DNA from: Spirosomataceae bacterium | GTDB taxonomy: Bacteria; Bacteroidota; Bacteroidia; Cytophagales; Spirosomataceae | DNA: 64,000 nucleotides | Assembly: GCA_046329125.1 (NCBI GenBank) | Contig: JAXLVD010000017.1 | Coordinates: 16,048-80,047, forward strand | Reading direction: 5' to 3' | Shown here: positions 1-64,000 of the stretch, one piece after another | How the letters are laid out: every line of letters starts with the position of its first letter | How positions within the stretch are numbered: position 1 is the first letter of the stretch | Program-made: the position numbers and the translations under genes | The notes under the pieces: model-generated | The model's database searches: none | What the model was told of the DNA's origin: nothing | The model's input: the letters and a program-made list of their open reading frames with translations, nothing else

Positions 1-1
1 T

Positions 2-115
2 ATTTTGGATGTGCCGAACAATAAACTCATAACCCTAAGCCCTAAAGCCCCTGATCTCATGCCGTTGGTGCGTGCTCATGCCTTGGCCTTTGTACAAATG
101 TATAATGAACTGTAA
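2..115 (+). CDS. 3' end (37 codons) of an unidentified upstream gene, truncated by the window edge
   Basis: Frame is open from the window edge to TAA at 113-115 (...MPLVRAHALAFVQMYNEL*). It ends 82 nt upstream of hsdR, so it may belong to the same R-M locus. No recognisable motif. Confidence 0.3.
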   Translation: MLDVPNNKLITLSPKAPDLMPLVRAHALAFVQMYNEL

Positions 116-197
116 GGAGCTATTTTTTTAAATAACTTAATGATTATGAAATAATTAGCCAATCGCAAATCAGCAATCACAAATCGTAAATAGCCTC

Positions 198-3100
198 ATG
201 GAAACGCCCTCCCTGCTCGAAAACGACATCAGCAAAATCCCCGCGCTGCACCTGCTGGTGCAGATGGGATACGTACCGCTTACGCCTGCCCAAGCCCTGG
301 CTGAGCGCGGAGGGCGGAGCAGTGCCGTATTGATGGAAGAGATTTTAAGAAAGCAACTGCACGCCCTCAACAGCATCACCTACCGGGGGCGCGAGTATCC
401 GTTTTCGGAAACCAACCTCAATGCCGCGATTTTGGCCCTGCGCGATTTGCCCGTGCAGGACGGCTACACGAGCGCCAACAAGGCCATGTACGACTTGGTG
501 ACGTTGGGCAAAAGTTTTGAGCAGGTCATCGAGGGCGACCGCAAAAGTTATTCGCTGAAATACGTGGATTGGGAACGGCCCGAAAACAACCTGTATCACG
601 TCGTGCCGGAGTTCAGCGTACTCCGCACCGAGCGGCACGATGCCTATCGGCCCGACTTGGTGCTGTTTGTCAACGGTATTCCGATGGGAGTCATTGAGTG
701 CAAAAGCCCCAAAAAAGACGCCATCCAGCGGGCCATTCATCAACACATTGACTATCAGCGCACAGACGGGATTCGGAGCCTGTACCATTATTCCAATATG
801 CTGTTGGCTTTGGCCGGCAATGAAGCCCGCTACGCTACCACCGACACCCAAGAAGAGTTTTGGGCGGCTTGGCGCGAGCAAACCCCGCAGGACATTCGAC
901 AGGCCGACGAAGTCCGTTTGGAGCAACTGATTAACAGCCCTTTACCTCCCGAACACGAGGCCACAGTACTGGCAAGCATGAATGAGGCTTCGCGACAGTT
1001 TTACCGTGAACTTCGTCTTGAGCCCGTCGGCGTGAGCGAACAGGACCGATTGCTGTACAGTCTGTGTCGACCGGAGCGCCTGCTCGACCTGATGCTCAAT
1101 TACATTGTCTTTGATGACAACGTCAAAAAAATAGCGCGGTATCAGCAGTATTTTACCGTTCGGCAAACTTTGGAGCGGGTCAGCCGCATAGACCCTGCCA
1201 CGGGTCAGCGGGCGGGCGGGGTCATTTGGCACACGCAGGGAAGCGGCAAATCGCTCACGATGGTGATGTTGGCGCAGCTCCTGGCCAAGCATCCCGACAT
1301 TCCCAATCCTAAAATCCTGCTTGTGACCGACCGCGTTGATCTGGACAATCAGTTGACGGAAACCTTTCAGAAATGCAAAAAGGACGTCGTGCAGGCCACT
1401 ACGGGCGCTTCCAAAGAAATACGCCACAAACTTTCGGGTAATGAATCCGCGTCAATCGTTGAGTTTGCCGAAAGGCTAAACCCCAAAAAGCCCCCTCGGG
1501 ATACGAGTTTATTGGCCTTACTGCACGAAAAGTCAGACGATATTGTCACGACAGTCATCAACAAATTTGAAATTGCCCTTAAAAGCAGTGCGGAGCCTGT
1601 TGAGTCGCCCAATTTGTTCATTTTGGTGGACGAAGCGCACCGAACACAACACGGCAATTTTCACGGCAGTATGCGGCGATTGTTTCCGAACGCCTGTTTT
1701 CTGGGCTTTACCGGAACCCCCCTGATGAAAGCCGAAAAAAATACCGCCCGGCAATTTGGCGGGTTGATCGAGCCCGCCTACACCATTCGCGATGCCGTAG
1801 AAGACGGAGCCGTGGTGCCGCTGCTGTACGAAGGGCGGCACCATCATATTTCCGCCAACGCTTCGGCCATCAACCGTTATTTTGACAAAGTGGCCGAACC
1901 CCTCAACGATTACGGAAAAAAGAAACTCAAGCAGAAATTCAGCCGTATTGACGCCCTCAACGAAGCCGACCAAGTCATTTACGCCCGGGCGTGGGACATT
2001 GTGGAGCATTTTGTCAATAACTTTCAGGGAACGGGAATGAAAGGTCAGTTGGTGGTGGGCAAAAAATGGCAGGCCGTTCGGTACAAAAAATACATTGACG
2101 AAATTGGCGAGTCTAACGAAGAAAAGCGGGTGACCTGCGAGGTCATCATCTCCCCGCCGGAAGTACACGAAGGCGACGACGACGAAAACGATGGTTACGA
2201 AGGCGACGTGCGAAGTTTTTGGAAACGGCAGATGGACCGTCATAAAAATCCTGAAACCTACGAAAAAATGATCGTGGGAGCGTTTAAAAAACAGGAAGTG
2301 CCTGAGTTGCTGATTGTGGTTGACAAACTGCTGACGGGTTTTGACTCTCCGTCCAATTCGGTACTGTACCTGACCCGTTCGTTGAAAGAGCACACCTTGT
2401 TGCAGGCCATTGCGCGGGTCAATCGGGTATTTCCAGGCAAACCTCACGGATTGATCGTGGATTATTACGGTAATCTCGGCAACCTCGACCTGGCGTTGAA
2501 TTTGTATTCCGGTTTGAAAAACTTTGACGCGGAAGATTTACAGGGAGCGCTTAAAAGCATTGATTCAGAAACCGCCAAGTTGCCTCAGGCACACGCCGAT
2601 TTGTGGAGTGTTTTTGATGGTGTTGACAATAAAAGAGACATGAATTCCTACGAAGAATGGCTTTTTTACGAAGATCGGCGTGCCGGATTTTATGAGAAAC
2701 TGTCGGTGTACGCCCGGTTGCTCAAACTGTCGCTTTCCGGCGTGTCTTTTATGCAAAAGACACCGGCAGAGCAGATACAACGCTATAAAAGCGACGCTAA
2801 ATTTTTTATTGAACTGCGCGATTTGGTGAAATGGCGGTATTCAGACGAACCCGAATACGCAGTTTATGAGCCGCAGATTCGTAAACTGATTGATAAATAC
2901 ATCACTACAGAAGGTGAGACGCTCGTAGTAACTCCCGAATTTGCCCTGTTGGATCAGGAGCAACGCCAAACCGAAATGGCAAAACAGGCAGGTCAGGCCG
3001 CACAGGCAGACCATATTGCAAGCAGAACGTTGAGATCCATTGAGTTGCGCATGAATGAATCACCCGAGCTGTATCGTAATTTGGCGGAATTGATTCAGGA

Positions 3101-3530
3101 AACCATCGAAGCGTATTATGCCAAGCGCATTTCGGAAGGAGAGTTTTTGCAAAGAGTGATGACGCATGAGCAGGCGTTTTTGGAGGAACGAGTGGAAGGC
3201 GCTCCGGGAGCATTGCAACAAAACCCCGTAGCGATGGCCTTTTATGGCGTAGCCAAAGGGTTGATAGGTAAAATAGTGACAGAACAATCAGACGATTTTT
3301 TTGCTAAACTGGCTTTGGGCATTGATGCGGCTATCCGGGAGCGTATTTTGGAAAAGGGACGCCCTTTGGTGGATTGGCAAAATAACATTGACTTAGCCGG
3401 AAAGATACGGATAGAATTGGACGATTTTATTTTTGAACAATGTCGGCCCGTAGCAGTCACGCTGCCGTTTGATTTGGTAGACCAACTCATTGAAGGTTGC
3501 CTGAACATTGCTAAACTGCGCTATGTATGA
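198..3530 (+). CDS. hsdR: Type I restriction endonuclease subunit R (HsdR)
   Basis: 1110-aa ORF. PD-(D/E)xK-like nuclease core (RPDLVLFVNGIPMGVIECK). SF2 helicase motif I HTQGSGKSLTM, motif II LVDEAHRTQ, motif III GFTGTP, motif VI LLQAIARVNR. Size is typical of HsdR. Confidence 0.93.
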   Translation: METPSLLENDISKIPALHLLVQMGYVPLTPAQALAERGGRSSAVLMEEILRKQLHALNSITYRGREYPFSETNLNAAILALRDLPVQDGYTSANKAMYDLVTLGKSFEQVIEGDRKSYSLKYVDWERPENNLYHVVPEFSVLRTERHDAYRPDLVLFVNGIPMGVIECKSPKKDAIQRAIHQHIDYQRTDGIRSLYHYSNMLLALAGNEARYATTDTQEEFWAAWREQTPQDIRQADEVRLEQLINSPLPPEHEATVLASMNEASRQFYRELRLEPVGVSEQDRLLYSLCRPERLLDLMLNYIVFDDNVKKIARYQQYFTVRQTLERVSRIDPATGQRAGGVIWHTQGSGKSLTMVMLAQLLAKHPDIPNPKILLVTDRVDLDNQLTETFQKCKKDVVQATTGASKEIRHKLSGNESASIVEFAERLNPKKPPRDTSLLALLHEKSDDIVTTVINKFEIALKSSAEPVESPNLFILVDEAHRTQHGNFHGSMRRLFPNACFLGFTGTPLMKAEKNTARQFGGLIEPAYTIRDAVEDGAVVPLLYEGRHHHISANASAINRYFDKVAEPLNDYGKKKLKQKFSRIDALNEADQVIYARAWDIVEHFVNNFQGTGMKGQLVVGKKWQAVRYKKYIDEIGESNEEKRVTCEVIISPPEVHEGDDDENDGYEGDVRSFWKRQMDRHKNPETYEKMIVGAFKKQEVPELLIVVDKLLTGFDSPSNSVLYLTRSLKEHTLLQAIARVNRVFPGKPHGLIVDYYGNLGNLDLALNLYSGLKNFDAEDLQGALKSIDSETAKLPQAHADLWSVFDGVDNKRDMNSYEEWLFYEDRRAGFYEKLSVYARLLKLSLSGVSFMQKTPAEQIQRYKSDAKFFIELRDLVKWRYSDEPEYAVYEPQIRKLIDKYITTEGETLVVTPEFALLDQEQRQTEMAKQAGQAAQADHIASRTLRSIELRMNESPELYRNLAELIQETIEAYYAKRISEGEFLQRVMTHEQAFLEERVEGAPGALQQNPVAMAFYGVAKGLIGKIVTEQSDDFFAKLALGIDAAIRERILEKGRPLVDWQNNIDLAGKIRIELDDFIFEQCRPVAVTLPFDLVDQLIEGCLNIAKLRYV

Positions 3531-4234
3531 GTAAGGAGTTGACGAGTGTAGCGTTTGGGCTGCAAACGATTGAGTACGAATTAAGGCGTACAGCCAGAAA
3601 ATCGGTACGGATACAAGTGCATCCCAACGGTACCGTTCGCGTGATTGCTCCCCTTGAACTTACCGAGGAGGAAGTGGCGAAAGCCGTGAAACAAAAAGCC
3701 GCTTGGATTTTGAAGCAACTGCGTTTTTTTGAACAGTTTCGCCCGCTGACACCGCCGCGGCAATTTCTTTCGGGAGAAACTCACCGGTATTTGGGGCGTC
3801 AATATCGGCTCAAATTGATGAAGGGGGAAAAATCCATTCGGATGATGGCCGGTTTTATCGAAATAAGCCTGCCTGACCCTGCTCCGGAAAAAGTTGCCGC
3901 CGTTTTGGAGGGATGGTATCGTCAACGGGCGGAAGTTTATTTTCAACGTATTTTGACAGAAGTCATGCCTCGTTTTGAATCGTATAAATGGCCCGTACCT
4001 GAAATAAAACTTCGTAAAATGCCTACCCGTTGGGGCAGTTGTACCTCAGCAGGGGTCATTTACCTTCATCCCGACTTGATTAAAGCCTCGGGCAGCAGTA
4101 TCGAATATGTGATTATTCATGAACTCTGTCATTTAGCCCATCGTCTCCACAATCAGAAGTTCTATGAATTATTGGCAAGAGTTCTACCCGATTGGCAGCG
4201 ACGTAAACAAAATTTAGAACGGATGATGGCATAA
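3527..4234 (+). CDS. YgjP-like (DUF45 / M48-type) zinc metallohydrolase
   Basis: 235 aa with a C-terminal HExxH (IIHELCHLAH), the length and layout of YgjP/DUF45 proteins. Its ATG overlaps the hsdR stop as ATGA at 3527-3530. Confidence 0.85.
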   Translation: MSKELTSVAFGLQTIEYELRRTARKSVRIQVHPNGTVRVIAPLELTEEEVAKAVKQKAAWILKQLRFFEQFRPLTPPRQFLSGETHRYLGRQYRLKLMKGEKSIRMMAGFIEISLPDPAPEKVAAVLEGWYRQRAEVYFQRILTEVMPRFESYKWPVPEIKLRKMPTRWGSCTSAGVIYLHPDLIKASGSSIEYVIIHELCHLAHRLHNQKFYELLARVLPDWQRRKQNLERMMA

Positions 4235-4336
4235 AAGTCTGACATTTACCCCCAATCCTGTGCTTTCGGTTGCAGTCATTAAACATGCGCCTTTGTTGCC
4301 TTTTCATGGCGGAGCCTTTTTTAGCAGGCTAAATAC

Positions 4337-5659
4337 ATGAAAAAAATACTTCCCGGTTTACTTCTGTGGCTCGGCACTTTACCGGCTTCGACTCAAACCC
4401 CGAAACGCAGTGCGTTAATTTCCGAAGCCGATTTGGCTTTTTTACAAACACTTACCAAAGCCGTAGTAGAAAAGGCACGGGTACTTCCCGGACAAAAACT
4501 TTCTGAAGCTAACGTCAACAACAGCGGAGGTACGCTGATTACACCCGGAGGCAACTACCCCCCCTTTTGGATTCGGGATTATGCAATGGCGTTGGAAAGC
4601 GGTTTTGTAACCGGTCCGGAACAAAAACACATGTTGAACCTCACCGCTTCTACTCAATGCGACCGAACTTGGATCACAAAAACCGGAAGTTTGATTCCGT
4701 ATGGCTCCATTGCCGACCACATCCGACTCAGTGACAGCCTGCCGATCTATTTTCCGGGAACCTACAATTTTGAAGAGCAGGGAGATAAAAACTTTGGAAG
4801 GCTGCCGCCCTACTGCGATCAGTTTTACTTTGTACAGATGGCGTGGTATTATGTAAAAAGTACCGGTGACCGTAAAATTCTGACAGGTGCTATCAACGGC
4901 AAGAAACTCATCGACAGGCTCGAAACGGCGTTTGCCCTACCTGCTTCGCGGCTTGATAATGAAATTGTTTATACCACCGATGCGTTTCGGGCGGTTGATT
5001 TTGGTTTTCGAGATGTCATTACCATCACCGGAGATTTGTGTTTTCCTTCATTGTTAAAGTATCAAGCTGCCAAACAACTGGCTGAACTTTTCGAAAAAAT
5101 AGAGGATAAGGCGAAAGCCGCTCATTATTTGGCGATTGCGGCCAAAATCAGAAAGGCTATTCCCTACTTATTTTCCGACGGCAGAGGCATGTTGCGCGCT
5201 TCTACCGGCAAAAGCAACCAACCCGACGTATGGGCTACGGCCTTGGCAGCTTACTTAGGCGTTTTGGAGGGGAATAACTTAATAATGACTTCCCGGTTTT
5301 TGGCAGAAGCTTACCGAAAAGGCATCTTGGATTATAAAGGCAATATTCGTCATGTACTGACCACCGACGATTTTCATGAGAAAACGGCTTGGGAATTCTC
5401 CTTAGCCGACAAAAATAAGTACCAAAACGGTGCTTACTGGGGAACTCCCACCGGTTGGGTGGCTTGGACGATCGCCCAAACTGAGCCGGAATCAGCCCGA
5501 CAATTGGTCAAAGCCTATGTGGATGACTTGCGGCAAAATGATTTCAGAAAAGGAACGGGTTTCGGGGCTCCCTTTGAGTGTTTTCATCCTTCGGGTTATC
5601 AGCAAAATCCGGTCTATATGACTACTGTAGCCGGTCCTTACATTGTTTTTAAAGATTGA
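4337..5659 (+). CDS. Secreted hypothetical protein, possibly (alpha/alpha)6 six-hairpin glycosidase-like
   Basis: 440-aa ORF with signal peptide MKKILPGLLLWLGTLPAS. The motifs FWIRDYAM and NGAYWGTPTGWVAWTIAQ are reminiscent of six-hairpin glycoside hydrolases. The product call is tentative. Confidence 0.6.
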   Translation: MKKILPGLLLWLGTLPASTQTPKRSALISEADLAFLQTLTKAVVEKARVLPGQKLSEANVNNSGGTLITPGGNYPPFWIRDYAMALESGFVTGPEQKHMLNLTASTQCDRTWITKTGSLIPYGSIADHIRLSDSLPIYFPGTYNFEEQGDKNFGRLPPYCDQFYFVQMAWYYVKSTGDRKILTGAINGKKLIDRLETAFALPASRLDNEIVYTTDAFRAVDFGFRDVITITGDLCFPSLLKYQAAKQLAELFEKIEDKAKAAHYLAIAAKIRKAIPYLFSDGRGMLRASTGKSNQPDVWATALAAYLGVLEGNNLIMTSRFLAEAYRKGILDYKGNIRHVLTTDDFHEKTAWEFSLADKNKYQNGAYWGTPTGWVAWTIAQTEPESARQLVKAYVDDLRQNDFRKGTGFGAPFECFHPSGYQQNPVYMTTVAGPYIVFKD

Positions 5660-5742
5660 CGGATGAAAAAGGGGAACATTGCAAATACCGCGCAGCCAAA
5701 GTACCTTTGATACCCATTCCCAACTTCATTAACACTTTCTCT

Positions 5743-7860
5743 ATGAAAAAGCCGCTCGTCTCTCTTGTATCAGCAGTTTGTCTGACGGCCTGTCTTTCCA
5801 TAAAAGTTATGTCTCAAAACCCCTTTTTCAGTACGTACAAAACGCCTTTCGGCGTACCGCCTTTTGACCAAATCAAAAATGAACATTTTGAACCGGCCTT
5901 TGTGGAAGGAATGAAGCAACAAGCCGCCGAAATTACGGCGATTGCCGCCCAAAAGGAAGCGCCCACTTTTGCGAATACCATTTTGGCATTGGAAAACAGC
6001 GGTGATTTACTCGACCGAGTCGGAACCGTATTTTTTAATTTCAACAATGCCAATACCAACGAAACCATTCAGAAAATAGCTCAGACGCTGTCACCGCAAC
6101 TGTCTAAGCATCGGGATGACATTCAACTGAATCCCGAACTGTTTAAGCGAGTGAAAGCCGTCTATGACCAACGGGTTCAACTGAAACTGACCACTGAGCA
6201 ACAAACCCTGCTCGAAAAAACCTACAAAGGATTTGTCCGCAGCGGAGCGGCATTATCGGCCGATAAACAGGCACGTCTTCGCAAAATCAACGAAGAAATG
6301 TCGCTGCTGACCCTTAAGTTTCGTCAAAATTTGTTGGCAGAAAATAACAAATACGCCTTAGTAATTGACAAAAAAGTAGATTTGAGCGGATTGCCGGCTA
6401 CCCTGATCGCGACGGCGGCTGAAGACGCCAAAAAACGCAAATTGGAAGGGAAATGGGTATTTACATTGCAGACGCCCGGCATTATGCCCTTTTTACAATA
6501 CGCCGATAATCGGGCCTTGCGGGAACAGATTTTCAAAGCCTACCTTGAACGCTGCAATCATAACGACCCTTACGACAACAAAGCCAATATGGCGGGTATC
6601 GTGGCGCTGCGGGCCGAAAAGGCTGCATTGTTAGGGTACGACAATCATGCTGCATACGTTTTGGAAGAAACTATGGCCAAAACGCCGGAAAAAGTAAGTG
6701 CCTTTTTGAATCAGCTCTGGACGGCCACCGTGCCCGTAACGAAGCAGGAAGCGGCTGAGTTACAGACGTTGATGGACAAAGAAGGAAAAAACGAGAAGTT
6801 GGAAAGTTGGGATTGGCGGTATTATGCCGAGAAACTTCGTAAAGAAAAGTACGATTTGAATGCCGAGGAATTGCGTCCCTATTTTTCGTTGGAAGGTGTT
6901 CGCCAAGGTATTTTTATGCTTTGCCAAAAACTGTACGGGCTGACATTTGAGCGCCGTCCGGATATCCCTGTTTATCACGAAGATGCTCAGGCGTTTGAAG
7001 TCAAAGAAGCTAACGGTCAAACGCTTGGAGTGATGTACATGGACTTTTTTACGCGGGCGAGCAAAAGCGGCGGGGCATGGATGACGAGCTACCGCGAACA
7101 GGAAACGGAAGACGGAAAGCGAGTGATTCCGGTCGTATCTATTGTCTGTAATTTCTCACGTCCTGTAGGGACAACTCCTGCTTTGCTCAATTCAGACGAA
7201 GTACACACCTTTTTCCATGAATTCGGCCATGCCTTGCACGGATTGCTTTCCAATGTCAACTACGGCAGTTTGGCCGGTACCTCCGTACCGCGCGATTTTG
7301 TGGAGTTACCTTCGCAGATCATGGAAAATTGGTCAACCGAGCCGGAAATGTTGAAGTTATACGCCAAACATTACCAAACCGGGGCCGTCATTCCCGAGGC
7401 GCTCATTGATAAAATGAAGAAAAGCAGTCTGTTTAACCAAGGTTTTGAAACATCGGAATACTTGGCGGCATCGTTGTTAGACATGAGCTATCACACTTTG
7501 AAGCCCGGGCAGGCCCCGACCGATGTGTTGGCGTTTGAAAAAGCAGCAATGGATAAAATCGGGCTGATTTCGCAGATTCCGCCCCGTTACCGTACCACCT
7601 ATTTTCAGCATATTTTTGCCGGAGGCTATTCGGCGGGGTATTACAGCTACATTTGGTCGGCGGTATTGGATGCCGATGCCTTTGAAATGTTTAAACAAAA
7701 AGGACTTTTTGACCAAAAATCGGCTCAATCGTTTCGGAAAAATGTATTGGAACGCGGCGGTACCGACGAACCCATGAAGCTATACCGTAATTTTCGGGGA
7801 GCCGAGCCTGACATCAAGCCGCTGTTACGCCGTCGGGGATTACTGAAAGAGGTGAATTAA
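5743..7860 (+). CDS. dcp: M3-family peptidyl-dipeptidase (Dcp-like), secreted
   Basis: HEFGHALH zinc motif in an M3 (thimet/Dcp) context, ~705 aa. I trimmed the ORF-track start at 5656 to the ATG at 5743, which precedes a signal peptide (MKKPLVSLVSAVCLTACLS). Confidence 0.88.
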   Translation: MKKPLVSLVSAVCLTACLSIKVMSQNPFFSTYKTPFGVPPFDQIKNEHFEPAFVEGMKQQAAEITAIAAQKEAPTFANTILALENSGDLLDRVGTVFFNFNNANTNETIQKIAQTLSPQLSKHRDDIQLNPELFKRVKAVYDQRVQLKLTTEQQTLLEKTYKGFVRSGAALSADKQARLRKINEEMSLLTLKFRQNLLAENNKYALVIDKKVDLSGLPATLIATAAEDAKKRKLEGKWVFTLQTPGIMPFLQYADNRALREQIFKAYLERCNHNDPYDNKANMAGIVALRAEKAALLGYDNHAAYVLEETMAKTPEKVSAFLNQLWTATVPVTKQEAAELQTLMDKEGKNEKLESWDWRYYAEKLRKEKYDLNAEELRPYFSLEGVRQGIFMLCQKLYGLTFERRPDIPVYHEDAQAFEVKEANGQTLGVMYMDFFTRASKSGGAWMTSYREQETEDGKRVIPVVSIVCNFSRPVGTTPALLNSDEVHTFFHEFGHALHGLLSNVNYGSLAGTSVPRDFVELPSQIMENWSTEPEMLKLYAKHYQTGAVIPEALIDKMKKSSLFNQGFETSEYLAASLLDMSYHTLKPGQAPTDVLAFEKAAMDKIGLISQIPPRYRTTYFQHIFAGGYSAGYYSYIWSAVLDADAFEMFKQKGLFDQKSAQSFRKNVLERGGTDEPMKLYRNFRGAEPDIKPLLRRRGLLKEVN

Positions 7861-8036
7861 TAGAATTCGGCTATCATTGGCCGTGAGGACACGACCAATG
7901 GCAGTTGTCGGTGTTATTCTATTTCACAGTCTGAAGGTACAGACGCGCCTGCTGACGGAAGTTTAAACAAAAATGTCCCACATAACCATAAAATCAGCGA
8001 AATTTGAATTGGTTTGATTACTGAAATTCAATACCA

Positions 8037-8076
8037 ACGGAGGCCGTCAATTTGATGTCAGCCTCCGTTTTTTTTC
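8037..8076 (+). terminator. Rho-independent terminator-like hairpin
   Basis: ACGGAGGC (8037-8044), a 16-nt loop, GCCTCCGT (8061-8068), then a T7-8 run. It lies ~180 nt downstream of the dcp stop. Confidence 0.6.
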
Positions 8077-8244
8077 AGGCTTTTTGCGTTGTGACAATTT
8101 TACCCAAGCAAGAAACACTTATTGCTGAAAACTGTTTTTCATCAGGCAATAACCCCACTCCATCCCCTCGATTCCGGTCTTTATCCTATTTTTCTTCCCA
8201 GGTCACGGATTCTGTTACAACTTTGCATCGTCAACTAAAAGGCC

Positions 8245-10809
8245 ATGAAAAAAAATACATCTATTCTCGCCATTATTCTTGTTATTTCTGCTCTCCTGAC
8301 GTCCGCAAGGGCTCAGTTCCCGATGGGCGGTATACCCGTAAAAAAAGCCATTCCGGGCACAGCTACCGATCAAACCCCGAAAGGAAGCTCCAAAATTACG
8401 GGCTTTGTAGTGGATTCGGCCGTCACCAAAGCCGTTGAGTTCGCCAATATTGCCCTTTACAACACAGCAACCGGCAAAGCCGTAGACGGTACCGTTGCTG
8501 ACGAAAAAGGCAAATTTGTGCTCAACAAAGTCGTGGAAGGAGAGTATCGACTGCTTATCTCTTTTATCGGCTTTAAAAATAAGACCATTGACAACATTAC
8601 TTTAGCAAAAGGCCAAGAGCTGGAACTGGGGGTCATCAAACTGAGCCCTAATGTCCAAACCTTGAATGAGGTGGTAGTGACGGGGCAGGCCGCGCTCATC
8701 GAAGAAAAAGTAGATCGCTTGGTGTACAATGCCGACAAAGACATTGCGGCCAAAGGCGGGGATGCTACCGATGTGCTTCGTAAAGTACCGCTTCTGACGG
8801 TAGATTTAGACGGAAATGTGTCGCTCCGGGGCAGTCAGAACATTCGGGTATTGATCAACAACAAACCCAGTACCATCATTGCGAGCAGCATTTCTGATGC
8901 CCTGAAACAAATTCCGGCCGATCAAATCAAAACCGTGGAAGTAATTACCAGCCCGTCGGCTAAATACGACGCGGAAGGCTCGGGCGGTATTATCAACATC
9001 ATTACCAAAAAGAACAACTTACAGGGAATGAACCTCAATATAGATTCCGGAGTAGGAAACAGAGGTTCGTCGTTGGCCCTTAACGGAAGTTATCGTAAAG
9101 GAAAAGCAGGTTTCACCTTGGGCGGATTCGGCCGGGCGAGTTACAATACCGTCACCAAAACTTCCCTTGATCAAACAAGTATATTGAACGGAAAAACGAC
9201 GTTGACCCAACAAACCGGGGATGGTTACAGTCAATTTCTGTTCGGGCAATATAATTTGGGATTTGACTACGATTTGGCCAAAAACCAAAGCCTGACCGCC
9301 GGTATACGCTACGGCGCCCGCAATATGTCCAGCCAACAGGATTTGGTCACTCGACTGTTTACCAACGGCGTGGCCGGTTTGACTGCTTATCGTAACGTGG
9401 ACGCCAAAAATCTGTCCGGAACCGTCGATGTTAATGTAGATTATTTGCATACCTACAAAAAGCCGCAGCGGGAATGGAGCATTTCTACCCTCTACAGCCG
9501 CAATGATCTGACCAATAACTTTGATGCGGATATTTTGAACGGCGAAGGCAGTCTGACGAACCGTCAGCGCAACCTTAACGCTAACCTCAATCAGGAATTT
9601 ACGCTGCAAACGGATTATCAGACGCCGATCAAGAAAAATCAAATGATAGAGTTTGGCGGAAAAGGCATCTTTCGTCAGGTCAACAGCGATTACCGCTATT
9701 TGCTGGCCGGACCTACGGGCAACTTTACCACAGAGATCAACCAACCGGCAGGAGAGCTGACCTATCATCAAAACATTGCGGCAGGGTACAGTTCTTATAC
9801 GTATACCACTAAAAAAAGATACACATTCAAGGGCGGTCTTCGCTACGAACACACCTTTATTGACGCCAGTACTCGTGAAGGCGGTCCTGTAGGGGTCGGT
9901 GATTACGGCGTACTTGTGCCAAGTATCAATGCCTCAAAGACCATTAAAGGAACTACGCTGAAGTTAGGCTATAACCGTCGGATTCAGCGGCCGGGGCTGC
10001 AACAGTTGAACCCGAACTTCAATGCCGCCAACCCGCAGAACATTACGATCGGAAATCCGAGTTTACGTCCTGAGTTGACCAATAACTTTGAATTGGCGTT
10101 AAGTAAGACCATCAAGAAAGTATTTATCAACGCTACTTTCTTCGGACGGGTCACCAACAACGCCATTACGCAAGTCAGACGTAATTCGGATACTTTGGCA
10201 GGAGCCATCATTACTACTTACGAGAACATCGGTCGCCAACATGCGTACGGGACGAATATTTTTGCCAACATTGCCGTGACCTCTAAGATCAACGTCGGTA
10301 TTTTCTCTAACTTGTTTTATACTACCCTTACCGGACAGGCGATAGGCGAAAACGGCACGTCGCAGAATTTTACCAACGACGGGTTTAACCTCAGCGGCGG
10401 GATGTTCTCCCAAGCGCAGTTCAAAAACGGTTGGGGCGCGCAAGCGTTCGGGTTCCTGCAAGGCTCTCAAGTACAGTTGCAGGGAAAACAGGGCGGATTC
10501 GGATTTTATACGGTTGGAATCAAGAAAGACTTCAAAAACAAAAAAGGCAGTTTGGGCTTAGCGGGTGAAAATTTCCTGAATCGTCGCTTTACAATTCACA
10601 CTGAATTGAAATCACCGCAATTCAGTCAGGTAAATAATGTGTACCTTTACAATCGCGGTGTTCGCCTGACCTTTACCTATAAGATCGGCAAGATGACGGC
10701 CGAAGCTCCGAAAAAGAAAGCACGCTCGGTCAACAATGACGACGTGAAATCGGAAGGCAGCGGCCAAAGCGGCTCAGGCAGCGCGCCGGGCAGCGGTCCT
10801 CGTCAATAG
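8245..10809 (+). CDS. Outer-membrane beta-barrel protein with carboxypeptidase-regulatory-like N-domain (TonB-dependent-receptor-like)
   Basis: 854 aa with a signal peptide. CarboxypepD_reg-like segment (ITGFVVDS...GEYRLLISFIGF). Plug-like segment (VDRLVYNADKD...LLTVDLDGNVSLRGS). A long beta-rich region ends in ...GVRLTFTYKIG, followed by a low-complexity G/S tail. Confidence 0.82.
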   Translation: MKKNTSILAIILVISALLTSARAQFPMGGIPVKKAIPGTATDQTPKGSSKITGFVVDSAVTKAVEFANIALYNTATGKAVDGTVADEKGKFVLNKVVEGEYRLLISFIGFKNKTIDNITLAKGQELELGVIKLSPNVQTLNEVVVTGQAALIEEKVDRLVYNADKDIAAKGGDATDVLRKVPLLTVDLDGNVSLRGSQNIRVLINNKPSTIIASSISDALKQIPADQIKTVEVITSPSAKYDAEGSGGIINIITKKNNLQGMNLNIDSGVGNRGSSLALNGSYRKGKAGFTLGGFGRASYNTVTKTSLDQTSILNGKTTLTQQTGDGYSQFLFGQYNLGFDYDLAKNQSLTAGIRYGARNMSSQQDLVTRLFTNGVAGLTAYRNVDAKNLSGTVDVNVDYLHTYKKPQREWSISTLYSRNDLTNNFDADILNGEGSLTNRQRNLNANLNQEFTLQTDYQTPIKKNQMIEFGGKGIFRQVNSDYRYLLAGPTGNFTTEINQPAGELTYHQNIAAGYSSYTYTTKKRYTFKGGLRYEHTFIDASTREGGPVGVGDYGVLVPSINASKTIKGTTLKLGYNRRIQRPGLQQLNPNFNAANPQNITIGNPSLRPELTNNFELALSKTIKKVFINATFFGRVTNNAITQVRRNSDTLAGAIITTYENIGRQHAYGTNIFANIAVTSKINVGIFSNLFYTTLTGQAIGENGTSQNFTNDGFNLSGGMFSQAQFKNGWGAQAFGFLQGSQVQLQGKQGGFGFYTVGIKKDFKNKKGSLGLAGENFLNRRFTIHTELKSPQFSQVNNVYLYNRGVRLTFTYKIGKMTAEAPKKKARSVNNDDVKSEGSGQSGSGSAPGSGPRQ

Positions 10810-10857
10810 ATGACTACTTACTTAACTAACTGCATACAACTTCAAAATTCCCAAAAA

Positions 10858-11571
10858 ATGAAAACAAACAAACTTGCGATTGCGACATTGGCAGCTTTTG
10901 TCTCAATCAGTACTTATGCACAAACTGTAGACGAAATTGTGGACAAACATGTGGCGGCTATAGGCGGAATGGACAAACTGAAAGGAGTAAATACGCTGGT
11001 GATTGAACGTACCTTGGCTGTGCAAAACATGGAGATTCCCAACAAAACGACCATATTGATCGGTAAAGCGCTTCGTACTGAGTCGTCTATTATGGGTAAT
11101 TCGATGATTCAGGTAGTAGATGGCAATACCGGTTGGATGATTCGGCCGGTGATGATGCAGGGAACCGGCGAGCCGGAAGACATGCCTGAAGAACTGGTCA
11201 AACAGCAAGTCGGTCAATTGGATCCTTTCGGCGGTTTGGTTAACTATAAAGACAAAGGCAACAAAGTAGAATTGGTAGGCAAAGAGAAATTGGATAAGGA
11301 CGAGGTGTACCATCTTAAAGTAACCACCAAAGACGGCCAAGTATCGGATCAATACATTGATGCCAACACCTACATGCTGACCAAATTGAAAGCTACCATG
11401 CAGGGGCAGGAGGGCGAAATTTCTTTCTCTGACTATAAAGACGTAGAGGGAATCAAATTTGCCAATACCATGGACATGTCAAGCCCCATGGGTGCCTTGA
11501 CCTTTGTGACCAATAAAGTGACCATTAACAGTAAGGTAGATGATTCTATCTTCAAGAAACCCGCCAAATAG
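10858..11571 (+). CDS. Secreted LolA-like / outer-membrane lipoprotein-sorting-like protein
   Basis: I trimmed the ORF to the ATG at 10858, which precedes signal peptide MKTNKLAIATLAAFVSISTYAQ. The 237-aa beta-rich protein sits directly downstream of the OMP gene. The family call is from memory and tentative. Confidence 0.6.
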   Translation: MKTNKLAIATLAAFVSISTYAQTVDEIVDKHVAAIGGMDKLKGVNTLVIERTLAVQNMEIPNKTTILIGKALRTESSIMGNSMIQVVDGNTGWMIRPVMMQGTGEPEDMPEELVKQQVGQLDPFGGLVNYKDKGNKVELVGKEKLDKDEVYHLKVTTKDGQVSDQYIDANTYMLTKLKATMQGQEGEISFSDYKDVEGIKFANTMDMSSPMGALTFVTNKVTINSKVDDSIFKKPAK

Positions 11572-11625
11572 GCGCGAAAAGTACAAGGGTTAAAGTGTAA
11601 AAAATGCACTTGAGACTGAACAAAC

Positions 11626-11653
11626 AAAAGCCGCTCCGAAGGGGGCGGCTTTT
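11626..11653. terminator. Bidirectional intrinsic terminator between convergent genes
   Basis: AAAAGCCGCTCC - GAAG - GGGGCGGCTTTT: a GC-rich stem with one G.T pair, flanked by an A-run and a T-run. Confidence 0.75.
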
Positions 11654-11707
11654 GTATTCATTCGTTATTCAACTTTTAACTATTTAGTTTTCATGGCAAA
11701 TTTCCGG

Positions 11708-12082
11708 TTAACCTCTGCGGTAGGGGCGGTCAAATTTTTGATTTTGGTTGTGAGCCGCTAATCTTTGGCGTTGCGCGGGGGTCAACACTGACCAAATTTC
11801 CTGTTGTTTTTGCTGTTGCAAGCGTTGGGTATCTCGGTAGCTGAGACGTCTGTTTCTGAACAAACGATCATAGTGATTTTCGATGCGTTTCAATTCGTTT
11901 TCCTGTTTACGTGTCAAATTGACGATATTATCGAGACGATTGATGCTCAATTCTTCTAAAGCATTATCAAGACGCGGATTTTCCACTTGAGGAGCCGGAG
12001 CAGGATAATGGCCGCGTTGGGCATTGACATTAGCAATGGTTAAAATGGCTAAAGCGGCGAGTGTTACGATTGTCTTTTTCAT
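11708..12082 (-). CDS. Periplasmic LTXXQ-motif (Spy/CpxP-like) protein
   Basis: 124 aa with signal peptide MKKTIVTLAALAILTIANVNA. Two LTxxQ motifs (LTRKQENEL, LTPAQRQRL). The sequence is helical and Q/R-rich. Confidence 0.65.
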   Translation of the reverse strand: MKKTIVTLAALAILTIANVNAQRGHYPAPAPQVENPRLDNALEELSINRLDNIVNLTRKQENELKRIENHYDRLFRNRRLSYRDTQRLQQQKQQEIWSVLTPAQRQRLAAHNQNQKFDRPYRRG

Positions 12083-12339
12083 GGTTGCTGTTGTTTAAAA
12101 TTGTTTGTAAATAATTGCTTTACGATTCTTAGAACAGCAGCAAGCCTTATCGTTTAACGGGTCTTGCAGGATAATCTACCAAATGAATATTCTAATAGAC
12201 AGAATCAAAAAGTTTATCGATGAACGGCTGTGACTTTGTTTCGCTGTGCAAATCTGAAAGCGTTATTCTTTCGTTTATTGTAATATTTAGATGTTCGAAA
12301 AAGATTGTCTTATTGGTAACCGTTTAAGAAATATTCCCC

Positions 12340-13035
12340 ATGCAAATCTGCGTGATCATCCCTACATTTAACGAAGAAAGAAATATTGGTGCATTGGTAG
12401 AATATCTACGAAAAGCGGGAGGGCAGGCTTTGGAAAAAATTATGGTGATAGACGGAGGCAGCAGCGACCGAACTGTGGAAACGGCTGAAAAATACGGAGC
12501 AGAAGTGTGGGTTTCGCCCAAAAAAGGACGCGCGGCCCAGATGAATTTCGGGGCTTCTCTGGCAACGGGGGATATACTGTACTTCGTCCACGCCGATGCC
12601 CGTCCGCCCGTTGATTTTGTTGCTGACATCCATTCCGCGCTCAGGGCAGGTTACCAATCCGGTTGCTATCGCTTTCGTTTTGATTCTGATAAGCCCATAC
12701 TTAAACTGAATAATTACCTGACCCATCTGCATCTGCTTACGGCGCGCGGCGGCGATCAGACCCTATTTATCCGCCGTTCGTTATTTGATGAGTTAAACGG
12801 GTTTGACGAATACTACGTCATTATGGAAGAATACGACCTGCTGCGCCGACTGTGGAATAAAAACCGAAAAGCCTTTAAGATTATCCCTAAAGACGTGCTT
12901 ATTTCAGCCCGCAAATACGACCGTAACAGTTGGTTGCGGGTACAGGCCGCTAATTTGATTGCCATGACTATGTTTCGATGGGGGGCAAATCCAACGCGAA
13001 TTGCCGCCGCCTATCGAAAAATGCTCAAATTCTGA
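12340..13035 (+). CDS. Family 2 glycosyltransferase (small TIGR04283-like type)
   Basis: 231 aa. GT-A signature VIIPTFNEE...VIDGGSSDRT...LYFVHADARP. Confidence 0.85.
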   Translation: MQICVIIPTFNEERNIGALVEYLRKAGGQALEKIMVIDGGSSDRTVETAEKYGAEVWVSPKKGRAAQMNFGASLATGDILYFVHADARPPVDFVADIHSALRAGYQSGCYRFRFDSDKPILKLNNYLTHLHLLTARGGDQTLFIRRSLFDELNGFDEYYVIMEEYDLLRRLWNKNRKAFKIIPKDVLISARKYDRNSWLRVQAANLIAMTMFRWGANPTRIAAAYRKMLKF

Positions 13036-13046
13036 AAAGAAAAAAG

Positions 13047-15527
13047 TTACTTCTTCTTTTTCAATTGCAGATAATCCAAAAAGTAGATGACTTTCAGAGA
13101 AAGGTTGTTGTTTTGGTCGGCTTGCAGGGTATTTTGTAAATTATCAAAATAGCGATCATCGGCCATAGTTGAACTGTGGAAAGTCGCATTTTTCCAAACC
13201 GCATTCAGGAAACTGCCGGGGGCAAACTGCCACGTATACACCATATCAACGTTGAAGTAATTGACATTGCGATTGACCGCATTTGAAGGCTTAATCCGAG
13301 GCGACAGCGAACCGTTGTTTTCCAACGTGAAATACTCTTTATTGTTTACCAGGCTCGAATAATGGCGCGTTCTGAAGGTCAACCACATTTTGTTTGTAAA
13401 ACTGTATTTGATGTTTACGGTATTATCAACCGTCGTTACTTTACGCAAGGCCATCACAACGTTATTATCTTCCGAAATCAACGTAAACCCGATACTGCGC
13501 GGACGCGGTTCGAAGCCGAATCGGTAACTGAAAGATAGCCTGCTGTTGAAGCGGTAGGTCTGATTGATGTACAGGTCGAGGCCGTTGAGGTTATAGAAAT
13601 TTAAAAAGGCCCGCTCAAACGCCTCTACCGTAAAGAAGTATTTCTTGGCGGGATTACTCTCTACCCAACCGCCGAGAGTCACGCTCTTGCCGCGGGCATA
13701 CATGTAGCCGATCTTGCGCGGTTCGTAGAAGTCGTTCTCGTGCGGACGATAATTGAGCATCAGGCCAAACCACAGCAGTTTTTTGGTTTGGGCACTGAGA
13801 TTAAACTGAATGCGCGATTGTTGGTATTTGGTGTTGATATGGCCAATGGGTGAAAACAACGAGCTGATATTGGCATTCAGATTTAAAAATATCCGATTAT
13901 ACCATCCTTTGGGTTCGGTAAAGCGATAGCCGGCGTAGACGCGGTGATTGATAAAGTTGTTGTTGGTAAAATACCCTAAGTCGTTGCTGGTAAACTTGGT
14001 ATCGGTTAACTCCTGCGCTCCGTTAAACGTAAATTGCCCGCTGGTTTTGGCAAAAGTGATCGTATGGCTATAGCCGGTGCTGTTGGGAGTAGCTCCATCT
14101 TTATAACTTAAACGACTTATAGCCGCACTTCCCGCGAGATTATAGGTATTTTTCTTATCAAAAAAGCTGAACAGACCCGCACTCACGTTAGCATTGTAAT
14201 TATTACTGCCCCGAATCACGCTCGTATTGACAAAACTGACACTCGAATTGTGTTTCAGGGTTTGGTCCAATACCAGGATGTTATAATTGGTCGTTGGGTC
14301 GGTTTCAAAGCGGCGGGTATCGCCGTTTTCGGTATTTTCAATGAGTGCATGTTGCGGTCGGGTAATGGCATTCAGGATGCCGATGCCGAGCCCGCTTTTG
14401 GTCCGTCCCGATATTTTGGTGGCATTAAGGAGTTTGGACTCCGTTGGGTTTTTTGCAATTCTTTCGTTAGGATTCAGCGCATTATACGCTTTGCTCAAAT
14501 GAATAGGAGTGCCGCCGATGCGTCGGGAGTAAAACAGATTCCCCTTATTAAACAACTCGGTCCCTTCCGTAAAGAAAGTACGATTTTCGTTGAATTTTAC
14601 TTCAAAAGGCGACAAGTTGAGCACTTGGTTATCGCTTTGTACCTGCCCGAAATCGGGAATCAAGGTGGCATCCAAGGTAAAGGCTTGGTTCAGACCCAAT
14701 TTCAAATCCAAGCCGCCGGAGACTTGGTTTGTCCAATTTTTCTGTTCGGCCTGATTAACGGGAAAATGGTTGGCATATACCGAAAAATAGGGCGAAAACT
14801 GAAGCCGGATCGGGGGTTTAATGTCAGTAATGCCCGTCCAGAAGCCTTCTTGGGTCAGAAACCCGTTGATGTTGGGATTGATGGCGTTCCAGGTATATTG
14901 TTGCTCGGTTTTTCGGCGGCGCCGCGTAATGTTCAAACCCCAATCCTGTATTTTGTCTTTGCTGAATCGAATGGCGGAATAAGGCAAAAATAGTTCGAAA
15001 GACCACCCTTTGTCGTGAATGACTACCGCACTTTTCCAAACGGCATTCCAACTGAAATCTTCGCCGCCGTTGTCACTATTGGTATTGGAGGTCATTTTGG
15101 CGTCCCACTGCTCGCCGAGGGGAGTGACGAAATACTCAAAACCGTTGAGTTTGTCATTGTAGGTATCAAAGATGATACCGATATAATCATTCATACCGAA
15201 ACCGTCGCGACCTTTCAGCTCTTTGGAAATACTGTCGAGACTTCGCTCAAAACACGTTCCGCCGAAATAGATACCCTCATTATCATACATCAAAAAGGTC
15301 TCGGTGTGGTTGCCTTGTTCTTCTTTACGACCGATCACCGGACGAAATTCTGTATAATCATCCGCCTTAGCGGCATCTTTCCACGCCGGTTCATTTAATA
15401 TTCCGTCAATTGCCACGGGCAGCGCCGTACGTTGAGCCGGAAGTTGTTTTGGAAGATTTTGACCGAGTAAGGAGTAAGCGAAGACGTTGCACAACAGAAG
15501 TAAACGCAGTTGTAAACTGTTTTTCAT
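13047..15527 (-). CDS. Secreted CBM9-like / DUF5916-type beta-rich protein
   Basis: 826 aa with a signal peptide. N-terminal CBM9-like segment (VAIDGILNEPAWKDAAKADDYTEFRP). The long C-terminal region is aromatic and beta-rich. The family assignment is from memory. Confidence 0.75.
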   Translation of the reverse strand: MKNSLQLRLLLLCNVFAYSLLGQNLPKQLPAQRTALPVAIDGILNEPAWKDAAKADDYTEFRPVIGRKEEQGNHTETFLMYDNEGIYFGGTCFERSLDSISKELKGRDGFGMNDYIGIIFDTYNDKLNGFEYFVTPLGEQWDAKMTSNTNSDNGGEDFSWNAVWKSAVVIHDKGWSFELFLPYSAIRFSKDKIQDWGLNITRRRRKTEQQYTWNAINPNINGFLTQEGFWTGITDIKPPIRLQFSPYFSVYANHFPVNQAEQKNWTNQVSGGLDLKLGLNQAFTLDATLIPDFGQVQSDNQVLNLSPFEVKFNENRTFFTEGTELFNKGNLFYSRRIGGTPIHLSKAYNALNPNERIAKNPTESKLLNATKISGRTKSGLGIGILNAITRPQHALIENTENGDTRRFETDPTTNYNILVLDQTLKHNSSVSFVNTSVIRGSNNYNANVSAGLFSFFDKKNTYNLAGSAAISRLSYKDGATPNSTGYSHTITFAKTSGQFTFNGAQELTDTKFTSNDLGYFTNNNFINHRVYAGYRFTEPKGWYNRIFLNLNANISSLFSPIGHINTKYQQSRIQFNLSAQTKKLLWFGLMLNYRPHENDFYEPRKIGYMYARGKSVTLGGWVESNPAKKYFFTVEAFERAFLNFYNLNGLDLYINQTYRFNSRLSFSYRFGFEPRPRSIGFTLISEDNNVVMALRKVTTVDNTVNIKYSFTNKMWLTFRTRHYSSLVNNKEYFTLENNGSLSPRIKPSNAVNRNVNYFNVDMVYTWQFAPGSFLNAVWKNATFHSSTMADDRYFDNLQNTLQADQNNNLSLKVIYFLDYLQLKKKK

Positions 15528-15567
15528 AGAAATAGAGAATGGCTGTCTAACGATTTAATTATAGGTA

Positions 15568-15575
15568 CAAAGCTA
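15568..15575 (-). promoter_or_regulatory. Candidate Bacteroidota -7 promoter box (TAGCTTTG = TAnnTTTG)
   Basis: The minus strand reads TAGCTTTG, an exact match to the TAnnTTTG consensus, 41 nt upstream of the ATG at 15527. Confidence 0.35.
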
Positions 15576-15710
15576 TTTCAAATTTCAGGGAAAGCCCTCT
15601 TAAATTATGTTAAAGGGTCACAAATCCTGATTGAGAGGCCGTTTGGGGCGTTTTAATAAAGACACCGAATGACCGAGGATGTTGCATTGGTAAAGGTATA
15701 TTTTTGGGAA

Positions 15711-15754
15711 ATCGGAAAAACGGAACACGGAGAATAAGTACGTTCTCCGTGTTC
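15711..15754 (-). terminator. Intrinsic terminator after P1 (end of module 1)
   Basis: Perfect 12-bp stem GAACACGGAGAA (15723-15734) / TTCTCCGTGTTC (15743-15754). On the minus strand it is followed by CCGTTTTTCC. Confidence 0.7.
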
Positions 15755-15776
15755 GGGCTTCCGCTACTCCTCCGTC

Positions 15777-18387
15777 TTATTCCGTTTTCAAACTCTTTAC
15801 CGGATTCATTAAGGCCGCTTTAATGGCCTGAAAACTCACTGTCAGTAAGGTAATAAACAATGCCCCAACGGCGGCGACCGCAAAAATCCACCAAGAGATC
15901 CGGGTGTGATATTCATATTTTTCAAGCCAATGGCTGAGAAAATAATAAGCAATCGGGCCGGCAATGAGAAAGGAAATAATAACTAATCCGACAAAATCTT
16001 TTGAGAGCAGTCCCCAAAGATTAAGTACTGTAGCTCCCAGCACTTTTCGAACGCCAATCTCTTTGGTGCGTTGTTCGGCGATAAAAGAGGCCAAACCAAA
16101 TAAACCCAGACAGGAAACAAGAATAGCCAAGGTGGCAAAGAAAGTAGCCAATTTGCCGATCCGTTCCTCATTACTGAATTTACGGTCATATTCCTGATCG
16201 GCAAAACGGTATTCAAAAGGATTTTCGGGGTCGTATTTTTTGAATACCGATTCAATTTTTGCCACTGCGTCGCTTGCACTTACCTGCGGTTTTATTTTGA
16301 TTGTCAGCTGATTGATACGGTGATAATTGAGGAAGAAAATGGTTTGTTTGGCAGGGTCATAGGGCGATTGGGTAACCAGATCTTTGACCACTCCGATTAC
16401 TTTGAATTTCTCCGAGTCCCCCCATTGAATTATCTCGTTGATCGGATTTTTTAAACCCATGTATTTTACGGCGGCTTCGTTCAGGATGAAGCCGGCGGTA
16501 TCGGTGGAGAACTGTTTCGAAAAGTCACGACCCTCTTTTAACTGCCAGTTGATGGTTTTTCCAAATTCGTGCGTAATACGTAGGGTAACAAACTCTTCCG
16601 ACATATTAGGGTCTTTGCCTTTCCAGGTAAAACCACCGTTGGTAACATACGTATCAGTAATCGGGCTATCTATCGGTAGCCGCCAGTTCTTCCAGGGCCC
16701 CGGTATTCAGTAAATCGTCGCGAAAGGTAGAATAATGCTTAATGATTTCCTCCGTTTTGATGGAAGAGGTGAGAAGCCGGTTGCGATTGTAGCCGATGGG
16801 ACGATCTTTGGCAAATTGGATTTGGCGGAAAACAACCACTGTTCCTATAATCAAAGTTACCGAAACCGTAAACTGTACCACCACCAATACTTTGCGCGGT
16901 GCAGAAGCAAAACGCCCCAATTTGAATGTCCCTTTCAGTACTTTGATGGGTTTGAAAGATGACAGATAAAGCGCAGGGTAACTTCCGGCAATCAAACCCG
17001 TAATGAAAATAAAACCAAGACATACAAGCCAGAAGAAAGGATTGGTCCACAGAACCGTTATTTTTTTGTCTACAACCTCATTGAAAAACGGAAGGCTGAG
17101 AAGAACCAAAAGCAGAGACAGGGTAAAAGCAAAAATCACTACTAACAGCGATTCGCCAAAAAACTGCATAATCAATTGTCCTTTGACGGAGCCTACTGCC
17201 TTGCGAATACCTACTTCTTTGGCGCGTTTCTCACTTCGGGCTGTACTTAAATTCATGAAATTGATACAAGCCAACAGCAACACAAAGACACCGATAATAC
17301 CGAAAAGCCACACAAACTCAATGCGCCCGCCCGTATTTATACCATTTTTAAATTCGGAGTACAAATGCCATTGAGACATCGGCAGCAGGAATATTTCAGG
17401 TTTGTATTTATCCTGGTCCTGACTGATATTGTTTTGTTTAGCTTTTTTTATTTTTAAAGAAACCTTCTCAGGAGTGGTATTATCAGCTATTTGTGCATAC
17501 GTTTGAAACCAATTGTTGCCCCAACCAAGCCATTTGGGCAAATCTTTGGCCATCAACTCCCACGGAGCAATGAACGATAGATCATGGAAGGAAGAATTAT
17601 GAGGCAAGTCTTTGTACACTCCCGTTACCTTCACAATCTGCTTATTGTCAATTTTTATAATCTTATCCATCGGGTCAGCATCGCCAAAAATGACCTTGCT
17701 GACGGATTCGGAAAGTAAAACAGAATTGGGTTCCTGCAAGCCGGCCCGTGTTCCTTTTACCATTTTCAACGAAAGCATTTCTGTAACTTCCGAATCCATA
17801 TAATTACCGCTTTGTTTTATTTTCTTCTCGCCAAATGAAAGTAAGTGTTGTCCCGGAAAGCCGGAAATCACTACGTATTTGAAGTTGTTGCCATAAGCGG
17901 TACGCAGCTCAGGTGCTAATTGCATAGGCACGCCTGACCAAGTCTGAACTTCACCGTTGAAGTTCTGATTTTGCATCACTTTTGTAATACGATCATAATT
18001 TTGATACGCTTTATTTACCGATAATTCATCCCAAACCCACAAGCCAATGAGCATCGCCACGGCCATACCGGTAGCCAAGCCGAAAATATTAATAAACGAG
18101 TAACCTTTGTGTTTCAACAGGTTACGAAAGGCGATTTTGAAGTAGTTGCGTATCATAGTCGGGCTGTAGGTATAAGTTGACGGATAATTGTTTTTTCGTT
18201 TTGCCAAAGGCCGTAAGAGTTTGATGACGTTGAAAATGTATTTCCAATCCGCCTTTCGTCGGCCGACGGTTTGCGACCAATGATTGTATAATTCCAATAA
18301 ATCACCTTCGACTTCTTCCGAAGTGTTGGGGTTGGACCACCACCTCAACAGAAGTGAAGCCCAGCGCGGCGGGTGGTTTCGATTCAT
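15777..18387 (-). pseudogene. P1: frameshifted double-FtsX (MacB-like) orphan permease, class-A prefix
   Basis: ORFs 16666-18387 (N-terminal 573 aa) and 15777-16604 (C-terminal part; that frame stays open upstream to at least ~16700) together align end to end with intact paralog P2. The frames break at a GATA-GATA tandem duplication (16667-16674). FtsX loops RSEKRAKEVGIRK and EQRTKEIGVRK are present. Confidence 0.8.
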
Positions 18388-18414
18388 GTTTTTTTTTATT
18401 TATGTAGGATGCCA

Positions 18415-18479
18415 CGTAGAGACGCCGTATCGGCCCGTGCCGTCCGCCGTTGCAGGATCGAAAATTTTGCGTCTCTACG
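18415..18479 (-). repeat. Intercistronic inverted repeat (P2/P1 junction)
   Basis: 11-bp arms CGTAGAGACGC (18415-18425) / GCGTCTCTACG (18469-18479). The right arm plus AAAATTTTG is homologous to the hairpin at 29761-29790. Confidence 0.5.
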
Positions 18480-18490
18480 CGGCGGCGGCT

Positions 18491-21121
18491 TTATTCAGAT
18501 CGTAAACTTTTGACCGGATTCATCAAAGCCGCTTTGATGGATTGAAAACTGACCGTCAATAAAGTAATGAGTAACGCTCCCGCCCCGGCCGCGGCAAAAA
18601 TCCACCACGAGATCCCCGTCCGATAGGTATATTTCTCCAACCATTCGTCCATGAAATAATAAGCGACAGGGGCGGCAATCAAATAGGCGATCAGGACCAA
18701 TACCACAAAATCTTTGGAGAGCATTTGCCAAAGATTGGTGACGGAAGCGCCCAATATTTTACGAATCCCGATTTCTTTCGTGCGCTGTTCGGCAACAAAA
18801 GACGCCAGACCGAATAAACCCAGACAGGAAATGAAAATGGCAAAAATGGCAAAAAAGGTAGCCAATATGCTGATACGTTCCTCGGTGGCAAATTTTCGGG
18901 CATATTCTTCATCTACAAATCTGTAATCGAACGGAGCGGAAGGGACCAATTTTTTGAAGACGGTCTCCATCTTTGTTAAAGCGGTATGTGCATTGATCCT
19001 TGGGTTTATTTTTAAAAAAATATATCCTTTATACCCTTGCAGAAAGAAAATGGTTGGCTTTATAGGCTCAAAGGGCGATTTCATTACCATGTCTTTGACA
19101 ACCCCAATCACTTTAAAGGTGTTTCCGTCGTAAAATTCGGTATCCCAATGAATGGTTTCGCCAATGGGATTTTGTAAACCCATCTCTTTTACCGCGGCTT
19201 CATTAAGAACAAATCCGGCAGAATCACTTGCCAACTCTTTTGAAAAATCTCTTCCGGCCACAAATTGCCAACCGATGGTTTTGCCATAATCATGACTTAC
19301 GCCCAATGTTCCGAAGTTTGTTTGAAAATTAGGGTCTTTTCCTTTCCAGTCAAATCCGCCATTCATGGCAGCAATGTCTGTCAGGCGGCTGGAAGATTCG
19401 GCCATTTCTGTTACGACACCCGTTTTGAGTAATTCTGTTTTCAGAATGTCTGATTTTCCTTTAAACTCCGGAGAGCTTTTTCGGAAGACCAGCAAATTTT
19501 CACGCGAATAGCCAATCGGACGGTTTTTTGCATATTGAATTTGACGGTGAACGACAATGGTACCGATAATGAGAATGATTGAGACGGAGAATTGAACAAT
19601 AACTAAAGTTTTTCGTGGTAAAGATGCCAAACGACCGATGAAGATGGTTCCTTTTAAGACGCTTATGGGTCTGAAAGAAGACAAATAAAATGCCGGATAA
19701 CTGCCTGAAATAAGCCCGGTTACGGTGATAAATGCCAGTGAAAAAATCCAGAAAAGCGGATTGTTCCATAAAATCTCCGTTTTTTTATCCGTAATCGAAT
19801 TAAACCAAGGCAATAATAGTAGAACAAGCAGCAAGGAAATGAGAAAAGCCAAAATAACTGTGAGCAGAGATTCGCTGAAAAATTGGTTGATTAACTGACT
19901 GCGCATTGATCCGACCGACTTTCGAATCCCTACTTCTTTGGCGCGTTTTTCACTGCGGGCAGTATTTAAGTTTATAAAGTTGATGCAAGCCAGCAACAGC
20001 ACAAAAACACCGATAATGCCATAAATCCAAACATATTTCAATTCTTCACCGGTTGCAATTACGCCATTTTCGTATGTTGAGTACAAATGCCAATTACGCA
20101 TGGGTTGGAGAAAGAGCGTAGGTTTACGTTCGGCATATTCTTTGTCAACGTGAGCTAATTTTAGGTCTTTTATCTTGGCAGAAACAGTTTCAAAGTTTGT
20201 ATTGGGGTTGATTTGAGCATAAATGTGAAGAAAATTATTATTCCAATCATCTTTATGATCTCTGATATAATCATAGGAAGACAGCATTAAATCCCAAGGC
20301 GCAATGAAAGCAAGTTCTTTAAATTCAGAGTTGTTGGGCAAATCCTCATATACACCCGTTACCTTCACATTTAGCTCATTATCTATTTTAAGTAATTGAT
20401 TGGTCGGATCATTATTATCAAACAACATCTTTGCCAAGGACGCTGAAAGCAGGATAGAATTTAATTCTCTGAGTCCATTTTTACTTCCATATTTCATCTT
20501 CAGTGACAGCAATTCGGGCGCTTCCGGCTGCATATAATTCCCTTTTTGAGTGAAATTTTGGTTGCCGGAAGTGATGATATAGTTTTGAGTCTGTGTGGAC
20601 ATGACCACATACTTAAAATCTTCCTTGAAATGACTGCGAAGTTCTTGTCCCAACGGAATAGGGTTATTTTCTCGCGTACTTATTTCTCCATGAATGGTTT
20701 GGTGTTGCATTACCCGCCCTATTTGCTCATAATTTTTGTGGTATTTATTGAAACTCAATTCATCGTACATCCACAAACCAATCAACATTGTCACGGCCAT
20801 TCCCGTAGCCAAGCCGAAAATATTAATAAAGGAGTAACCTTTGTCTTTCAACAGATTACGAAAGGCGATTTTGAAATAGTTGCGTATCATGGTTGGGCTG
20901 TATAGATAAGTTTTAGGATAAATGACTCGTTTGTCTTTGGCAAAAGGCCGTAATAATTTAATGACATTGAAAATGTATCTCCAATCCGCCTTTCGTTGAC
21001 CGACAGTTTGCTGCCAATGATTGTATAATTCCAATAAATCACCTTCCACCTCTTCCGAAGTGCTGGGATTGGACCACCACCTCAACAGAAGTGAAGCCCA
21101 GCGGGGCGGTTTTTGGTTCAT
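18491..21121 (-). CDS. P2: orphan double-FtsX (MacB-like) ABC-type permease, class-A prefix domain
   Basis: I trimmed the start to the ATG at 21121 (MNQKPPRWASLLLRWW...), matching the paralog N-termini. Prefix ...EEVEGDLLELYNHW. FtsX loops RSEKRAKEVGIRK and EQRTKEIGIRK each follow a large extracytoplasmic-type segment. C-terminus is NPVKSLRSE. Confidence 0.9.
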   Translation of the reverse strand: MNQKPPRWASLLLRWWSNPSTSEEVEGDLLELYNHWQQTVGQRKADWRYIFNVIKLLRPFAKDKRVIYPKTYLYSPTMIRNYFKIAFRNLLKDKGYSFINIFGLATGMAVTMLIGLWMYDELSFNKYHKNYEQIGRVMQHQTIHGEISTRENNPIPLGQELRSHFKEDFKYVVMSTQTQNYIITSGNQNFTQKGNYMQPEAPELLSLKMKYGSKNGLRELNSILLSASLAKMLFDNNDPTNQLLKIDNELNVKVTGVYEDLPNNSEFKELAFIAPWDLMLSSYDYIRDHKDDWNNNFLHIYAQINPNTNFETVSAKIKDLKLAHVDKEYAERKPTLFLQPMRNWHLYSTYENGVIATGEELKYVWIYGIIGVFVLLLACINFINLNTARSEKRAKEVGIRKSVGSMRSQLINQFFSESLLTVILAFLISLLLVLLLLPWFNSITDKKTEILWNNPLFWIFSLAFITVTGLISGSYPAFYLSSFRPISVLKGTIFIGRLASLPRKTLVIVQFSVSIILIIGTIVVHRQIQYAKNRPIGYSRENLLVFRKSSPEFKGKSDILKTELLKTGVVTEMAESSSRLTDIAAMNGGFDWKGKDPNFQTNFGTLGVSHDYGKTIGWQFVAGRDFSKELASDSAGFVLNEAAVKEMGLQNPIGETIHWDTEFYDGNTFKVIGVVKDMVMKSPFEPIKPTIFFLQGYKGYIFLKINPRINAHTALTKMETVFKKLVPSAPFDYRFVDEEYARKFATEERISILATFFAIFAIFISCLGLFGLASFVAEQRTKEIGIRKILGASVTNLWQMLSKDFVVLVLIAYLIAAPVAYYFMDEWLEKYTYRTGISWWIFAAAGAGALLITLLTVSFQSIKAALMNPVKSLRSE

Positions 21122-21225
21122 AATCAATTTTTTAAAAGGCAAATTTGCAAGTAAGCAAATGGGTAATTTTTTCAATATGCCCGTTGCTGATTTGCTCCGC
21201 GGCGGACGGCTTTTCAACTTTGTTT

Positions 21226-23856
21226 TTACTCATTTCGTAAACTCTTCACCGGGTTAGAAATGGCTGTTTTGATAGAGTGAAAGCTGATAGTAAACAATGC
21301 AATTATTATTACTAAGAATTCTGCCGATGCAAAAAGCCACCAACTTATTTCAATACGATAAGGATAATTTTGTAACCATTTGTTTGCAGCCATGTATGCA
21401 AGCGGCGATGCAATGATTAAAGCAAATACAACAAGCTTTATAAAATCGCCTGAAAGTGTTGTAATAATTTGTTGCACCGATGCGCCAAGCACTTTGCGTA
21501 TGCCAATTTCTTTCGTTCGTTTTTCGACAGATAAAACCGATAATCCAAACAAACCGATGCATGAAATAAATATGGTAAGTATTGAACTGAATAAAATAAT
21601 CTCTTTCCATTTTTTAACAGCAGAATATTGTCTCCTGTTTTCATCGTTCTTGAACATATAAGAATAAGGGTTCATCGGGTAAAGCTGTTGATATGTTTTT
21701 TGTATCCATTTTAAACTTTCAGCAGCCGTGTTGGGCTTTATTTTGATATAGTAGGCTCCATAATTACCTCTTAATGAGAATGCTTGCGGTGTTATTTTTT
21801 GAGTCAATGGTGCAAAGTGATAATCCTTTACCACACCAATTACACTATAGGTTTCATTACTGTTTCCTAACATTTGTACAGTTTTGCCGATAGGGTTTTT
21901 CCATTTTGCCGCTTTTACAAAACTTTCGTTCACAATAATTGATTGTGCAGAATCGGCAGGAAATGCTTTTGAAAAATTCCTTCCCGCTACCAATGGTATT
22001 TTTAGTAACGGCAAATAATTTTCATCAATCGTTTCATCAGCAAAGAATACGGTACCGTCGGTGAAATTTTTTGTACCGGTGCCCCGGTTGCCGGCATTCT
22101 TTATACTTACGCCAACAATGTTTGGGTTTTTGAGCAATTCATTTTTAAAAGCAGCAGCATCGGTATTTTTCAGCCCGTTTGTATTTACAATGACAAGATT
22201 ATTGTCATCATATCCCAAATCTGTTTTAGTTAATAAATTAAACTGTGCATAAATTATTCCGGTGGCTATGATTAAGAATGAGGCAAGCGTAAACTGCAAT
22301 ACCACCAACGATTTTTGCAGATAATTTTTGCCTGCAATCTGAAAACGGCTATACAAAGTTTGTACAGGATTATAACCCGATAAAACCAATGCAGGATAAA
22401 AGCCGGCCAGCAAGCCTGTGATAAAATACAAAGTGATGTATCCTGTAATTAATTTAATATCGAACAGGTAAGAAATGGCCAATGCTTTATTGGAAAACTC
22501 ATTAAACAACGGCAATAACAATAGGACCAACCCAATGGCTAATAAGAAAGCAGCAGTGCAAAGAAAAAACGATTCTCCAAGAAATTGGACTATCAATTGC
22601 TTTCTGTCACTGCCTGCCACTTTGCGAATGCCGATTTCTTTTGCACGCTTAACAGACCTGGCAATAGTGAGGTTTACAAAATTGATGCAGGCAATCAGTA
22701 ACACAAACAATGCAATACCCGAAAGCAAATACGAGTACATCGGATTGCTTGCATTGGTGAGACCATTGCCTGCCGGTAGTTGTGTGCTCAGATGTATGTC
22801 AAGATACGGTTGCAAAAGATAGGTGCCCATGGGAATTTGATCCGGATCGCCGCCATCATTTTTCAGCATTTCATAGAAAGTAGCTTTCGCATCTGCCACA
22901 TAAAAACGCTGCATTTGATTTTCCACTGTTTGGATGTTGGCTTTTTCATCCAACACTACAAATGTGTTCAGGAAAAGGCTAAACCAATTATGGGTATCCT
23001 TTACGTCAGCATCGGATACTATTAAAGGCATCAGGGCCGTAAATTGTATAGAAGAATTTTGCGGGCAACGTTTTGCAACAGCTGTTACTTTGTAAGGAAC
23101 AAAGGCTGTATCTTCTTTTATCATCATTACCCTGCCGACAACATCAGTGGTAGCAAAATATTTCTTTGCAGCATCTTCGCTTAATACAAGTGAATGCGGT
23201 TCTGTTAAACAGGTTTTAGGGTCTCCGGCTAATAAGGGAAATGTCAATACCGAAAAGAAATTGGAGTCAACATGTAAGACACCACCCTGTTGCTGTACTT
23301 CGGTTCCTTTTTTTATGTCTTTAACACCGCCCTGCACACGAACAAAAGACTTTATTCCGGGGACATTTTGCATAAACCTCGGCCCTTGTAAAAAACCTGT
23401 GCTGCCAATTTCAAAGTAGCCTTTTAATCCTTTTTGCCCTCTTGCTATGCGGTAAATATTGGTTGCATTTTTATGAAATCTGTCGAAGCTTACCTCATCT
23501 TTTACATACAGCATAATCAGCATGGCGCAGGCCAAGCCAATACATAAGCCTGCAATATTGATGAAAGAATAAACTTTGTTTCGAGCAAAATTTCGGAAAG
23601 CGATTTTGAAATAATTAAGTATCATGGTTGGGCTGTATATGTAGGTTGTTGGATAATTATTTTTTCGTTTTGCAAATGGTCGCAAGAGTTTCAGGGCATT
23701 GAGCGCATAGTACCAATTGGCTTTTCTGATACCTGCGGTTTGTACCCAATAGGCGTATAATTCCAGTAAATCACCTTCTACTTCTTCCAAAGTATTCGGG
23801 TCGGCCCACCAACTGAGTAAGGTGGAGACCCAGCGCGGTGGTTGATTCTGATTCAT
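21226..23856 (-). CDS. P3: orphan double-FtsX permease, class-A prefix, body subfamily II
   Basis: 876 aa. Prefix PPRWVSTLLSWWADPNTLEEVEGDLLELY. Loops RSVKRAKEIGIRK and EKRTKEIGIRK. The body is closest to P16 (CPQNSSIQF / CPQNSSIKF). Confidence 0.9.
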   Translation of the reverse strand: MNQNQPPRWVSTLLSWWADPNTLEEVEGDLLELYAYWVQTAGIRKANWYYALNALKLLRPFAKRKNNYPTTYIYSPTMILNYFKIAFRNFARNKVYSFINIAGLCIGLACAMLIMLYVKDEVSFDRFHKNATNIYRIARGQKGLKGYFEIGSTGFLQGPRFMQNVPGIKSFVRVQGGVKDIKKGTEVQQQGGVLHVDSNFFSVLTFPLLAGDPKTCLTEPHSLVLSEDAAKKYFATTDVVGRVMMIKEDTAFVPYKVTAVAKRCPQNSSIQFTALMPLIVSDADVKDTHNWFSLFLNTFVVLDEKANIQTVENQMQRFYVADAKATFYEMLKNDGGDPDQIPMGTYLLQPYLDIHLSTQLPAGNGLTNASNPMYSYLLSGIALFVLLIACINFVNLTIARSVKRAKEIGIRKVAGSDRKQLIVQFLGESFFLCTAAFLLAIGLVLLLLPLFNEFSNKALAISYLFDIKLITGYITLYFITGLLAGFYPALVLSGYNPVQTLYSRFQIAGKNYLQKSLVVLQFTLASFLIIATGIIYAQFNLLTKTDLGYDDNNLVIVNTNGLKNTDAAAFKNELLKNPNIVGVSIKNAGNRGTGTKNFTDGTVFFADETIDENYLPLLKIPLVAGRNFSKAFPADSAQSIIVNESFVKAAKWKNPIGKTVQMLGNSNETYSVIGVVKDYHFAPLTQKITPQAFSLRGNYGAYYIKIKPNTAAESLKWIQKTYQQLYPMNPYSYMFKNDENRRQYSAVKKWKEIILFSSILTIFISCIGLFGLSVLSVEKRTKEIGIRKVLGASVQQIITTLSGDFIKLVVFALIIASPLAYMAANKWLQNYPYRIEISWWLFASAEFLVIIIALFTISFHSIKTAISNPVKSLRNE

Positions 23857-23870
23857 AGCTTCTTAAGTTC

Positions 23871-23923
23871 AAAGTGGAAGGTGTAAATTGAGAAGGACAC
23901 TTTACCCCTTTCCTTTACACTCG
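23871..23923 (-). repeat. Intercistronic GTGTAAAG/GTGGAAG hairpin-family element (P4/P3 junction)
   Basis: AAAGTGGAAGGTGTAAA ... CTTTACCCCTTTCCTTTACAC: an imperfect inverted repeat related to the elements at 32434, 50412, 53156 and 63307. Confidence 0.45.
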
Positions 23924-23926
23924 TAC

Positions 23927-26542
23927 TTACTCTGCCTTCAGTGTCCTTGCGGGGTTGGTTTGGGCGGCTTTCCATGAAAAGTACCCTACTGCTCCCAAGG
24001 CAATGCCGACGACAAGGAACAATAGAAAAGCCATGCTCAAATAGCTTATTCCATTATTGAAAACAAGATAACTGTTCATGAACAACGCGATGGCTACACC
24101 AAGCGGAATGGCGATGGCGGCGGCAATGGCGAGTAATTTGATAAAGTCCACTGACATCAATTGTATGACTTCCGCCACCGTGGCACCCATTACTTTTCGG
24201 ATGCCGATTTCTTTCGTGCGTTTTTCTAAACTGTAAGTAAGAATGCCGATGAGTCCTAAGATGGCAATCACAAAAATCACAATGCTTTCCATACCCGCAA
24301 ACTTCATGTCTTCGTACGGATAATAGAGGTCGTACATATCAGTATCCAGCCATGAAGCGTTCATTTCAACGTAAGGATTGTGCTTTTTCCATAGCTCATT
24401 TAGAAAGGATTCGAGCGCAGGTCGATCTTCTATCGGACTGGTTTTCAAGCACATCACTTTAAACAAAGAAGGCTGATATTGAAAAATGACAGGCTCTATT
24501 TTATGCTCATAATCGTAATGGCAGAAATTGGCAACTACGCCTATGATGGTCGCCGAAAGTGTGTCATTTACCAGAATAAGTTTTCCGATGGCTTCTTTTT
24601 CCGAGCCAAGATTCAGATTTTCAACGGCCTTTTGATTGACCACAATCATGGACGAAGTCTCTTCCGAATTACTTTCAATCAGATTGGTACCCGCTACTAT
24701 TTTCAGGTTCATATTTTCGATGAAATTATGATCGGTTGCGTAGTAAAATGTCGGTTTTGACGCCTCGTTTTTCTTGTTTTTGATACCTGAATATGTAGGT
24801 GCAATGCCAAAGTTGAGAGACGTATAGCCTATCTTTTGTACTTCTTTGATCGCGCTTACATCAGTCGCGAATCGTTTATTTTGGTTTCCTGTCAGGCTTA
24901 TATTGAGAATGTCATTTCGTTGAAAATTTTCATTGTCGTTGGCCATGTAATTGATTTGATGATACGCATGACCCATAAAAAATAGATACACCAATGCAAT
25001 CGTAAACTGGACAATGATCAACGATTTCCGAAATCCTATTTTGCCAAAACTTGCCGGTGAAACAGTACCTTTCAACACTTTTACGGGTTGATAGGAAGAT
25101 AGAATCAGACTTGGCGAAGCACCGGCGACTAAACCCAAAATCAGGTTGAAAACGAAAAATACCAGAATCAGGTAACCCAAGTGGTCGATTTCCCACGTGA
25201 GCCAAGAAACATGCACCTGATTTTTGATAAACCATAATAGCAACAAACCAATGCCCAGAGCAATGTAAGAAACCAATACGGATTCGGTCAAAAATTGAAG
25301 AATAAGCTGAGGTTTTGTGGCGCCTACTACCTTCCGTACCCCTACTTCGCGCCCTCGGTTCATGGAGCGCGCAAGGGTAAGATTGATGTAATTTAAGGAG
25401 GCCAATAAAATGAGAATCAACTGAAATCCTAAATTTATATAAATGCTTCTGAGATCTTGGACGTAAGGGTCGTTCTCCAGTATTTCTTTTGCCGGCGAAA
25501 TGTCGGCCAGATTTTGGGCTTTGAAATGCAGGGTTTTATTAGCCGTTGTTCCAATTAATTTATTGATTTCGGTAGAGGTTTTTGAAAGCTGTTTGCCAAG
25601 GTCGGTAGCCGTTCTGCCTTTTGTTAATTTTAAAAAGGTGTGGGCATTTAGCGTAGACCAATCCGTTTTCTTTTCATTCAGGGTTAAATAATCGGCAATG
25701 GGTAAGATTACATCAGTTCTGAACTGTGTTTTTTGCTGATTGAAGGGTTTTAAAACACCAACGATCTTAAAACCGCCGTACTTCGGATGCTCCAAAAAAT
25801 TGCCGATGGGATTGGCATCTCTGAAAAACCATTCGGCGGTTTCGTGGGTGAGAACAATGGTTTTAGGCTCAACGGGATAAGTCCCTTTTTCCAATGGAAA
25901 ATTAAAGACCTGAAAAAAAGATCTGCCCGTGTAAACAGCTTTGATGTTTTTTGTTTTTATCCCATTGCTCAAAACCCACTTGGGATCTCTCACCACCGTC
26001 GCTGAATTCTCGATACCGGCCAGATTTTCTTTGGCGTGTTTTGCCAACAGCACCGGACTTGATGCCCAGTTTATGATTTCACCTTCTTTTTGTTTCTCGT
26101 CGGTGATTACCCGTACTATGCGTTCGCTATCGTGGTGAAAATTATCGTATTCGTAATAGTTAACGATTTGAATTAAAGCCATCAAAGCAGAAGGAATGGC
26201 GAGGCTCAGCCCCACGATATTGATCAGCGAAAAGAGTTTATATTTTAATAAATTCCGCCAGGCGATTTTAAAATAGTTGCTTATCATAAGGCTGTAAAAA
26301 TTATCGGTTGGGTAATGTGTCGATTCTTTCGGTTTGGCAGAGGGTCTTAACAGTTTGACAGCACTGATCGCATAGCGCCAATTGGCCTTTCTGACACCCG
26401 CAGTTTGGACCCAATGGGTGTGCAATTCCAGCAAATCGCCCTGCACTTCTTCCAGCGAGTTTGGGTCGGCCCACCAACTCAGAAGTGTGGTGGCCCAACG
26501 GGGCGGTAAAGCTGATTTGGGCTTATGGCAGTTTGTGCCCAT
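23927..26542 (-). CDS. P4: orphan double-FtsX permease, class-A prefix
   Basis: 871 aa. Prefix PPRWATTLLSWWADPNSLEEVQGDLLELH. Loops RSMNRGREVGVRK and EKRTKEIGIRK. Its ATG lies 1 nt after the R1 stop. Confidence 0.9.
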   Translation of the reverse strand: MGTNCHKPKSALPPRWATTLLSWWADPNSLEEVQGDLLELHTHWVQTAGVRKANWRYAISAVKLLRPSAKPKESTHYPTDNFYSLMISNYFKIAWRNLLKYKLFSLINIVGLSLAIPSALMALIQIVNYYEYDNFHHDSERIVRVITDEKQKEGEIINWASSPVLLAKHAKENLAGIENSATVVRDPKWVLSNGIKTKNIKAVYTGRSFFQVFNFPLEKGTYPVEPKTIVLTHETAEWFFRDANPIGNFLEHPKYGGFKIVGVLKPFNQQKTQFRTDVILPIADYLTLNEKKTDWSTLNAHTFLKLTKGRTATDLGKQLSKTSTEINKLIGTTANKTLHFKAQNLADISPAKEILENDPYVQDLRSIYINLGFQLILILLASLNYINLTLARSMNRGREVGVRKVVGATKPQLILQFLTESVLVSYIALGIGLLLLWFIKNQVHVSWLTWEIDHLGYLILVFFVFNLILGLVAGASPSLILSSYQPVKVLKGTVSPASFGKIGFRKSLIIVQFTIALVYLFFMGHAYHQINYMANDNENFQRNDILNISLTGNQNKRFATDVSAIKEVQKIGYTSLNFGIAPTYSGIKNKKNEASKPTFYYATDHNFIENMNLKIVAGTNLIESNSEETSSMIVVNQKAVENLNLGSEKEAIGKLILVNDTLSATIIGVVANFCHYDYEHKIEPVIFQYQPSLFKVMCLKTSPIEDRPALESFLNELWKKHNPYVEMNASWLDTDMYDLYYPYEDMKFAGMESIVIFVIAILGLIGILTYSLEKRTKEIGIRKVMGATVAEVIQLMSVDFIKLLAIAAAIAIPLGVAIALFMNSYLVFNNGISYLSMAFLLFLVVGIALGAVGYFSWKAAQTNPARTLKAE

Positions 26543-26543
26543 G

Positions 26544-26882
26544 CTATCCTCCCATCAATTGCAGTGTGTCCGGTGGCAGTGCTCCCCACAGTTCCTCGCG
26601 CACTTGTTTTACTTCCCTCAACGCTCTTCGCCCCAACGCCGTCACTTCAAAAAAGCGTTTGCGGCGTCCTCCCCGCTCAGCCGTGGCTCCGCCCATTTTC
26701 GAGGATAAAAAGCCTTTCTCTTCCAAACGTTGCAGGGTGGTATGAATGCTGCTGAATCCAACTGCCCGACCCGTTTTCTGTTCGAGTTCCTGGGTTACGG
26801 TAACGCCGTAAGCCTCTTCCCCAAGAATCGCGACGGTCAGTAAAACGATCTCTTCAAACTCTCCCAAAAAGGTTCGTTTCAT
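26544..26882 (-). CDS. R1: PadR-family winged-HTH transcriptional regulator (short type)
   Basis: 112 aa. Signature EFEEIVLLTVAIL..EAYG ... IHTTLQRLEEKG ... ERGGRRKRFFEVTALG. Confidence 0.9.
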   Translation of the reverse strand: MKRTFLGEFEEIVLLTVAILGEEAYGVTVTQELEQKTGRAVGFSSIHTTLQRLEEKGFLSSKMGGATAERGGRRKRFFEVTALGRRALREVKQVREELWGALPPDTLQLMGG

Positions 26883-26991
26883 GTCTTGTTTTTATTTGAT
26901 ACGATAATGTCGATAAAATGCCGTGCCACCAAAAAAGACCCTTCTGAAATGCCTGCAATGGCCTTTTTTCAAAAAGCACAGAAAAAAACAC

Positions 26992-27029
26992 TGTCCGCTT
27001 TTGGACAATTGCTCGTACCGAAGCGGACA
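26992..27029. promoter_or_regulatory. O1: bipartite palindromic site upstream of R1 (candidate PadR operator)
   Basis: TGTCC-GCTTTT-GGACA (26992-27007) plus a degenerate CGTAC-CGAAGC-GGACA (27014-27029). The first site is 110 nt upstream of the R1 ATG. Confidence 0.6.
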
Positions 27030-27076
27030 GATGTGGTACGGGCAACCTGCCCGTTTTTATAGTATTTGATACTTAA

Positions 27077-29746
27077 TTATTCAGCTTTCAATGTCTTCAC
27101 CGGATTGACCAAAGCAGCTTTGATTGCTTGAAAACTGACCGTTGCTAACGTGATGAGCAGAGCACCAATACCCGTAGCGACAAATACCTGCCACGAGATC
27201 GAAGTACGGTAGCTATACTTGTCCAACCATTCCTGCATGGCGTACCAAGAAACGGGAGCGGCAATGAGGCAGGAGATCAACACCAACAGGACGAATTCTT
27301 TGGAGAGCATCTGCCACAAACCGGCCACGGATGCGCCTAACACTTTGCGAATACCGATCTCTTTGGTACGTTGTTCGGCCACAAACGAGGCCAGTCCAAA
27401 CAGGCCCAAACAGGAGATGAAAATCGCCAATACCGCAAATAAACTTGACAGTTTTCCAACCCGTTCTTCTGCGCTGAACTTGGCATTGTATTCGTCATCA
27501 ACAAATGTGTAATCAAACGGCGCGGCAGGGATGAGCTTCTTGAAGACCGCTTCGATTTTGGGAAGTGCCGTCGCCGCACTGACTCCCGGGTTAATTTTAA
27601 TGTTCAGCCAGTTGGGATTGCCGGCCATCAAAAAGACGGTAGGCTTCACCTGCTCAAACGGCGATTCCATGACCATGTCTTTCACAATGCCTACGATTTT
27701 GAACGGTTTTTCTACATCATTGGTCATCCATTTGCTTTTCCAATGAACAGTTTCTCCAAGGGCGACGGTCGGCGTATTTTTAGGAAAACCCATCAATCGA
27801 GCGGCGGTTTCGTTGATGATAAAACCTGCCGAGTCGGAAGCAAAAGCTTTGGAAAAATTCCGACCGGCCACAAATTCCCAACCTACCGTTTGAGCGTATT
27901 CGGGAGTGATGGAAAGCGTAGCAAAATTTTCATTTTCTAACGTTACCCCTTTTCGACTGAAACCGGTATTGGCACTCCATACGCCGGTGATCGGGCTTTG
28001 GGATTCGGCCATTTCCACCACAATGCCCGTGCTTTTCAATTCACTGCGCAATACGTCCGTTTTTCCGTAAAAATCGTTCGATTTCATTTGAACCATCAAT
28101 AATCGGTCACGCGAATAACCGATAGGGCGGTTTTTGGCGAATTGTACCTGTTGATAGATGATAATGGTACAAATAACCAAGGTGACAGAAACGGTAAATT
28201 GTAAGACTACCAATACTTTACGGGGCAAAGAGGCCATTCGCCCCCATTGCATAGCGGCTCCTTTCAATACTTTGACGGGTTGGAAAGAAGTCAAATAAAA
28301 GGCCGGGTAGCTGCCGGCCAGCAGCCCGGTCAGGAAAATAAAGCCCAAACTGAACAGCCGGAAATATAGATTGGTCAATGGCAGAGCCATTTGCTTGTCG
28401 GCCAGTTCATTGAAGCCGGGCAATGCCAACAAAACCATCACTTGGGCAATCACAAAGGCGATGATAACGACCAGAAACGATTCCCCGAAAAACTGCCCTA
28501 TCAGCTGCCCGCGCAGGGAGCCAATGGCTTTGCGAATGCCTACTTCTTTGGCCCGCTTTTCGGAACGGGCAGTGCTCAAATTCATGAAATTGATACAGGC
28601 CAACAGCAACACAAAAAAGCCGATCATCCCCACCAACCAAACGTATTGAACGGGGCCGTTATCGACCAAGCCGTTTTTGAATCGAGCGTATAAATGCCAA
28701 TCCTGCATCGGGTGAAGCCACATTTGCGGGTGGGTAGCGGCCTCTTCCTTCATGTCATCCAATCGCCTGATGGCGTTCAATTCAGAATCTTTGATCGCCG
28801 CCGTAGCCTTTTCAAAGGTCGTTTCGGGTTTGATTTCTACATACATGATCAGCGCATGATTATCCCATTTCTTTTCTTTCATGTACCGATTCGTAGCCAA
28901 AAAATATTCCCACGAAGCCACAAATTGTACTCCGGAGAAAACAGAGTTCTGCGGAAAATCCTCATAGATACCTGTTACTTTTACGTTCAGCTCAGTATTG
29001 ATTTTGAGCGGCTTATTCATGGGGTCGGTATCGCCGAACAATGCTTTGGCAACGGAAGCCGAAAGCAAAACGGATTGCGGATCGGTCAGCCCCTCCCAAC
29101 TGCCTTTTTGCATTTCAAAAGTGAACAGTTCCGGGGCTTTGGTTTCCATGAACTGCCCTTGTCCCGAAAGTTTTGTTTCGCCGGCCGTCAAAATGTATTC
29201 GTTTTTATACGTTGACGCAATGATGTGTTTAAAATTGTCGCCGTAATTGGTTTTCAGTTCGTGAATGAAAGGATAAGGCACAGACTTACTCGTTTTTATC
29301 TCTCCGTTCATTACCTGATTTTGTACTACCTGCGCGATTCGCGGGTAATTTTTATGATAGGTATTAAAGGATAATTCATCCCAAACCCACAAACCAATAA
29401 GCATCACCACGGCCATGCCGGTAGCCAATCCAAAGATATTGATGAAGGAGTAGCCTTTGTGTTTCAGTAGGTTACGAAAGGCGATTTTGAAATAGTTCTG
29501 TAACATGGTCGGGCTGTAGGAATAGGTGATTGGATAGATTGAAGGTTTTCGTTTAATATAACGGGGTTGGAAAAACCCTAATACGTCGAACCAATACCGC
29601 CACTGAGCATGGTGTAAGCCTGCTCGTCTGACTTGGTAGTCAAATTCTTCGTGCAAATCGCCTTGCACTTCCTCCAATAAATGAGGAGCGCAAAAAAAGC
29701 GCAGAAAGCGGTCTGCTAAGCGAGGCGGTTTGATGCTGGATTTCAT
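27077..29746 (-). CDS. P5: orphan double-FtsX permease, class-B prefix
   Basis: I chose the ATG at 29746 (MKSSIKPPRLADRFLRFFCAPHLLEEVQGDLHEEF). The longer ORF start at 29776 lies inside the hairpin at 29761-29790. Loops RSEKRAKEVGIRK and EQRTKEIGIRK. Confidence 0.88.
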   Translation of the reverse strand: MKSSIKPPRLADRFLRFFCAPHLLEEVQGDLHEEFDYQVRRAGLHHAQWRYWFDVLGFFQPRYIKRKPSIYPITYSYSPTMLQNYFKIAFRNLLKHKGYSFINIFGLATGMAVVMLIGLWVWDELSFNTYHKNYPRIAQVVQNQVMNGEIKTSKSVPYPFIHELKTNYGDNFKHIIASTYKNEYILTAGETKLSGQGQFMETKAPELFTFEMQKGSWEGLTDPQSVLLSASVAKALFGDTDPMNKPLKINTELNVKVTGIYEDFPQNSVFSGVQFVASWEYFLATNRYMKEKKWDNHALIMYVEIKPETTFEKATAAIKDSELNAIRRLDDMKEEAATHPQMWLHPMQDWHLYARFKNGLVDNGPVQYVWLVGMIGFFVLLLACINFMNLSTARSEKRAKEVGIRKAIGSLRGQLIGQFFGESFLVVIIAFVIAQVMVLLALPGFNELADKQMALPLTNLYFRLFSLGFIFLTGLLAGSYPAFYLTSFQPVKVLKGAAMQWGRMASLPRKVLVVLQFTVSVTLVICTIIIYQQVQFAKNRPIGYSRDRLLMVQMKSNDFYGKTDVLRSELKSTGIVVEMAESQSPITGVWSANTGFSRKGVTLENENFATLSITPEYAQTVGWEFVAGRNFSKAFASDSAGFIINETAARLMGFPKNTPTVALGETVHWKSKWMTNDVEKPFKIVGIVKDMVMESPFEQVKPTVFLMAGNPNWLNIKINPGVSAATALPKIEAVFKKLIPAAPFDYTFVDDEYNAKFSAEERVGKLSSLFAVLAIFISCLGLFGLASFVAEQRTKEIGIRKVLGASVAGLWQMLSKEFVLLVLISCLIAAPVSWYAMQEWLDKYSYRTSISWQVFVATGIGALLITLATVSFQAIKAALVNPVKTLKAE

Positions 29747-29760
29747 GATTTCTGTAATCA

Positions 29761-29790
29761 TGTAGAGCCGAAACATTTTGCGGCTCTACA
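29761..29790 (-). repeat. Intercistronic hairpin (P6/P5 junction)
   Basis: TGTAGAGCCG - AAACATTTTG - CGGCTCTACA: a perfect 10-bp stem, homologous to the element at 18415-18479. Confidence 0.55.
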
Positions 29791-29798
29791 AAGGGGGA

Positions 29799-32426
29799 TT
29801 ATTCAGATCGTAAACTCTTTACCGGATTGGTCAATGCCGCACGAATGGCCTGATAACTGACCGTTGCCAAAGTGATGAGCAAAGCGCCTGCGGCCGATAC
29901 GCCAAATACCCACCAACTGATGTCAGTACGATATTCATATTTTTGAACCCATTCATCCATAAAATAATAAGCAATTGGGGAAGAGATCAGGCAGGAGATG
30001 ATGACCAACAGGACAAAGTCTTTGGAAAGCAACCCCCACAAATTGGGAACGGTCGCTCCCAATACTTTGCGAATGCCGATCTCTTTGGTACGTTGTTCGG
30101 CCACAAACGACGCCAAGCCGAACAGACCCAAGCAGGAAATGAAAATGGCGAGAATGGCGAAGAAGGTAGCCAATTTGCCGATGCGCTCTTCATCGCTGAA
30201 TTTTCGGGCGTACTCATCATCTGAAAATTTGTACTCAAACGGAGCTGAAGGGTTGTGTTTTTTGAAAACAACCTCAAGTTTGGCTAACGCTTCGCGCGAA
30301 CTGACGGCAGGATTGATTTTGAGATTAATGACGCTCAAATCGTTATAATCCATTACAAAAGAGGTGCGGAAAACAGGGCTGTACGGCGATTGCATTACCA
30401 GATCTTTCACTACACCAATGACTTGATAGGACCTCTCATTGATCTTTACGATTTCGCCGATGGGCTTTTTGAGGCCCATAAATTTGACAGCCGTTTCGTT
30501 CAGGATGATTGCCGAAGAATCCGTCGCAAATTCTCTTGAAAAATCGCGCCCTTCTTTAAATTCCCAACCAATGGTTTTGCCAAAATCGTGCGTAACGGAT
30601 ACGGCTGCGAAATTGCCCTGAATGGAAGGGTCTTTGCCCCGCCAATCATAGCCGTTGTTGATCGCCCAAACAGAAGTGATCGGGCCGGACGACTCTGACA
30701 TTTCAGTGACGGTTCCCGTTTTCAGAATATCATTTCTCAAAACATCGTAATGGCCTGCAAGGTCAGGGGTGTTGATGGGCACCGTCAGTAGTCCGTCGCG
30801 GCTGTAACCGATAGGGCGGTTTTTAGCGTGTTGGATTTGACGGAAGACAACAATCGTTCCGATAATGAGCGTGACAGAAACCGTGAATTGAACCACCACC
30901 AACACTTTACGGGGAACAGCCGCAAAACGCCCCACTCGGAAGGTTCCTTTCAGCACTTTAATGGGTTGAAATGAAGACAGATACAACGCCGGATAGCTGC
31001 CGGCAATCAAACCCGTTACTAAAGTAAAACCGATGCCCAACAACCAAAACAACGGATTTGTCCACAAAATGGACAACTGCTTGTCGGCCACTTCGTTGAA
31101 CATTGGCAAAATCAATTGTACCAATAATAAAGACAACACAAAAGCAACGACAACCACGAGCAGCGATTCACTGAAAAACTGATTGATCAACTGCCCGCGC
31201 ACTGACCCGACCGCTTTGCGAATCCCTACTTCTTTGGCGCGCTTTTCACTTCTGGCCGTACTCAAATTCATGAAATTGATACAGGCCAACAGCAGCACAA
31301 AAACCCCGACAATGCCGAACAACCACACAAATTCAATGCGTCCTCCTGTATTTAACCCGTTTTTAAATTCCGAATACAAATGCCATCGGCTCATCGGATG
31401 CAGGAAAACTATGGGCTTGAAAGGTCTTTCTTCGGGGCGTATTTTGTTGAATTTTACGTTTTTGATTTTGGCCGAAACCTGAGCCATGTCGGCATTATCG
31501 GCCAATTGTGCGTAAGTTTGAGTAAAATTGCTGCGCCACGGATTGGTTTTTTCCCTGATCCACGGATTGCTGTCGAGGTACAATTCCCAAGGCAGAATGA
31601 ATGATAAATCCTTGAAATCGGAATTGTAGGGCAAGTCTGCATATACACCCGTTACCTTCACGTTCAGTTTGTTATCCACTTTCATGATTTTTCCTACGGG
31701 ATCGGCATCGCCGAAATATGCTTTGGCTACCGACTCGGAAAGCAGAATGGAATTCATGTCTTTCAATCCTGACCGCGTTCCCTGAAGCATTTTCAGGCTC
31801 AACATTTCGGTTATGGACGGTTCAAAGAAATTACCGGTTTTGGTCAGTTTTTTCTCTTCAAAAGTCAGCAGGTGATCTCCCGTCCACGATGACTGTACCA
31901 CGTATTTGAACGGTCCGTCGTTACGGTCGCTGCCGTACTTATCCAATAGTTCCGGACCCATCAGATACGGGTTGGCGGTTTGGGTATTGACTACCCCGTC
32001 AAACGTTTGATGTTGCATTACCTGAGCGATGCGCTCGTAATTGGGGTAGCTTTTGTTGTAAGCCAGTTCATCATACATCCACAAACCGATGAGCATCGCC
32101 ACGGCCATACCCGTAGCTAAACCGGAGATGTTGATGAAGGAGTAACCTTTGTGTTTCAATAGGTTACGAAAAGCGATTTTAAAATAGTTGCTTAGCATAT
32201 TGAGGCTGATTAAATAGGTTGTTGGATAAGGAGAAGGTTTTCTTTTGATATAACGCGGCTGAAAAAAGCCTAACACATCGCGCCAATAGCGCCATCGGGC
32301 GTGTCGCACACCGACTCGTTTGACTTGATAATCAAACTCTTCGTGCAAATCTCCCTGCACTTCTTCCAACAAGTGAGGAGCGCAGAAGAAATTGAGGAAT
32401 TTATCGGCTAAGCGAGGCGGTTTCAT
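29799..32426 (-). CDS. P6: orphan double-FtsX permease, class-B prefix
   Basis: 875 aa. MKPPRLADKFLNFFCAPHLLEEVQGDLHEEF. Loops RSEKRAKEVGIRK and EQRTKEIGIRK. C-terminus NPVKSLRSE. Confidence 0.9.
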   Translation of the reverse strand: MKPPRLADKFLNFFCAPHLLEEVQGDLHEEFDYQVKRVGVRHARWRYWRDVLGFFQPRYIKRKPSPYPTTYLISLNMLSNYFKIAFRNLLKHKGYSFINISGLATGMAVAMLIGLWMYDELAYNKSYPNYERIAQVMQHQTFDGVVNTQTANPYLMGPELLDKYGSDRNDGPFKYVVQSSWTGDHLLTFEEKKLTKTGNFFEPSITEMLSLKMLQGTRSGLKDMNSILLSESVAKAYFGDADPVGKIMKVDNKLNVKVTGVYADLPYNSDFKDLSFILPWELYLDSNPWIREKTNPWRSNFTQTYAQLADNADMAQVSAKIKNVKFNKIRPEERPFKPIVFLHPMSRWHLYSEFKNGLNTGGRIEFVWLFGIVGVFVLLLACINFMNLSTARSEKRAKEVGIRKAVGSVRGQLINQFFSESLLVVVVAFVLSLLLVQLILPMFNEVADKQLSILWTNPLFWLLGIGFTLVTGLIAGSYPALYLSSFQPIKVLKGTFRVGRFAAVPRKVLVVVQFTVSVTLIIGTIVVFRQIQHAKNRPIGYSRDGLLTVPINTPDLAGHYDVLRNDILKTGTVTEMSESSGPITSVWAINNGYDWRGKDPSIQGNFAAVSVTHDFGKTIGWEFKEGRDFSREFATDSSAIILNETAVKFMGLKKPIGEIVKINERSYQVIGVVKDLVMQSPYSPVFRTSFVMDYNDLSVINLKINPAVSSREALAKLEVVFKKHNPSAPFEYKFSDDEYARKFSDEERIGKLATFFAILAIFISCLGLFGLASFVAEQRTKEIGIRKVLGATVPNLWGLLSKDFVLLVIISCLISSPIAYYFMDEWVQKYEYRTDISWWVFGVSAAGALLITLATVSYQAIRAALTNPVKSLRSE

Positions 32427-32433
32427 GGCTTTG

Positions 32434-32497
32434 GGAGATGAAAGTGTAAAGAGAAAGTGGAAGGATTACTTTACCCTTTTACCCTTGCACGTTACAC
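32434..32497 (-). repeat. Intercistronic GTGAAAG/GTGTAAAG hairpin-family element (P7/P6 junction)
   Basis: GATGAAAGTGTAAAGAGAAAGTGGAAGG ... CTTTACCCTTTTACCCTTGCACGTTACAC. The 5' flank CATGGCTTTGGGAG is shared with the P12 and P13 junctions. Confidence 0.45.
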
Positions 32498-32503
32498 ATT
32501 TTC

Positions 32504-35119
32504 TTATTCGGTTTTCAAACTTTTTATAGGATTGACCAAAGCGGCTTTAACGGCTTGAAAACTGACCGTCAATAAGGTAATGCTAACGGCAAGGATGGCT
32601 GTACCCACAAAGATCCACCACGAAATTTCGGTGCGATAGCTGTATTGTTGCAACCAGCCGTTCATAAAATAATACGCTGCGGGCGAGGCAACGAAGAGCG
32701 AAATAAGCACCAGCAGCACAAATTCTTTGGACAATAATCCCCACAGATTTGGCACAGACGCCCCCAATACTTTGCGAATTCCGATCTCTTTGGTGCGCTG
32801 TTCGGCCACAAACGACGCCAACCCAAATAAGCCCAAACAGGAAATAAAAATGGCAAGGGCGGCAAATAGCCCTGACAGCGTTTTGGTGCGTTGTTCGTTT
32901 TCAAACTGACGGGCGTATTCCTGATCTACGAATTGATAATCAAATGGATAAGCACTATTGTATTTTTTGAAAACCTGTTCGGCTTTGGCGAGATTGTCGG
33001 ATGTAGAAGGGGCGGAATTCAATTTGATATGCATGGTATTGAACGATGCACCCGGTCCTTCTATCACAATAGGTGGAATGTCTTCATAAGGTGAGCCTGT
33101 CACGTAATCTTTCACCACACCCACTACCTGCCATTGGGTTTTTGTGTCTTTGGTGAAAATCAGTTGCCCTATCGGATTTTTGAAACCCATCAATTTCACG
33201 GCGGTTTCATTTAAAAGCACCGAGAAACTGTCGGTAGGGTATTTTGTAATGTCAATGTCTCGCCCTTCGAGCAGTTTGAGATCGGCTGTTTTTACAAAAT
33301 CAGCGTCTGAACTGAATAAAGTAATGGTGGTGTTGGTATCTTTTGGCGCTTCTCCCGGCCATCTTAATCCCCAGCTATGCCAACCGCCTTCTGTTATTCC
33401 GCACATGGTTTTGGTCACGGAGGTTACGCTCCCCGAATTGATCAATTCCTGCTTGATGAGCGAATAATTCTTTTCAATATCACCCACAAAATTGACATGG
33501 ATCAAGTTGTTTTTTGAATAACCCATGTCCCTGCTTTGCGCATGCTCTATCTGATTTCTGACTACCACGGTAGAAATAATGAGCAGAATAGCAAAAGTGA
33601 ATTGCACCACTACCAGTACTTTACGGGGCGAAACGGCAGCCTGACTCTTTTTGAATTGCTTTTTGAAAATGCCGATAGGATTAAAAGAAGAAAGATAAAA
33701 TGCCGGATAACTTCCTGCCAATAAACTCGTTAATATCAAAAATGTCAGCACCCAAAACCAATAGGAGCCATTGGAGTAAGGAATAACAAGTTCGGTATTG
33801 ATAAGGGTATTGAAAAAAGGCAAGGCAAACTGTACAATCAACAGTGACAGGATACCCGCAATGCCGGCTGTCAGAAAGGCTTCCATCATAAATTGGCCTA
33901 CCAGCAATCCTTTACCGGCACCCGCTGCTTTGCGGATACCTATCTCTTTGGCACGTTTTTCACTTCGGGCCGTACTCAGATTCATGAAATTGATGCAGGC
34001 GATCAACAGAATAAAAGCAGCGATCAACCCAAACGTCCGAACCGTTTCGATACGTCCGCCAACGGATTTCCCATTTTCGAACTTAGAATATAAATGCCAT
34101 TGACTCAGCGGAAAGGTAAAATGTGTCCATACATCGTAGCGGCCGGCATAGCGGCGTGTCATGTCTTTGATTTTTGCATCAAAGGCTGCGGCATTGGTAT
34201 TGGGTTTCAGTAGTACGTACGTAGAGGTACTGTTGCTGAGCCAACTTTCGTTATTATACCCTCCGCCGCGTTTTTTCAAATAATCCCAAGGCAGTAAATA
34301 TTCAAAGGAAAAGTCGGTATTAGGCGGGAGGGCTTTTAAAATGCCGGTCACGATGAAATTGTCTGCTACATCAATCTGAATGGTTTTGTTCAGCGCGTCT
34401 TCTTCTCCGAAAAGCTTTTGAGCGAGTTTTTCAGTGATCACAATGGAATGAAGGTTGTCCAATTGCTTGTTTCCCGCTCCTTTTACCAAAGGAAAACTGA
34501 ACAGTTGGAGAAAAGAAGGGTCCACCACATATCCTTCGATGCCGGTAATACTTTTATCGTTGGCCGTGAGCAAAAAGCTGTTGATTCCCCTGACACGAGT
34601 GACGGCTTCCACTTCCGGATAATCTTTTTTCAGGGCCGGTCCCAATGGTTGGGACGTGACCGGAATCGCAAACGCTTCGCCGTCTACGTTGCCTGATAAG
34701 CCATATATTTGATAGACTCGATCTTTATTGGCGTGAAAAGTATCAAAACTGATTTCGTTCTGTAACCACAACAAAATCAGGCAGGTACCTGCCATTCCGA
34801 TGGAAAGTCCGAAAATGTTAATAAAAGAAAAGCTTTTTCCGGCAACCAAATTGCGCCAAGCGATTTTGAAATAACTGCGTATCATGTTTAGGCTGATTAA
34901 ATAGATTTTAGGGTATGTCGTCGGCTTCCTTTTGATATATCTTGGTTTTACAAACCCCAATAACTCCCACCAATACAACCACCGAGCGCGCTGTAAGCCA
35001 ATGCGGTTGATTTGATAATTGAACTCTTCTTGCAGATCACCCTGCACCTCCTCCAACAAATGAGGAGCGCAGAAGAAACGCAGAAAGTGGTCGGTGAGGA
35101 AAGGAGGTTTGTGTTGCAT
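32504..35119 (-). CDS. P7: orphan double-FtsX permease, class-B prefix
   Basis: 871 aa. PPFLTDHFLRFFCAPHLLEEVQGDLQEEF. Loops RSEKRAKEIGIRK and EQRTKEIGIRK. Confidence 0.9.
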   Translation of the reverse strand: MQHKPPFLTDHFLRFFCAPHLLEEVQGDLQEEFNYQINRIGLQRARWLYWWELLGFVKPRYIKRKPTTYPKIYLISLNMIRSYFKIAWRNLVAGKSFSFINIFGLSIGMAGTCLILLWLQNEISFDTFHANKDRVYQIYGLSGNVDGEAFAIPVTSQPLGPALKKDYPEVEAVTRVRGINSFLLTANDKSITGIEGYVVDPSFLQLFSFPLVKGAGNKQLDNLHSIVITEKLAQKLFGEEDALNKTIQIDVADNFIVTGILKALPPNTDFSFEYLLPWDYLKKRGGGYNNESWLSNSTSTYVLLKPNTNAAAFDAKIKDMTRRYAGRYDVWTHFTFPLSQWHLYSKFENGKSVGGRIETVRTFGLIAAFILLIACINFMNLSTARSEKRAKEIGIRKAAGAGKGLLVGQFMMEAFLTAGIAGILSLLIVQFALPFFNTLINTELVIPYSNGSYWFWVLTFLILTSLLAGSYPAFYLSSFNPIGIFKKQFKKSQAAVSPRKVLVVVQFTFAILLIISTVVVRNQIEHAQSRDMGYSKNNLIHVNFVGDIEKNYSLIKQELINSGSVTSVTKTMCGITEGGWHSWGLRWPGEAPKDTNTTITLFSSDADFVKTADLKLLEGRDIDITKYPTDSFSVLLNETAVKLMGFKNPIGQLIFTKDTKTQWQVVGVVKDYVTGSPYEDIPPIVIEGPGASFNTMHIKLNSAPSTSDNLAKAEQVFKKYNSAYPFDYQFVDQEYARQFENEQRTKTLSGLFAALAIFISCLGLFGLASFVAEQRTKEIGIRKVLGASVPNLWGLLSKEFVLLVLISLFVASPAAYYFMNGWLQQYSYRTEISWWIFVGTAILAVSITLLTVSFQAVKAALVNPIKSLKTE

Positions 35120-35130
35120 AGGTTTTCATG

Positions 35131-35230
35131 GCAACTGCATAAGCACATAGGCCACATAGGGCTGAACTTGGTTCAGCAGTCCGCTTGAGCATAGCTCAAA
35201 ACTATGTGTTCTATCTGTCTATGTGGTTGC
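35131..35230 (-). repeat. Multi-stem structured intercistronic element (P8/P7 junction)
   Basis: GCAAC..GTTGC (35131/35226). CACATAG x2 (35144, 35153) facing CTATGTG x2 (35202, 35219). Internal palindromes CTGAAC-TT-GGTTCAG (35162-35176) and TTGAGC-ATA-GCTCAA (35185-35199). Confidence 0.5.
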
Positions 35231-35232
35231 AT

Positions 35233-37860
35233 TTATTCTGTTTTCAGACTCTTTACCGGATTCATCAAAGCTGCTTTAATCGCTTGAAAGCTAACCGTCA
35301 ACAATGAAATTCCAAGCGCTGAAAGGCCTGCCAACGCAAAAATCCACCATTCAATGCCGATGCGGTATTCAAAATCCTGCAACCATTGGCTCAGTCCGTA
35401 GTGAGCCAAGGGAAACGCAATGCCGTTGGCGATCAACACCAATTTGATAAAATCTTTAGACAGCAAACCGGTGATGCTTGCTACGGAGGCACCCAATACT
35501 TTTCGGATACCGATTTCTTTGATGCGTTGCTCGGCCATAAAGGTGACCAATCCGAATAATCCCAAACAGGCAATTAAGATCGCAAGGATGGAAAAGCTTA
35601 AAAGCAGTTGTCCGGTTCGTTGTTCGACGGCATATTGACGCTCCAAATCCTGATTGACAAATCCGTAACTGAAGGGATGATTAGGTTCCAATATTTTATA
35701 AATACGGGCGATGTCGGCCAATGCTTGTTGTGTTTGACCGGGACGGGTTTTAATTAATAAATTGAAGTAGAATTCTTTAGGTCGAAAACGAACAATAAAC
35801 GGTTCAATTTTGACACTCATCGGTCGAAAATGAAAATCGCGTAATACACCTGCAATGACTCCGTCCAAACCCCAAAAATTCACTTTCTTACCAAGCGCCT
35901 GTTGGGGCGTCCAACCCATGCGTTTAGCGGCAGTTTCGTTGATGAGATACGTCCCGAATTTATCACTCGTATCGCTTGCAACGGCGGCAGAAAAGTTGCG
36001 CCCGGCGGCCAATGTCATGCCCGTCGTTTTCAGAAAATCGGCGTCAACGTTCATTTGGGTGATCAAAAATTCATCTTCGGGAGCCTTTCCAACCCATTCG
36101 ATTTTCGAACTGTTTTGCATATTCACCAACGTACTTGTGGTCGCTGAAATGGAGGCAATACTGCTCTGTTTGATCAGTAATTCTTTCAACATCAGGGCTT
36201 TTTGACGCAAATCACCTTTAAGGCGCACATACAGCAACTGCTCTTTATCAAAGCCCAAGTTTTTGTTTTGCATGAATTGTAACTGTCGGTACAAACCGAC
36301 CGTACCGATGATCAAAACGATGGACATCACAAACTGAGTCACAACCAATGTTTCCCGAAAACCTGCGCCTGATTTCCGGTCAAAAACACCTTTCAACACG
36401 CTGACCGGACGGAACGAAGAAAGATAAAAGGCGGGATACAGCCCGGTCAAAAAACTGATAAACAGTAACACACCGGTCATGGAAGCCCAAAACAGCGGCT
36501 GTCGGAAAGGTACTGTCATTATTTTACCGGACAACTCATTGAAAAAAGGCATCAGTAGGTTAAGCAGCAGCAATCCACCCCCCAAGGCCAAACCGGTCAT
36601 TAACAGCGACTCACCCCAAAACTGAGCAATCAGGCCGGAGCGTAAGGCACCCACGCTTTTACGAACGCCCACTTCCCGTGCCCGTTGTGTGGCCCGTGCG
36701 GTTGATAAATTGACGAAATTGAACAGGGCAATGAGTAACACGATCAACCCCACGACAATGAAAATCCGGACGTAGCGGATATTACCGTGTTTGCCCCAAT
36801 CCGTTCCGAAATCGAAGTCAGAATGTAAATGAATATCTTGCAAAGGTTGCAGTAAAAGCGGTGTTTCGTTTCCCTTATCGTATTTTTTTAACTGTCCTGC
36901 CAATTTTAGCGCAAAAGCAGTCACGTCGGCATCGGGTCTGATTTTAAGGTAGGTGTGGTAATTGTTGCTGTTCCAATTGTAACTCCATTTGTCATTCAGT
37001 TCAAAATAAATAAAGGGCAACAACACATCATATTGAAGATGCGAACGGGCCGGCGTGTTTTCAATGATACCCGTCAAACGAACCGGTCGTTCCCGATTGT
37101 ATTGAATGGTTTTTCCTAAAACAGACTGAGAGCGCCAGTCTTTGCCAAAAAAACGTTCGGCCACGGCTTCACTGATCACGACTTCATCGGGCGAAGATAA
37201 AACGGTTTGGGGGTTACCTTTTAAAAGCTTGACTCCAAAAAAGGATAAAAAAGAAGCATCGGTCACCCGCATAGCTTCAGGCTCGACGGCCGTTTGTCCG
37301 TATTGGAGCAGTCCGGGCCATGCTCCGATGCGGACCGTTTCGGTGATTTCAGGAAAATCATTTTTGAGCGCGGGGGCCAGCGGGCCGGGCGTAACGGCAA
37401 TCTCATAAAGACCGTCCGCTTGTTTTTGCCTCTCAGTTATCCGAAAGGTATGTTCAAGTTGCGGCACGGCACGGTCGTATTGATATTCATCCCATACATA
37501 CAGGCCAATAGCCATACAACAGACCAAACCGATGGCCAGTCCGGTGATGTTAATGAGAGAGAACGTGCGGTGTTTCAGAAGGTTACGAACGGCGATTTTG
37601 AAATAATTCTGTAACATACTCGGGCTGTATAGATATGTTGTCGGATACGGACTTTTGGGACGTTTTATGTAGCGAGGTTGAAAAAAGCCCGACACATCGC
37701 GCCAATAACACCACCGGGCGCGTTGTAAACCGACTCGTTTGACTTGATACTCAAACTCTTCGTGCAAATCGCCCTGCACTTCTTCCAATAAGTGAGGAGC
37801 GCAGAACCATCGAAGGAAGCGGTCGGCTAAGCGGGGCGGTCTCGCGATTTGGGGCTTCAT
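35233..37860 (-). CDS. P8: orphan double-FtsX permease, class-B prefix
   Basis: 875 aa. PPRLADRFLRWFCAPHLLEEVQGDLHEEF. Loops RATQRAREVGVRK and EQRIKEIGIRK. Its ATG lies 4 nt after the R2 stop. Confidence 0.9.
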   Translation of the reverse strand: MKPQIARPPRLADRFLRWFCAPHLLEEVQGDLHEEFEYQVKRVGLQRARWCYWRDVSGFFQPRYIKRPKSPYPTTYLYSPSMLQNYFKIAVRNLLKHRTFSLINITGLAIGLVCCMAIGLYVWDEYQYDRAVPQLEHTFRITERQKQADGLYEIAVTPGPLAPALKNDFPEITETVRIGAWPGLLQYGQTAVEPEAMRVTDASFLSFFGVKLLKGNPQTVLSSPDEVVISEAVAERFFGKDWRSQSVLGKTIQYNRERPVRLTGIIENTPARSHLQYDVLLPFIYFELNDKWSYNWNSNNYHTYLKIRPDADVTAFALKLAGQLKKYDKGNETPLLLQPLQDIHLHSDFDFGTDWGKHGNIRYVRIFIVVGLIVLLIALFNFVNLSTARATQRAREVGVRKSVGALRSGLIAQFWGESLLMTGLALGGGLLLLNLLMPFFNELSGKIMTVPFRQPLFWASMTGVLLFISFLTGLYPAFYLSSFRPVSVLKGVFDRKSGAGFRETLVVTQFVMSIVLIIGTVGLYRQLQFMQNKNLGFDKEQLLYVRLKGDLRQKALMLKELLIKQSSIASISATTSTLVNMQNSSKIEWVGKAPEDEFLITQMNVDADFLKTTGMTLAAGRNFSAAVASDTSDKFGTYLINETAAKRMGWTPQQALGKKVNFWGLDGVIAGVLRDFHFRPMSVKIEPFIVRFRPKEFYFNLLIKTRPGQTQQALADIARIYKILEPNHPFSYGFVNQDLERQYAVEQRTGQLLLSFSILAILIACLGLFGLVTFMAEQRIKEIGIRKVLGASVASITGLLSKDFIKLVLIANGIAFPLAHYGLSQWLQDFEYRIGIEWWIFALAGLSALGISLLTVSFQAIKAALMNPVKSLKTE

Positions 37861-37864
37861 CTTT

Positions 37865-38197
37865 TTATACAGATAGTTTCAGGGGATTTGCCAAACGACT
37901 CCAAAAACCGGCGCGCACTTCCTGAATTTCCTGCAAGGTTCGCTGACCATAGGCCGTGACCGAAAAAAGGCGTTTGCGCCGTCCGCCGCGCTCGTTGGTA
38001 GGCTCGCCCATTTCCGACCTTACCATGCCTTTTTCTTCCAACCGTTGCAATGCCGAATGTACCTGATTCAGTCGAACACTTCTATCCGTTTGTTCAATGA
38101 TTTCGTGCATCAACAATACACCATAGGCTTGGCCGTTTAATACGGCTACCGCGAGTAAAACGATTTCTTCAAATTCTCCCAGGTAAGTTCGTTTCAT
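37865..38197 (-). CDS. R2: PadR-family winged-HTH transcriptional regulator
   Basis: 110 aa. EFEEIVLLAVAVL..QAYG ... VHSALQRLEEKG ... ERGGRRKRLFSVTAYG. Confidence 0.9.
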   Translation of the reverse strand: MKRTYLGEFEEIVLLAVAVLNGQAYGVLLMHEIIEQTDRSVRLNQVHSALQRLEEKGMVRSEMGEPTNERGGRRKRLFSVTAYGQRTLQEIQEVRAGFWSRLANPLKLSV

Positions 38198-38306
38198 TGG
38201 ATTCTATTATTTCTATTTTTGCTGAGCAAATAGTTTGCCATTGAAAAGTTGTATTGATAAATAGTTGATTGACAGTGGTTTAGTCGAGTGAGCGGTTTTT
38301 GTTGAT

Positions 38307-38342
38307 TGTCCATAATCGGACAACTTTGTACGCTTTAGGACA
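38307..38342. promoter_or_regulatory. O2: bipartite palindromic site in the R2 / TIM-barrel divergent region
   Basis: TGTCC-ATAATC-GGACA (38307-38322) plus TGTAC-GCTTTA-GGACA (38327-38342). It lies 110 nt from the R2 ATG and ~125-145 nt from the ATG at 38466. Confidence 0.6.
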
Positions 38343-38465
38343 ACACAACGGGCTTTTTTCTTTGCGACTATTGTGAATCCTTTGCGCCCTTTGCGTGCAA
38401 AGACATTTATCCAAGGGTAAAGCTGCATGCATCCTTCCTTTTGTCAAAAAATAAATCATTGACTT

Positions 38466-39314
38466 ATGAAACATATCACCAACTGCCTGCTTTGCGGGCT
38501 GTTACTTTCCCTCACCACACTTTCAGTACAGGCCCAAAAAATGCCCGAAGATAAAGCCGGTTGGAAATTGGGCGCTCAGTCGTATTCGTTCCGTTTATTT
38601 ACATTTGCCGATGCCCTGCGCAAAATTGACAGTTGCGGCCTGAAATACGTCGAGGCTTTTCCCGGACAAACCATCGGCGGCGGCATTGAAGGAAAAATGG
38701 ATTTTACGATGGATGCGGCTAAACGCCAACAAGTGAAAAAAATGATCAAAGACAAAGGCATTACCATGGTAGCCTACGGGGTAGTGGGTGCCAAAAATGA
38801 AGAAGAATGGAAAGCCTTGTTTGAATTTGCCAAAGATATGGGCGTTTTGAATATCAATTCGGAACCTACTCCTGCCCAAATGCCGTTGGTGCGTCAATTG
38901 GCCGAGCAGTACAAAATCAATGTAGCCCTGCACAATCACCCCAAACCTTCGCGCTATTGGCATCCGGATACGGTGATTGCTGCTATCGCAGGCAGCAAAT
39001 ACGTCGGGGCTTGTGCCGACATCGGCCATTGGGTGCGCTCCGGTCTTGACCCGGTAGAATGTCTCAAAAAATTGGACGGTCACGTCATCGGAATGCATTT
39101 CAAAGACGTAAAAAAAGATACCCCCGACGGCCGTCATCATGATGTAGTGTGGGGAACGGGCGATTGTAAAGTAGAAGCCGTTCTTTCGGAATTAAAGCGG
39201 CAGAAATTTAAAGGGCCTATCTCGGCAGAATACGAATATCATTGGGAAAACAACGGCCCGGAAATTGCCGAAAGCGCGAAAAATTTCCGCGAGATTTATA
39301 GTCGCACAAAGTAA
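38466..39314 (+). CDS. Secreted sugar-phosphate isomerase/epimerase-like TIM-barrel protein (xylose isomerase-like fold)
   Basis: 282 aa with signal peptide MKHITNCLLCGLLLSLTTLSVQA. Pattern ..GLKYVEAF.., ..INVALHNHP.., ..CADIGHW.., ..GMHFKD.., ..ISAEYEY is typical of the AP-endonuclease-2/xylose-isomerase-like superfamily. It is the only plus-strand gene inside the array. Confidence 0.8.
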   Translation: MKHITNCLLCGLLLSLTTLSVQAQKMPEDKAGWKLGAQSYSFRLFTFADALRKIDSCGLKYVEAFPGQTIGGGIEGKMDFTMDAAKRQQVKKMIKDKGITMVAYGVVGAKNEEEWKALFEFAKDMGVLNINSEPTPAQMPLVRQLAEQYKINVALHNHPKPSRYWHPDTVIAAIAGSKYVGACADIGHWVRSGLDPVECLKKLDGHVIGMHFKDVKKDTPDGRHHDVVWGTGDCKVEAVLSELKRQKFKGPISAEYEYHWENNGPEIAESAKNFREIYSRTK

Positions 39315-39321
39315 AGTCTAA

Positions 39322-39359
39322 AGTCGTCGCTCGCGTCCTCGCGAGCGACGACTATTTTT
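39322..39359 (+). terminator. Intrinsic terminator of the TIM-barrel gene
   Basis: Perfect 14-bp stem AGTCGTCGCTCGCG - TCCT - CGCGAGCGACGACT, followed by ATTTTT. Confidence 0.85.
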
Positions 39360-39436
39360 GAGGCTTCCAGCCTTTCATATATTTAGGCCGGAGGCCTTAT
39401 AATAGTTGTCATTCGGTAGAACCGAGCGACTGCGGC

Positions 39437-41836
39437 TTACTCTATCTTCAAACTCTTCACCGGATTCATCAGCGCCGCTTTGATGCTTTGGAAACTGACC
39501 GTTGTCAGGGCGATGACTGTTGCCAATGCTCCCGCCAAGGCAATCATCCACCATTCAATTTGAATATGATAGGCAAAATCCTGCAACCATTGATTCATGG
39601 CGTACCAAGCCAAAGGCGAAGCAATGAGAATGGCAATGGCTATCAATTGGAGAAAATCCTTGGAAAGTAAAGCTAAAATGCTCGTTACAGAAGCCCCCAA
39701 CACTTTCCGAATCCCGATCTCTTTGGTGCGCTGCGTCATGGTAAACAGCACTAATCCGTACAGGCCAAGACCACTGATCAGAATGGCAATTCCGGCAAAA
39801 ATAATGGATAATTGAAATACTAATGTTTCTGTTTCGTAGAATTTGGCCAGTTGGTCATTGAAGTATTCGTACATAAATACCTCGTTCGGATACCGCTTTT
39901 GCCATGACTGCTCGATGAATTTCAGGGTTTGTTTCGGATTTTGACCCGTAATTTTGATTCCCACTTTTTTATAACGGTCGGCTTGGGTGGTGATAAAACA
40001 GGGTTGGATTGCTTCATGAAACGAGCGCAAATGAAAATCTTTGATCACCCCAACAATGGGCAAAGCCACCGGCGACAGATAAGTTTCCATCTTACGACCC
40101 AAGATGTGCTGCGGGTCTTTGATATTGAGTTTTTTGAGTAAGGCTTCATTGACCAAATATTCCCGAATCGTGTCGCTTGGTGTAATATTACGCCCTGCTG
40201 CCAAATGCAAACCATACGTTTCCAAGTATTCCGAATCGGCGGGCCGTTCCCGAATCGGAAACGTTTCCCACGTAGATTTGCCCCCGAATTTAAAAGAGCC
40301 GCCGTTCATGACCGCCGCTGCGGGCGGGCGGTACGAGGCACTCACCGATTTGATGGAAGGAAATGCGCGCAAATCGTTTCTAAAGGCTTCAAAAGCGGTT
40401 TTAGAGGGGTCGGGTAAGTTGACCACTATGACATTGTCTTTGGTAAACCCCAAATCCGATTCGTGTAAATAACGGACTTGGTGGGAGACGACCAATGTCC
40501 CCACCAGCAATGCCTGACAAATACCTAACTGAAAAACAATAAGCAACTTTCGCAGCGATAAACTTTGCCCTGATTTAGTCAATTGACCTTTCAGGGCAGC
40601 CCACGGGCTGAAACCTGACAACACAAACGCAGGATAACCTCCTGCCAATAACGTAACAATCCCGATAAGTAATAGCCAAAAAACGATAGCCTGTGTATTA
40701 AATTGAAAAACGGAATCGCCGGACAACCATTGATTGAAAATGGGAATGCTAATCAACGTAAGAAGCAAGGCTAAAACGGCTGCCGCCGACACGATAAGGG
40801 CTGTTTCGAGCAAAAACTGAATCATGACCTGAGGTTTGGAACTGCCGAGTGTCTTGCGAATCCCTATTTCTTTGCTCCGGTTGAGTGCCTGTGCCGTTGT
40901 CATATTGATAAAATTGATACAGGCGATCAGAATCAAAAACAGACCGATGGCCCCTAACGACCAAAGTAGTGAAAGCCTAATGGTTGGACTGCCGCCAATG
41001 CGTCTGACGTCAAAATGGACATTGGCCAGCGGTTGCACATGAAACTGAAAAACAGAGGCATTTTCGCCAAAATGCTTTTTGGAAAGTGCGGGCAGTGCGG
41101 CTTCCAGTTGGGGAGCGGAAAGCGGATTTTTGAGGGTAAAATAAACGCGGTCGGTAGAATTCAACCATCCCCAATCATCGACGTTGAAATCGGGAATGAG
41201 TCTAGGTAAAGTAGTAATGGAAATGAACAGTTGAATGTCTGTATTGGTATTTTTGGATGGATCAGCCAGAACACCCGTAATTTTGGCTTCGGTCAGGTTG
41301 TTTAAATGGAGCGTTCGACCCATCGGATCCAAATTGCCAAAGTATTTTTTTGCCAATGACTGCGTAATTGCGACTGTGTTAGGCGCTCTAAGTGCTGTTT
41401 TTGGATTTCCCTGCAACCATTGATAGTCCAGAATATCAAACAGTTCTCCTTCCACAAGCGCAGTGGTATTCATCTCCAAAAAACGCGTTACAACAGATTG
41501 GCCGGGAAACGGAACACCGACCGTCAATTCACGGTTCATTTTCAGATATGCGGCCTGTTCTATTTGCGAATAGTCGCTCCGAAAGGCTTTTGCCATGGGT
41601 AAGGGGGCTTCCGGATAGTATTCCACCGAGCCGTCTTCCAAATGCAGGTCTACTACGGCGCGGTAGATACGGTCAAATTTGGGATGGTGTCGGTCGGTAC
41701 GCAAGTGATAACTTATGAATAAAAAGATAAGTAATCCGCTTGCCATGCCGACCGACAGGCCAATGATATTCAGTGTGGTATATGTTGGCTTGGCGCGGAG
41801 ATTTCGCAATGCGATGGTAAGGTAGTTCTTCAGCAT
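39437..41836 (-). CDS. P9: orphan double-FtsX permease without prefix domain
   Basis: I chose the ATG at 41836 (MLKNYLTIALRNL...), which begins directly at the pre-TM1 amphipathic helix. Loops ALNRSKEIGIRK and TQRTKEIGIRK. Confidence 0.85.
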   Translation of the reverse strand: MLKNYLTIALRNLRAKPTYTTLNIIGLSVGMASGLLIFLFISYHLRTDRHHPKFDRIYRAVVDLHLEDGSVEYYPEAPLPMAKAFRSDYSQIEQAAYLKMNRELTVGVPFPGQSVVTRFLEMNTTALVEGELFDILDYQWLQGNPKTALRAPNTVAITQSLAKKYFGNLDPMGRTLHLNNLTEAKITGVLADPSKNTNTDIQLFISITTLPRLIPDFNVDDWGWLNSTDRVYFTLKNPLSAPQLEAALPALSKKHFGENASVFQFHVQPLANVHFDVRRIGGSPTIRLSLLWSLGAIGLFLILIACINFINMTTAQALNRSKEIGIRKTLGSSKPQVMIQFLLETALIVSAAAVLALLLTLISIPIFNQWLSGDSVFQFNTQAIVFWLLLIGIVTLLAGGYPAFVLSGFSPWAALKGQLTKSGQSLSLRKLLIVFQLGICQALLVGTLVVSHQVRYLHESDLGFTKDNVIVVNLPDPSKTAFEAFRNDLRAFPSIKSVSASYRPPAAAVMNGGSFKFGGKSTWETFPIRERPADSEYLETYGLHLAAGRNITPSDTIREYLVNEALLKKLNIKDPQHILGRKMETYLSPVALPIVGVIKDFHLRSFHEAIQPCFITTQADRYKKVGIKITGQNPKQTLKFIEQSWQKRYPNEVFMYEYFNDQLAKFYETETLVFQLSIIFAGIAILISGLGLYGLVLFTMTQRTKEIGIRKVLGASVTSILALLSKDFLQLIAIAILIASPLAWYAMNQWLQDFAYHIQIEWWMIALAGALATVIALTTVSFQSIKAALMNPVKSLKIE

Positions 41837-41921
41837 TTCAGTAACCGGATCAAATGAAGGGGGCAAGATACTGAAGAACCCAAAGCGCATGCCGTTAAAA
41901 AATGTTAAGTAAGCACTATCA

Positions 41922-44582
41922 TCAATCCGACTTCAGTGAATTGACCGGATTCATCAGTGCCGCCTTAATTGCCTGAAAACTGACCGTTAATAAAGTAATG
42001 GCCAAGGCTCCTGCCCCCGCCACCATAAAAATCCACCATGAAATAGCGGTATGGTAACTGTATTTCTGAATCCAGTTATTCATAAAATAATACGCAATGG
42101 GAGATGCGATAAAAAACGAGATTATTACCAACAGCACAAATTCTTTCGACAGTAACCCCCACAAGCTGGCTATACCGGCCCCCAGCACTTTTCTTATTCC
42201 GATTTCTTTGGTACGCTGCTCGGCAATAAAGGAAGCCAATCCAAACAAACCCAAGCAGGAAATAGCGACGGCGAGAATGGCAAAAAGGAAGGCTAATTTG
42301 CCGATGCGTTGTTCGGCCGTAAACTTTTTACTGTATTCTTCATCCACAAAAAAGTAGCGGAAAGGGGCTGATGGAACAAGTTTTTTCTGAATAGCCTCTA
42401 TTTGGGCAAGCGCCTCTGACATAGGCAAGTTAGGGCTGATTTTTATTTGCATTTGTCCCAAAGAACGAATATTTCGTTGGAGCATATACAGCCCCATTTT
42501 CACAGGTTCGTACGGCGAATCAGCCACTAAATCTTCGATGACACCTATAATTTGCCAGCGGCGCTTGCCATCGCCTGTTGAGGTTATATACTCACCTATT
42601 GGGTTTTTCAAAGCCAGATACTTGGCCGCCGATTCATTGATGATAACAGCAGCAGTATCCATCCCAAACTCTTTCGAAAAATTACGTCCCTGTTTCATTT
42701 TCCATTGAATGGCAGCTCCAAAATCTTCGTCTGATTGGGTCACTGAAAAACCGGATTCAGCTTCGGGGTTTTTGCCTTTCCAATCAAAACCACCCCAATT
42801 GTCCCAAATGGACGTAACGGGCATATTTGAAAAAGCGACATTTGACGCTATCCCATTTCGCAGTAAATGATCTTTCATCACCAATTTACTGTTTTCAAAG
42901 TTGGGGTCGTCCATCGAAATCCTCACCAAACCGGTTCTGTCATACCCCACAGGGCGGTTTTGAGCATATTGGATTTGCTGATATACTACGATCGTACCGA
43001 TAATCAACACCACCGAAACCGTAAACTGCACTACTACCAATACCTTACGTGGCAAAGAGGCATATTTGCCTAAGCGAATCGTACCTTTCAGTACTTTTAC
43101 CGGTTCAAACGAAGACAAATAGAAAGCAGGGTAAAGCCCTGATAACAAAGCCGTAGTAGCCAGAAAAGCGAAGCTGATCCCCCAAAAATAGAAATTGGTA
43201 AATGGAATACTGACTTGCTTATCGGAAAGTTCATTGAACCATCCGATAGCTATCCAAACCATACCCAGCATGACGATAAATGCCAAACCTACCACCAAAA
43301 ACGATTCTCCTAAAAATTGATTGACCAACTGTAATTTTATCGAACCAATCGCTTTGCGAATGCCCACTTCTTTGGCTCTTTTTTCGCTTCGGGCGGTACT
43401 CAAATTCATAAAATTGATACAGGCCAAAAGCAACACAAATATCCCCACTATACTAAACAGCCACACAAAAGTAATCCGCCCTGTGGCCGGGTATCCATCC
43501 TTGAATTCAGAATACAAATACCAGTTTTTCATGGGGTTAAGGTAAAGTGTCGCCTTGTATTTAGGAGCGAGTTCCTTAAAATTGTCAGGTGCATCTTTCA
43601 AGTAAAAATCCCTCACTGCGGCATTTGCCTGCTCCATAGTAACGTTATCGGCAGTTTGTACAAAAATGCGTTGTGAGCTGGCATCCCACCTTTCCTCATT
43701 TCTTTTTATCCAATTCTCATGGTTACGCAGATGTTCAAAATTGCCGATAAAATGGATGCCGCCCAGCGTAGAATTTAGGGGGGTATCTTCATAGACACCG
43801 CTCACTTTGCAATAAAACTTGTTGTCTAATTTTATGGCTTCACCTATGGGGTCTTTATCCCCAAAAATAGACTTAGCTGTTGATGCTGATATAATCAGAC
43901 CTTGGGGATCATTTAGGCTTTCTTTGCTGCCTTTGAGCATTTTTAAAGAAAACATATCTATCACTCCGTTTTCAAAAAATTGCCCTCTCTTAATGTGATT
44001 TTCATTACCCACACCTAAGGTAGTTTCGCCCTCCCATTGTACCAATAGCACGTGCTTGAAAATATGTCCGTATTTTTCTCGTAACACCTTAGCCATCGGT
44101 TGTGGCTGGCTATTACCCTCTACCTGTTTTTGATCCAAAGGCTCTGTAACATGATTGTAAACTTGGGCAATGCGGTCGTAGTTGTTATGGTATTTATTGA
44201 ACGACAATTCATCCCACACCCACAAACCAATGAGCATCGCTACGGCCATGCCCGTAGCCAAGCCAAAGATGTTGATAAAAGAATAACCTTTGTGTTTTAA
44301 TAGGTTACGAAAAGCGATTTTAAAATAATTGCGTATCATAGCAGGGCTGTATGTGTAAGAGGTTGAATACTTAGAATCGGCGCGAAAACGACGCCTCAGA
44401 AAATAAGGACGACAAAAACGGATGACTTCAAAGAAATACATCCAACGGGCTTGTGGCGCCCCCAGCTCTTCGGCTTGAAATACAAACTGCTCGTGCAAAT
44501 CTCCCAACAGCTCTTCGTAAAGCTCCAAAGGGAGAAATCGTTTGACCAAGGCATCAAGCCAAGTGGGTGGTTGATGAGACAT
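41922..44582 (-). CDS. P10: orphan double-FtsX permease, class-C prefix
   Basis: 886 aa. PPTWLDALVKRFLPLELYEELLGDLHEQF. Loops RSEKRAKEVGIRK and EQRTKEIGIRK. Its ATG lies 8 nt after the P11 stop. Confidence 0.9.
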   Translation of the reverse strand: MSHQPPTWLDALVKRFLPLELYEELLGDLHEQFVFQAEELGAPQARWMYFFEVIRFCRPYFLRRRFRADSKYSTSYTYSPAMIRNYFKIAFRNLLKHKGYSFINIFGLATGMAVAMLIGLWVWDELSFNKYHNNYDRIAQVYNHVTEPLDQKQVEGNSQPQPMAKVLREKYGHIFKHVLLVQWEGETTLGVGNENHIKRGQFFENGVIDMFSLKMLKGSKESLNDPQGLIISASTAKSIFGDKDPIGEAIKLDNKFYCKVSGVYEDTPLNSTLGGIHFIGNFEHLRNHENWIKRNEERWDASSQRIFVQTADNVTMEQANAAVRDFYLKDAPDNFKELAPKYKATLYLNPMKNWYLYSEFKDGYPATGRITFVWLFSIVGIFVLLLACINFMNLSTARSEKRAKEVGIRKAIGSIKLQLVNQFLGESFLVVGLAFIVMLGMVWIAIGWFNELSDKQVSIPFTNFYFWGISFAFLATTALLSGLYPAFYLSSFEPVKVLKGTIRLGKYASLPRKVLVVVQFTVSVVLIIGTIVVYQQIQYAQNRPVGYDRTGLVRISMDDPNFENSKLVMKDHLLRNGIASNVAFSNMPVTSIWDNWGGFDWKGKNPEAESGFSVTQSDEDFGAAIQWKMKQGRNFSKEFGMDTAAVIINESAAKYLALKNPIGEYITSTGDGKRRWQIIGVIEDLVADSPYEPVKMGLYMLQRNIRSLGQMQIKISPNLPMSEALAQIEAIQKKLVPSAPFRYFFVDEEYSKKFTAEQRIGKLAFLFAILAVAISCLGLFGLASFIAEQRTKEIGIRKVLGAGIASLWGLLSKEFVLLVIISFFIASPIAYYFMNNWIQKYSYHTAISWWIFMVAGAGALAITLLTVSFQAIKAALMNPVNSLKSD

Positions 44583-44590
44583 CGGCTCTT

Positions 44591-47230
44591 TTATTCTGAT
44601 TTTAAGCTCTTTACCGGATTCATCAGCGCCGCTTTAACGGCCTGAAAACTGACCGTCAATAAAGTAACGGCCAAGGCTCCGATAATGGTTACGGCAAAGA
44701 TCCACCACGAGATGTCAACACGGTATTCATATTTTCGGAGCCAATCGGTCATAAAATAAGAAGCAAAAGGAATCGCAATCACGCAGGAAATAATCACCAA
44801 CAGGACAAAATCTTTAGAAAGTAAGCCCCACAAATTGGGTACAGAAGCGCCCAGTACTTTGCGAATACCGATCTCTTTGGTGCGTTGCTCGGCCACAAAC
44901 GACGCCAGCCCAAACAAACCCAGGCAGGAGATAAAAATCGCCAAGGCGGCAAAAATGCCCGCCAGTTGGCTGATACGTTTTTCGGCAGCAAATTTGAGCT
45001 CGTATTCCTGATCGGAGAATTTATAGTCAAAAGGGCTTCCGGGGTTGAATTTTTGAAATACTGCTTCTATTTTTTTAAGCGATTCGCCGGCGCTCAGTTG
45101 CGGATTCAGTTTGATGTTGATCACATTGGCCCAATCGTAGTTCATCATAAAAACGGTCTGGTAAACAGGCTCAAAAGGCGAACCCATGATCATGTCTTTG
45201 ACTACACCCACCACCTGAAACGGCTTGCCGTTCCACTTAATGATTTTACCTACCGGATTCTTCACACCCATGTAGCGGGCTGCCGTTTCGTTGAGTACCA
45301 TACCGGACGAATCAGTAGAAAATTGACGGGAAAAATCTCTTCCCTGCACAAATTGCCATCCGACCGTCTTACCGAAATCGTGTGTGACTGCCACCGTCCC
45401 GAATTGTTCTTTGAAATTGGGGTCTTTGCCTTCCCAATCAAAACCGGCGTTTTGGGAGTTTAGATTTGTAGCGGGGGCAGATGAGGTTGACATTTCGACG
45501 GCCCCTCCGCTTTTTATAAGCGCATCTCGGAGAGTATTATAGTTTTGGTACAACTCAGGGGTATTCATCGTGACTGTAATCAGCCCATTGCGGTCATACC
45601 CGATCGGGCGATCTTTGGCATATTGGATTTGACGAAGAACAATGGTCGTACCGATAATAAGCGTAATGGATACTGTGAACTGGATCACCACCAGCACTTT
45701 GCGAGGAGCGGAAGCAAAACGCCCTACCCGAAAAGTACCCTTAAGTACTTTAACAGGTTGGAAAGAGGATAAATAGAGCGAAGGATAACTTCCCGCAATC
45801 AACCCGGTAATCAGACTGAAGCCGATTCCTGACACCCAAAAGATAGGATTCGTCCATAACAGCCCCAACTTTTTATCGGCTACTTCGTTGAAAATCGGGA
45901 GCATAAGCATTACCAACAACAACGACAGCGCAAAGGCAAAGGCTACTACCAATAACGACTCACTGAAAAATTGACTGATCAACTGTGAACGAACCGAGCC
46001 AACAGCTTTTCGAATGCCTACTTCTTTGGCGCGTTTCTCAGAACGAGCCGTGGAGAGATTCATAAAATTGATGCAAGCCAAAAGCAAGACAAAAATGCCG
46101 ATGATACTGAACAACCAAACGTACTGAATACGGCCGTCGGGCTGCCCCTTTTTATCCCAGCCTGTGTATAAATGCCATTGGCTCATCGGATGGAGGAACA
46201 CCTCATTTTTAAAGGTGGCCATCTCCGGTACGTGCTTTATTTTAACGTTTTTGATCTTTTCAGTAATCGTCTTAAAATTCGAGTTGGGGGCAATTTGAAC
46301 CAACATTTGCCAAGAGTTATTGTTCCACTCGGCATTGTCCTGTGCTCGTTTTACCCAAGACTCCGTTGACACATACAACTCCCAAGGCGCAATAAAGGTC
46401 ATGTCTCTAAACTCGGTATTGTAAGGAAGGTCTTCATAAACGCCCGTCACTTTCACGTTCAGTTTATTATCAATTTTCACGATTTTGCCTATCGGGTCGG
46501 TATCCCCGAAAAGAGCCGACGCCACAGAAGCTGACAGCAAAACAGAAGAAGGGTCTTTCAGACCTTTGCGGGTACCTTTGAGCATATTTAACGAAAATAC
46601 GTCAGGTGCTTCGGGGCTTAAATAATTACCCGTTTTGGTAAACTTTTTGTCGCCGTAAGCCAGAATATGCTCGTTGGTCCAGGAAGACATAATGACGTGC
46701 GTAAAATCCGTTCCGTACACAGTACGCAGTTCATTGCCCAACGGCAACGGCATGTGTCCTCCTGTTCCGAATTCGCCGTTAAATGTGGCGCTCTGCATCA
46801 CTTTAGCGATTCGGTCGTAGTTTTTGTGGTATTTGTTGTAGGATAATTCATCCCACACCCACAAACCAATGAGCATCGCCACAGCCATGCCGGTGGCGAG
46901 GCCGAAAATATTGATGAAGGAATAACCTTTGTGTTTTAACAGGTTACGTAAGGCGACTTTAAAATAATTGCGTATCATAGCGGGGCTGTAAGTATAAGAA
47001 GTTGAATAATCAGAATCGGGTTGTGCTGCAAATCGGCGTTTCAGATAGTAGGGTCGGCAAAAGCGCAGCACTTCAAACCAATACAACAGACGCGCTTTTT
47101 GTTCGCCTGATTCCTCCGCTTGAAGGGCAAATTGCTCGTTCAAATCACCCAACAACTCTTCGAAAAGCTCAGGGGGCAGCAACAGAACCAGCAGTTGGTC
47201 GGCCCAACGGGGTGGAGTAGGGTTTTCCAT
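44591..47230 (-). CDS. P11: orphan double-FtsX permease, class-C prefix
   Basis: 879 aa. PPRWADQLLVLLLPPELFEELLGDLNEQF. Loops RSEKRAKEVGIRK and EQRTKEIGIRK. Its ATG lies 3 nt after the R3 stop. Confidence 0.9.
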   Translation of the reverse strand: MENPTPPRWADQLLVLLLPPELFEELLGDLNEQFALQAEESGEQKARLLYWFEVLRFCRPYYLKRRFAAQPDSDYSTSYTYSPAMIRNYFKVALRNLLKHKGYSFINIFGLATGMAVAMLIGLWVWDELSYNKYHKNYDRIAKVMQSATFNGEFGTGGHMPLPLGNELRTVYGTDFTHVIMSSWTNEHILAYGDKKFTKTGNYLSPEAPDVFSLNMLKGTRKGLKDPSSVLLSASVASALFGDTDPIGKIVKIDNKLNVKVTGVYEDLPYNTEFRDMTFIAPWELYVSTESWVKRAQDNAEWNNNSWQMLVQIAPNSNFKTITEKIKNVKIKHVPEMATFKNEVFLHPMSQWHLYTGWDKKGQPDGRIQYVWLFSIIGIFVLLLACINFMNLSTARSEKRAKEVGIRKAVGSVRSQLISQFFSESLLVVAFAFALSLLLVMLMLPIFNEVADKKLGLLWTNPIFWVSGIGFSLITGLIAGSYPSLYLSSFQPVKVLKGTFRVGRFASAPRKVLVVIQFTVSITLIIGTTIVLRQIQYAKDRPIGYDRNGLITVTMNTPELYQNYNTLRDALIKSGGAVEMSTSSAPATNLNSQNAGFDWEGKDPNFKEQFGTVAVTHDFGKTVGWQFVQGRDFSRQFSTDSSGMVLNETAARYMGVKNPVGKIIKWNGKPFQVVGVVKDMIMGSPFEPVYQTVFMMNYDWANVINIKLNPQLSAGESLKKIEAVFQKFNPGSPFDYKFSDQEYELKFAAEKRISQLAGIFAALAIFISCLGLFGLASFVAEQRTKEIGIRKVLGASVPNLWGLLSKDFVLLVIISCVIAIPFASYFMTDWLRKYEYRVDISWWIFAVTIIGALAVTLLTVSFQAVKAALMNPVKSLKSE

Positions 47231-47233
47231 GAG

Positions 47234-47563
47234 TCAAGAAAGTGAAGGGTTAGGAATTGCATCCCACAGTTCATTTCGAATTTGTCTCATCTCGGCCAAG
47301 GTGCGTTTACCCAATGCCGTAATTCGAAAAAAGCGCTTTCGGCGCCCGCCGCGTTCGGAAGTGGCTCCTCCCAATTCGGATACGACAAAGCCTTTTTCTT
47401 CCAAACGATACAACGCAATATGTACTCCGCTCAGGCTGATAAGCCGGTTGTTGGTACGTTGCTTCAGTTCCGCCGCAATCGTCACGCCGTAGGCCGTGCC
47501 TTCCAACACGGCAACGGAGAGTAAAACCAGTTCTTCAAATTCGCCTAAATAGGACCGACCCAT
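47234..47563 (-). CDS. R3: PadR-family winged-HTH transcriptional regulator
   Basis: 109 aa. EFEELVLLSVAVL..TAYG ... VHIALYRLEEKG ... ERGGRRKRFFRITALG. Confidence 0.9.
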   Translation of the reverse strand: MGRSYLGEFEELVLLSVAVLEGTAYGVTIAAELKQRTNNRLISLSGVHIALYRLEEKGFVVSELGGATSERGGRRKRFFRITALGKRTLAEMRQIRNELWDAIPNPSLS

Positions 47564-47661
47564 GTTCAGATGCTGTGATTTTCTATTTAATTATTATTTG
47601 CTAAACAAATAGTATGCCATCGCTAAAATGGGCTGCAAATAAGGGAAGAAGACACTTCAGA

Positions 47662-47698
47662 TGTCCGAAATCGTACAACTGCCGTCCGTTGACGAACA
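47662..47698. promoter_or_regulatory. O3: bipartite palindromic site upstream of R3
   Basis: TGTCC-GAAATC-GTACA (47662-47677, one mismatch) plus CGTCC-GTTGAC-GAACA (47683-47698). It is 99 nt upstream of the R3 ATG and downstream of the module-4 terminator. Confidence 0.5.
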
Positions 47699-47722
47699 AC
47701 GACCAAGATCGGACAAGTAGGT

Positions 47723-47762
47723 AAAAAAATAAACCCTGTCAAGTTTTTGCTGCTTGACAGGG
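47723..47762 (-). terminator. Intrinsic terminator after P12 (end of module 4)
   Basis: CCCTGTCAAG (47734-47743) - 9-nt loop - CTTGACAGGG (47753-47762). On the minus strand it is followed by TTTATTTTTTT. Confidence 0.75.
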
Positions 47763-47804
47763 CATTTTACTTCAGCCTTTTACCTTTTTACTTCTACCGC
47801 TCAA

Positions 47805-50402
47805 TTATTCGGTTTTCAAACTCCTCACCGGATTCATCAGGGCGGCTTTGATGGCCTGAAAACTGACGGTCAGCAACGCGATCAGGATAGAGCCTAAGCC
47901 TGCGGCGGCAAATATCCACCAGGATAGTTCGGTGCGGTAATCGTACTTTTGAAGCCAATCATTCAGTAAGTAATAGGCAATGGGAGCGGCGATAAAGCAA
48001 GAAATCAGGACCAGTAGCACAAAATCTTTGGAAAGCATTTGCCAAAGACCCGTTACGGTAGCCCCTAACACTTTTCGGATACCGATTTCTTTGGTGCGTT
48101 GCTCGGCCACAAAAGAGGCCAATCCAAACAAGCCAAGGCAGGAAATAAAAATGGCCAAAATGGCAAAGAAGGCGGATAATTTACCGATACGCTCTTCATC
48201 GCTGAACTTACGACCGTATACCTGATCAACAAATTGGTATTCAAACGGAGCGTCGGGGTTATATTTTTTGAATACGCCGGCTACTTTATCAAGCGCCTCA
48301 TGGGTAGCCAATGCAGGAGCAAGTTTGAGGCTAATGACGGTGACGGCATTATAGTTGACGGTAAAAAAGGAAGGGCTGACCGGTTCAAAGGGAGATTGCC
48401 GAATCATGTTTTTAACCACACCGATCACTTTATAGGCTTTTCCATTGTAATTGATCATTTCGCCGATGGGGTGCGTAAAGCCCATGAGTTGTAGGGCCGT
48501 TTCGTTGATAATGATGGCGGACGAATCCGTGGAAAAATCTTTGGAAAAATCACGTCCCTGCAACACTTTCCAACCTACCGTTTGGCCGTAATCATGGGTT
48601 ATTTGGTTGGAATTGAGCAATGGCTGGGTGTCCGGGGATTTACCTTTCCAGAAAACATTGGTGGTACCTCCGTACTGACTTGTAATCGACCCGCCTGATT
48701 CCGAAAACCCGGCCACTGCGCCGGTATTGAGCAAGTCGTTGCGCATGGCTTCATAATGTCCGTAGAGTTCGGGCGTATTCATGTTGATTTCGATCAATCG
48801 GCTTTGTTCGTAACCTGCCGGGCGATTCTTGGCGTGTTGGATTTGTCTGAAAACGGTAATGATGCCGATCATTAATGTGATGGAAACCGTAAATTGAAAT
48901 ACCACCAATACCTTGCGGGGAACGGAAGCGAAGCGAGACACTTTAAAGGTTCCTTTCAGCACTTTAAGGGGTTGAAAAGAGGAGAGATAGAGCGCCGGAT
49001 AGCTGCCGGCAATCAAGCCGGTGAGTAAACTGAACCCAAGTCCAAAGAGCCAAAAGAAGGGGTTTGACCATAAAATAGCCACCCTTTTATCCGCGATTTC
49101 ATTGAAAAAAGGTAAGGCGAGTTGGGTAAAGATCAGAGCCAGTACAAAAGCAATGAGGGTAATGACCAGCGATTCGCTCAAAAACTGAAAAATTAACTGC
49201 CCGCGAATGGAACCGATCGCTTTGCGGATGCCCACCTCTTTGGCGCGTTTTTCGGAGCGGGCGGTACTCAGGTTCATGAAATTGATGCAGGCCAGCAACA
49301 ACACAAATACCCCGATACTGCCGAAAAGCCAAACGAAATAAACGATTCCACCGGCATTTTTGCCGTCTTTAAAATCAGTGTACAGGTGCCATTGGCTCAT
49401 CGGATGCAGGAAAAAGGCAGGCTTGTATTTGGGCGGGTCTGCCCTTTTCATGCGGATATCTTTTATCTTAGCCGAAACGGATTCTACGTTAGGTCCTTCC
49501 TTTAATTGAGCAAACAGCTGAAAGGAGTTTTCGTCCCACTGGTCGGATGCTCTTTTGGCGTAATTATCGTTAGCGACAAACAACTCCCACGGAGCCAAAA
49601 AAAGCACCTCCCGGAAGGCACTGTTGTAAGGCATATCTTCATAGACACCGGTTACTTTCACATCTGTTTTATTGCCCATTCGTATGATTTTATTCAGGGG
49701 GTTTTCGTTCCCGAAAAAGGCTTTGGCCGTAGATTCAGCAAGTAAAATAGAGTGAATGTCGTTTAACCCGTCATGGTTGCCGGCCAGCATTTTAAAGGAC
49801 ATCATATCGATAAAGTCCGGCTGAACGTAATTGCCGCTTTTGGTCAATTTTTTATCGCCCGCCGCCAGAATCACGTCGCGGGTATAGGTAGAAACGCTGG
49901 TGGCCTGAAAATCGGGGTAGTGAGCGCGAAGCTCTTCCGCCATCGGAATAGGTACGGAATTGTAGGAAGAAATGGTGCCGTCAAAATTGACAAATTGCCA
50001 CACTTGGGCAATGCGGTCGTAGTTTTTGTGACTTTTATTGAACGACAGTTCATCCCATACCCATAAGCCAATAAGCATGGCCACGGCCATACCGGTAGCT
50101 AAGCCGAAAATGTTGATGAATGAGTAGCCTTTGTGTTTCAAAAGGTTGCGCAGAGTGATTTTAAAATAATTGCGTATCATGGTCGGGCTGTATAAATAAG
50201 TGGTTGGAAATTCATTGGGTTTACGTTTGATATTTGACCAACGGATGTAGGTCAGCGCATCGCGCCAATAGCGTTGACGGGCTCTGTCTTGTCCTAGCCG
50301 TTTGACTCGTAAGGCGTAGCGCTCGTGCAAATCGCCAAAGATTTCCTCCCGCAAATGCGGGGCGATCAGGCGTTGGAGCAGTTTGTCAATCAGTGGTTTC
50401 AT
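47805..50402 (-). CDS. P12: orphan double-FtsX permease, class-D prefix, body subfamily I
   Basis: 865 aa. MKPLIDKLLQRLIAPHLREEIFGDLHERYALRVKRLG. Loops RSEKRAKEVGIRK and EQRTKEIGIRK. Confidence 0.9.
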   Translation of the reverse strand: MKPLIDKLLQRLIAPHLREEIFGDLHERYALRVKRLGQDRARQRYWRDALTYIRWSNIKRKPNEFPTTYLYSPTMIRNYFKITLRNLLKHKGYSFINIFGLATGMAVAMLIGLWVWDELSFNKSHKNYDRIAQVWQFVNFDGTISSYNSVPIPMAEELRAHYPDFQATSVSTYTRDVILAAGDKKLTKSGNYVQPDFIDMMSFKMLAGNHDGLNDIHSILLAESTAKAFFGNENPLNKIIRMGNKTDVKVTGVYEDMPYNSAFREVLFLAPWELFVANDNYAKRASDQWDENSFQLFAQLKEGPNVESVSAKIKDIRMKRADPPKYKPAFFLHPMSQWHLYTDFKDGKNAGGIVYFVWLFGSIGVFVLLLACINFMNLSTARSEKRAKEVGIRKAIGSIRGQLIFQFLSESLVITLIAFVLALIFTQLALPFFNEIADKRVAILWSNPFFWLFGLGFSLLTGLIAGSYPALYLSSFQPLKVLKGTFKVSRFASVPRKVLVVFQFTVSITLMIGIITVFRQIQHAKNRPAGYEQSRLIEINMNTPELYGHYEAMRNDLLNTGAVAGFSESGGSITSQYGGTTNVFWKGKSPDTQPLLNSNQITHDYGQTVGWKVLQGRDFSKDFSTDSSAIIINETALQLMGFTHPIGEMINYNGKAYKVIGVVKNMIRQSPFEPVSPSFFTVNYNAVTVISLKLAPALATHEALDKVAGVFKKYNPDAPFEYQFVDQVYGRKFSDEERIGKLSAFFAILAIFISCLGLFGLASFVAEQRTKEIGIRKVLGATVTGLWQMLSKDFVLLVLISCFIAAPIAYYLLNDWLQKYDYRTELSWWIFAAAGLGSILIALLTVSFQAIKAALMNPVRSLKTE

Positions 50403-50411
50403 GGCTTTGGG

Positions 50412-50473
50412 AGGTGAAAGTGCAAAGTGTAGAGGTGAAATTGGAAAGATTACAATACTTTACACTTTCACCT
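50412..50473 (-). repeat. Intercistronic hairpin (P13/P12 junction), GTGAAAGTGTAAAG family
   Basis: 17-nt arms AGGTGAAAGTGCAAAGT (50412-50428) / ACTTTACACTTTCACCT (50457-50473). The single mismatch is a G.U pair only in the minus-strand (sense) RNA. Confidence 0.6.
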
Positions 50474-50485
50474 TTACACGCTTTC

Positions 50486-53146
50486 TTATTCCGTTTTTAA
50501 ACTCTTGACCGGGTTCATTAAGGCGGCTTTGATGGCTTGGTAGCTGATTGTCAGCAGGGCAATGACGACAGCGGAAAGTCCGGCCAAAAGAAATACCCAC
50601 CATTCGACGCTGATGTGGTAAGCAAACTCTTCTAACCATTGCCGGGTGGCCCACCACGCTAACGGAAAAGCAATGCCGTTGGCGATCAGCACCAATTTCA
50701 GAAAATCTTTGGAAAGCAACGCAGTCAGGTTAAATACACTTGCCCCCAATACTTTACGAACGCCGATTTCTTTGATGCGTTGTTCCGCGGTGTAGGTGGC
50801 TAAGCCAAACAAGCCCAAACAGGCAATGAAGATCGTTGCCATTGCTGCCCAGATCAACATGCTTTCACGACGTTGGTCCTCGGCGTAAAAAAGTGCCAAT
50901 TGCTCATCTAAAAAATGGTACTCCAACAAATGGGACGGATCAATTTTGGTCAAAGTCTCGTTCATTTTAGCCAAGGTGGTCGGGATATCATTGCCGGTAA
51001 TTCTCGATGTAAAGTAGTCAATCGAATGCACCGGGTTGTTTTGGTAGGCCAATACCATCGGAGCGATTTTTTCGCGCAGTGACTGAAAATGAAAATCTTT
51101 CACAATGCCTACAACGCGCGCACGGAACGTTTGTCGGTTGTTAAGCGGGCCATAACTTCCTCCCATAGACCGCTCCGGGATTTCGATTAACTGTTCTGCT
51201 GCTTCGCTGATATTCAATGATTTAGCAGCTGTTTCATTCAACAGTACAGAAGTAGAATCTCCCGTTCCGGTGAAATTGCGGCCATTGATAACTTTTATTT
51301 CAAACGTGGCCGCAAAGTGTTCATCTACCCCCAGCAGGTAAGATATCTTGTGTTCATCTGTATTTCCTTCCGTACCTATCTTGACGGTCGGAATGTTTTT
51401 CCACTCGCCCGGTACGCGGGTCGTGACAGCTACATTCTTAACAGTCGGAATTTTACTGAATTCGTTTTTGATGGTTTGGGCGTTTTTCCGCACCTCTCCC
51501 GAATTAATGTCAACTACCAATAACAACTCTTTGTCAAATCCTAAGTCCTTATTGCTGACGTATTGAATCTGTTGAAATAAAACAATGGTTCCGATGATCA
51601 TTACGACGGAAATCGTAAACTGAAAAACCACTAACCCTTTTCGTAACGACATATCCCCTTTATTGTGAAGTTTAAGGTTTTTCAACAACGAAAGCGGGCT
51701 GAAGCGTGATAATAAAAAGGCGGGATAACTGCCGGACAGCAGCGCCGTCAGCAAAACGGCGGTGAGCGTGTAAAGCCAAATGCGATAGTCGGAATGTAAA
51801 CCCAAGGATAGCTGCTTTTGGGTGAAAGCGTTGAATGAGGGCAACAAGAGATTGACCAAAAGAACGGAAAGTGTAAAGGAAAGCAGTGTTACCAGCAAGG
51901 ATTCAAACAAAAACTGATTGATCAAATGACTGCGAAAGGCCCCGTTGGCTTTCCGGACGCCGATTTCTTTGGATCGATTGGAGGCGCGTGCCGTTGTCAG
52001 ATTCATGTAATTGATGCAGGCAATCAACAAAACGAAGAGGGCCACTGCCGCGAAAATCTTGATGTACAAAATACTGCTCTGCCCGGCAGCTTCGCCGGCA
52101 ATATGCCCGGAATGCAAATGCATGTCCGTCAGCGGTTGTAGGGTATAATCGGTCGTGGTGCCTGCCTCCGGTTTGAAATTAGCCCGGATCAACGAGTTGA
52201 TCTTCGTTCCGACGGCTTCAGGTCGGGCGTTTTCTTTTAACAACGCATATACTATATATTGATGCGACGACCAATCGGAGGCATTAAATTTCTGAAAATC
52301 AGCATCGTCATTAAACGTACTTTCTGATAAAAGTGATCCGAAATCAAAACTCGAATTGCTTGGATGGTTTTTAATGACAGCCGTGATTTTGAGCGGTTTG
52401 TCCGAAAAATCGAACTTGAGTGTTTTGCCGACTGCCTCGGTATTATTAAATAGTTTTTTGGCGATAGCTTCCGTGATCACAATGGAATTCGGCTCTTTTA
52501 AGGCGGTTCGATTTTCGCCGGCAATGGTCTCAAAATCAAAAACTTTCATAAAGTTCTCATCAGCCACAGTGATGGGTAAATGAAATTTACTTTTGGTTTC
52601 GGGATTGGCTAAATTATCCCTGCCGAATTCGGTGATACGTGCAGTGTTTTCTACTTCGGGAATACTTTTCTTCGACTCTTCGGCTAATTTATAGCTTACG
52701 GCGGCAATGGTGAGGTCGTCGGTTTTGGTCTTTTTATGCTCAATGACTCGATAGATACGGGAGGCATTACGGTGCAATTGGTCAAAGGTTAATTCGTCAA
52801 ATAAATACAACCCAATGAGGAGAAAACAGGTAATGCCAAACGTCAGACCGGCTACGTTGAGGGCCGTATATAACTTATGACGTGTCAGGGTTCGCAAGGC
52901 GATTTTGAAATAATTGCGTATCATAGTCGGGCTGTATAAATAAGAGGTTGGAAATTCATTGGGTTTACGTTTGATGTTTGACCAACGGACGTAAGTCAGC
53001 GCATCGCGCCAATAGCGTTGACGGGCTCTGACTTGGCTGAGTCGTTTGACTCGTAGGGCATAGCGCTCGTGCAAATCGCCAAAGATTTCCTCCCGCAAAT
53101 GGGGGGCGATCAGACGCCGGAGCAGTTTGTCAATCAGTGGTTTCAT
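50486..53146 (-). CDS. P13: orphan double-FtsX permease, class-D prefix, body subfamily III
   Basis: 886 aa. The N-terminal ~85 aa are nearly identical to P12, then the sequence diverges. Loops RASNRSKEIGVRK and EQRIKEIGVRK. Confidence 0.9.
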   Translation of the reverse strand: MKPLIDKLLRRLIAPHLREEIFGDLHERYALRVKRLSQVRARQRYWRDALTYVRWSNIKRKPNEFPTSYLYSPTMIRNYFKIALRTLTRHKLYTALNVAGLTFGITCFLLIGLYLFDELTFDQLHRNASRIYRVIEHKKTKTDDLTIAAVSYKLAEESKKSIPEVENTARITEFGRDNLANPETKSKFHLPITVADENFMKVFDFETIAGENRTALKEPNSIVITEAIAKKLFNNTEAVGKTLKFDFSDKPLKITAVIKNHPSNSSFDFGSLLSESTFNDDADFQKFNASDWSSHQYIVYALLKENARPEAVGTKINSLIRANFKPEAGTTTDYTLQPLTDMHLHSGHIAGEAAGQSSILYIKIFAAVALFVLLIACINYMNLTTARASNRSKEIGVRKANGAFRSHLINQFLFESLLVTLLSFTLSVLLVNLLLPSFNAFTQKQLSLGLHSDYRIWLYTLTAVLLTALLSGSYPAFLLSRFSPLSLLKNLKLHNKGDMSLRKGLVVFQFTISVVMIIGTIVLFQQIQYVSNKDLGFDKELLLVVDINSGEVRKNAQTIKNEFSKIPTVKNVAVTTRVPGEWKNIPTVKIGTEGNTDEHKISYLLGVDEHFAATFEIKVINGRNFTGTGDSTSVLLNETAAKSLNISEAAEQLIEIPERSMGGSYGPLNNRQTFRARVVGIVKDFHFQSLREKIAPMVLAYQNNPVHSIDYFTSRITGNDIPTTLAKMNETLTKIDPSHLLEYHFLDEQLALFYAEDQRRESMLIWAAMATIFIACLGLFGLATYTAEQRIKEIGVRKVLGASVFNLTALLSKDFLKLVLIANGIAFPLAWWATRQWLEEFAYHISVEWWVFLLAGLSAVVIALLTISYQAIKAALMNPVKSLKTE

Positions 53147-53155
53147 GGCTTTGGG

Positions 53156-53196
53156 AGGTGAAAGTGCAAAGATTATAATACTTTACACTTTCACCT
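53156..53196 (-). repeat. Intercistronic hairpin (P14/P13 junction), same family
   Basis: AGGTGAAAGTGCAAAG (53156-53171) - ATTATAATA - CTTTACACTTTCACCT (53181-53196). All 16 positions pair in the sense RNA, including one G.U. The hairpin ends 9 nt before the P13 ATG. Confidence 0.6.
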
Positions 53197-53208
53197 TTAC
53201 ACGCTTTC

Positions 53209-55911
53209 TTATTCCGTTTTCAAACTCTTCACCGGGTTCATTAGGGCGGCTTTGATGGCTTGGTAACTGACTGTAAGTAAAGCGATTCCGATGGCTGATA
53301 TGCCTGACAAGGCAAACATCCACCACTGTAAGTCAATATGATATGCGTATTCTGTCAGCCATGTTTTGGTAGCATACCAAGCGATCGGGAAAGCAATGGC
53401 AATAGCGATCAGCACCAATTTGATAAAATCTGTGGAAAGAAGAGTGACCAAGTTAGTGACCGAGGCACCTAATACTTTTCGCACGCCGATCTCTTTGGTT
53501 CTTTGCTCGGCAGTGTAGGTGGCCAAGCCAAACAGACCTAAACAGGCAATGAAAATTGTTGCTGCGGCTACCCAAATCAGCAGGCTTTGACGGCGGTGGT
53601 CTTCAATATAAAAAAGAGCCAGTTGTTCATCCAAAAAATGGTATTCAAACGGATCATCTTTATCTGCCTGTACCATTACGGCTTTGAGTTTATCTAATGT
53701 ACTCTGAATGTCTTTTGCTTCAATTCTTGCCGTATAATAATCAACGTCTTGAATCGGATTTTGAATATAGGCCAGCACCAACGGCTCTATTTTTGTGTGT
53801 AATGATTGGAAATGAAAATCTTTCACAATGCCGATGACACGGGGTTTAAAAGGGGTATTCAAAGTGCCGAACGATCCTCCGCTTGCTACCGAAGGAATAT
53901 CAATCACCTGACCCGAAGGTTCTGTGATATGGAGCATTTTTGCGGCAGTTTCGTTGATAATCACATGAACGGAATCCTGCGGATTATCAAAATTCCGGCC
54001 TTGTAAGAGCTGAACGTCAAAGGTTTTCATAAAATCTTTGTCTGCACCAAAATAGTAAGCAAAGCTATGGTCGTCGTTGTCTCCTTCTTTTTTTACTTTC
54101 ACCGTTCGATACGTTTTCCATTCTCCCGGTACTCTCGACGAGCCTGAAACGCTTTTTACGGTAGGGATTTTGGCCATTTCTGCTTTTATGACCTCAAATT
54201 TTGCTCGTGCTGTGCGTGTATTTACATCAATCACCACCATAAGCTCCTTGTTGAAACCCAAATTTGTGGTGTTCAAAAACTGAACCTGTTTAAAAAGTAC
54301 GATTGTACCCACAAGCATAATGGTAGAAATGGTAAACTGAAACACGATTAATCCTTTTCGTAAATTCAAACTGTCTGAGTTGTTGATTTTCATTCCTTTC
54401 AGCAATAAGACAGGTTTGAAACCCGATAACAAAAGCGCCGGATAAGAGCCTGATAAAACCCCGATTAAGAGCGTAGCCGCAAGGGTAATGAGCCAGATCC
54501 GATAGTCTGTGGTGAAGCCCAGCGAGAGCTGTTTGTTAGTAAAAGTGTTTAACACCGGCAAAATCACATTGACCATGACGACAGCCAATAGAAAAGAGAT
54601 ACTTGTGATAAGCAATGCTTCAAACAGAAACTGATAGATCAAATTGCTTCTGACTGCTCCGATTGACTTACGAACGCCGATTTCTTTCGAACGATTGGAG
54701 GCCCGAGCCGTGGCCAAATTCATGTAATTGATACCGGCAATAAGCAGCACAAAAAGGGCGATAAAAGAAAATATTTTGATATACAAAGGGTTACCTTGCG
54801 GTATGGCTTCCACATTCGAATTGCGGGCACCGTCTGTAATATTTTCGGATTGTAAATGTAACTCTTTGAGCGGCTGTAAACTGAACGAAAAAGTGGTACC
54901 CGGGTCAGGTTTGAAATGATCATTGATCAATTTTTTCAATTTACCGGCTACGATTTCAGGATTAGCCGTAGGTTTGAGCAGAGTATAAACCGTAAAGTTA
55001 TTGGATAGCCAGTCGTTTGCTGCAAATTGCTGTCGGAATGACTCACTGAAGGAAGCCTCGGAAAGAAGGTTATTAAAGTCAAAACTTGAATTGCGAGGAT
55101 GATTTTTGAATACACCGGTAATTTTGAGCGGCCGGTCTTTCATGAAACCATATTCCAACGTTTTACCCACAACTTGCGTATTACCGAATAGCCGCATCGC
55201 CAATTCTTCATTGATAATGATAGAATTAGGCTCCAGTAAAGCCGTTTTTACATTACCTGAAAGAAACGGGAAATCGAAAATCTCTAAAAAGTTTTGGTTA
55301 GCTACGGTAACGGTTTCCTGAAAATTGACCGGGTTGTCAGGGTTGACCAAATTGGCCCGACCCATGCGCATCATGCGCATGGTATTTTCAATTTCCCCAA
55401 TGGTTTTTTTGGACTCTTCTGCCAATTTATAGCCGGCACCTGCAATGACGCTCTCTTCACCTTTGACATTTTTGTGTTCAATGACTCGGTAGATTCGGTC
55501 AACTTTACTGTGTTGCCGGTCAAAGGTCAACTCATCAAATACATAAAGGCCAATAAGAAAAAAGCAGGTAAGACCGAACGTAAGACCGGCAATGTTAAGT
55601 GCCGAATAAAGTTTGTTCTGAACTAAATTGCGATAGGCAATTTTTAAATAGTTACGTAACATAAGCGGGCTGTAGGTGTAAGTGGTTGGAAATTCATTGG
55701 GTTTACGTTTGATGTTTGACCAACGGACGTAAGTCAGCGCATCGCGCCAATAGCGTTGACGGGCTCTGACTTGGCCGAGTCGTTTGACTCGTAGGGCATA
55801 GCGCTCGTGCAAATCGCCAAAGATTTCCTCCCGCAAATGCGGGGCGATCAGTCGATAAATCATCTTATCGGGCCATTGGGGCGGAAGCGGCTTTACGGGT
55901 TTGGGGCTCAT
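53209..55911 (-). CDS. P14: orphan double-FtsX permease, class-D prefix, body subfamily III
   Basis: I chose the ATG at 55911 (MSPKPVKPLPPQWPDKMIYRLIAPHLREEIFGDLHERY), 11 nt after the R4 stop. The longer ORF start at 55932 would overlap R4. Loops RASNRSKEIGVRK and EQRTKEIGVRK. Confidence 0.88.
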   Translation of the reverse strand: MSPKPVKPLPPQWPDKMIYRLIAPHLREEIFGDLHERYALRVKRLGQVRARQRYWRDALTYVRWSNIKRKPNEFPTTYTYSPLMLRNYLKIAYRNLVQNKLYSALNIAGLTFGLTCFFLIGLYVFDELTFDRQHSKVDRIYRVIEHKNVKGEESVIAGAGYKLAEESKKTIGEIENTMRMMRMGRANLVNPDNPVNFQETVTVANQNFLEIFDFPFLSGNVKTALLEPNSIIINEELAMRLFGNTQVVGKTLEYGFMKDRPLKITGVFKNHPRNSSFDFNNLLSEASFSESFRQQFAANDWLSNNFTVYTLLKPTANPEIVAGKLKKLINDHFKPDPGTTFSFSLQPLKELHLQSENITDGARNSNVEAIPQGNPLYIKIFSFIALFVLLIAGINYMNLATARASNRSKEIGVRKSIGAVRSNLIYQFLFEALLITSISFLLAVVMVNVILPVLNTFTNKQLSLGFTTDYRIWLITLAATLLIGVLSGSYPALLLSGFKPVLLLKGMKINNSDSLNLRKGLIVFQFTISTIMLVGTIVLFKQVQFLNTTNLGFNKELMVVIDVNTRTARAKFEVIKAEMAKIPTVKSVSGSSRVPGEWKTYRTVKVKKEGDNDDHSFAYYFGADKDFMKTFDVQLLQGRNFDNPQDSVHVIINETAAKMLHITEPSGQVIDIPSVASGGSFGTLNTPFKPRVIGIVKDFHFQSLHTKIEPLVLAYIQNPIQDVDYYTARIEAKDIQSTLDKLKAVMVQADKDDPFEYHFLDEQLALFYIEDHRRQSLLIWVAAATIFIACLGLFGLATYTAEQRTKEIGVRKVLGASVTNLVTLLSTDFIKLVLIAIAIAFPIAWYATKTWLTEYAYHIDLQWWMFALSGISAIGIALLTVSYQAIKAALMNPVKSLKTE

Positions 55912-55922
55912 AGAAAAATAGT

Positions 55923-56258
55923 TTAGCTCCATTTTAAAGTCACTTGCGGTACAATACGGTCCCAGAGATTATTCCGTACCTGTCGTACTTCATTCAATAC
56001 CCGACCGCCTAAGGCCGTCACCGTAAACATCCGTTTGCGGCGACCGCCCCGTTCGGCCGTAGCTTCACCTAAAAGAGAGGTGACGTAGCCTTTTTGTTCG
56101 AGCCGTTGCAAAGCGGCATGAACAGCACCGGTACTGACGGTCTGTTTGGTTTCCTGTTCCAGTTCTTCGGCTATGGATACGGAATATGCCTTGGGAGCAA
56201 GTACTGCTACCGTTAAAAGGACTACTTCTTCAAATTCACCTAAATCACTCCGTCGCAT
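55923..56258 (-). CDS. R4: PadR-family winged-HTH transcriptional regulator
   Basis: 111 aa. EFEEVVLLTVAVL..KAYS ... VHAALQRLEQKG ... ERGGRRKRMFTVTALG. Confidence 0.9.
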   Translation of the reverse strand: MRRSDLGEFEEVVLLTVAVLAPKAYSVSIAEELEQETKQTVSTGAVHAALQRLEQKGYVTSLLGEATAERGGRRKRMFTVTALGGRVLNEVRQVRNNLWDRIVPQVTLKWS

Positions 56259-56330
56259 GGATAAAGGGTTGGTTAAGCGCTGATTTTATTATATCTATTT
56301 CTGTATATAAAATACTTTGCCGGAAAATTG

Positions 56331-56361
56331 AATCGGCGATTTGAAGTAGAAATCGCCGATT
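56331..56361 (-). terminator. Terminator-like hairpin between O4 and the R4 start
   Basis: Perfect 12-bp stem AATCGGCGATTT - GAAGTAG - AAATCGCCGATT. On the minus strand it is followed by CAATTTTCC. Confidence 0.5.
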
Positions 56362-56385
56362 TTGGGAAAATCTGAAAAATAGAAT

Positions 56386-56422
56386 TGTCCAAAAACGGAC
56401 AGGTTTCGTACGATGGTGGACG
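56386..56422. promoter_or_regulatory. O4: bipartite palindromic site upstream of R4
   Basis: TGTCC-AAAAAC-GGACA (56386-56401) plus CGTAC-GATGGT-GGACG (56407-56422). It is 128 nt upstream of the R4 ATG. Confidence 0.6.
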
Positions 56423-56441
56423 AAGGCGAAAAAAGGTTGAA

Positions 56442-56714
56442 GGGTAGAGTGTAAATGAATTGGTTTACAAAGTTGTACCTATCGTTTTAACCCCTATCTC
56501 CGTCCCTTGCGGTCCGCCGCCGCGGCCCCTTTCAGGAGAAAGGGAGCTGCAAGAAGTCCCTCCACTGAAAGGGGAGGGATTTAGGGTGGGGTTGTGTATA
56601 ACCTAACAAACCAATTCATGTAAAGGTTAAGGGGAGATTGTAAAGACAGTGGAACGAATATCGGTTAATCTTTTTTACACTCTCATTACAACCTTGCCTC
56701 TTTTCACTCTACCC
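56442..56714. repeat. 273-bp nested-palindrome element (MITE-like or structured RNA)
   Basis: Four concentric inverted repeats: GGGTAGAGTG (56442-56451) / CACTCTACCC (56705-56714); ATGAATTGGTTT (56455-56466) / AAACCAATTCAT (56608-56619); AACCCC (56489-56494) / GGGGTT (56588-56593); CCCCTTTCAG (56526-56535) / CTGAAAGGGG (56565-56574). Confidence 0.55.
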
Positions 56715-59092
56715 TACTCCGTTTTCAGGGACTCTACCGGATTGCTTAAGGCGGCTTTGATGGCTTGAAAACTGACCGAAAACAACGCAATACCTAAAGC
56801 AAAGGCAGACGCCAAGCCCAAATACCACCATTTGACCTCGACACGGTACGCAAATGTTTGCAGGAGCTTTTGGCCCAGCCAATAAGAGATGGGGAGACCA
56901 ATGAGCAGGGCAATTCCGACCAGCTTTAAAAAATCTCCCGAAAGCATGGCCGCAATGCTGCTGACGCTCGCGCCCAATACTTTACGAATGCCGATCTCTT
57001 TGGTGCGTTGTTTGGCGACGAGCGAGATCAGCCCAAAAATACCCGCACACGCGATCAAAATAGCAAGGATGGTCACAAAGCCGGTCATGCGCCAGATGTT
57101 GTCAATGGCTTGATACGACTTGGCCACTTCGTCGCTGAGATAAAAATGTCCCAAGGCTCTGCGTGACGGGATTTTTTTAAAACGTTTTTCCATGCTGCTT
57201 ATCAGCGCTTTCCCTTTTGATTCATCCGTCAAACGAACGGTTAAAAAGTTGCTGAGTTGTTGTTTGCCGGCGTACCAGTGTAAAAGCGGTTCCACTTCGT
57301 CTTTAAGGCTTTGATAATGGAAGTTTTTGGTCACACCGATGACCGTATAAATTGTGTTGTCGTTGTTTTGGCGTAAGCGTTTGCCCACACCGGCAGTCCA
57401 GCCGAAGGACTTCATGGCGGCTTCATTGATGATCACGGAATGATTGACCGAATCGGGGGAGTTGTCGGAGAAGCCTCGGCCTTCAAGAAAGGGGATTTTG
57501 TACGTTTCAAAATAATTTTCAGTGGCACTTACGTGGCGCAGAATTATCTTTTTTGCTTCGTTGCCTTCCGGAAAATAGTTATTAAAGTTTTGCCAATACC
57601 GTATGGGTGTAATTTCAGAAACGGCAAAAGATACCACATTCGGATTTTGTCGAAGTTCGTTCAGAATGACTTGGCCTTCCGAAACCGCCGCATTTTCGTT
57701 ACGGTAAGCTAAGTCGGTATTGAAAATCAGCACATTGTTTTTATCATACCCAACATCGGCAGTTTTCATAAAATGGATCTGCTGCCGTAAGCCGATTGTG
57801 CCGACAATTAAAATAACTGCCAACGCAAATTGTAACACGATCAGGCTGTTTTGGCGCATACGTCCCCGGCGCGGATCGGTTGAAATTTTCCCTTTTACGG
57901 CATCAGTAGTTTTCAGTCGCATCAGATAATATGCAGGGTAGGTGCCGGCTATCAGTGCAACGAACAATGAAATACCGAACACGATGAGTATAGTGGGGTA
58001 ATCGTTGGCAAATGAAATATCCAACTGCATGTGCCCGTCGCGCAGTTGATTAAACGAAGGAATCAGATAATAGACTGCAAAAAATACCGACAGCAACGAT
58101 GAAACCGCCATAACAATGCCTGACTCTGTCCAAAATTGATTCAAAATGATGCGTTTTGTGGCCCCAACTACCTGTTTTACGGCTACTTCCCTGATACGCG
58201 GTAAGGCCGAAGCCATGTTGAGATTGACCAAATTGATACTGATGATCAGCAACAAAAAAACAGCAATGGCAATAGCCCCGTAAATAAGACCGATAAATGT
58301 CGGGTTTTGGTCGTGAATGAAGTTTTTAAACAAACTCAGGTGTATGACCTGCTTTTGGGATTCGGGTGAAAAATGGGTTTTGACCAATTGGGGCAGTTTT
58401 GCTTCCAGTGCCTCTTTGTTGGCACCCTTTTTCAGTAACACGAAAACCGACGCGAAAGTATTGTACCAGTCAGCCCCTTCCTGAAATTTGGGGTTAGCCG
58501 TAAGGAAGGCGGCAGGCATCAGTACCTCAAATTGTTGCGACGAATTGGCGGGAATTTTGGCTAATACTCCTGAGATTTTGAATGGGAGTGTGTCGTCTAA
58601 GGTGACTGTTTTGCCGACGGGATCCATATCGCCGAACAGATTATACGCTATTTTTTCGCTGATTACTAACGAATTGCGCCCTTTAAGAGCCGTGGCAGCA
58701 TTGCCGTATTTGAGCGGAAAACTAAACACCTCAAAAAAGGTGGAATCTGCAAAAACAGTGCTTTCCTGAACATCTTTTGTCCCATAATGAATCCAAGGCC
58801 AATACCATGTCTGAATATGCGTACCGGTTTCAATTTCAGGATAATCTTTCCGCAGTTGGTCTAAAATCGGATAAACCGTGTGGCTGTGTTTACGACCGTT
58901 GGATTCCGTCTGAACGTAGTAAAGTCGATCTCCGTTTTGATGAAATTCGTCAAAGGTGAGGCATTTTTGAGCAAAAAGCACTAAGACGACCACGCAGGCC
59001 ATCCCTACCGACATGCCCAACAGATTGATACCCGTAAAGAGGCGATTTTTCCAAAGATTTCGGAGTGCGATTTTGAAATAATTGACGAGCAT
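56714..59092 (-). CDS. P15: stand-alone orphan double-FtsX permease without prefix domain
   Basis: I chose the ATG at 59092 (MLVNYFKIALRNL...). The ORF-track start at 59128 is a GTG. Loops ALPRIREVAVKQ (divergent) and KQRTKEIGIRK. Confidence 0.85.
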   Translation of the reverse strand: MLVNYFKIALRNLWKNRLFTGINLLGMSVGMACVVVLVLFAQKCLTFDEFHQNGDRLYYVQTESNGRKHSHTVYPILDQLRKDYPEIETGTHIQTWYWPWIHYGTKDVQESTVFADSTFFEVFSFPLKYGNAATALKGRNSLVISEKIAYNLFGDMDPVGKTVTLDDTLPFKISGVLAKIPANSSQQFEVLMPAAFLTANPKFQEGADWYNTFASVFVLLKKGANKEALEAKLPQLVKTHFSPESQKQVIHLSLFKNFIHDQNPTFIGLIYGAIAIAVFLLLIISINLVNLNMASALPRIREVAVKQVVGATKRIILNQFWTESGIVMAVSSLLSVFFAVYYLIPSFNQLRDGHMQLDISFANDYPTILIVFGISLFVALIAGTYPAYYLMRLKTTDAVKGKISTDPRRGRMRQNSLIVLQFALAVILIVGTIGLRQQIHFMKTADVGYDKNNVLIFNTDLAYRNENAAVSEGQVILNELRQNPNVVSFAVSEITPIRYWQNFNNYFPEGNEAKKIILRHVSATENYFETYKIPFLEGRGFSDNSPDSVNHSVIINEAAMKSFGWTAGVGKRLRQNNDNTIYTVIGVTKNFHYQSLKDEVEPLLHWYAGKQQLSNFLTVRLTDESKGKALISSMEKRFKKIPSRRALGHFYLSDEVAKSYQAIDNIWRMTGFVTILAILIACAGIFGLISLVAKQRTKEIGIRKVLGASVSSIAAMLSGDFLKLVGIALLIGLPISYWLGQKLLQTFAYRVEVKWWYLGLASAFALGIALFSVSFQAIKAALSNPVESLKTE

Positions 59093-59191
59093 GAGAGTGA
59101 TTAGTAAGGTTTGGATTTTTAACCGCACACTTTATGCCACCCTACAACGGGTTTGATTTCTAAGAGGTTACGGATTGGTAGGCGGAGAGGG

Positions 59192-59229
59192 TGTCCATTT
59201 TCGGACAGTTACTGTTCGGAGGTGAACAC
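59192..59229. promoter_or_regulatory. O5: bipartite palindromic site upstream of P15 (no adjacent PadR)
   Basis: TGTCC-ATTTTC-GGACA (59192-59207) plus TGTTC-GGAGGT-GAACA (59214-59229). It is 100 nt upstream of the ATG at 59092. Confidence 0.6.
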
Positions 59230-59247
59230 GGCACAAAACTACGGTAC

Positions 59248-60024
59248 TCATGGCCGGTAACTGAATTCGGATTGGTTCATCAATTTTCCGTCAACGAATG
59301 TTTTTAGGGTCAGCGGAAAATCCCATTGGGCATCGTAGGTGTATTCATAACTCCAAACATTGACCTTGTTACCGGCTGCATCTTTACCAAAATTGGCAGT
59401 GGCGTTGTTAGGGCTTCCCCAACTTGGGTTCGTAAACGGAAGCGGTAATTGTTGAAACGGATTGTAATGCGTATCATATTCCCAATACGAAGTTGCCCAC
59501 TGTGTTACGTTTCCGCGAGTATCATAGTCGTAGGTATTGGCCAACACTTCGCGACGGTCAGGGGCAAACGTCTGACTTTTGGTTCTGTTGCCCGCTGTTG
59601 AATAAGTATGCAAGGTATAAGACAGGATTTGTTTGCCGTCGGCGGCATAATGTAATTCTTTTACGGGAAGGGAAGGTTGGGGGCCGTATTCATAACCGGT
59701 CAATGCCTGTAGGGTAAGCGGCTTACCGGGCACAGGCCATGAACTCAGATACAGCGGATGGGAAGACCAAAACTCTTCTCGTATCACTTGCGCTCCGACA
59801 TAAGTATAACGCCTTGATTCCCAAATGTTTTTGCCGTCGTCAAAGTATTTTCTGATTTCAATCGGCTTATTTTCAGCATTATAAATAAATTCTGTTTGCC
59901 GCTTGCCGTTTACCTTGATTTCACTGATCACAGGCGGTTTACCAAGCCTGTCTTGCAAAACAGACTTGTCTTTACATCCCACCAAACAAACACAAAGCGC
60001 CGGGAGGCTATAAATGATTTTCAT
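59248..60024 (-). CDS. Small lipoprotein with YD/Rhs-repeat-like motifs
   Basis: I trimmed the start to the ATG at 60024 (MKIIYSLPALCVCLVGCKD: signal peptide plus LVGC lipobox), because the longer ORF would overlap the 3' end of P16. Repeated motifs YxYD..GN (NTYDYDTRGNVTQW, YEYTYDAQWD, LHYAADGKQILSY). Confidence 0.7.
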   Translation of the reverse strand: MKIIYSLPALCVCLVGCKDKSVLQDRLGKPPVISEIKVNGKRQTEFIYNAENKPIEIRKYFDDGKNIWESRRYTYVGAQVIREEFWSSHPLYLSSWPVPGKPLTLQALTGYEYGPQPSLPVKELHYAADGKQILSYTLHTYSTAGNRTKSQTFAPDRREVLANTYDYDTRGNVTQWATSYWEYDTHYNPFQQLPLPFTNPSWGSPNNATANFGKDAAGNKVNVWSYEYTYDAQWDFPLTLKTFVDGKLMNQSEFSYRP

Positions 60025-60090
60025 AAGACCGTATCCTTTCTCAACAGACGCCTTAGAGCGGTAAAAAGTTGGAAAAGAAGATAAAGGAAA

Positions 60091-60138
60091 CCGGAAAAAC
60101 GGAACACAGAGAATGACCTCCGTGTTCCGTTTTTCCGG
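60091..60138 (-). terminator. Intrinsic terminator-like hairpin after P16
   Basis: Perfect 17-bp stem CCGGAAAAACGGAACAC (60091-60107) / GTGTTCCGTTTTTCCGG (60122-60138). On the minus strand it is followed by TTTCCTTTATCTTCTTTTCC. It is homologous to the terminator at 15711-15754. Confidence 0.65.
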
Positions 60139-60155
60139 TTTCCGCTCCTCCGATA

Positions 60156-62810
60156 TTACTCCGATTTCAACGACTTTACGGGATTGCCGAGCGCTGCTTT
60201 GACAGATTGAAAACTGACCGTTAAAAAGGCAATCAGGATGGACAAAACGGCTGCTATTACAAACGTCCACGCGCTGATGTCGATGCGGTAAGGGTAATTT
60301 TGCAACCATTCTTTGATGGCATAATAAGCGGCCGGAAAGGCAAAAATAAAGGAGAAACTGACCAATTTCAGAAAATCAGTTGAAAGCAGGGTGGTGATAC
60401 TCGCTACCGAAGCGCCCAGTACTTTGCGAATGCCGATCTCTTTCGTGCGTCGTTCGGCCGAAAGCGTAGCCAATCCAAACAGGCCGATGCAGGAGATAAA
60501 GATGGTCAAAATGGCACCAAACAGCATGATCTGCTTCCATTTAGCTTCCGACTCATACTGTTTCCGGTTTACTTCATCCATAAACTTGTATTCGTAAGGA
60601 GTGATCGGAAATAGTTTTTTATAGGTTTTTTCAATATGCCCTAAACTTGCCGTGGCGGTGCCGGGTTTGATTTTAATGAAAGCCCTACCGTAACCGTTAC
60701 CGGGTTTCATAGTAAACAATTGCGGATTGATCTCTAAGTTTAATGACTCAAAATGATAGTTTTTTACCACACCGATAACCGTGTATTTCTCGCCGTCGTT
60801 GTACCAGAAATCAACGACTTGCCCCAATGGATTTTTCCATCCCGCTTTTTTGACAAACGCTTCGTTGACCAGTACCGATTTGGTAGAATCCGTTGGAAAG
60901 TCAGCCGAAAAATTGCGCCCTTTAATGATAGGGATTTGTAACAGCGGGAAATAGGTCGCATCTACAGTTTCGTAGGCGAATGATTGTTGGGTATCACCGT
61001 TTACTTTGGCTACGGTGCCCCACATGCCGCCGTTTTTTGGGGCTACATCTACAATATGCGGGCTTTTCAATAATTCTTCTTTTAACAGCTTGGCCTCATT
61101 ACGACTCATCTGCGACTTATTGATGGTGATTACGTTTTTGTCACTGTACCCTAAGTCTTTATGAGTGAGATAATTGAACTGAGAATAGATGGTCAGCGTA
61201 GCAATGATCAAAAAAGAGGCCAACGAAAATTGGAGAACCACCAAACTTTTTTGGAGGTAGTTTTTACCCGAAAGATTAAAGCGACTGTACAGGGTCTGCA
61301 CCGGATTATAATTGGAGAGAACTAAAGCAGGATAAAAGCCTGCCAATAGACCGGTAATAAGGAATAAGCCGACGTAGCCAATCACCAACTTAACATCAAA
61401 CAGATAAGAGAAAGACAAGGCTTTGTTGGAAAGCTCATTGAAAGTAGGCAAAACCAATTGCAGCAAAGCCAGCGCAAAAGCGAATGCGGCAAAACACAAA
61501 ATAAAGGACTCTCCCAAAAATTGAAAGATCAATTGCCCTCGGCCGCCGCCGACCACTTTACGTACGCCGATTTCTTTGGCCCGTTTCAGCGAGCGCGCTA
61601 CGGTTAAGTTTACAAAATTGATGCAGGCAATCAGGAGGATAAATAGCGCGATACCCGATAAAATGTAAGAAAACATGGGATTACTGCCGTCTTGCAATCC
61701 GTTTTGAGCCGGATATTCTTTGCTTAGGTGCATCTCCGTAAAAGGCTGTAATGCATAGACGACTTTGTTTTTCTCTCCGTATTTTTCAGCTACCATCTTG
61801 ATGGTTTCCTTCGCATCTTTTTGGTAGATGCGGTTCATGGTCGCTTCTACTTTTTTCAGGTCGGCGTTGGGTTGCAGCACCACAAACGTATTCTGGAAGA
61901 TGTTGAACCAGTTTTCGTTACGCCCCATTTCCTGCGCGCTGACCACATTGGGAAAAAGCACCTCAAACTTAATGGATGAATTTTGAGGACATTTCTTGGC
62001 AATACCTGTTACTTTATAAGGTTCAAATTGCGTAGATTCTCCGTAGGAGTCTTTAAAATAGATCGTTTTGCCCAATGCATTGGCAGTACCGAATTGCTTT
62101 TCGGCCAGTTCTTCCGAAATCACCACCGATTTGGGCTCTTTCAGGGCTGTTTTCGGGTCGCCTTGGAGCAATGGAAAGGAGAATACGGAGAAGAAGCTGC
62201 TGTCGGCGACAAATGATTCTTGGCTGATGATCTCCGTTCCTCGTTTCATATCGTTGTGATGTCCTTTATAGCGAACAAAGGCCTGTATTTCAGGAACTCC
62301 TGCGCTGAACTTAGGTCCCTGAAAATGTCCTGTATTGCCTTGTTTCTGCTCAACAATGCCCGCAGGGGTAATGGAAGTGCTCGTTATCCGATAAATGTTG
62401 GGGTTATTGGCGTGAAATTGATCATAACTGACCTCATCTTTGGTATAAAGCATGATCAGCATGGCAGCGGCCAAGCCGATGCTCAGCCCAATGACATTGA
62501 TGGCTGAATACACCTTATTATGGGCTAAGGTGCGGAGGGTGATGGTTAGATAATTACGAAACATAACTGTAAATAGGATAGAAGTTTGATGATATTCCTG
62601 TTTTCGTTGACGACGTTTTACAAAAGGGGGTAATACCGATAGGACATTGAGCAGATAACGCCAAGTTGCCTGTCGTTTACCGGCTCGTTCATACCAATAA
62701 GTGTACAACTCCTCTAAGTCACCTTCTACTTCTTCGAGAGTTTCTTCAGGATGCAGCCAAACCAACAAGCGGCGGACCCAGCGAGGCGGAGGCAGATTCG
62801 GCAGGTTCAT
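60156..62810 (-). CDS. P16: orphan double-FtsX permease, class-A-like prefix, body subfamily II
   Basis: I chose the ATG at 62810 (MNLPNLPPPRWVRRLLVWLHPEETLEEVEGDLEELY), which overlaps the R5 stop as ATGA (62807-62810). Loops RSLKRAKEIGVRK and ERRTKEIGIRK. Confidence 0.88.
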   Translation of the reverse strand: MNLPNLPPPRWVRRLLVWLHPEETLEEVEGDLEELYTYWYERAGKRQATWRYLLNVLSVLPPFVKRRQRKQEYHQTSILFTVMFRNYLTITLRTLAHNKVYSAINVIGLSIGLAAAMLIMLYTKDEVSYDQFHANNPNIYRITSTSITPAGIVEQKQGNTGHFQGPKFSAGVPEIQAFVRYKGHHNDMKRGTEIISQESFVADSSFFSVFSFPLLQGDPKTALKEPKSVVISEELAEKQFGTANALGKTIYFKDSYGESTQFEPYKVTGIAKKCPQNSSIKFEVLFPNVVSAQEMGRNENWFNIFQNTFVVLQPNADLKKVEATMNRIYQKDAKETIKMVAEKYGEKNKVVYALQPFTEMHLSKEYPAQNGLQDGSNPMFSYILSGIALFILLIACINFVNLTVARSLKRAKEIGVRKVVGGGRGQLIFQFLGESFILCFAAFAFALALLQLVLPTFNELSNKALSFSYLFDVKLVIGYVGLFLITGLLAGFYPALVLSNYNPVQTLYSRFNLSGKNYLQKSLVVLQFSLASFLIIATLTIYSQFNYLTHKDLGYSDKNVITINKSQMSRNEAKLLKEELLKSPHIVDVAPKNGGMWGTVAKVNGDTQQSFAYETVDATYFPLLQIPIIKGRNFSADFPTDSTKSVLVNEAFVKKAGWKNPLGQVVDFWYNDGEKYTVIGVVKNYHFESLNLEINPQLFTMKPGNGYGRAFIKIKPGTATASLGHIEKTYKKLFPITPYEYKFMDEVNRKQYESEAKWKQIMLFGAILTIFISCIGLFGLATLSAERRTKEIGIRKVLGASVASITTLLSTDFLKLVSFSFIFAFPAAYYAIKEWLQNYPYRIDISAWTFVIAAVLSILIAFLTVSFQSVKAALGNPVKSLKSE

Positions 62811-63145
62811 ATTCCGCTGAGTTGAAGTTTGGTCGGAGGCATCAACTGCCAAAGTTCCTGACGCAACTGTTGAATTTCCTGCAGTGCCCGATTGCCCAAG
62901 GCCGTCACCTCAAACATACGCTTCCGACGGCCACCGCGCTCGTTGGTAGCCCCTCCGAGTTTTGAGTTCACAAACCCTTTTTCTTCCAGACGGATCAGGG
63001 TATTATGTACCGTACCGAAGGTGACGATCCGACCCGTATGTTCTTCCAGTGCCTGACTCACCGTAACGCCGTAGGCCTCGCCGTCGAGTATAGCTACCAT
63101 GAGTAAAACAACTTCTTCAAATTCACCTAAGTAGGTTCGACGCAT
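62807..63145 (-). CDS. R5: PadR-family winged-HTH transcriptional regulator
   Basis: 112 aa. EFEEVVLLMVAIL..EAYG ... VHNTLIRLEEKG ... ERGGRRKRMFEVTALG. Confidence 0.9.
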   Translation of the reverse strand: MRRTYLGEFEEVVLLMVAILDGEAYGVTVSQALEEHTGRIVTFGTVHNTLIRLEEKGFVNSKLGGATNERGGRRKRMFEVTALGNRALQEIQQLRQELWQLMPPTKLQLSGI

Positions 63146-63200
63146 TGGGTTTGAGTATTATTAGTTTCTATTTTATCGTACAAATAGTTTGCCGGTCAAT

Positions 63201-63236
63201 AAAAACGGCCTCCAAATGAACTTGGAGGCCGTTTTT
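63201..63236. terminator. Strong bidirectional intrinsic terminator between O6 and the R5 start
   Basis: AAAAACGGCCTCCAA - ATGAAC - TTGGAGGCCGTTTTT: a perfect 15-bp stem that includes the A/T runs. Confidence 0.75.
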
Positions 63237-63258
63237 GCTAATGATCAATGCGTTTCGG

Positions 63259-63295
63259 TGTCCGCAAACGGACAAACGCTGTTCGGCGATGGACA
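63259..63295. promoter_or_regulatory. O6: bipartite palindromic site upstream of R5
   Basis: TGTCC-GCAAAC-GGACA (63259-63274) plus TGTTC-GGCGAT-GGACA (63280-63295). It is 114 nt upstream of the R5 ATG. Confidence 0.6.
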
Positions 63296-63306
63296 GATCG
63301 GTCGAT

Positions 63307-63373
63307 AAGGTGGAAAGGGCAAAGGTTAACTTTCTGCTTTTGTTTTTACACTTTTACCTTTGCACTTTACACG
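63307..63373 (-). repeat. GTGGAAAG/CTTTACAC hairpin-family element after P17
   Basis: GGTGGAAAGGGCAAAGG (63309-63325) faces CCTTTGCACTTTACAC (63357-63372). About 14 of 17 positions are complementary. Confidence 0.4.
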
Positions 63374-63378
63374 TTTCC

Positions 63379-64000
63379 TTATTCGGTTTTCAAACTTTTG
63401 ACCGGATTCATCAAAGCCGCTTTAATCGCTTGAAAGCTGACCGTAATTAAGGTGATGCTAACGGCTAAGAGGGTCGTACCCACAAAAATCCACCGGGAAA
63501 TTTCGGTATGATAGGTATATTTTTGGAGCCATTGCTGTAAGAAATAATAGCCAAGCGGGGCAGCAATCACGCACGAAATGAGCACTAAAATCACAAAGTC
63601 AAAAGAAAGCAATTGCCAAAGGCTTGTCACCGACGCTCCCAATACTTTGCGAATCCCGATTTCTTTCGTACGTTGCTCGGCCACAAAAGAGGCCAAACCG
63701 AAAATGCCCAAACAACTGATAAAAATGGCTAATCCGGAAAAGAAGCCCGCCAACTTTCCGATACGCACTTCGTTGTCAAATTTTCGGTTATAATCTTCAT
63801 CCACAAATCGGTATTCAAAAGGTTGCGAAGGGTTGAATTTTTTGAAAACGGTTTCAATTTTGCTCAGGGCGTCGGAGGCACTGAGCGAAGGATTGATTTT
63901 TAGTATGGTAAAAACCCCGGCATAGTTGGCCAATGTGAAAACACAGGGTTTGATCTCCTGATAAGGCGATTGGATTACCATGTTTTTCACGACTCCGATG
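63379..64000 (-). CDS. P17: C-terminal part of another orphan FtsX-type permease (5' end beyond window)
   Basis: The frame is open to the window edge. It contains EQRTKEIGIRKVLGAS, three C-terminal TM segments, and ends NPVKSLKTE. Confidence 0.88.
   Translation of the reverse strand, partial: IGVVKNMVIQSPYQEIKPCVFTLANYAGVFTILKINPSLSASDALSKIETVFKKFNPSQPFEYRFVDEDYNRKFDNEVRIGKLAGFFSGLAIFISCLGIFGLASFVAEQRTKEIGIRKVLGASVTSLWQLLSFDFVILVLISCVIAAPLGYYFLQQWLQKYTYHTEISRWIFVGTTLLAVSITLITVSFQAIKAALMNPVKSLKTE

Follow-up and report, generated by a model that had tools for sequence, protein, structure and literature searches.

A 47-kb minus-strand array in a Spirosomataceae bacterium is composed of 16 duplicated FtsX/MacB-PCD permeases, arranged as five PadR-led operons and one stand-alone gene. 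All but two of the permeases (P9 and P15) carry an N-terminal domain of ~65 amino acids, here called the prefix, followed by a basic linker of ~20 amino acids. Operon mates share one prefix class, and the class switches abruptly at every PadR gene. It passes down with the PadR across species, and permeases without a PadR almost never have a prefix. Judged from these sequences, the prefix appears to behave as an address tag of the operon's PadR rather than of the permease body. The favored explanation, held with modest confidence, is that the prefix is a HAAS-like module serving as the cognate docking site of its operon's PadR.

The window is the whole stretch of DNA that was analyzed, 64,000 nucleotides in length. 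Every gene named in an earlier note on this DNA is found where that note placed it, on the minus strand (Table 1). The operons are ordered R1, P4, P3, P2, P1; R2, P8, P7, P6, P5; R3, P11, P10, P9; R4, P14, P13, P12; and R5, P16. P15 stands alone. By coordinates, the PadR stop and the start of the first permease are 1-4 nt apart or overlap; for instance, the stop of R5 and the start codon of P16 coincide in part (ATGA). A frameshift near 16605-16665 splits P1, and a 17th permease at 63379-63990 is interrupted by the window end.

Table 1. Genes, conversion tracts, and upstream motifs of the permease array (positions in the window)
Feature	Position	Strand	Description
P1	15777-18387	-	Frameshifted; class A prefix 18133-18387; subfamily I body
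P2	18491-21121	-	Class A prefix 20867-21121; subfamily I body
P3	21226-23856	-	Class A prefix 23602-23856; subfamily II body
P4	23927-26542	-	Class A prefix 26267-26542; singleton body
R1	26544-26882	-	PadR-family regulator, 112 aa; Pfam PadR 41.1 bits
P5	27077-29746	-	Class B prefix 29483-29746; subfamily I body
P6	29799-32426	-	Class B prefix 32175-32426; subfamily I body
P7	32504-35119	-	Class B prefix 34862-35119; body distantly related to subfamily I
P8	35233-37860	-	Class B prefix 37594-37860; singleton body
R2	37865-38197	-	PadR-family regulator, 110 aa
P9	39437-41890	-	No prefix (no NF038404 match); last in R3 operon, 31-nt gap from P10
P10	41922-44582	-	Class C prefix 44316-44582; subfamily I body
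P11	44591-47230	-	Class C prefix 46955-47230; subfamily I body
R3	47234-47563	-	PadR-family regulator, 109 aa
P12	47805-50402	-	Class D prefix 50157-50402 on subfamily I body
P13	50486-53146	-	Class D prefix 52901-53146; subfamily III body
P14	53209-55932	-	Class D prefix 55639-55932; subfamily III body
R4	55923-56258	-	PadR-family regulator, 111 aa; TIGR03433 31.7 bits (below cutoff); aligns with R1-R5
P15	56714-59128	-	Stand-alone, no prefix, no PadR; no NF038404 match
P16	60156-62810	-	Diverged class A prefix and linker 62544-62810; subfamily II body
R5	62807-63145	-	PadR-family regulator, 112 aa; Pfam PadR 40.2 bits
Conversion tract copy 1	50157-50545	-	Last ~60 nt of P13, intergenic hairpin, P12 prefix/linker
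Conversion tract copy 2	52901-53268	-	Last ~60 nt of P14, intergenic hairpin, P13 prefix/linker
TGTCC-N6-GGACA	26992-27007	.	Palindrome upstream of R1
TGTCC-N6-GGACA	38307-38322		Further copy
TGTCC-N6-GGACA	38327-38342		Further copy
TGTCC-N6-GGACA	47662-47677		Further copy
TGTCC-N6-GGACA	56386-56401		Further copy
TGTCC-N6-GGACA	59192-59207		Further copy, upstream of P15
TGTCC-N6-GGACA	63259-63274		Further copy
TGTCC-N6-GGACA	63280-63295		Further copy
TTGGCA-N4-ATTTG	63182-63193	-	~35-60 nt before padR start codon
TTGGCA-N4-ATTTG	26916-26927		Further copy
TTGGCA-N4-ATTTG	38228-38239		Further copy
TTGGCA-N4-ATTTG	47607-47618		Further copy
TTGGCA-N4-ATTTG	56310-56321		Further copy

The four prefix classes described in the earlier note hold as groups, but all are sub-types of one known family, NF038404 ("permease prefix domain 2"). 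This family is defined by a 62-position model with a curated cutoff of 35 bits. The 14 prefixes score 64-104 bits as full-length proteins and 79-111 bits in isolation, with 78-84 bits for P1-P4 (15777-26542), 88-104 bits for P5-P8 (27077-37860), and 73.6 bits for P16. Window prefixes share with other family members the duplicated FtsX and MacB_PCD body, the PadR neighbor, and the orphan status, with no ATPase gene close by. Curated NCBIfam models name the domain only and attach no function or pairing rule to it. In the alignment the prefix precedes TM1 in every case, on the cytoplasmic side. AlphaFold2 predicts an amphipathic module of three helices (residues 5-14, 17-37, and 40-53) followed by a flexible linker, with a core pLDDT of ~90 and overall values of 69 and 77 for two models. 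A conserved (L/Q)(R/x)P closes helix 3.

In the permeases, P15 included, Pfam MacB_PCD and FtsX are each found in two stretches. This is the architecture of TIGR03434 ADOP, i.e., two FtsX domains, each after a MacB-like periplasmic core, with no adjoining ATPase. The scores of 234-337 bits over model positions 5-803 fall below the full-length ADOP cutoff of 622.3 bits. Among the regulators, R1 and R5 exceed the gathering threshold of Pfam PF03551 (27 bits), R2-R4 align to them at 52-69% identity, and the PadRs reach 31.7-40.4 bits on TIGR03433 padR_acidobact, below its cutoff of 101.8 bits. The bodies and PadRs of the window are relatives, not members, of these two acidobacterial families, which together with NF038403 (prefix domain 1) are the acidobacterial counterparts of NF038404. 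As in MacB/LolCDE (type VII), the unit is a four-TM FtsX domain with a periplasmic MacB_PCD between TM1 and TM2 and a cytoplasmic TM1 N-terminus, duplicated here. In MacB, the NBD is located N-terminal to TM1. Unlike MacB, the window permeases have the 65-aa prefix in this place, and none of the 16 proteins contains an NBD. No ABC ATPase gene (an ORF with Walker A and LSGGQ) is present in the window or in the 105 operons of 78 related loci, which is the range that was searched; an ATPase could be encoded elsewhere in the genome.

The conflict between prefix and body within the window is confirmed as real and is statistically strong. Prefix identity is 60-88% in class A (P1-P4), 69-86% in class B (P5-P8), 61% in class C (P10, P11), and 86-93% in class D (P12-P14). 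P16 shares 44-57% with class A, and identity across classes is 27-53%. Bodies are 50-67% identical in subfamily I (P1, P2, P5, P6, P10, P11, P12), 59% in subfamily II (P3, P16), and 60% in subfamily III (P13, P14), and the remaining pairs range from 23 to 46%; the bodies of P5-P8 are 36-57% identical. These three subfamilies had been proposed before and stand, but P7, then listed as a singleton, belongs distantly to subfamily I (43-46% body identity; 100% support for the joint clade). P12 and P13 are 93% identical in the prefix and 34% in the body, and P1 and P6 are 39% identical in the prefix and 67% in the body.

Separate NJ trees with bootstraps give the same picture. The prefix tree supports A plus P16 (98%), B (85-94%), C (99-100%), and D (100%), and gives body subfamilies I and II 0% and 5-13%. 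The body tree gives 100% to each of I, II, and III and 0% to every operon class. The trees conflict at 85-100% bootstrap on both sides, as the proposed shuffling of bodies would have it, and this incongruence rules out simple whole-gene or whole-operon duplication. Rate heterogeneity alone is ruled out as well, since pairs rank in the opposite order by prefix and by body.

The claim that the prefix follows the PadR and not the body also holds elsewhere, in a comparison set of 78 related Spirosomataceae loci with 84 operons and 139 genes. Prefix identity correlates with PadR identity across the 84 operons (Spearman 0.61), and the value for non-first genes alone (0.63) is reached by 0 of 500 operon-level permutations. 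The corresponding rho for the body is 0.06. PadR clusters agree with prefix clusters at an ARI of 0.76-0.81 and with body clusters at 0.00-0.03, i.e., prefix class and PadR clade co-vary in other genomes. Operon mates are 75% identical in the prefix and 39% in the body, and in 74 of 75 pairs prefix identity exceeds body identity. When 92 genes are each matched to their nearest relative by prefix, 53 are paired with an operon mate; by body, a single gene is. The prefix is found in 171 of 190 permeases of PadR-led chains versus 2 of 31 in PadR-less ones (Fisher p=3e-21). For the first gene of an operon, co-variation with the PadR is expected from physical linkage alone.

R5 and R1 are the closest PadR pair in the window (69% identical), and the modules of both have the class A prefix. 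In other Runella species, PadR orthologues that are 90-95% identical are followed by the same prefix class, different bodies, and a changed gene order. One gene from the related loci, L003_o8_g3, has a prefix of class A (70-88% nt identity to P3/P2) on a body that matches P7, from the R2 operon, at 63-85% nt identity, with the switch ~200 nt downstream of the prefix start. Mutual information between PadR and prefix columns is noisy (Neff 38), and its top pairs are uninterpretable, so contacts are not named.

The clearest mosaic gene is P12. Its prefix is 92% nt identical to that of P13 (dS 0.27), the body is 47% nt identical with saturated dS, and the switch lies at the NYFKI/TM1 boundary. Conversion tract copy 1 is 88-97% nt identical to its P13-side equivalent and falls to ~45% at TM1, which is exactly the tract endpoint. 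The prefixes of P13 and P14 reach 98-100% nt identity across ~150 nt. The hairpins of copies 1 and 2 have z-scores of -5.6 and -7.2. Five window pairs with saturated bodies have dS values of 0.24-0.54 in the prefix. In the comparison set, prefix pS is below 0.6 for 50 of 75 pairs of operon mates, and the median for bodies is 0.73. In prefixes with saturated pS, pN is 0.21 within operons versus 0.41 between operons, and the P5/P6 prefixes keep their class in the protein (dN 0.09) despite saturated synonymous sites. Constraint on the RNA of the 5' coding region is rejected as the sole cause because protein identity outlasts synonymous saturation. These sequences indicate that operons exchange bodies through recombination at two conserved junctions, the linker/TM1 start and the 3' end of the permease gene upstream, and that prefix uniformity is maintained by recurrent short conversion tracts together with purifying selection on the protein.

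The homogenized prefixes of non-first genes could be produced by neutral gene conversion. On the full neutral account, concerted evolution homogenizes the 5' ends of tandem paralogues through homology-dependent conversion, for which TM1 and the conserved 3' end of the preceding gene are the anchors. The prefix would then serve a general purpose unrelated to the PadR (membrane insertion, stability, or docking of a shared factor), and its co-variation with the PadR would be linkage. The low prefix pS of operon mates fits this explanation, as do seeding flanks conserved in all paralogues and clear recent tracts that take in non-coding intergenic DNA. It is nonetheless unlikely, since conversion never passes an operon boundary, although the distances are equal or shorter and the conserved flanks are the same. 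At 0-3.5 kb, same-operon prefix identity is 0.76 (n=55) versus 0.38 for different operons (n=8, maximum 0.45), and at 3.5-6.5 kb it is 0.76 (n=18) versus 0.38 (n=14). P12 and P10, 5.8 kb apart and both non-first genes with subfamily I bodies, have prefixes just 33-36% identical, whereas P12 and P14, 5.5 kb apart with bodies at 34-36%, have prefixes 85% nt identical. Linkage also does not account for a rho of 0.63 in non-first prefixes when the body of gene 1, which sits between the PadR and the prefix of gene 2, has a rho of 0.08. The survival of class in the P5/P6 proteins and the dependence of prefix presence on PadR presence argue further against neutrality.

A quite improbable alternative is that the prefix is a tag for permease-permease assembly via its N-terminal helices and that the PadR merely travels along. 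The helical, amphipathic build of the module would suit such a role, and operon mates are uniform in prefix though their bodies are unrelated. Against this, many one-permease operons are still prefixed, e.g., R5-P16 (some of these counts stem from truncation at locus ends), prefix-less permeases such as P9 share operons with prefixed ones, and PadR-less clusters almost lack the prefix even in runs of three or four adjacent permeases. PadR-family regulators such as LmrR and PadR are classically ligand-released repressors of efflux genes. This background, the NBD-like position of the prefix, and the lack of a local ATPase (ATP-driven transport would need one in trans) would fit permeases that are exporters under a ligand-binding PadR and a prefix that docks a trans-encoded partner (a shared MacB/LolD-type ATPase or a protease), but this is very unlikely, as one partner common to all operons would give no selection for operon-specific classes co-varying with the PadR, no operon gene besides the PadR could be a class-specific partner, and the 65-aa helical domain has no ATPase motifs.

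Docking of the PadR, the preferred reading, has a published precedent in the dyads of HAAS and PadR-like wHTH proteins (Ravi et al., mSystems 2024, PMC11237479), which were suggested as an alternative to two-component systems. In these dyads a short three-helix cytoplasmic domain is likewise located at the N-terminus of multi-TM proteins, always adjoins a stand-alone PadR gene, and is proposed to pass a membrane signal to the PadR. FtsX/MacB-PCD fusions are listed, with an Acidobacterium example; the idea of PadR docking was already put forward in 2024 for FtsX fusions. Class-specific pairing, multi-permease operons, and body shuffling are not in that paper (PMC11237479). A docking or signaling role for the prefix is plausible, given its co-variation with the PadR, its near-exclusive presence in PadR operons, the tight gene junctions, and this proposal.

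The earlier note likened the prefix to DUF1700/HAAS; homology is not detectable by Pfam, hhalign, or Foldseek. In a Pfam scan of isolated prefixes (five prefix classes) at E<=10, no family is matched, PF22564 HAAS included; on the PF22564 model, genuine HAAS proteins reach 37-66 bits. The NCBIfam scan at E<=10 returns perm_prefix_2 only, with no tie to perm_prefix_1. Profiles for hhalign were first shallow and then deep, the deep ones being built from 258 prefix, 151 HAAS, and 120 perm_prefix_1 sequences (consensus-like probe queries plus a representative search). Prefix against HAAS gives P of 0.16, 0.028, and 0.018 in successive comparisons, no better than the reversed-profile controls at 0.007-0.054, and each time EEVqGDLhEEF is placed against DILkDYEEHF in the same register. 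Prefix against perm_prefix_1 (P=0.0034) does not improve on these controls either. Perm_prefix_1 itself, a HAAS domain according to the 2024 paper, reaches just P=0.021 against HAAS. A profile of the prefix alignment has 0 matches at E<=10 among PDB sequences, and Foldseek of the two AlphaFold2 models against the PDB gives a best E of ~3 and does not recover 2O3L/DUF1048. The GxP motif, at which the third HAAS helix is kinked, is absent from the prefix. The prefix differs in these respects from HAAS (PF22564, DUF1700/DUF1129/DUF1048), and none of the methods supports a claim of HAAS membership. The functional analogy is retained. The context is HAAS-like in both the PadR neighborhood and the position N-terminal to a multi-TM body.

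Two DNA motifs are found upstream of the operons. The palindrome TGTCC-N6-GGACA has 8 matches in the window versus 1.4 expected, all of them in promoter-side intergenic DNA. In related loci it precedes 97 of 104 PadR genes, between -160 and -100 and often as two copies 21 bp apart, and is a candidate operator or enhancer common to all modules. TTGGCA-N4-ATTTG has a sigma-54-like -24/-12 spacing and precedes 78 of the 104 PadR genes, mostly at -50 to -60. CTATTT-N8-AAATAG was rejected as a general operator, with no excess over chance in the window and a perfect copy only at R5. The wing is conserved in all five PadRs, and the recognition helix largely so. This common wing and helix, together with the common palindrome, would leave the insulation of modules incomplete at the DNA level, unless the operator is another site that is class-specific.

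If the prefix docks its own PadR, as in the proposed HAAS-PadR dyads, the invariant acidic helix (EE..GDL.E) would be the common PadR contact and the class-specific residues flanking it would provide specificity. Several permeases with different periplasmic domains could then report to one repressor, in the manner of an OR gate. By capturing or releasing the PadR at the membrane, the permeases would control transcription of their own operon. A body swap would rewire the input that is sensed or handled and leave the match of regulator and sensor undisturbed. The permeases may be sensors that run mechanotransmission in reverse, not exporters, which fits the absence of a local ABC ATPase gene.

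Related circuits are known in Firmicutes. In BceAB-BceRS, a permease with FtsX and large extracytoplasmic domains senses for the circuit that controls its own expression, and paralogous modules are insulated by cognate permease-regulator specificity. A sensor permease and insulated modules are what is proposed here from sequence; BceAB-BceRS has the ATPase BceA, a histidine kinase, and a response regulator, whereas here there is no ATPase or kinase and the PadR is the sole regulator. PadR repressors of Listeria autoregulate operons encoding DUF1700 or multi-TM proteins (PMC6624303). In LltR-lmo0600 (DUF1700) and LstR with an FtsW/RodA homologue, the PadR is co-transcribed with, and represses, the membrane protein gene that follows it, whose product has a HAAS-type domain at its N-terminus (PMC6624303). 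The Listeria operons differ in having a single membrane protein, no paralogue arrays, and a different membrane domain.

Few unexplained paralogue expansions in soil Bacteroidota and Acidobacteria are as large as that of the orphan duplicated FtsX/MacB permeases with a PadR. The HAAS-PadR proposal has so far been based on gene neighborhoods only. The array adds natural domain-swap evidence: bodies have been repeatedly exchanged and the N-terminal domain stays matched to the repressor, the pattern that a specific protein-protein interface should leave. With five PadRs and four prefix classes, a single locus is available for testing the pairing. Cassette recombination at conserved junctions, followed by short-tract conversion, would let arrays diversify their inputs without cross-wired regulation. 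More speculatively, and as a possibility rather than an expectation, PadR and prefix may be insulated, co-evolving regulator-receiver pairs that make up a membrane signaling code, comparable to the specificity of histidine kinases and response regulators but in one step, and the ATPase-less permeases swappable sensor cartridges, with recombination plugging in new bodies and gene conversion stamping them with the operon's tag. The hundreds of orphan duplicated permeases of Bacteroidota, and by extension of Acidobacteria, would then be sensors and not transporters.

The permease array is composed of five short PadR-family regulator genes (R1 to R5) on the minus strand between 15.8 and 63.1 kb, each followed by one to four permease genes of ~870 amino acids. 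The PadR/first-permease gene junctions are tight, with a spacing of -10 to +4 nt in all five operons. Each large protein contains the Pfam domains MacB_PCD and FtsX, two copies of each. These permeases resemble the acidobacterial ADOP family and score below its cutoff (234-337 bits, cutoff 622). P1 carries one frameshift that splits it into ORFs of 573 and 275 amino acids, and homology resumes in the downstream frame (…LAAT / DSPITDTYVTNGGFTWKGKDP…). Either P1 is a pseudogene or the frameshift is a sequencing error. At the other end, the array extends past the window, whose edge cuts a 17th permease; the 203 C-terminal amino acids that are left have a C-terminus resembling that of subfamily I. 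Between P16 and P15 lies an ORF with zero Pfam matches that contains an internal lipoprotein-like signal (MKIIYSLPALCVCLVGC); the upstream extension of this ORF overlaps the P16 3' end and is probably not translated. The remaining window genes include a type I restriction subunit, peptidases, a TonB-type receptor, DUF5916, and others. The type I restriction enzyme R subunit (HSDR_N, SWI2/SNF2, T1R) and the YgjP-like metallopeptidase at the left end have no relation to the array.

Positions of the array genes, regulatory motifs, and accessory features in the window
Feature	Position	Strand
Type I restriction R subunit and YgjP-like metallopeptidase	198-4234	plus
P1 (frameshifted permease)	15777-18387	minus
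P1 frameshift	near 16605-16665	minus
R1, followed by P4, P3, P2, P1	26544-26882 (R1)	minus
R2, followed by P8, P7, P6, P5	37865-38197 (R2)	minus
R3, followed by P11, P10, P9	47234-47563 (R3)	minus
R4, followed by P14, P13, P12	55923-56258 (R4)	minus
P15, stand-alone permease	56714-59128	minus
ORF between P16 and P15	59248-60309	minus
R5, followed by P16	62807-63145 (R5)	minus
17th permease, C-terminal part	63379-63990	minus
TGTCC-N6-GGACA	26992-27007, 38307-38322, 38327-38342, 47662-47677, 56386-56401, 59192-59207, 63259-63274, 63280-63295	
TTGGCA-N4-ATTTG	26916-26927, 38228-38239, 47607-47618, 56310-56321, 63182-63193	minus
CTATTT-N8-AAATAG	63168-63187	
P13/P12 intergenic hairpin	50403-50485	minus
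P14/P13 intergenic hairpin	53147-53208	minus
Inverted-repeat element upstream of R4	56452-56622	
Terminator-like hairpin upstream of R5	63195-63250	minus

Each permease has a body, and most have an N-terminal prefix, a ~65-amino-acid domain with a linker before TM1. The earlier note claimed that the prefix follows the adjacent PadR gene and that the bodies are shuffled. Its table of prefix classes and body types is reproduced by a MAFFT alignment and pairwise identity matrices of P1-P16. Prefix identity is 60-88% in class A (P1-P4), 69-86% in class B (P5-P8), 61% in class C (P10, P11), and 86-93% in class D (P12-P14). The P16 prefix is 44-57% identical to class A, and identity across classes is 27-53%. 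Bodies form subfamily I (P1, P2, P5, P6, P10, P11, P12; 50-67%), subfamily II (P3, P16; 59%), and subfamily III (P13, P14; 60%), and the P7 body is distantly related to subfamily I. Prefix and body identity are 93% and 34%, respectively, for P12 and P13, and 39% and 67% for P1 and P6. Because the ranking of pairs reverses, rate differences alone cannot account for the pattern. The prefix and body trees, whose congruence the earlier note held to be fatal to its claim, are incongruent. In neighbor-joining analysis, the operon classes receive bootstraps of 85-100% on the prefix tree and 0% on the body tree. Body groups I, II, and III each receive 100% on the body tree; on the prefix tree, group I receives 0% and group II 5-13%, and group III is compatible with class D.

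All four prefix classes match NCBIfam NF038404, "permease prefix domain 2" (64-111 bits, cutoff 35), and are sub-types of one known domain without functional annotation. Database relatives from Spirosomataceae and other Bacteroidota are annotated "permease prefix domain 2-containing transporter". From an alignment of 118 sequences, AlphaFold2 models three helices at residues 5-14, 17-37, and 40-53 (core pLDDT about 90) and then a low-confidence basic linker that runs into TM1. In the MacB topology, the segment preceding TM1 is cytoplasmic. The prefix domain is cytoplasmic and helical. Many prefix-only short proteins (45-170 amino acids) are annotated on long Spirosomataceae contigs (database proteins P0010, P0022, P0049, P0068, and others). 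These may be permease-gene debris from recombination or frameshift, or free-standing prefix proteins.

The comparisons made do not establish the prefix as a member of the HAAS family. The Pfam HAAS model (PF22564), on which genuine HAAS proteins score 37-66 bits, has zero matches to the prefixes at E<=10. With deep profiles, hhalign pairs EEVqGDLhEEF with DILkDYEEHF in a consistent register, at P values (0.018-0.16) not better than those of reversed controls (0.007-0.054). The acidobacterial perm_prefix_1, treated as HAAS by Ravi et al. (PMC11237479), does no better (P=0.021), and hhalign may be underpowered for such short helical domains. Foldseek finds no match to the prefix in the PDB, and the GxP motif is absent from it. 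As homology to HAAS is not demonstrable, the prefix is described as possibly HAAS-like in its way of working and is not filed as a member.

When genomes were scanned with the PadR alignment, 78 loci were recovered in Runella, Spirosoma, Dyadobacter, Larkinella, Fibrella, Chitinophaga, and Haliscomenobacter. HMM-based gene calling identified 105 PadR-led operons and 180 prefix-bearing permeases in them. The window is Runella-like because the best PadR match, 90% identical, is in Runella limosa. Prefix and PadR co-vary in these other genomes, as the earlier note's claim would have it. Mean identity within operons is 75% for prefixes and 39% for bodies; between operons it is 44% and 38%. The nearest relative is an operon mate for 53 of 92 prefixes and 1 of 92 bodies. 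The Spearman correlation with PadR identity is 0.61 for prefixes and 0.06 for bodies (0.63 and 0.08 for non-first genes only), and the adjusted Rand index (ARI) against PadR clusters is 0.76-0.81 and 0.00-0.03, respectively. None of 500 operon-level permutations reaches the observed prefix-PadR correlation. No two PadRs in the window are more alike than R1 and R5 (69%), and both modules have class A prefixes. Where PadR orthologues in other species are 90-95% identical, the prefix class is kept, and the bodies and their order differ. The R1-orthologous operon of Runella sp. MFBS21 contains a gene with a prefix 70-88% identical in nucleotides to the window class A prefixes and a body 63-85% identical to P7 of the R2 operon; the switch occurs ~200 nt past the prefix start. 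Prefix and PadR are thus evolutionarily coupled, and the pattern of prefixes matched to PadR and bodies exchanged is near certain. The single clear exception is the fourth gene of an operon at a related locus (L021 operon o3 gene 4, L021 plus strand, 13494-16236). Its prefix, of another class, is 71-74% identical to prefixes that belong with PadRs sharing only 60-63% identity with the PadR of its chain; this mismatch could reflect the loss of a PadR gene or a recent insertion.

Prefix dS between operon mates is 0.27 for P12-P13, 0.24 for P13-P14, 0.46 for P12-P14, 0.32 for P1-P2, and 0.54 for P6-P8, and body dS is saturated for all five pairs. For P5-P6, P1-P3, P3-P4, and P10-P11, prefix dS is saturated but dN is low (0.09-0.30). 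Among related loci, prefix pS is below 0.6 in 50 of 75 operon-mate pairs (body median pS 0.73); the 25 pairs with saturated prefix pS have a prefix pN of 0.21, versus 0.41 in random between-operon pairs. Low pS, and low pN where pS is saturated, indicate that recurrent short gene conversion plus purifying selection on the protein maintain the pattern. In P12 and P13, nucleotide identity is 88-97% from the final ~60 nt of the preceding permease gene up to the last codons ahead of NYFKI, at the linker/TM1 boundary. This tract spans a strong intergenic hairpin, the entire prefix, and the linker; beyond it, identity drops to ~45%. The P13 and P14 prefixes are 98-100% identical across ~150 nt. The most conserved paralogue segments are the two junctions, the C-terminal ...IKAALMNPVKSLK(T/S)E and the linker/TM1 start, which can seed homologous exchange. 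The P13/P12 and P14/P13 intergenic hairpins have stems of 16-17 bp (dG -25 kcal/mol; z -5.6 and -7.2), are almost identical to one another, and both fall within the gene-conversion tract. Comparable GTGTAAAG/GGTGAAAG-rich sequences are found after the stop codons of other permease genes, in the upstream regions of R3, R4, and R5.

Linkage to PadR and neutral conversion could be proposed as the whole explanation, but three results argue for more. At 0-3.5 kb, prefix identity averages 0.76 within operons (n=55) versus 0.38 between adjacent operons (n=8, maximum 0.45), and the values are again 0.76 and 0.38 at 3.5-6.5 kb; the class switches abruptly at every PadR gene despite conversion-competent conserved flanks on both sides. 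The gene 1 body sits between the PadR gene and the gene 2 prefix, yet this body is evolutionarily unlinked from PadR and the farther prefix is linked. Lastly, prefix presence depends on PadR: the domain occurs in 171 of 190 permeases of PadR-led chains versus 2 of 31 in PadR-less chains (Fisher p=3e-21).

The window contains eight TGTCC-N6-GGACA palindromes (1.4 expected), which precede every PadR gene and also P15, a permease with neither PadR nor prefix. In related loci, the palindrome lies at -160 to -100 of 97 of 104 PadR genes, often as two copies 21 bp apart. It is a candidate for the PadR operator, or alternatively for an enhancer at which a different factor acts. A second motif, TTGGCA-N4-ATTTG, has sigma-54-like -24/-12 spacing, lies 35-60 nt ahead of each padR start codon, and is found in 78 of 104 related loci. 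AT-rich, class-variable palindromes such as CTATTT-N8-AAATAG come after it and are a second candidate for the operator. Together with the upstream tandem palindromes, the motif resembles an enhancer-dependent promoter. Between the palindromes and promoter-like motif of R5 is a terminator-like hairpin with a GC-rich 15-bp stem and flanking A and U runs (z -7.2); equivalents occur in the orthologous loci L001_o34, L046_o53, and L042_o1. The R4 upstream region is unusually long (455 bp) and contains an inverted repeat with 27-nt arms, 78% complementary and 117 nt apart, and a GC-rich core, which may be a small MITE-like insertion.

The curated domain, the association of PadR genes with duplicated orphan permeases, and the idea of a HAAS-PadR system are all known already. 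In the literature, no paper was found on operon-specific prefix classes or their co-variation with PadR, nor on free body exchange or conversion tracts with defined junctions. Permeases that act only as sensors, by reverse mechanotransmission, are speculative. That idea comes solely from the absence of ATPase genes, as no ABC ATPase gene is found in the window or in the 105 related operons. The 78 related loci have two ABC-ATPase-like ORFs, both outside operons, and an ATPase acting in trans may serve the permeases. A programmable sensor-cartridge system of permeases without ATPase, the strongest of the novel readings, is a tentative and rather doubtful proposal.

On balance, the prefix seems somewhat likely to be a cognate docking module for the PadR of its own operon, and this is the best-supported reading. 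It fits the proposal of a HAAS-PadR dyad by Ravi et al. (PMC11237479), whose list of HAAS fusions includes FtsX/MacB-PCD proteins, and also the autoregulated operons of Listeria that combine PadR with a membrane protein (PMC6624303). The physical PadR-prefix interaction, its direction (capture or release), and its signal are putative. Among the PadR paralogues, the wing and the larger part of the recognition helix are conserved, and DNA recognition may therefore be common to them. Insulation at the DNA level would then be weaker, a caveat for the docking model. Under this model, all permeases of one operon, whatever their periplasmic domains, would report to one repressor, and parallel modules would be kept insulated from each other.

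Follow-up and report, generated by a model that had tools for sequence, protein, structure and literature searches.

Paired TGTCC-N6-GGACA palindromes upstream of padR-permease operons of a Spirosomataceae bacterium as probable enhancers for a sigma-54-dependent response regulator

In a 64,000-nucleotide stretch of a Spirosomataceae genome (the window), one palindrome recurs upstream of five padR genes and of a stand-alone permease gene, which raises the question of which protein reads it. The regulated units, five padR-led units and the permease P15, lie at 15777..63145 on the minus strand, as do all features located below. The padR genes are R1 (26544-26882), R2 (37865-38197), R3 (47234-47563), R4 (55923-56258), and R5 (62807-63145); each leads one to four ADOP-like duplicated FtsX permeases, and the permeases associated with padR bear a 'permease prefix domain 2'. 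P15 (56714-59092) has neither a padR gene nor a prefix domain, as the initial annotation had stated. The permeases of the window comprise about 800-900 aa with duplicated FtsX/MacB_PCD domains, lie in long tandem arrays with no ATPase adjoining, and all fell under the TIGR03434 cutoff in the profile search. The initial annotation had called the palindromes a shared operator for the PadR proteins. Our analysis retains the common cis-regulatory site, at which one regulator would act over six units, and gives up both PadR as the binder and the word operator.

An exact search of the window returned five perfect copies of TGTCC-N6-GGACA, at 26992-27007 (R1), 38307-38322 (R2), 56386-56401 (R4), 59192-59207 (P15), and 63259-63274 (R5), and 100 dinucleotide-preserving shuffles of the window returned none. 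Allowing one mismatch gave 8 matches against 1.4 expected, adding 47662-47677 (R3), 38327-38342, and 63280-63295, and all eight fall inside the six intergenic regions. With two mismatches the count was at chance level (19 matches against 20.8). The sequences, the coordinates of these six strong sites, and their distances to the ATG (110, 110, 99, 128, and 114 nt for R1-R5, 100 nt for P15) had all been reported correctly. The palindromes are paired, and in all six regions a distal copy lies 20-22 bp beyond the strong site. Since the two-mismatch count is at chance, the degenerate partner copies described previously are backed by their fixed position and not by their sequence. Two copies phased in this manner are compatible with cooperative binding of dimers, as had been suggested.

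The candidate R1 enhancer (26992..27029) joins its perfect proximal site to a degenerate distal copy at 27014-27029, and that of R2 (38307..38342) carries the one-mismatch distal copy at 38327-38342. At R3 (47662..47715), where the proximal site itself has one mismatch, the distal copy occupies 47683-47698, and 47700-47715 may be a third. The distal copy of R4 (56407-56422; enhancer 56386..56422), correctly quoted as CGTAC-N6-GGACG, is weak, with three mismatches. The P15 distal copy, TGTTC-N6-GAACA, had been placed at 59214-59229 and actually occupies 59213-59228 (enhancer 59192..59228), whereas R5 (63259..63295) has the one-mismatch copy at 63280-63295. The hairpins noted between palindrome and ATG at R4 and R5 were recovered by folding, and both separate the enhancer from the promoter; they have energies of -15.5 kcal/mol (z = -5.4) at 56331..56361 in R4 and -25.2 kcal/mol (z = -7.2) at 63201..63236 in R5, the latter being strong and terminator-like.

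Between the palindromes and the ATG, all six regions contain a sigma-54-type element, (T/C)GGCA-N6-T(T/G)(G/T)N, in which the GG and the 10-bp spacing between -24 and -12 are invariant. The elements of R2 (TGGCAAACTATTTGCT, 38225..38240) and P15 (TGGCATAAAGTGTGCG, 59124..59139) have the complete GG-N10-GC, and that of R2 is the top sigma-54 match of the window (score 11.75 of 12.75). The -12 is TTGT in R3 (TGGCATACTATTTGTT, 47604..47619) and R5 (CGGCAAACTATTTGTA, 63179..63194), and the weak TTTA in R1 (TGGCACGGCATTTTAT, 26913..26928; canonical -24) and R4 (CGGCAAAGTATTTTAT, 56307..56322). The R1 promoter is alike in position and type in three orthologous promoters (L001-L003), the R5 element is identical in L042, L047, and L103, and the design of P15, palindromes without padR, recurs at the stand-alone permeases of L009-L011. 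Under a crude sigma-54 score the six promoters were not above the window background, so that calling them sigma-54 promoters depends on the comparison with other loci.

For this comparison, we used 86 padR/permease promoters from Cytophagales and Chitinophagales genomes, namely those of 80 related loci and those of the window. The palindrome pair and a TGG(C)A-N5-ATTTG element are kept in 84 of the 86, with no sequence conservation in the spacer that separates them. In the window, the GG lies 72, 75, 51, 72, 61, and 73 bp (R1, R2, R3, R4, P15, R5) from the proximal palindrome, measured from its centre, in steps of about 10.5 bp. In 84 genome loci these distances cluster at 51, 61-63, 71-75, 83, and 93 bp, with a Rayleigh R of 0.89 at a period of 10.5 bp. 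Low-GC loci of the Bacteroidota type without padR have promoters of the form TGGCACG-N4-TTGT(A/T), and this TTGT norm would account for the non-canonical -12 in the window.

In an unbiased metagenome scan, two tandem perfect palindromes were used as the query and 120 loci were obtained; about one third of the metagenome matches were uninformative, as they fell on short contigs or in arrays of simple tandem repeats. Efflux or regulator genes could be recognised at 69 of the 120 loci. A gene for a sigma-54 enhancer-binding protein (bEBP) was present at 27, in 17 of which the palindromes lie in the intergenic region between divergent bEBP and efflux genes, and a padR gene at merely three. As a rule, the bEBP gene diverges from an operon for HlyD / ABC ATPase / FtsX-permease or for TolC, and a canonical TGGCACG-N4-TTGC promoter stands before many of these operons at the phased distances given above. 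A strong match of the TGGCACG-N4-TTGC type occurred in 88 of 226 metagenome flanks, compared with 7% of shuffled flanks, with distance peaks at 51-52, 60-64, 71-73, 82-84, and 94-97 bp.

The bEBP proteins contain Response_reg, Sigma54_activat, AAA lid, and HTH_8 domains, which make them NtrC-type response regulators, and a histidine kinase gene lies downstream of the bEBP gene. NCBIfam has no named equivalog for them; the best models were PEP-CTERM PrsR, AtoC, and ZraR, all under cutoff. Their HTH helix is conserved, yet similar helices are common among bEBPs, so this adds little weight. The 64-kb window contains none of the three genes (bEBP, histidine kinase, rpoN), and none was found up to 1.5 kb from any of the 80 related padR genes. 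Sigma-54-dependent regulators occur in the related genera Spirosoma and Hymenobacter, which implies rpoN in the lineage. A Spirosoma plasmid carries a locus with efflux genes and a related bEBP in which the palindrome motif was not found, and other Bacteroidota loci have related but different palindromes.

We consider it probable that the palindrome pairs are tandem upstream activating sequences (UAS), or enhancers, to which dimers of an NtrC-family sigma-54 response regulator bind, with its gene lying beyond the window. What we observe directly is the motif, its conservation, the phasing relative to the promoter element, and, at other loci, a linkage with genes for bEBPs and with sigma-54 promoters of canonical type; from these we infer that a bEBP binds the palindromes and that this genome encodes it together with rpoN. 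By analogy with the known NtrC family, a partner histidine kinase would phosphorylate the regulator, which would assemble on two palindromes 21 bp, or two helical turns, apart. Looping across the helically phased spacer of 51-75 bp would bring it to the promoter, where, at the expense of ATP, it would open the complex of the sigma-54 holoenzyme on (T/C)GGCA-N6-TTG(T/C/A). The -24/-12 promoter would then drive each padR-permease operon and stand-alone P15, placing all six units of the window under one activating signal.

What, then, do the PadR proteins bind? R1-R5 belong to the PadR family, as annotated initially: they are small, LmrR-like proteins with a PadR wHTH domain, a profile matched PadR/LmrR structures, PF03551 is on record for R5, and there were matches to TIGR03433 and Rv3488 with E = 1e-7 to 1e-10, under the equivalog cutoffs. 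His47 and Tyr25 are invariant. The earlier statement of a near-identical recognition helix across R1-R5 proved weak, as residues around the invariant His vary between paralogues, and these varying alpha3 positions co-segregate with a promoter-proximal block distinct from the palindromes. This 26-bp block spans GG+8 to GG+33, over -17 to +9; 83 padR-led promoters share it in conserved form, and it was absent from 35 non-padR sigma-54 promoters and from P15. In the window, the candidate operators are ATTTTATCGACATTATCGTATCAAAT (26894..26919, about -17 to +9) for R1, ATTTGCTCAGCAAAAATAGAAATAAT (38206..38231, with TTTGC-TCA-GCAAA) for R2, ATTTGTTTAGCAAATAATAATTAAAT (47585..47610) for R3, ATTTTATATACAGAAATAGATATAAT (56288..56313) for R4, and ATTTGTACGATAAAATAGAAACTAAT (63160..63185) for R5. 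The type-A block, that of R1, co-segregates with the alpha3 signature GFS(T/S)VHTTLQRLE, and the type-B block, that of R5, with TFGTVHNTLIRLE in about 25 genomes; block type and PadR alpha3 signature agree with zero exceptions. Several block types have an outer dyad resembling ATTT-N8-AAAT, and no covariation signal proved the promoter-proximal block to be a dyad operator. Judged from these sequence comparisons, the block over the -12 and the start site is more probably the PadR operator than the palindromes are. We give about even chances to the fuller proposal that the PadR paralogues ignore the palindromes and that each represses its own operon via the paralogue-specific block; if true, one global activator would be gated by local PadR repressors.

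The original reading, in which two PadR dimers bind the palindromes cooperatively and R1-R5 cross-regulate all modules, draws on the presence of palindromes upstream of all five padR genes and on the binding mode of wHTH dimers. B. subtilis PadR reads TGT-N8-ACA and the wHTH protein hsRosR reads TGT-N10-ACA, both through an alpha3 His and Tyr (PMC7145548), comparable to the invariant His47 and Tyr25 of R1-R5. Set beside the ATGT-N8-ACAT operators of B. subtilis PadR and LmrR, the size of the palindrome and its TGT/ACA triplets would suit such a dimer, which establishes compatibility only. PadR operators characterised so far overlap the promoter under their control, however, whereas the palindromes lie far upstream, 51-75 bp from the -24 and, in R4 and R5, beyond a strong hairpin, a poor placement for a repressor. 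They also stand without padR at P15 and at the L009-L011 permeases, and the tandem motif accompanies padR at far fewer metagenome loci than bEBP (3 against 27 of 120). A single site for five diverged paralogues would moreover render a padR gene per module redundant, and the paralogue-specific block at the promoter fits better. We regard the shared PadR operator as very unlikely.

Slightly less improbable, although still unlikely, is a dual use, in which PadR also binds the bEBP enhancers in genomes with padR and acts as an anti-activator by competition. The TGT...ACA half-sites suit both families, and the covariation result leaves room for it; against this, palindrome consensus and spacer composition are alike with and without padR, the block specific to padR promoters already supplies a PadR site, and more assumptions are required. 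We give hardly any credence to the palindromes being sites of another dimeric factor or RNA hairpins or terminators of the upstream genes. CRP/FNR boxes resemble the 5-N6-5 layout, but no CRP/FNR gene is linked to the motif in the way that bEBP genes tightly are, and the palindromes are phased to -24/-12 promoters. Two palindrome sites appeared terminator-like in a consensus scan; the stems, however, are merely 5-6 bp, the sequence and not the pairing is kept across phyla, and palindromes also occur in divergent regions with nothing upstream to terminate.

Combining the enhancer reading with the promoter-proximal blocks, we tentatively propose, at somewhat less than even odds, a two-tier circuit over at least 19 paralogous orphan permeases, with a global sigma-54 'on' signal and a private PadR gate for each module. 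The global tier would be a widespread, unnamed sigma-54 two-component regulator acting at a TGTCC-N6-GGACA enhancer common to Bacteroidota through high-GC soil bacteria. The local tier would be a private operator for each PadR paralogue, laid across the -12 and the start site, and the 'permease prefix domain' carried by the leading permease of a module may free its PadR. If true, this circuit would act as an AND gate, combining a general envelope signal with a substrate signal specific to the module.

The PadR-operator assignment, attractive but probably incorrect, gives way to a testable one. A probable enhancer motif and a likely regulator family are now defined for MacB/FtsX/ADOP-type efflux operons, a group of obscure function that abounds in soil and gut Bacteroidota and in other phyla. 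The blocks indicate probable sites of PadR action and offer a natural system for studying repressor gating of a sigma-54 promoter, as well as the joint and individual control of large paralogous permease arrays.

The mechanism class, sigma-54 enhancer activation, is classical, while neither the palindrome motif nor its regulon nor the PadR overlay appears to have been described so far. TGT...ACA half-sites are known among bEBP sites, such as TGT-N10-ACA for NifA and TGTCN10GACA for GlrR (PMC3045617), and the NifA site has the outer triplets and spacing of TGTCC-N6-GGACA; in the literature searched, no report of a TGTCC half-site with N6 was found. Like the enhancers described here, those of NtrC, NifA, and GlrR are tandem inverted repeats tens of bp upstream of GG-N10-GC with face-of-helix phasing, and the activator at the related loci likewise combines a receiver, an AAA+ domain, and a Fis-type HTH and has a partner histidine kinase. 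They differ in that the Bacteroidota-type promoters here carry TTGT/TTGA at the -12 and the targets are MacB/FtsX/ADOP-type permeases, HlyD adaptors, and TolC. The long tandem layout of the permeases matches that of acidobacterial duplicated orphan permease (ADOP) arrays, whose regulation is without prior description, and a similar 42-kb permease cluster is present in Psychroflexus torquis (PMC3914696). The accessible part of a 2025 in-silico study (PLoS One, PMC12316311) describes sigma-54 promoters enriched upstream of FtsX/COG0577 antimicrobial-peptide transporter permeases in Bacteroidia, Opitutia, and gamma-Proteobacteria; a term search of that part found no enhancer motif, cognate bEBP, or PadR layer (PadR, 0 occurrences). 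Relative to that portion of the study, our results give sequence-level backing to the predicted sigma-54 control over FtsX-type transporters and add the UAS, its phasing, and the link to a specific regulator family.

An exact search of the window for the 16-bp palindrome TGTCC-N6-GGACA returned five perfect sites, exactly where the initial annotation had placed them, and no match occurred in 100 dinucleotide-preserving shuffles of the window. With one mismatch allowed, eight matches were found against 1.4 expected, and all eight fall inside the six intergenic regions that had been named, upstream of the five padR genes (R1-R5) and of the stand-alone permease P15. With two mismatches, the 19 matches in the window were at chance level (20.8); thus, what makes the degenerate partner copies credible is only their distance of 20-22 bp, on the distal side, from a strong copy. 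The palindrome sequences and the palindrome-to-ATG distances reported earlier were correct, apart from the distal copy of P15, which was off by one and lies at 59213-59228.

Between the palindromes and the start codon, all six regions contain (T/C)GGCA-N6-T(T/G)(G/T)N, with the spacing of a sigma-54 -24/-12 promoter. R2 (TGGCAAACTATTTGCT) and P15 (TGGCATAAAGTGTGCG) carry GG-N10-GC, R3 and R5 have TTGT at -12, and R1 and R4 have TTTA at that position. The centre of the proximal palindrome is located 72, 75, 51, 72, 61 and 73 bp from the GG of the -24 element in R1, R2, R3, R4, P15 and R5, respectively. These distances step by one helical turn, whereas the distance to the ATG is irregular. By a crude sigma-54 weight score, the window holds about 290 background matches at the level of the six sites, so the promoter call needed a comparative test. 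An E. coli-type sigma-70 match (TTGACC-18-TAAAAT, 10/12) overlaps the R5 -24/-12 element at 63170-63199; it was found at R5 only and is not kept in orthologous promoters.

For the comparison, a profile of R1-R5 retrieved 80 padR loci from Runella, Spirosoma, Dyadobacter, Larkinella, Fibrella, Chitinophaga, Haliscomenobacter and others. The Runella limosa homologue of R1 shares 90% identity with it, which makes a Runella relative the probable source of the window. The palindrome pair and TTGGCA-N4-ATTTG(T/A) were kept in 84 of 86 promoters, with a pair spacing of 20-22 bp, mostly 21, and the spacer sequence between palindromes and promoter element was not conserved. The centre-to-GG distances were 51, 61-63, 71-75, 83 and 93 bp. 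For a period of 10.5 bp this gives a Rayleigh R of 0.89; although the loci are non-independent, several orthologue groups share the pattern. At the stand-alone permeases of loci L009-L011, divergent from padR, a separate palindrome pair lies 62 bp from GGCATGGAAGTTGA. A Bacteroidota sigma-A reading (TTTG at -33, TAnnTTTG at -7) was rejected: TTTG is present, but no TTTG comes after the conserved TAAT downstream, and only a -24/-12 layout accommodates the GGCA fixed 6 bp upstream.

We also searched metagenome contigs for pairs of perfect palindromes separated by 4-6 bp, leaving the neighbouring genes unconstrained. The scan resulted in 120 loci, 69 of them with recognisable efflux or regulator gene homologues: an HlyD-type adaptor in 35, an ABC ATPase in 34, an FtsX/ADOP-like permease in 25 and a TolC-type protein in 13. 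Of 226 flanks, 88 have a strong TGGCACG-N4-TTGC-type element, compared with 7% of shuffled ones, and its distances peak at 51-52, 60-64, 71-73, 82-84 and 94-97 bp. High-GC loci carry the textbook TGGCACG-N4-(T/C)TGCT. Low-GC Bacteroidota-type loci without padR use TGGCACG-N4-TTGT(A/T), which accounts for the unusual -12 element of the window. Among the remaining 51 loci are short contigs and unrelated tandem arrays that simply repeat this 16-mer. Plain arrays of 3-10 copies of the TGTCC-N6-GGACA unit with a 21-22 bp period make up L085, L107, L111, L117, L134 and L137, on AT-rich or GC-rich contigs without efflux genes; these could be satellite or iteron-like repeats with no relation to the enhancer, and they inflate the class without homologues. 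A high-GC group (L084 2900-3040, L102 3190-3540 and L150 5500-5600) has a different geometry, in which a canonical TGGCACG-N4-TTGC lies about 90 bp upstream of tandem palindromes that abut the HlyD-adaptor start codon, the promoter is itself preceded, at about 39 bp, by one degenerate palindrome, and the region is flanked by long GCTACGTCTGTAGCG-type inverted repeats.

The best explanation of the palindromes is that they are upstream activating sequences, arranged in tandem, of a response regulator that acts as a sigma-54 enhancer-binding protein. The initial annotation had taken them for an operator bound by PadR; its shared regulatory site, two phased copies and co-regulation of the modules stand, but the binding of PadR to the palindromes is most likely wrong. 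MarR/PadR-type winged helix-turn-helix proteins do read TGT-N8/N10-ACA (PMC7145548); however, padR was present in only 3 of the 120 tandem-palindrome loci, against 27 with the gene of an NtrC-type sigma-54 enhancer-binding regulator (bEBP), and in 17 the palindromes occupy the divergent region between a bEBP gene and an efflux gene. Moreover, a strong hairpin separates the palindromes from the -24/-12 element in R4 (-15.5 kcal/mol) and R5 (-25.2 kcal/mol), which is awkward for an operator and harmless for an enhancer. The palindromes were also considered as terminators, and this was rejected. As an enhancer of the bEBP family, the two palindromes would be the site where a phosphorylated response regulator oligomerises, with DNA looping to the promoter and ATP-driven opening at the sigma-54 promoter.

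The metagenome bEBP comprises receiver, sigma-54 AAA+, lid and Fis-type HTH domains, and its gene is followed by a histidine kinase gene. No named NCBIfam equivalog matched it, and its HTH is highly conserved, but generic for the family and therefore non-discriminating. Neither a bEBP nor rpoN was found in the 64-kb window, where a 440-aa ORF (4337-5659) checked in this search had no Pfam match, and the 1.5 kb upstream of each of the 80 related padR genes encoded no GAFTGA-type protein. On named Bacteroidota plasmids, the genes of bEBP-efflux loci are arranged in the same way, and the repeats are related without being identical. The repeats of Parabacteroides, Hymenobacter and Fulvitalea loci are related to the palindrome, yet different, and the motif is absent from a Spirosoma rhododendri plasmid locus with bEBP and efflux genes. 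On this Spirosoma rhododendri plasmid, a DUF2807 protein (L202 998-1726) ends the bEBP-linked ATPase-permease-TonB receptor-S41 peptidase cluster, and in metagenome locus L083 a DUF2807 ('head GIN domain') protein (1517-2137) is located directly 3' of a palindrome pair and sigma-54 promoter. Their placement suggests that the regulon reaches beyond transporters.

In the window, the padR and permease genes are all on the minus strand. Five ORFs of 109-112 aa encode the PadR-family proteins. Each is the first gene of a run whose duplicated FtsX/MacB_PCD permeases measure about 870 aa; these resemble acidobacterial duplicated orphan permeases (ADOP), yet fall short of the cutoff of that family. 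Each padR-led run has a 'permease prefix domain 2' on its first permease; P15 lacks both this domain and a padR gene. Two adjacent minus-strand ORFs of 573 and 275 aa (15777-18387) together align to one duplicated permease, matching the reference paralogue at residues 13-550 and 605-871, and are probably a frameshifted or otherwise split paralogue ending the R1 unit. The R5 unit closes with a 353-aa ORF (59248-60309) without a Pfam or NCBIfam match, whose start, as annotated, lies about 150 nt inside the preceding permease gene; since a perfect 20-bp-stem hairpin (60091-60138) lies just past the stop of that permease, translation probably begins after the hairpin. An unusually long gap (56431-56725) separates the putative R4 enhancer from the stop of the permease upstream (56714). 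It holds an element of about 170 bp with a G+C-rich core, bounded by 27-nt inverted repeats (56452-56478 and 56596-56622), and a second, outer inverted repeat (56431-56455 and 56701-56725); the element looks like a small MITE-like insertion, of which no second copy was found in the window. The type I restriction enzyme R subunit (1110 aa) and the YgjP-like metallopeptidase that follows it (198-4234) are unrelated to the palindromes.

Nearer the start site, 83 unique padR-led promoters, anchored on GG, were compared with 35 non-padR sigma-54 promoters of similar base composition. The padR-led promoters keep an extra block from GG+8 to GG+33 (about -17 to +9), with the consensus ATTTG(T)nCGnCAnnAT....(C)TAAT, whose outer arms form an imperfect dyad centred near -4. 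Nothing is conserved past TTG in the 35 non-padR promoters, and the block is absent from P15 and the L009-L011 stand-alone permeases. Its inner sequence falls into discrete types, each of which invariably goes with its own PadR alpha3 signature, although this co-segregation is confounded by orthology: ATTTG(A/T)TCG(A/G)CATTATCG with GFS(T/S)VHTTLQRLE, ATTTGTACGATAAAAT..AACTAAT with TFGTVHNTLIRLE, ATTTGTTTTGCA..ATTA.AACTAAT with (T/S)(M/L)SAVHATLYRLE, and ATTTGTTCTACAAAAGTTGAT with S(I/L)SAVHAALHRLE. R1-R5 have a different block each, and their recognition helix, previously described as nearly identical, differs at the alpha3 positions flanking the invariant His. The matching types and the differences among R1-R5 would fit paralogue-specific autorepression by PadR at the core promoter through this candidate block, a proposal that we hold to be about equally likely to be right or wrong. 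A dyad and covariation test placed the best centre at GG+20.5 with no excess over column composition; the operator assignment thus rests on presence or absence of the block and on its co-segregation with alpha3.

No prior description was found in the literature on PadR with sigma-54 and FtsX, on ADOP or on the motif. A 2025 in-silico survey described sigma-54 promoters enriched at FtsX/COG0577 permeases in Bacteroidia as a new link (PMC12316311); the passages that a term search retrieved name neither a motif nor a regulator. Most likely, the mechanism is that of a classical sigma-54 enhancer with a motif and regulon that are undescribed, and the PadR overlay is possibly interesting. Among known bEBP sites, those of NifA (TGT-N10-ACA) and GlrR (TGTCN10GACA) (PMC3045617) have half-sites resembling those of TGTCC-N6-GGACA.
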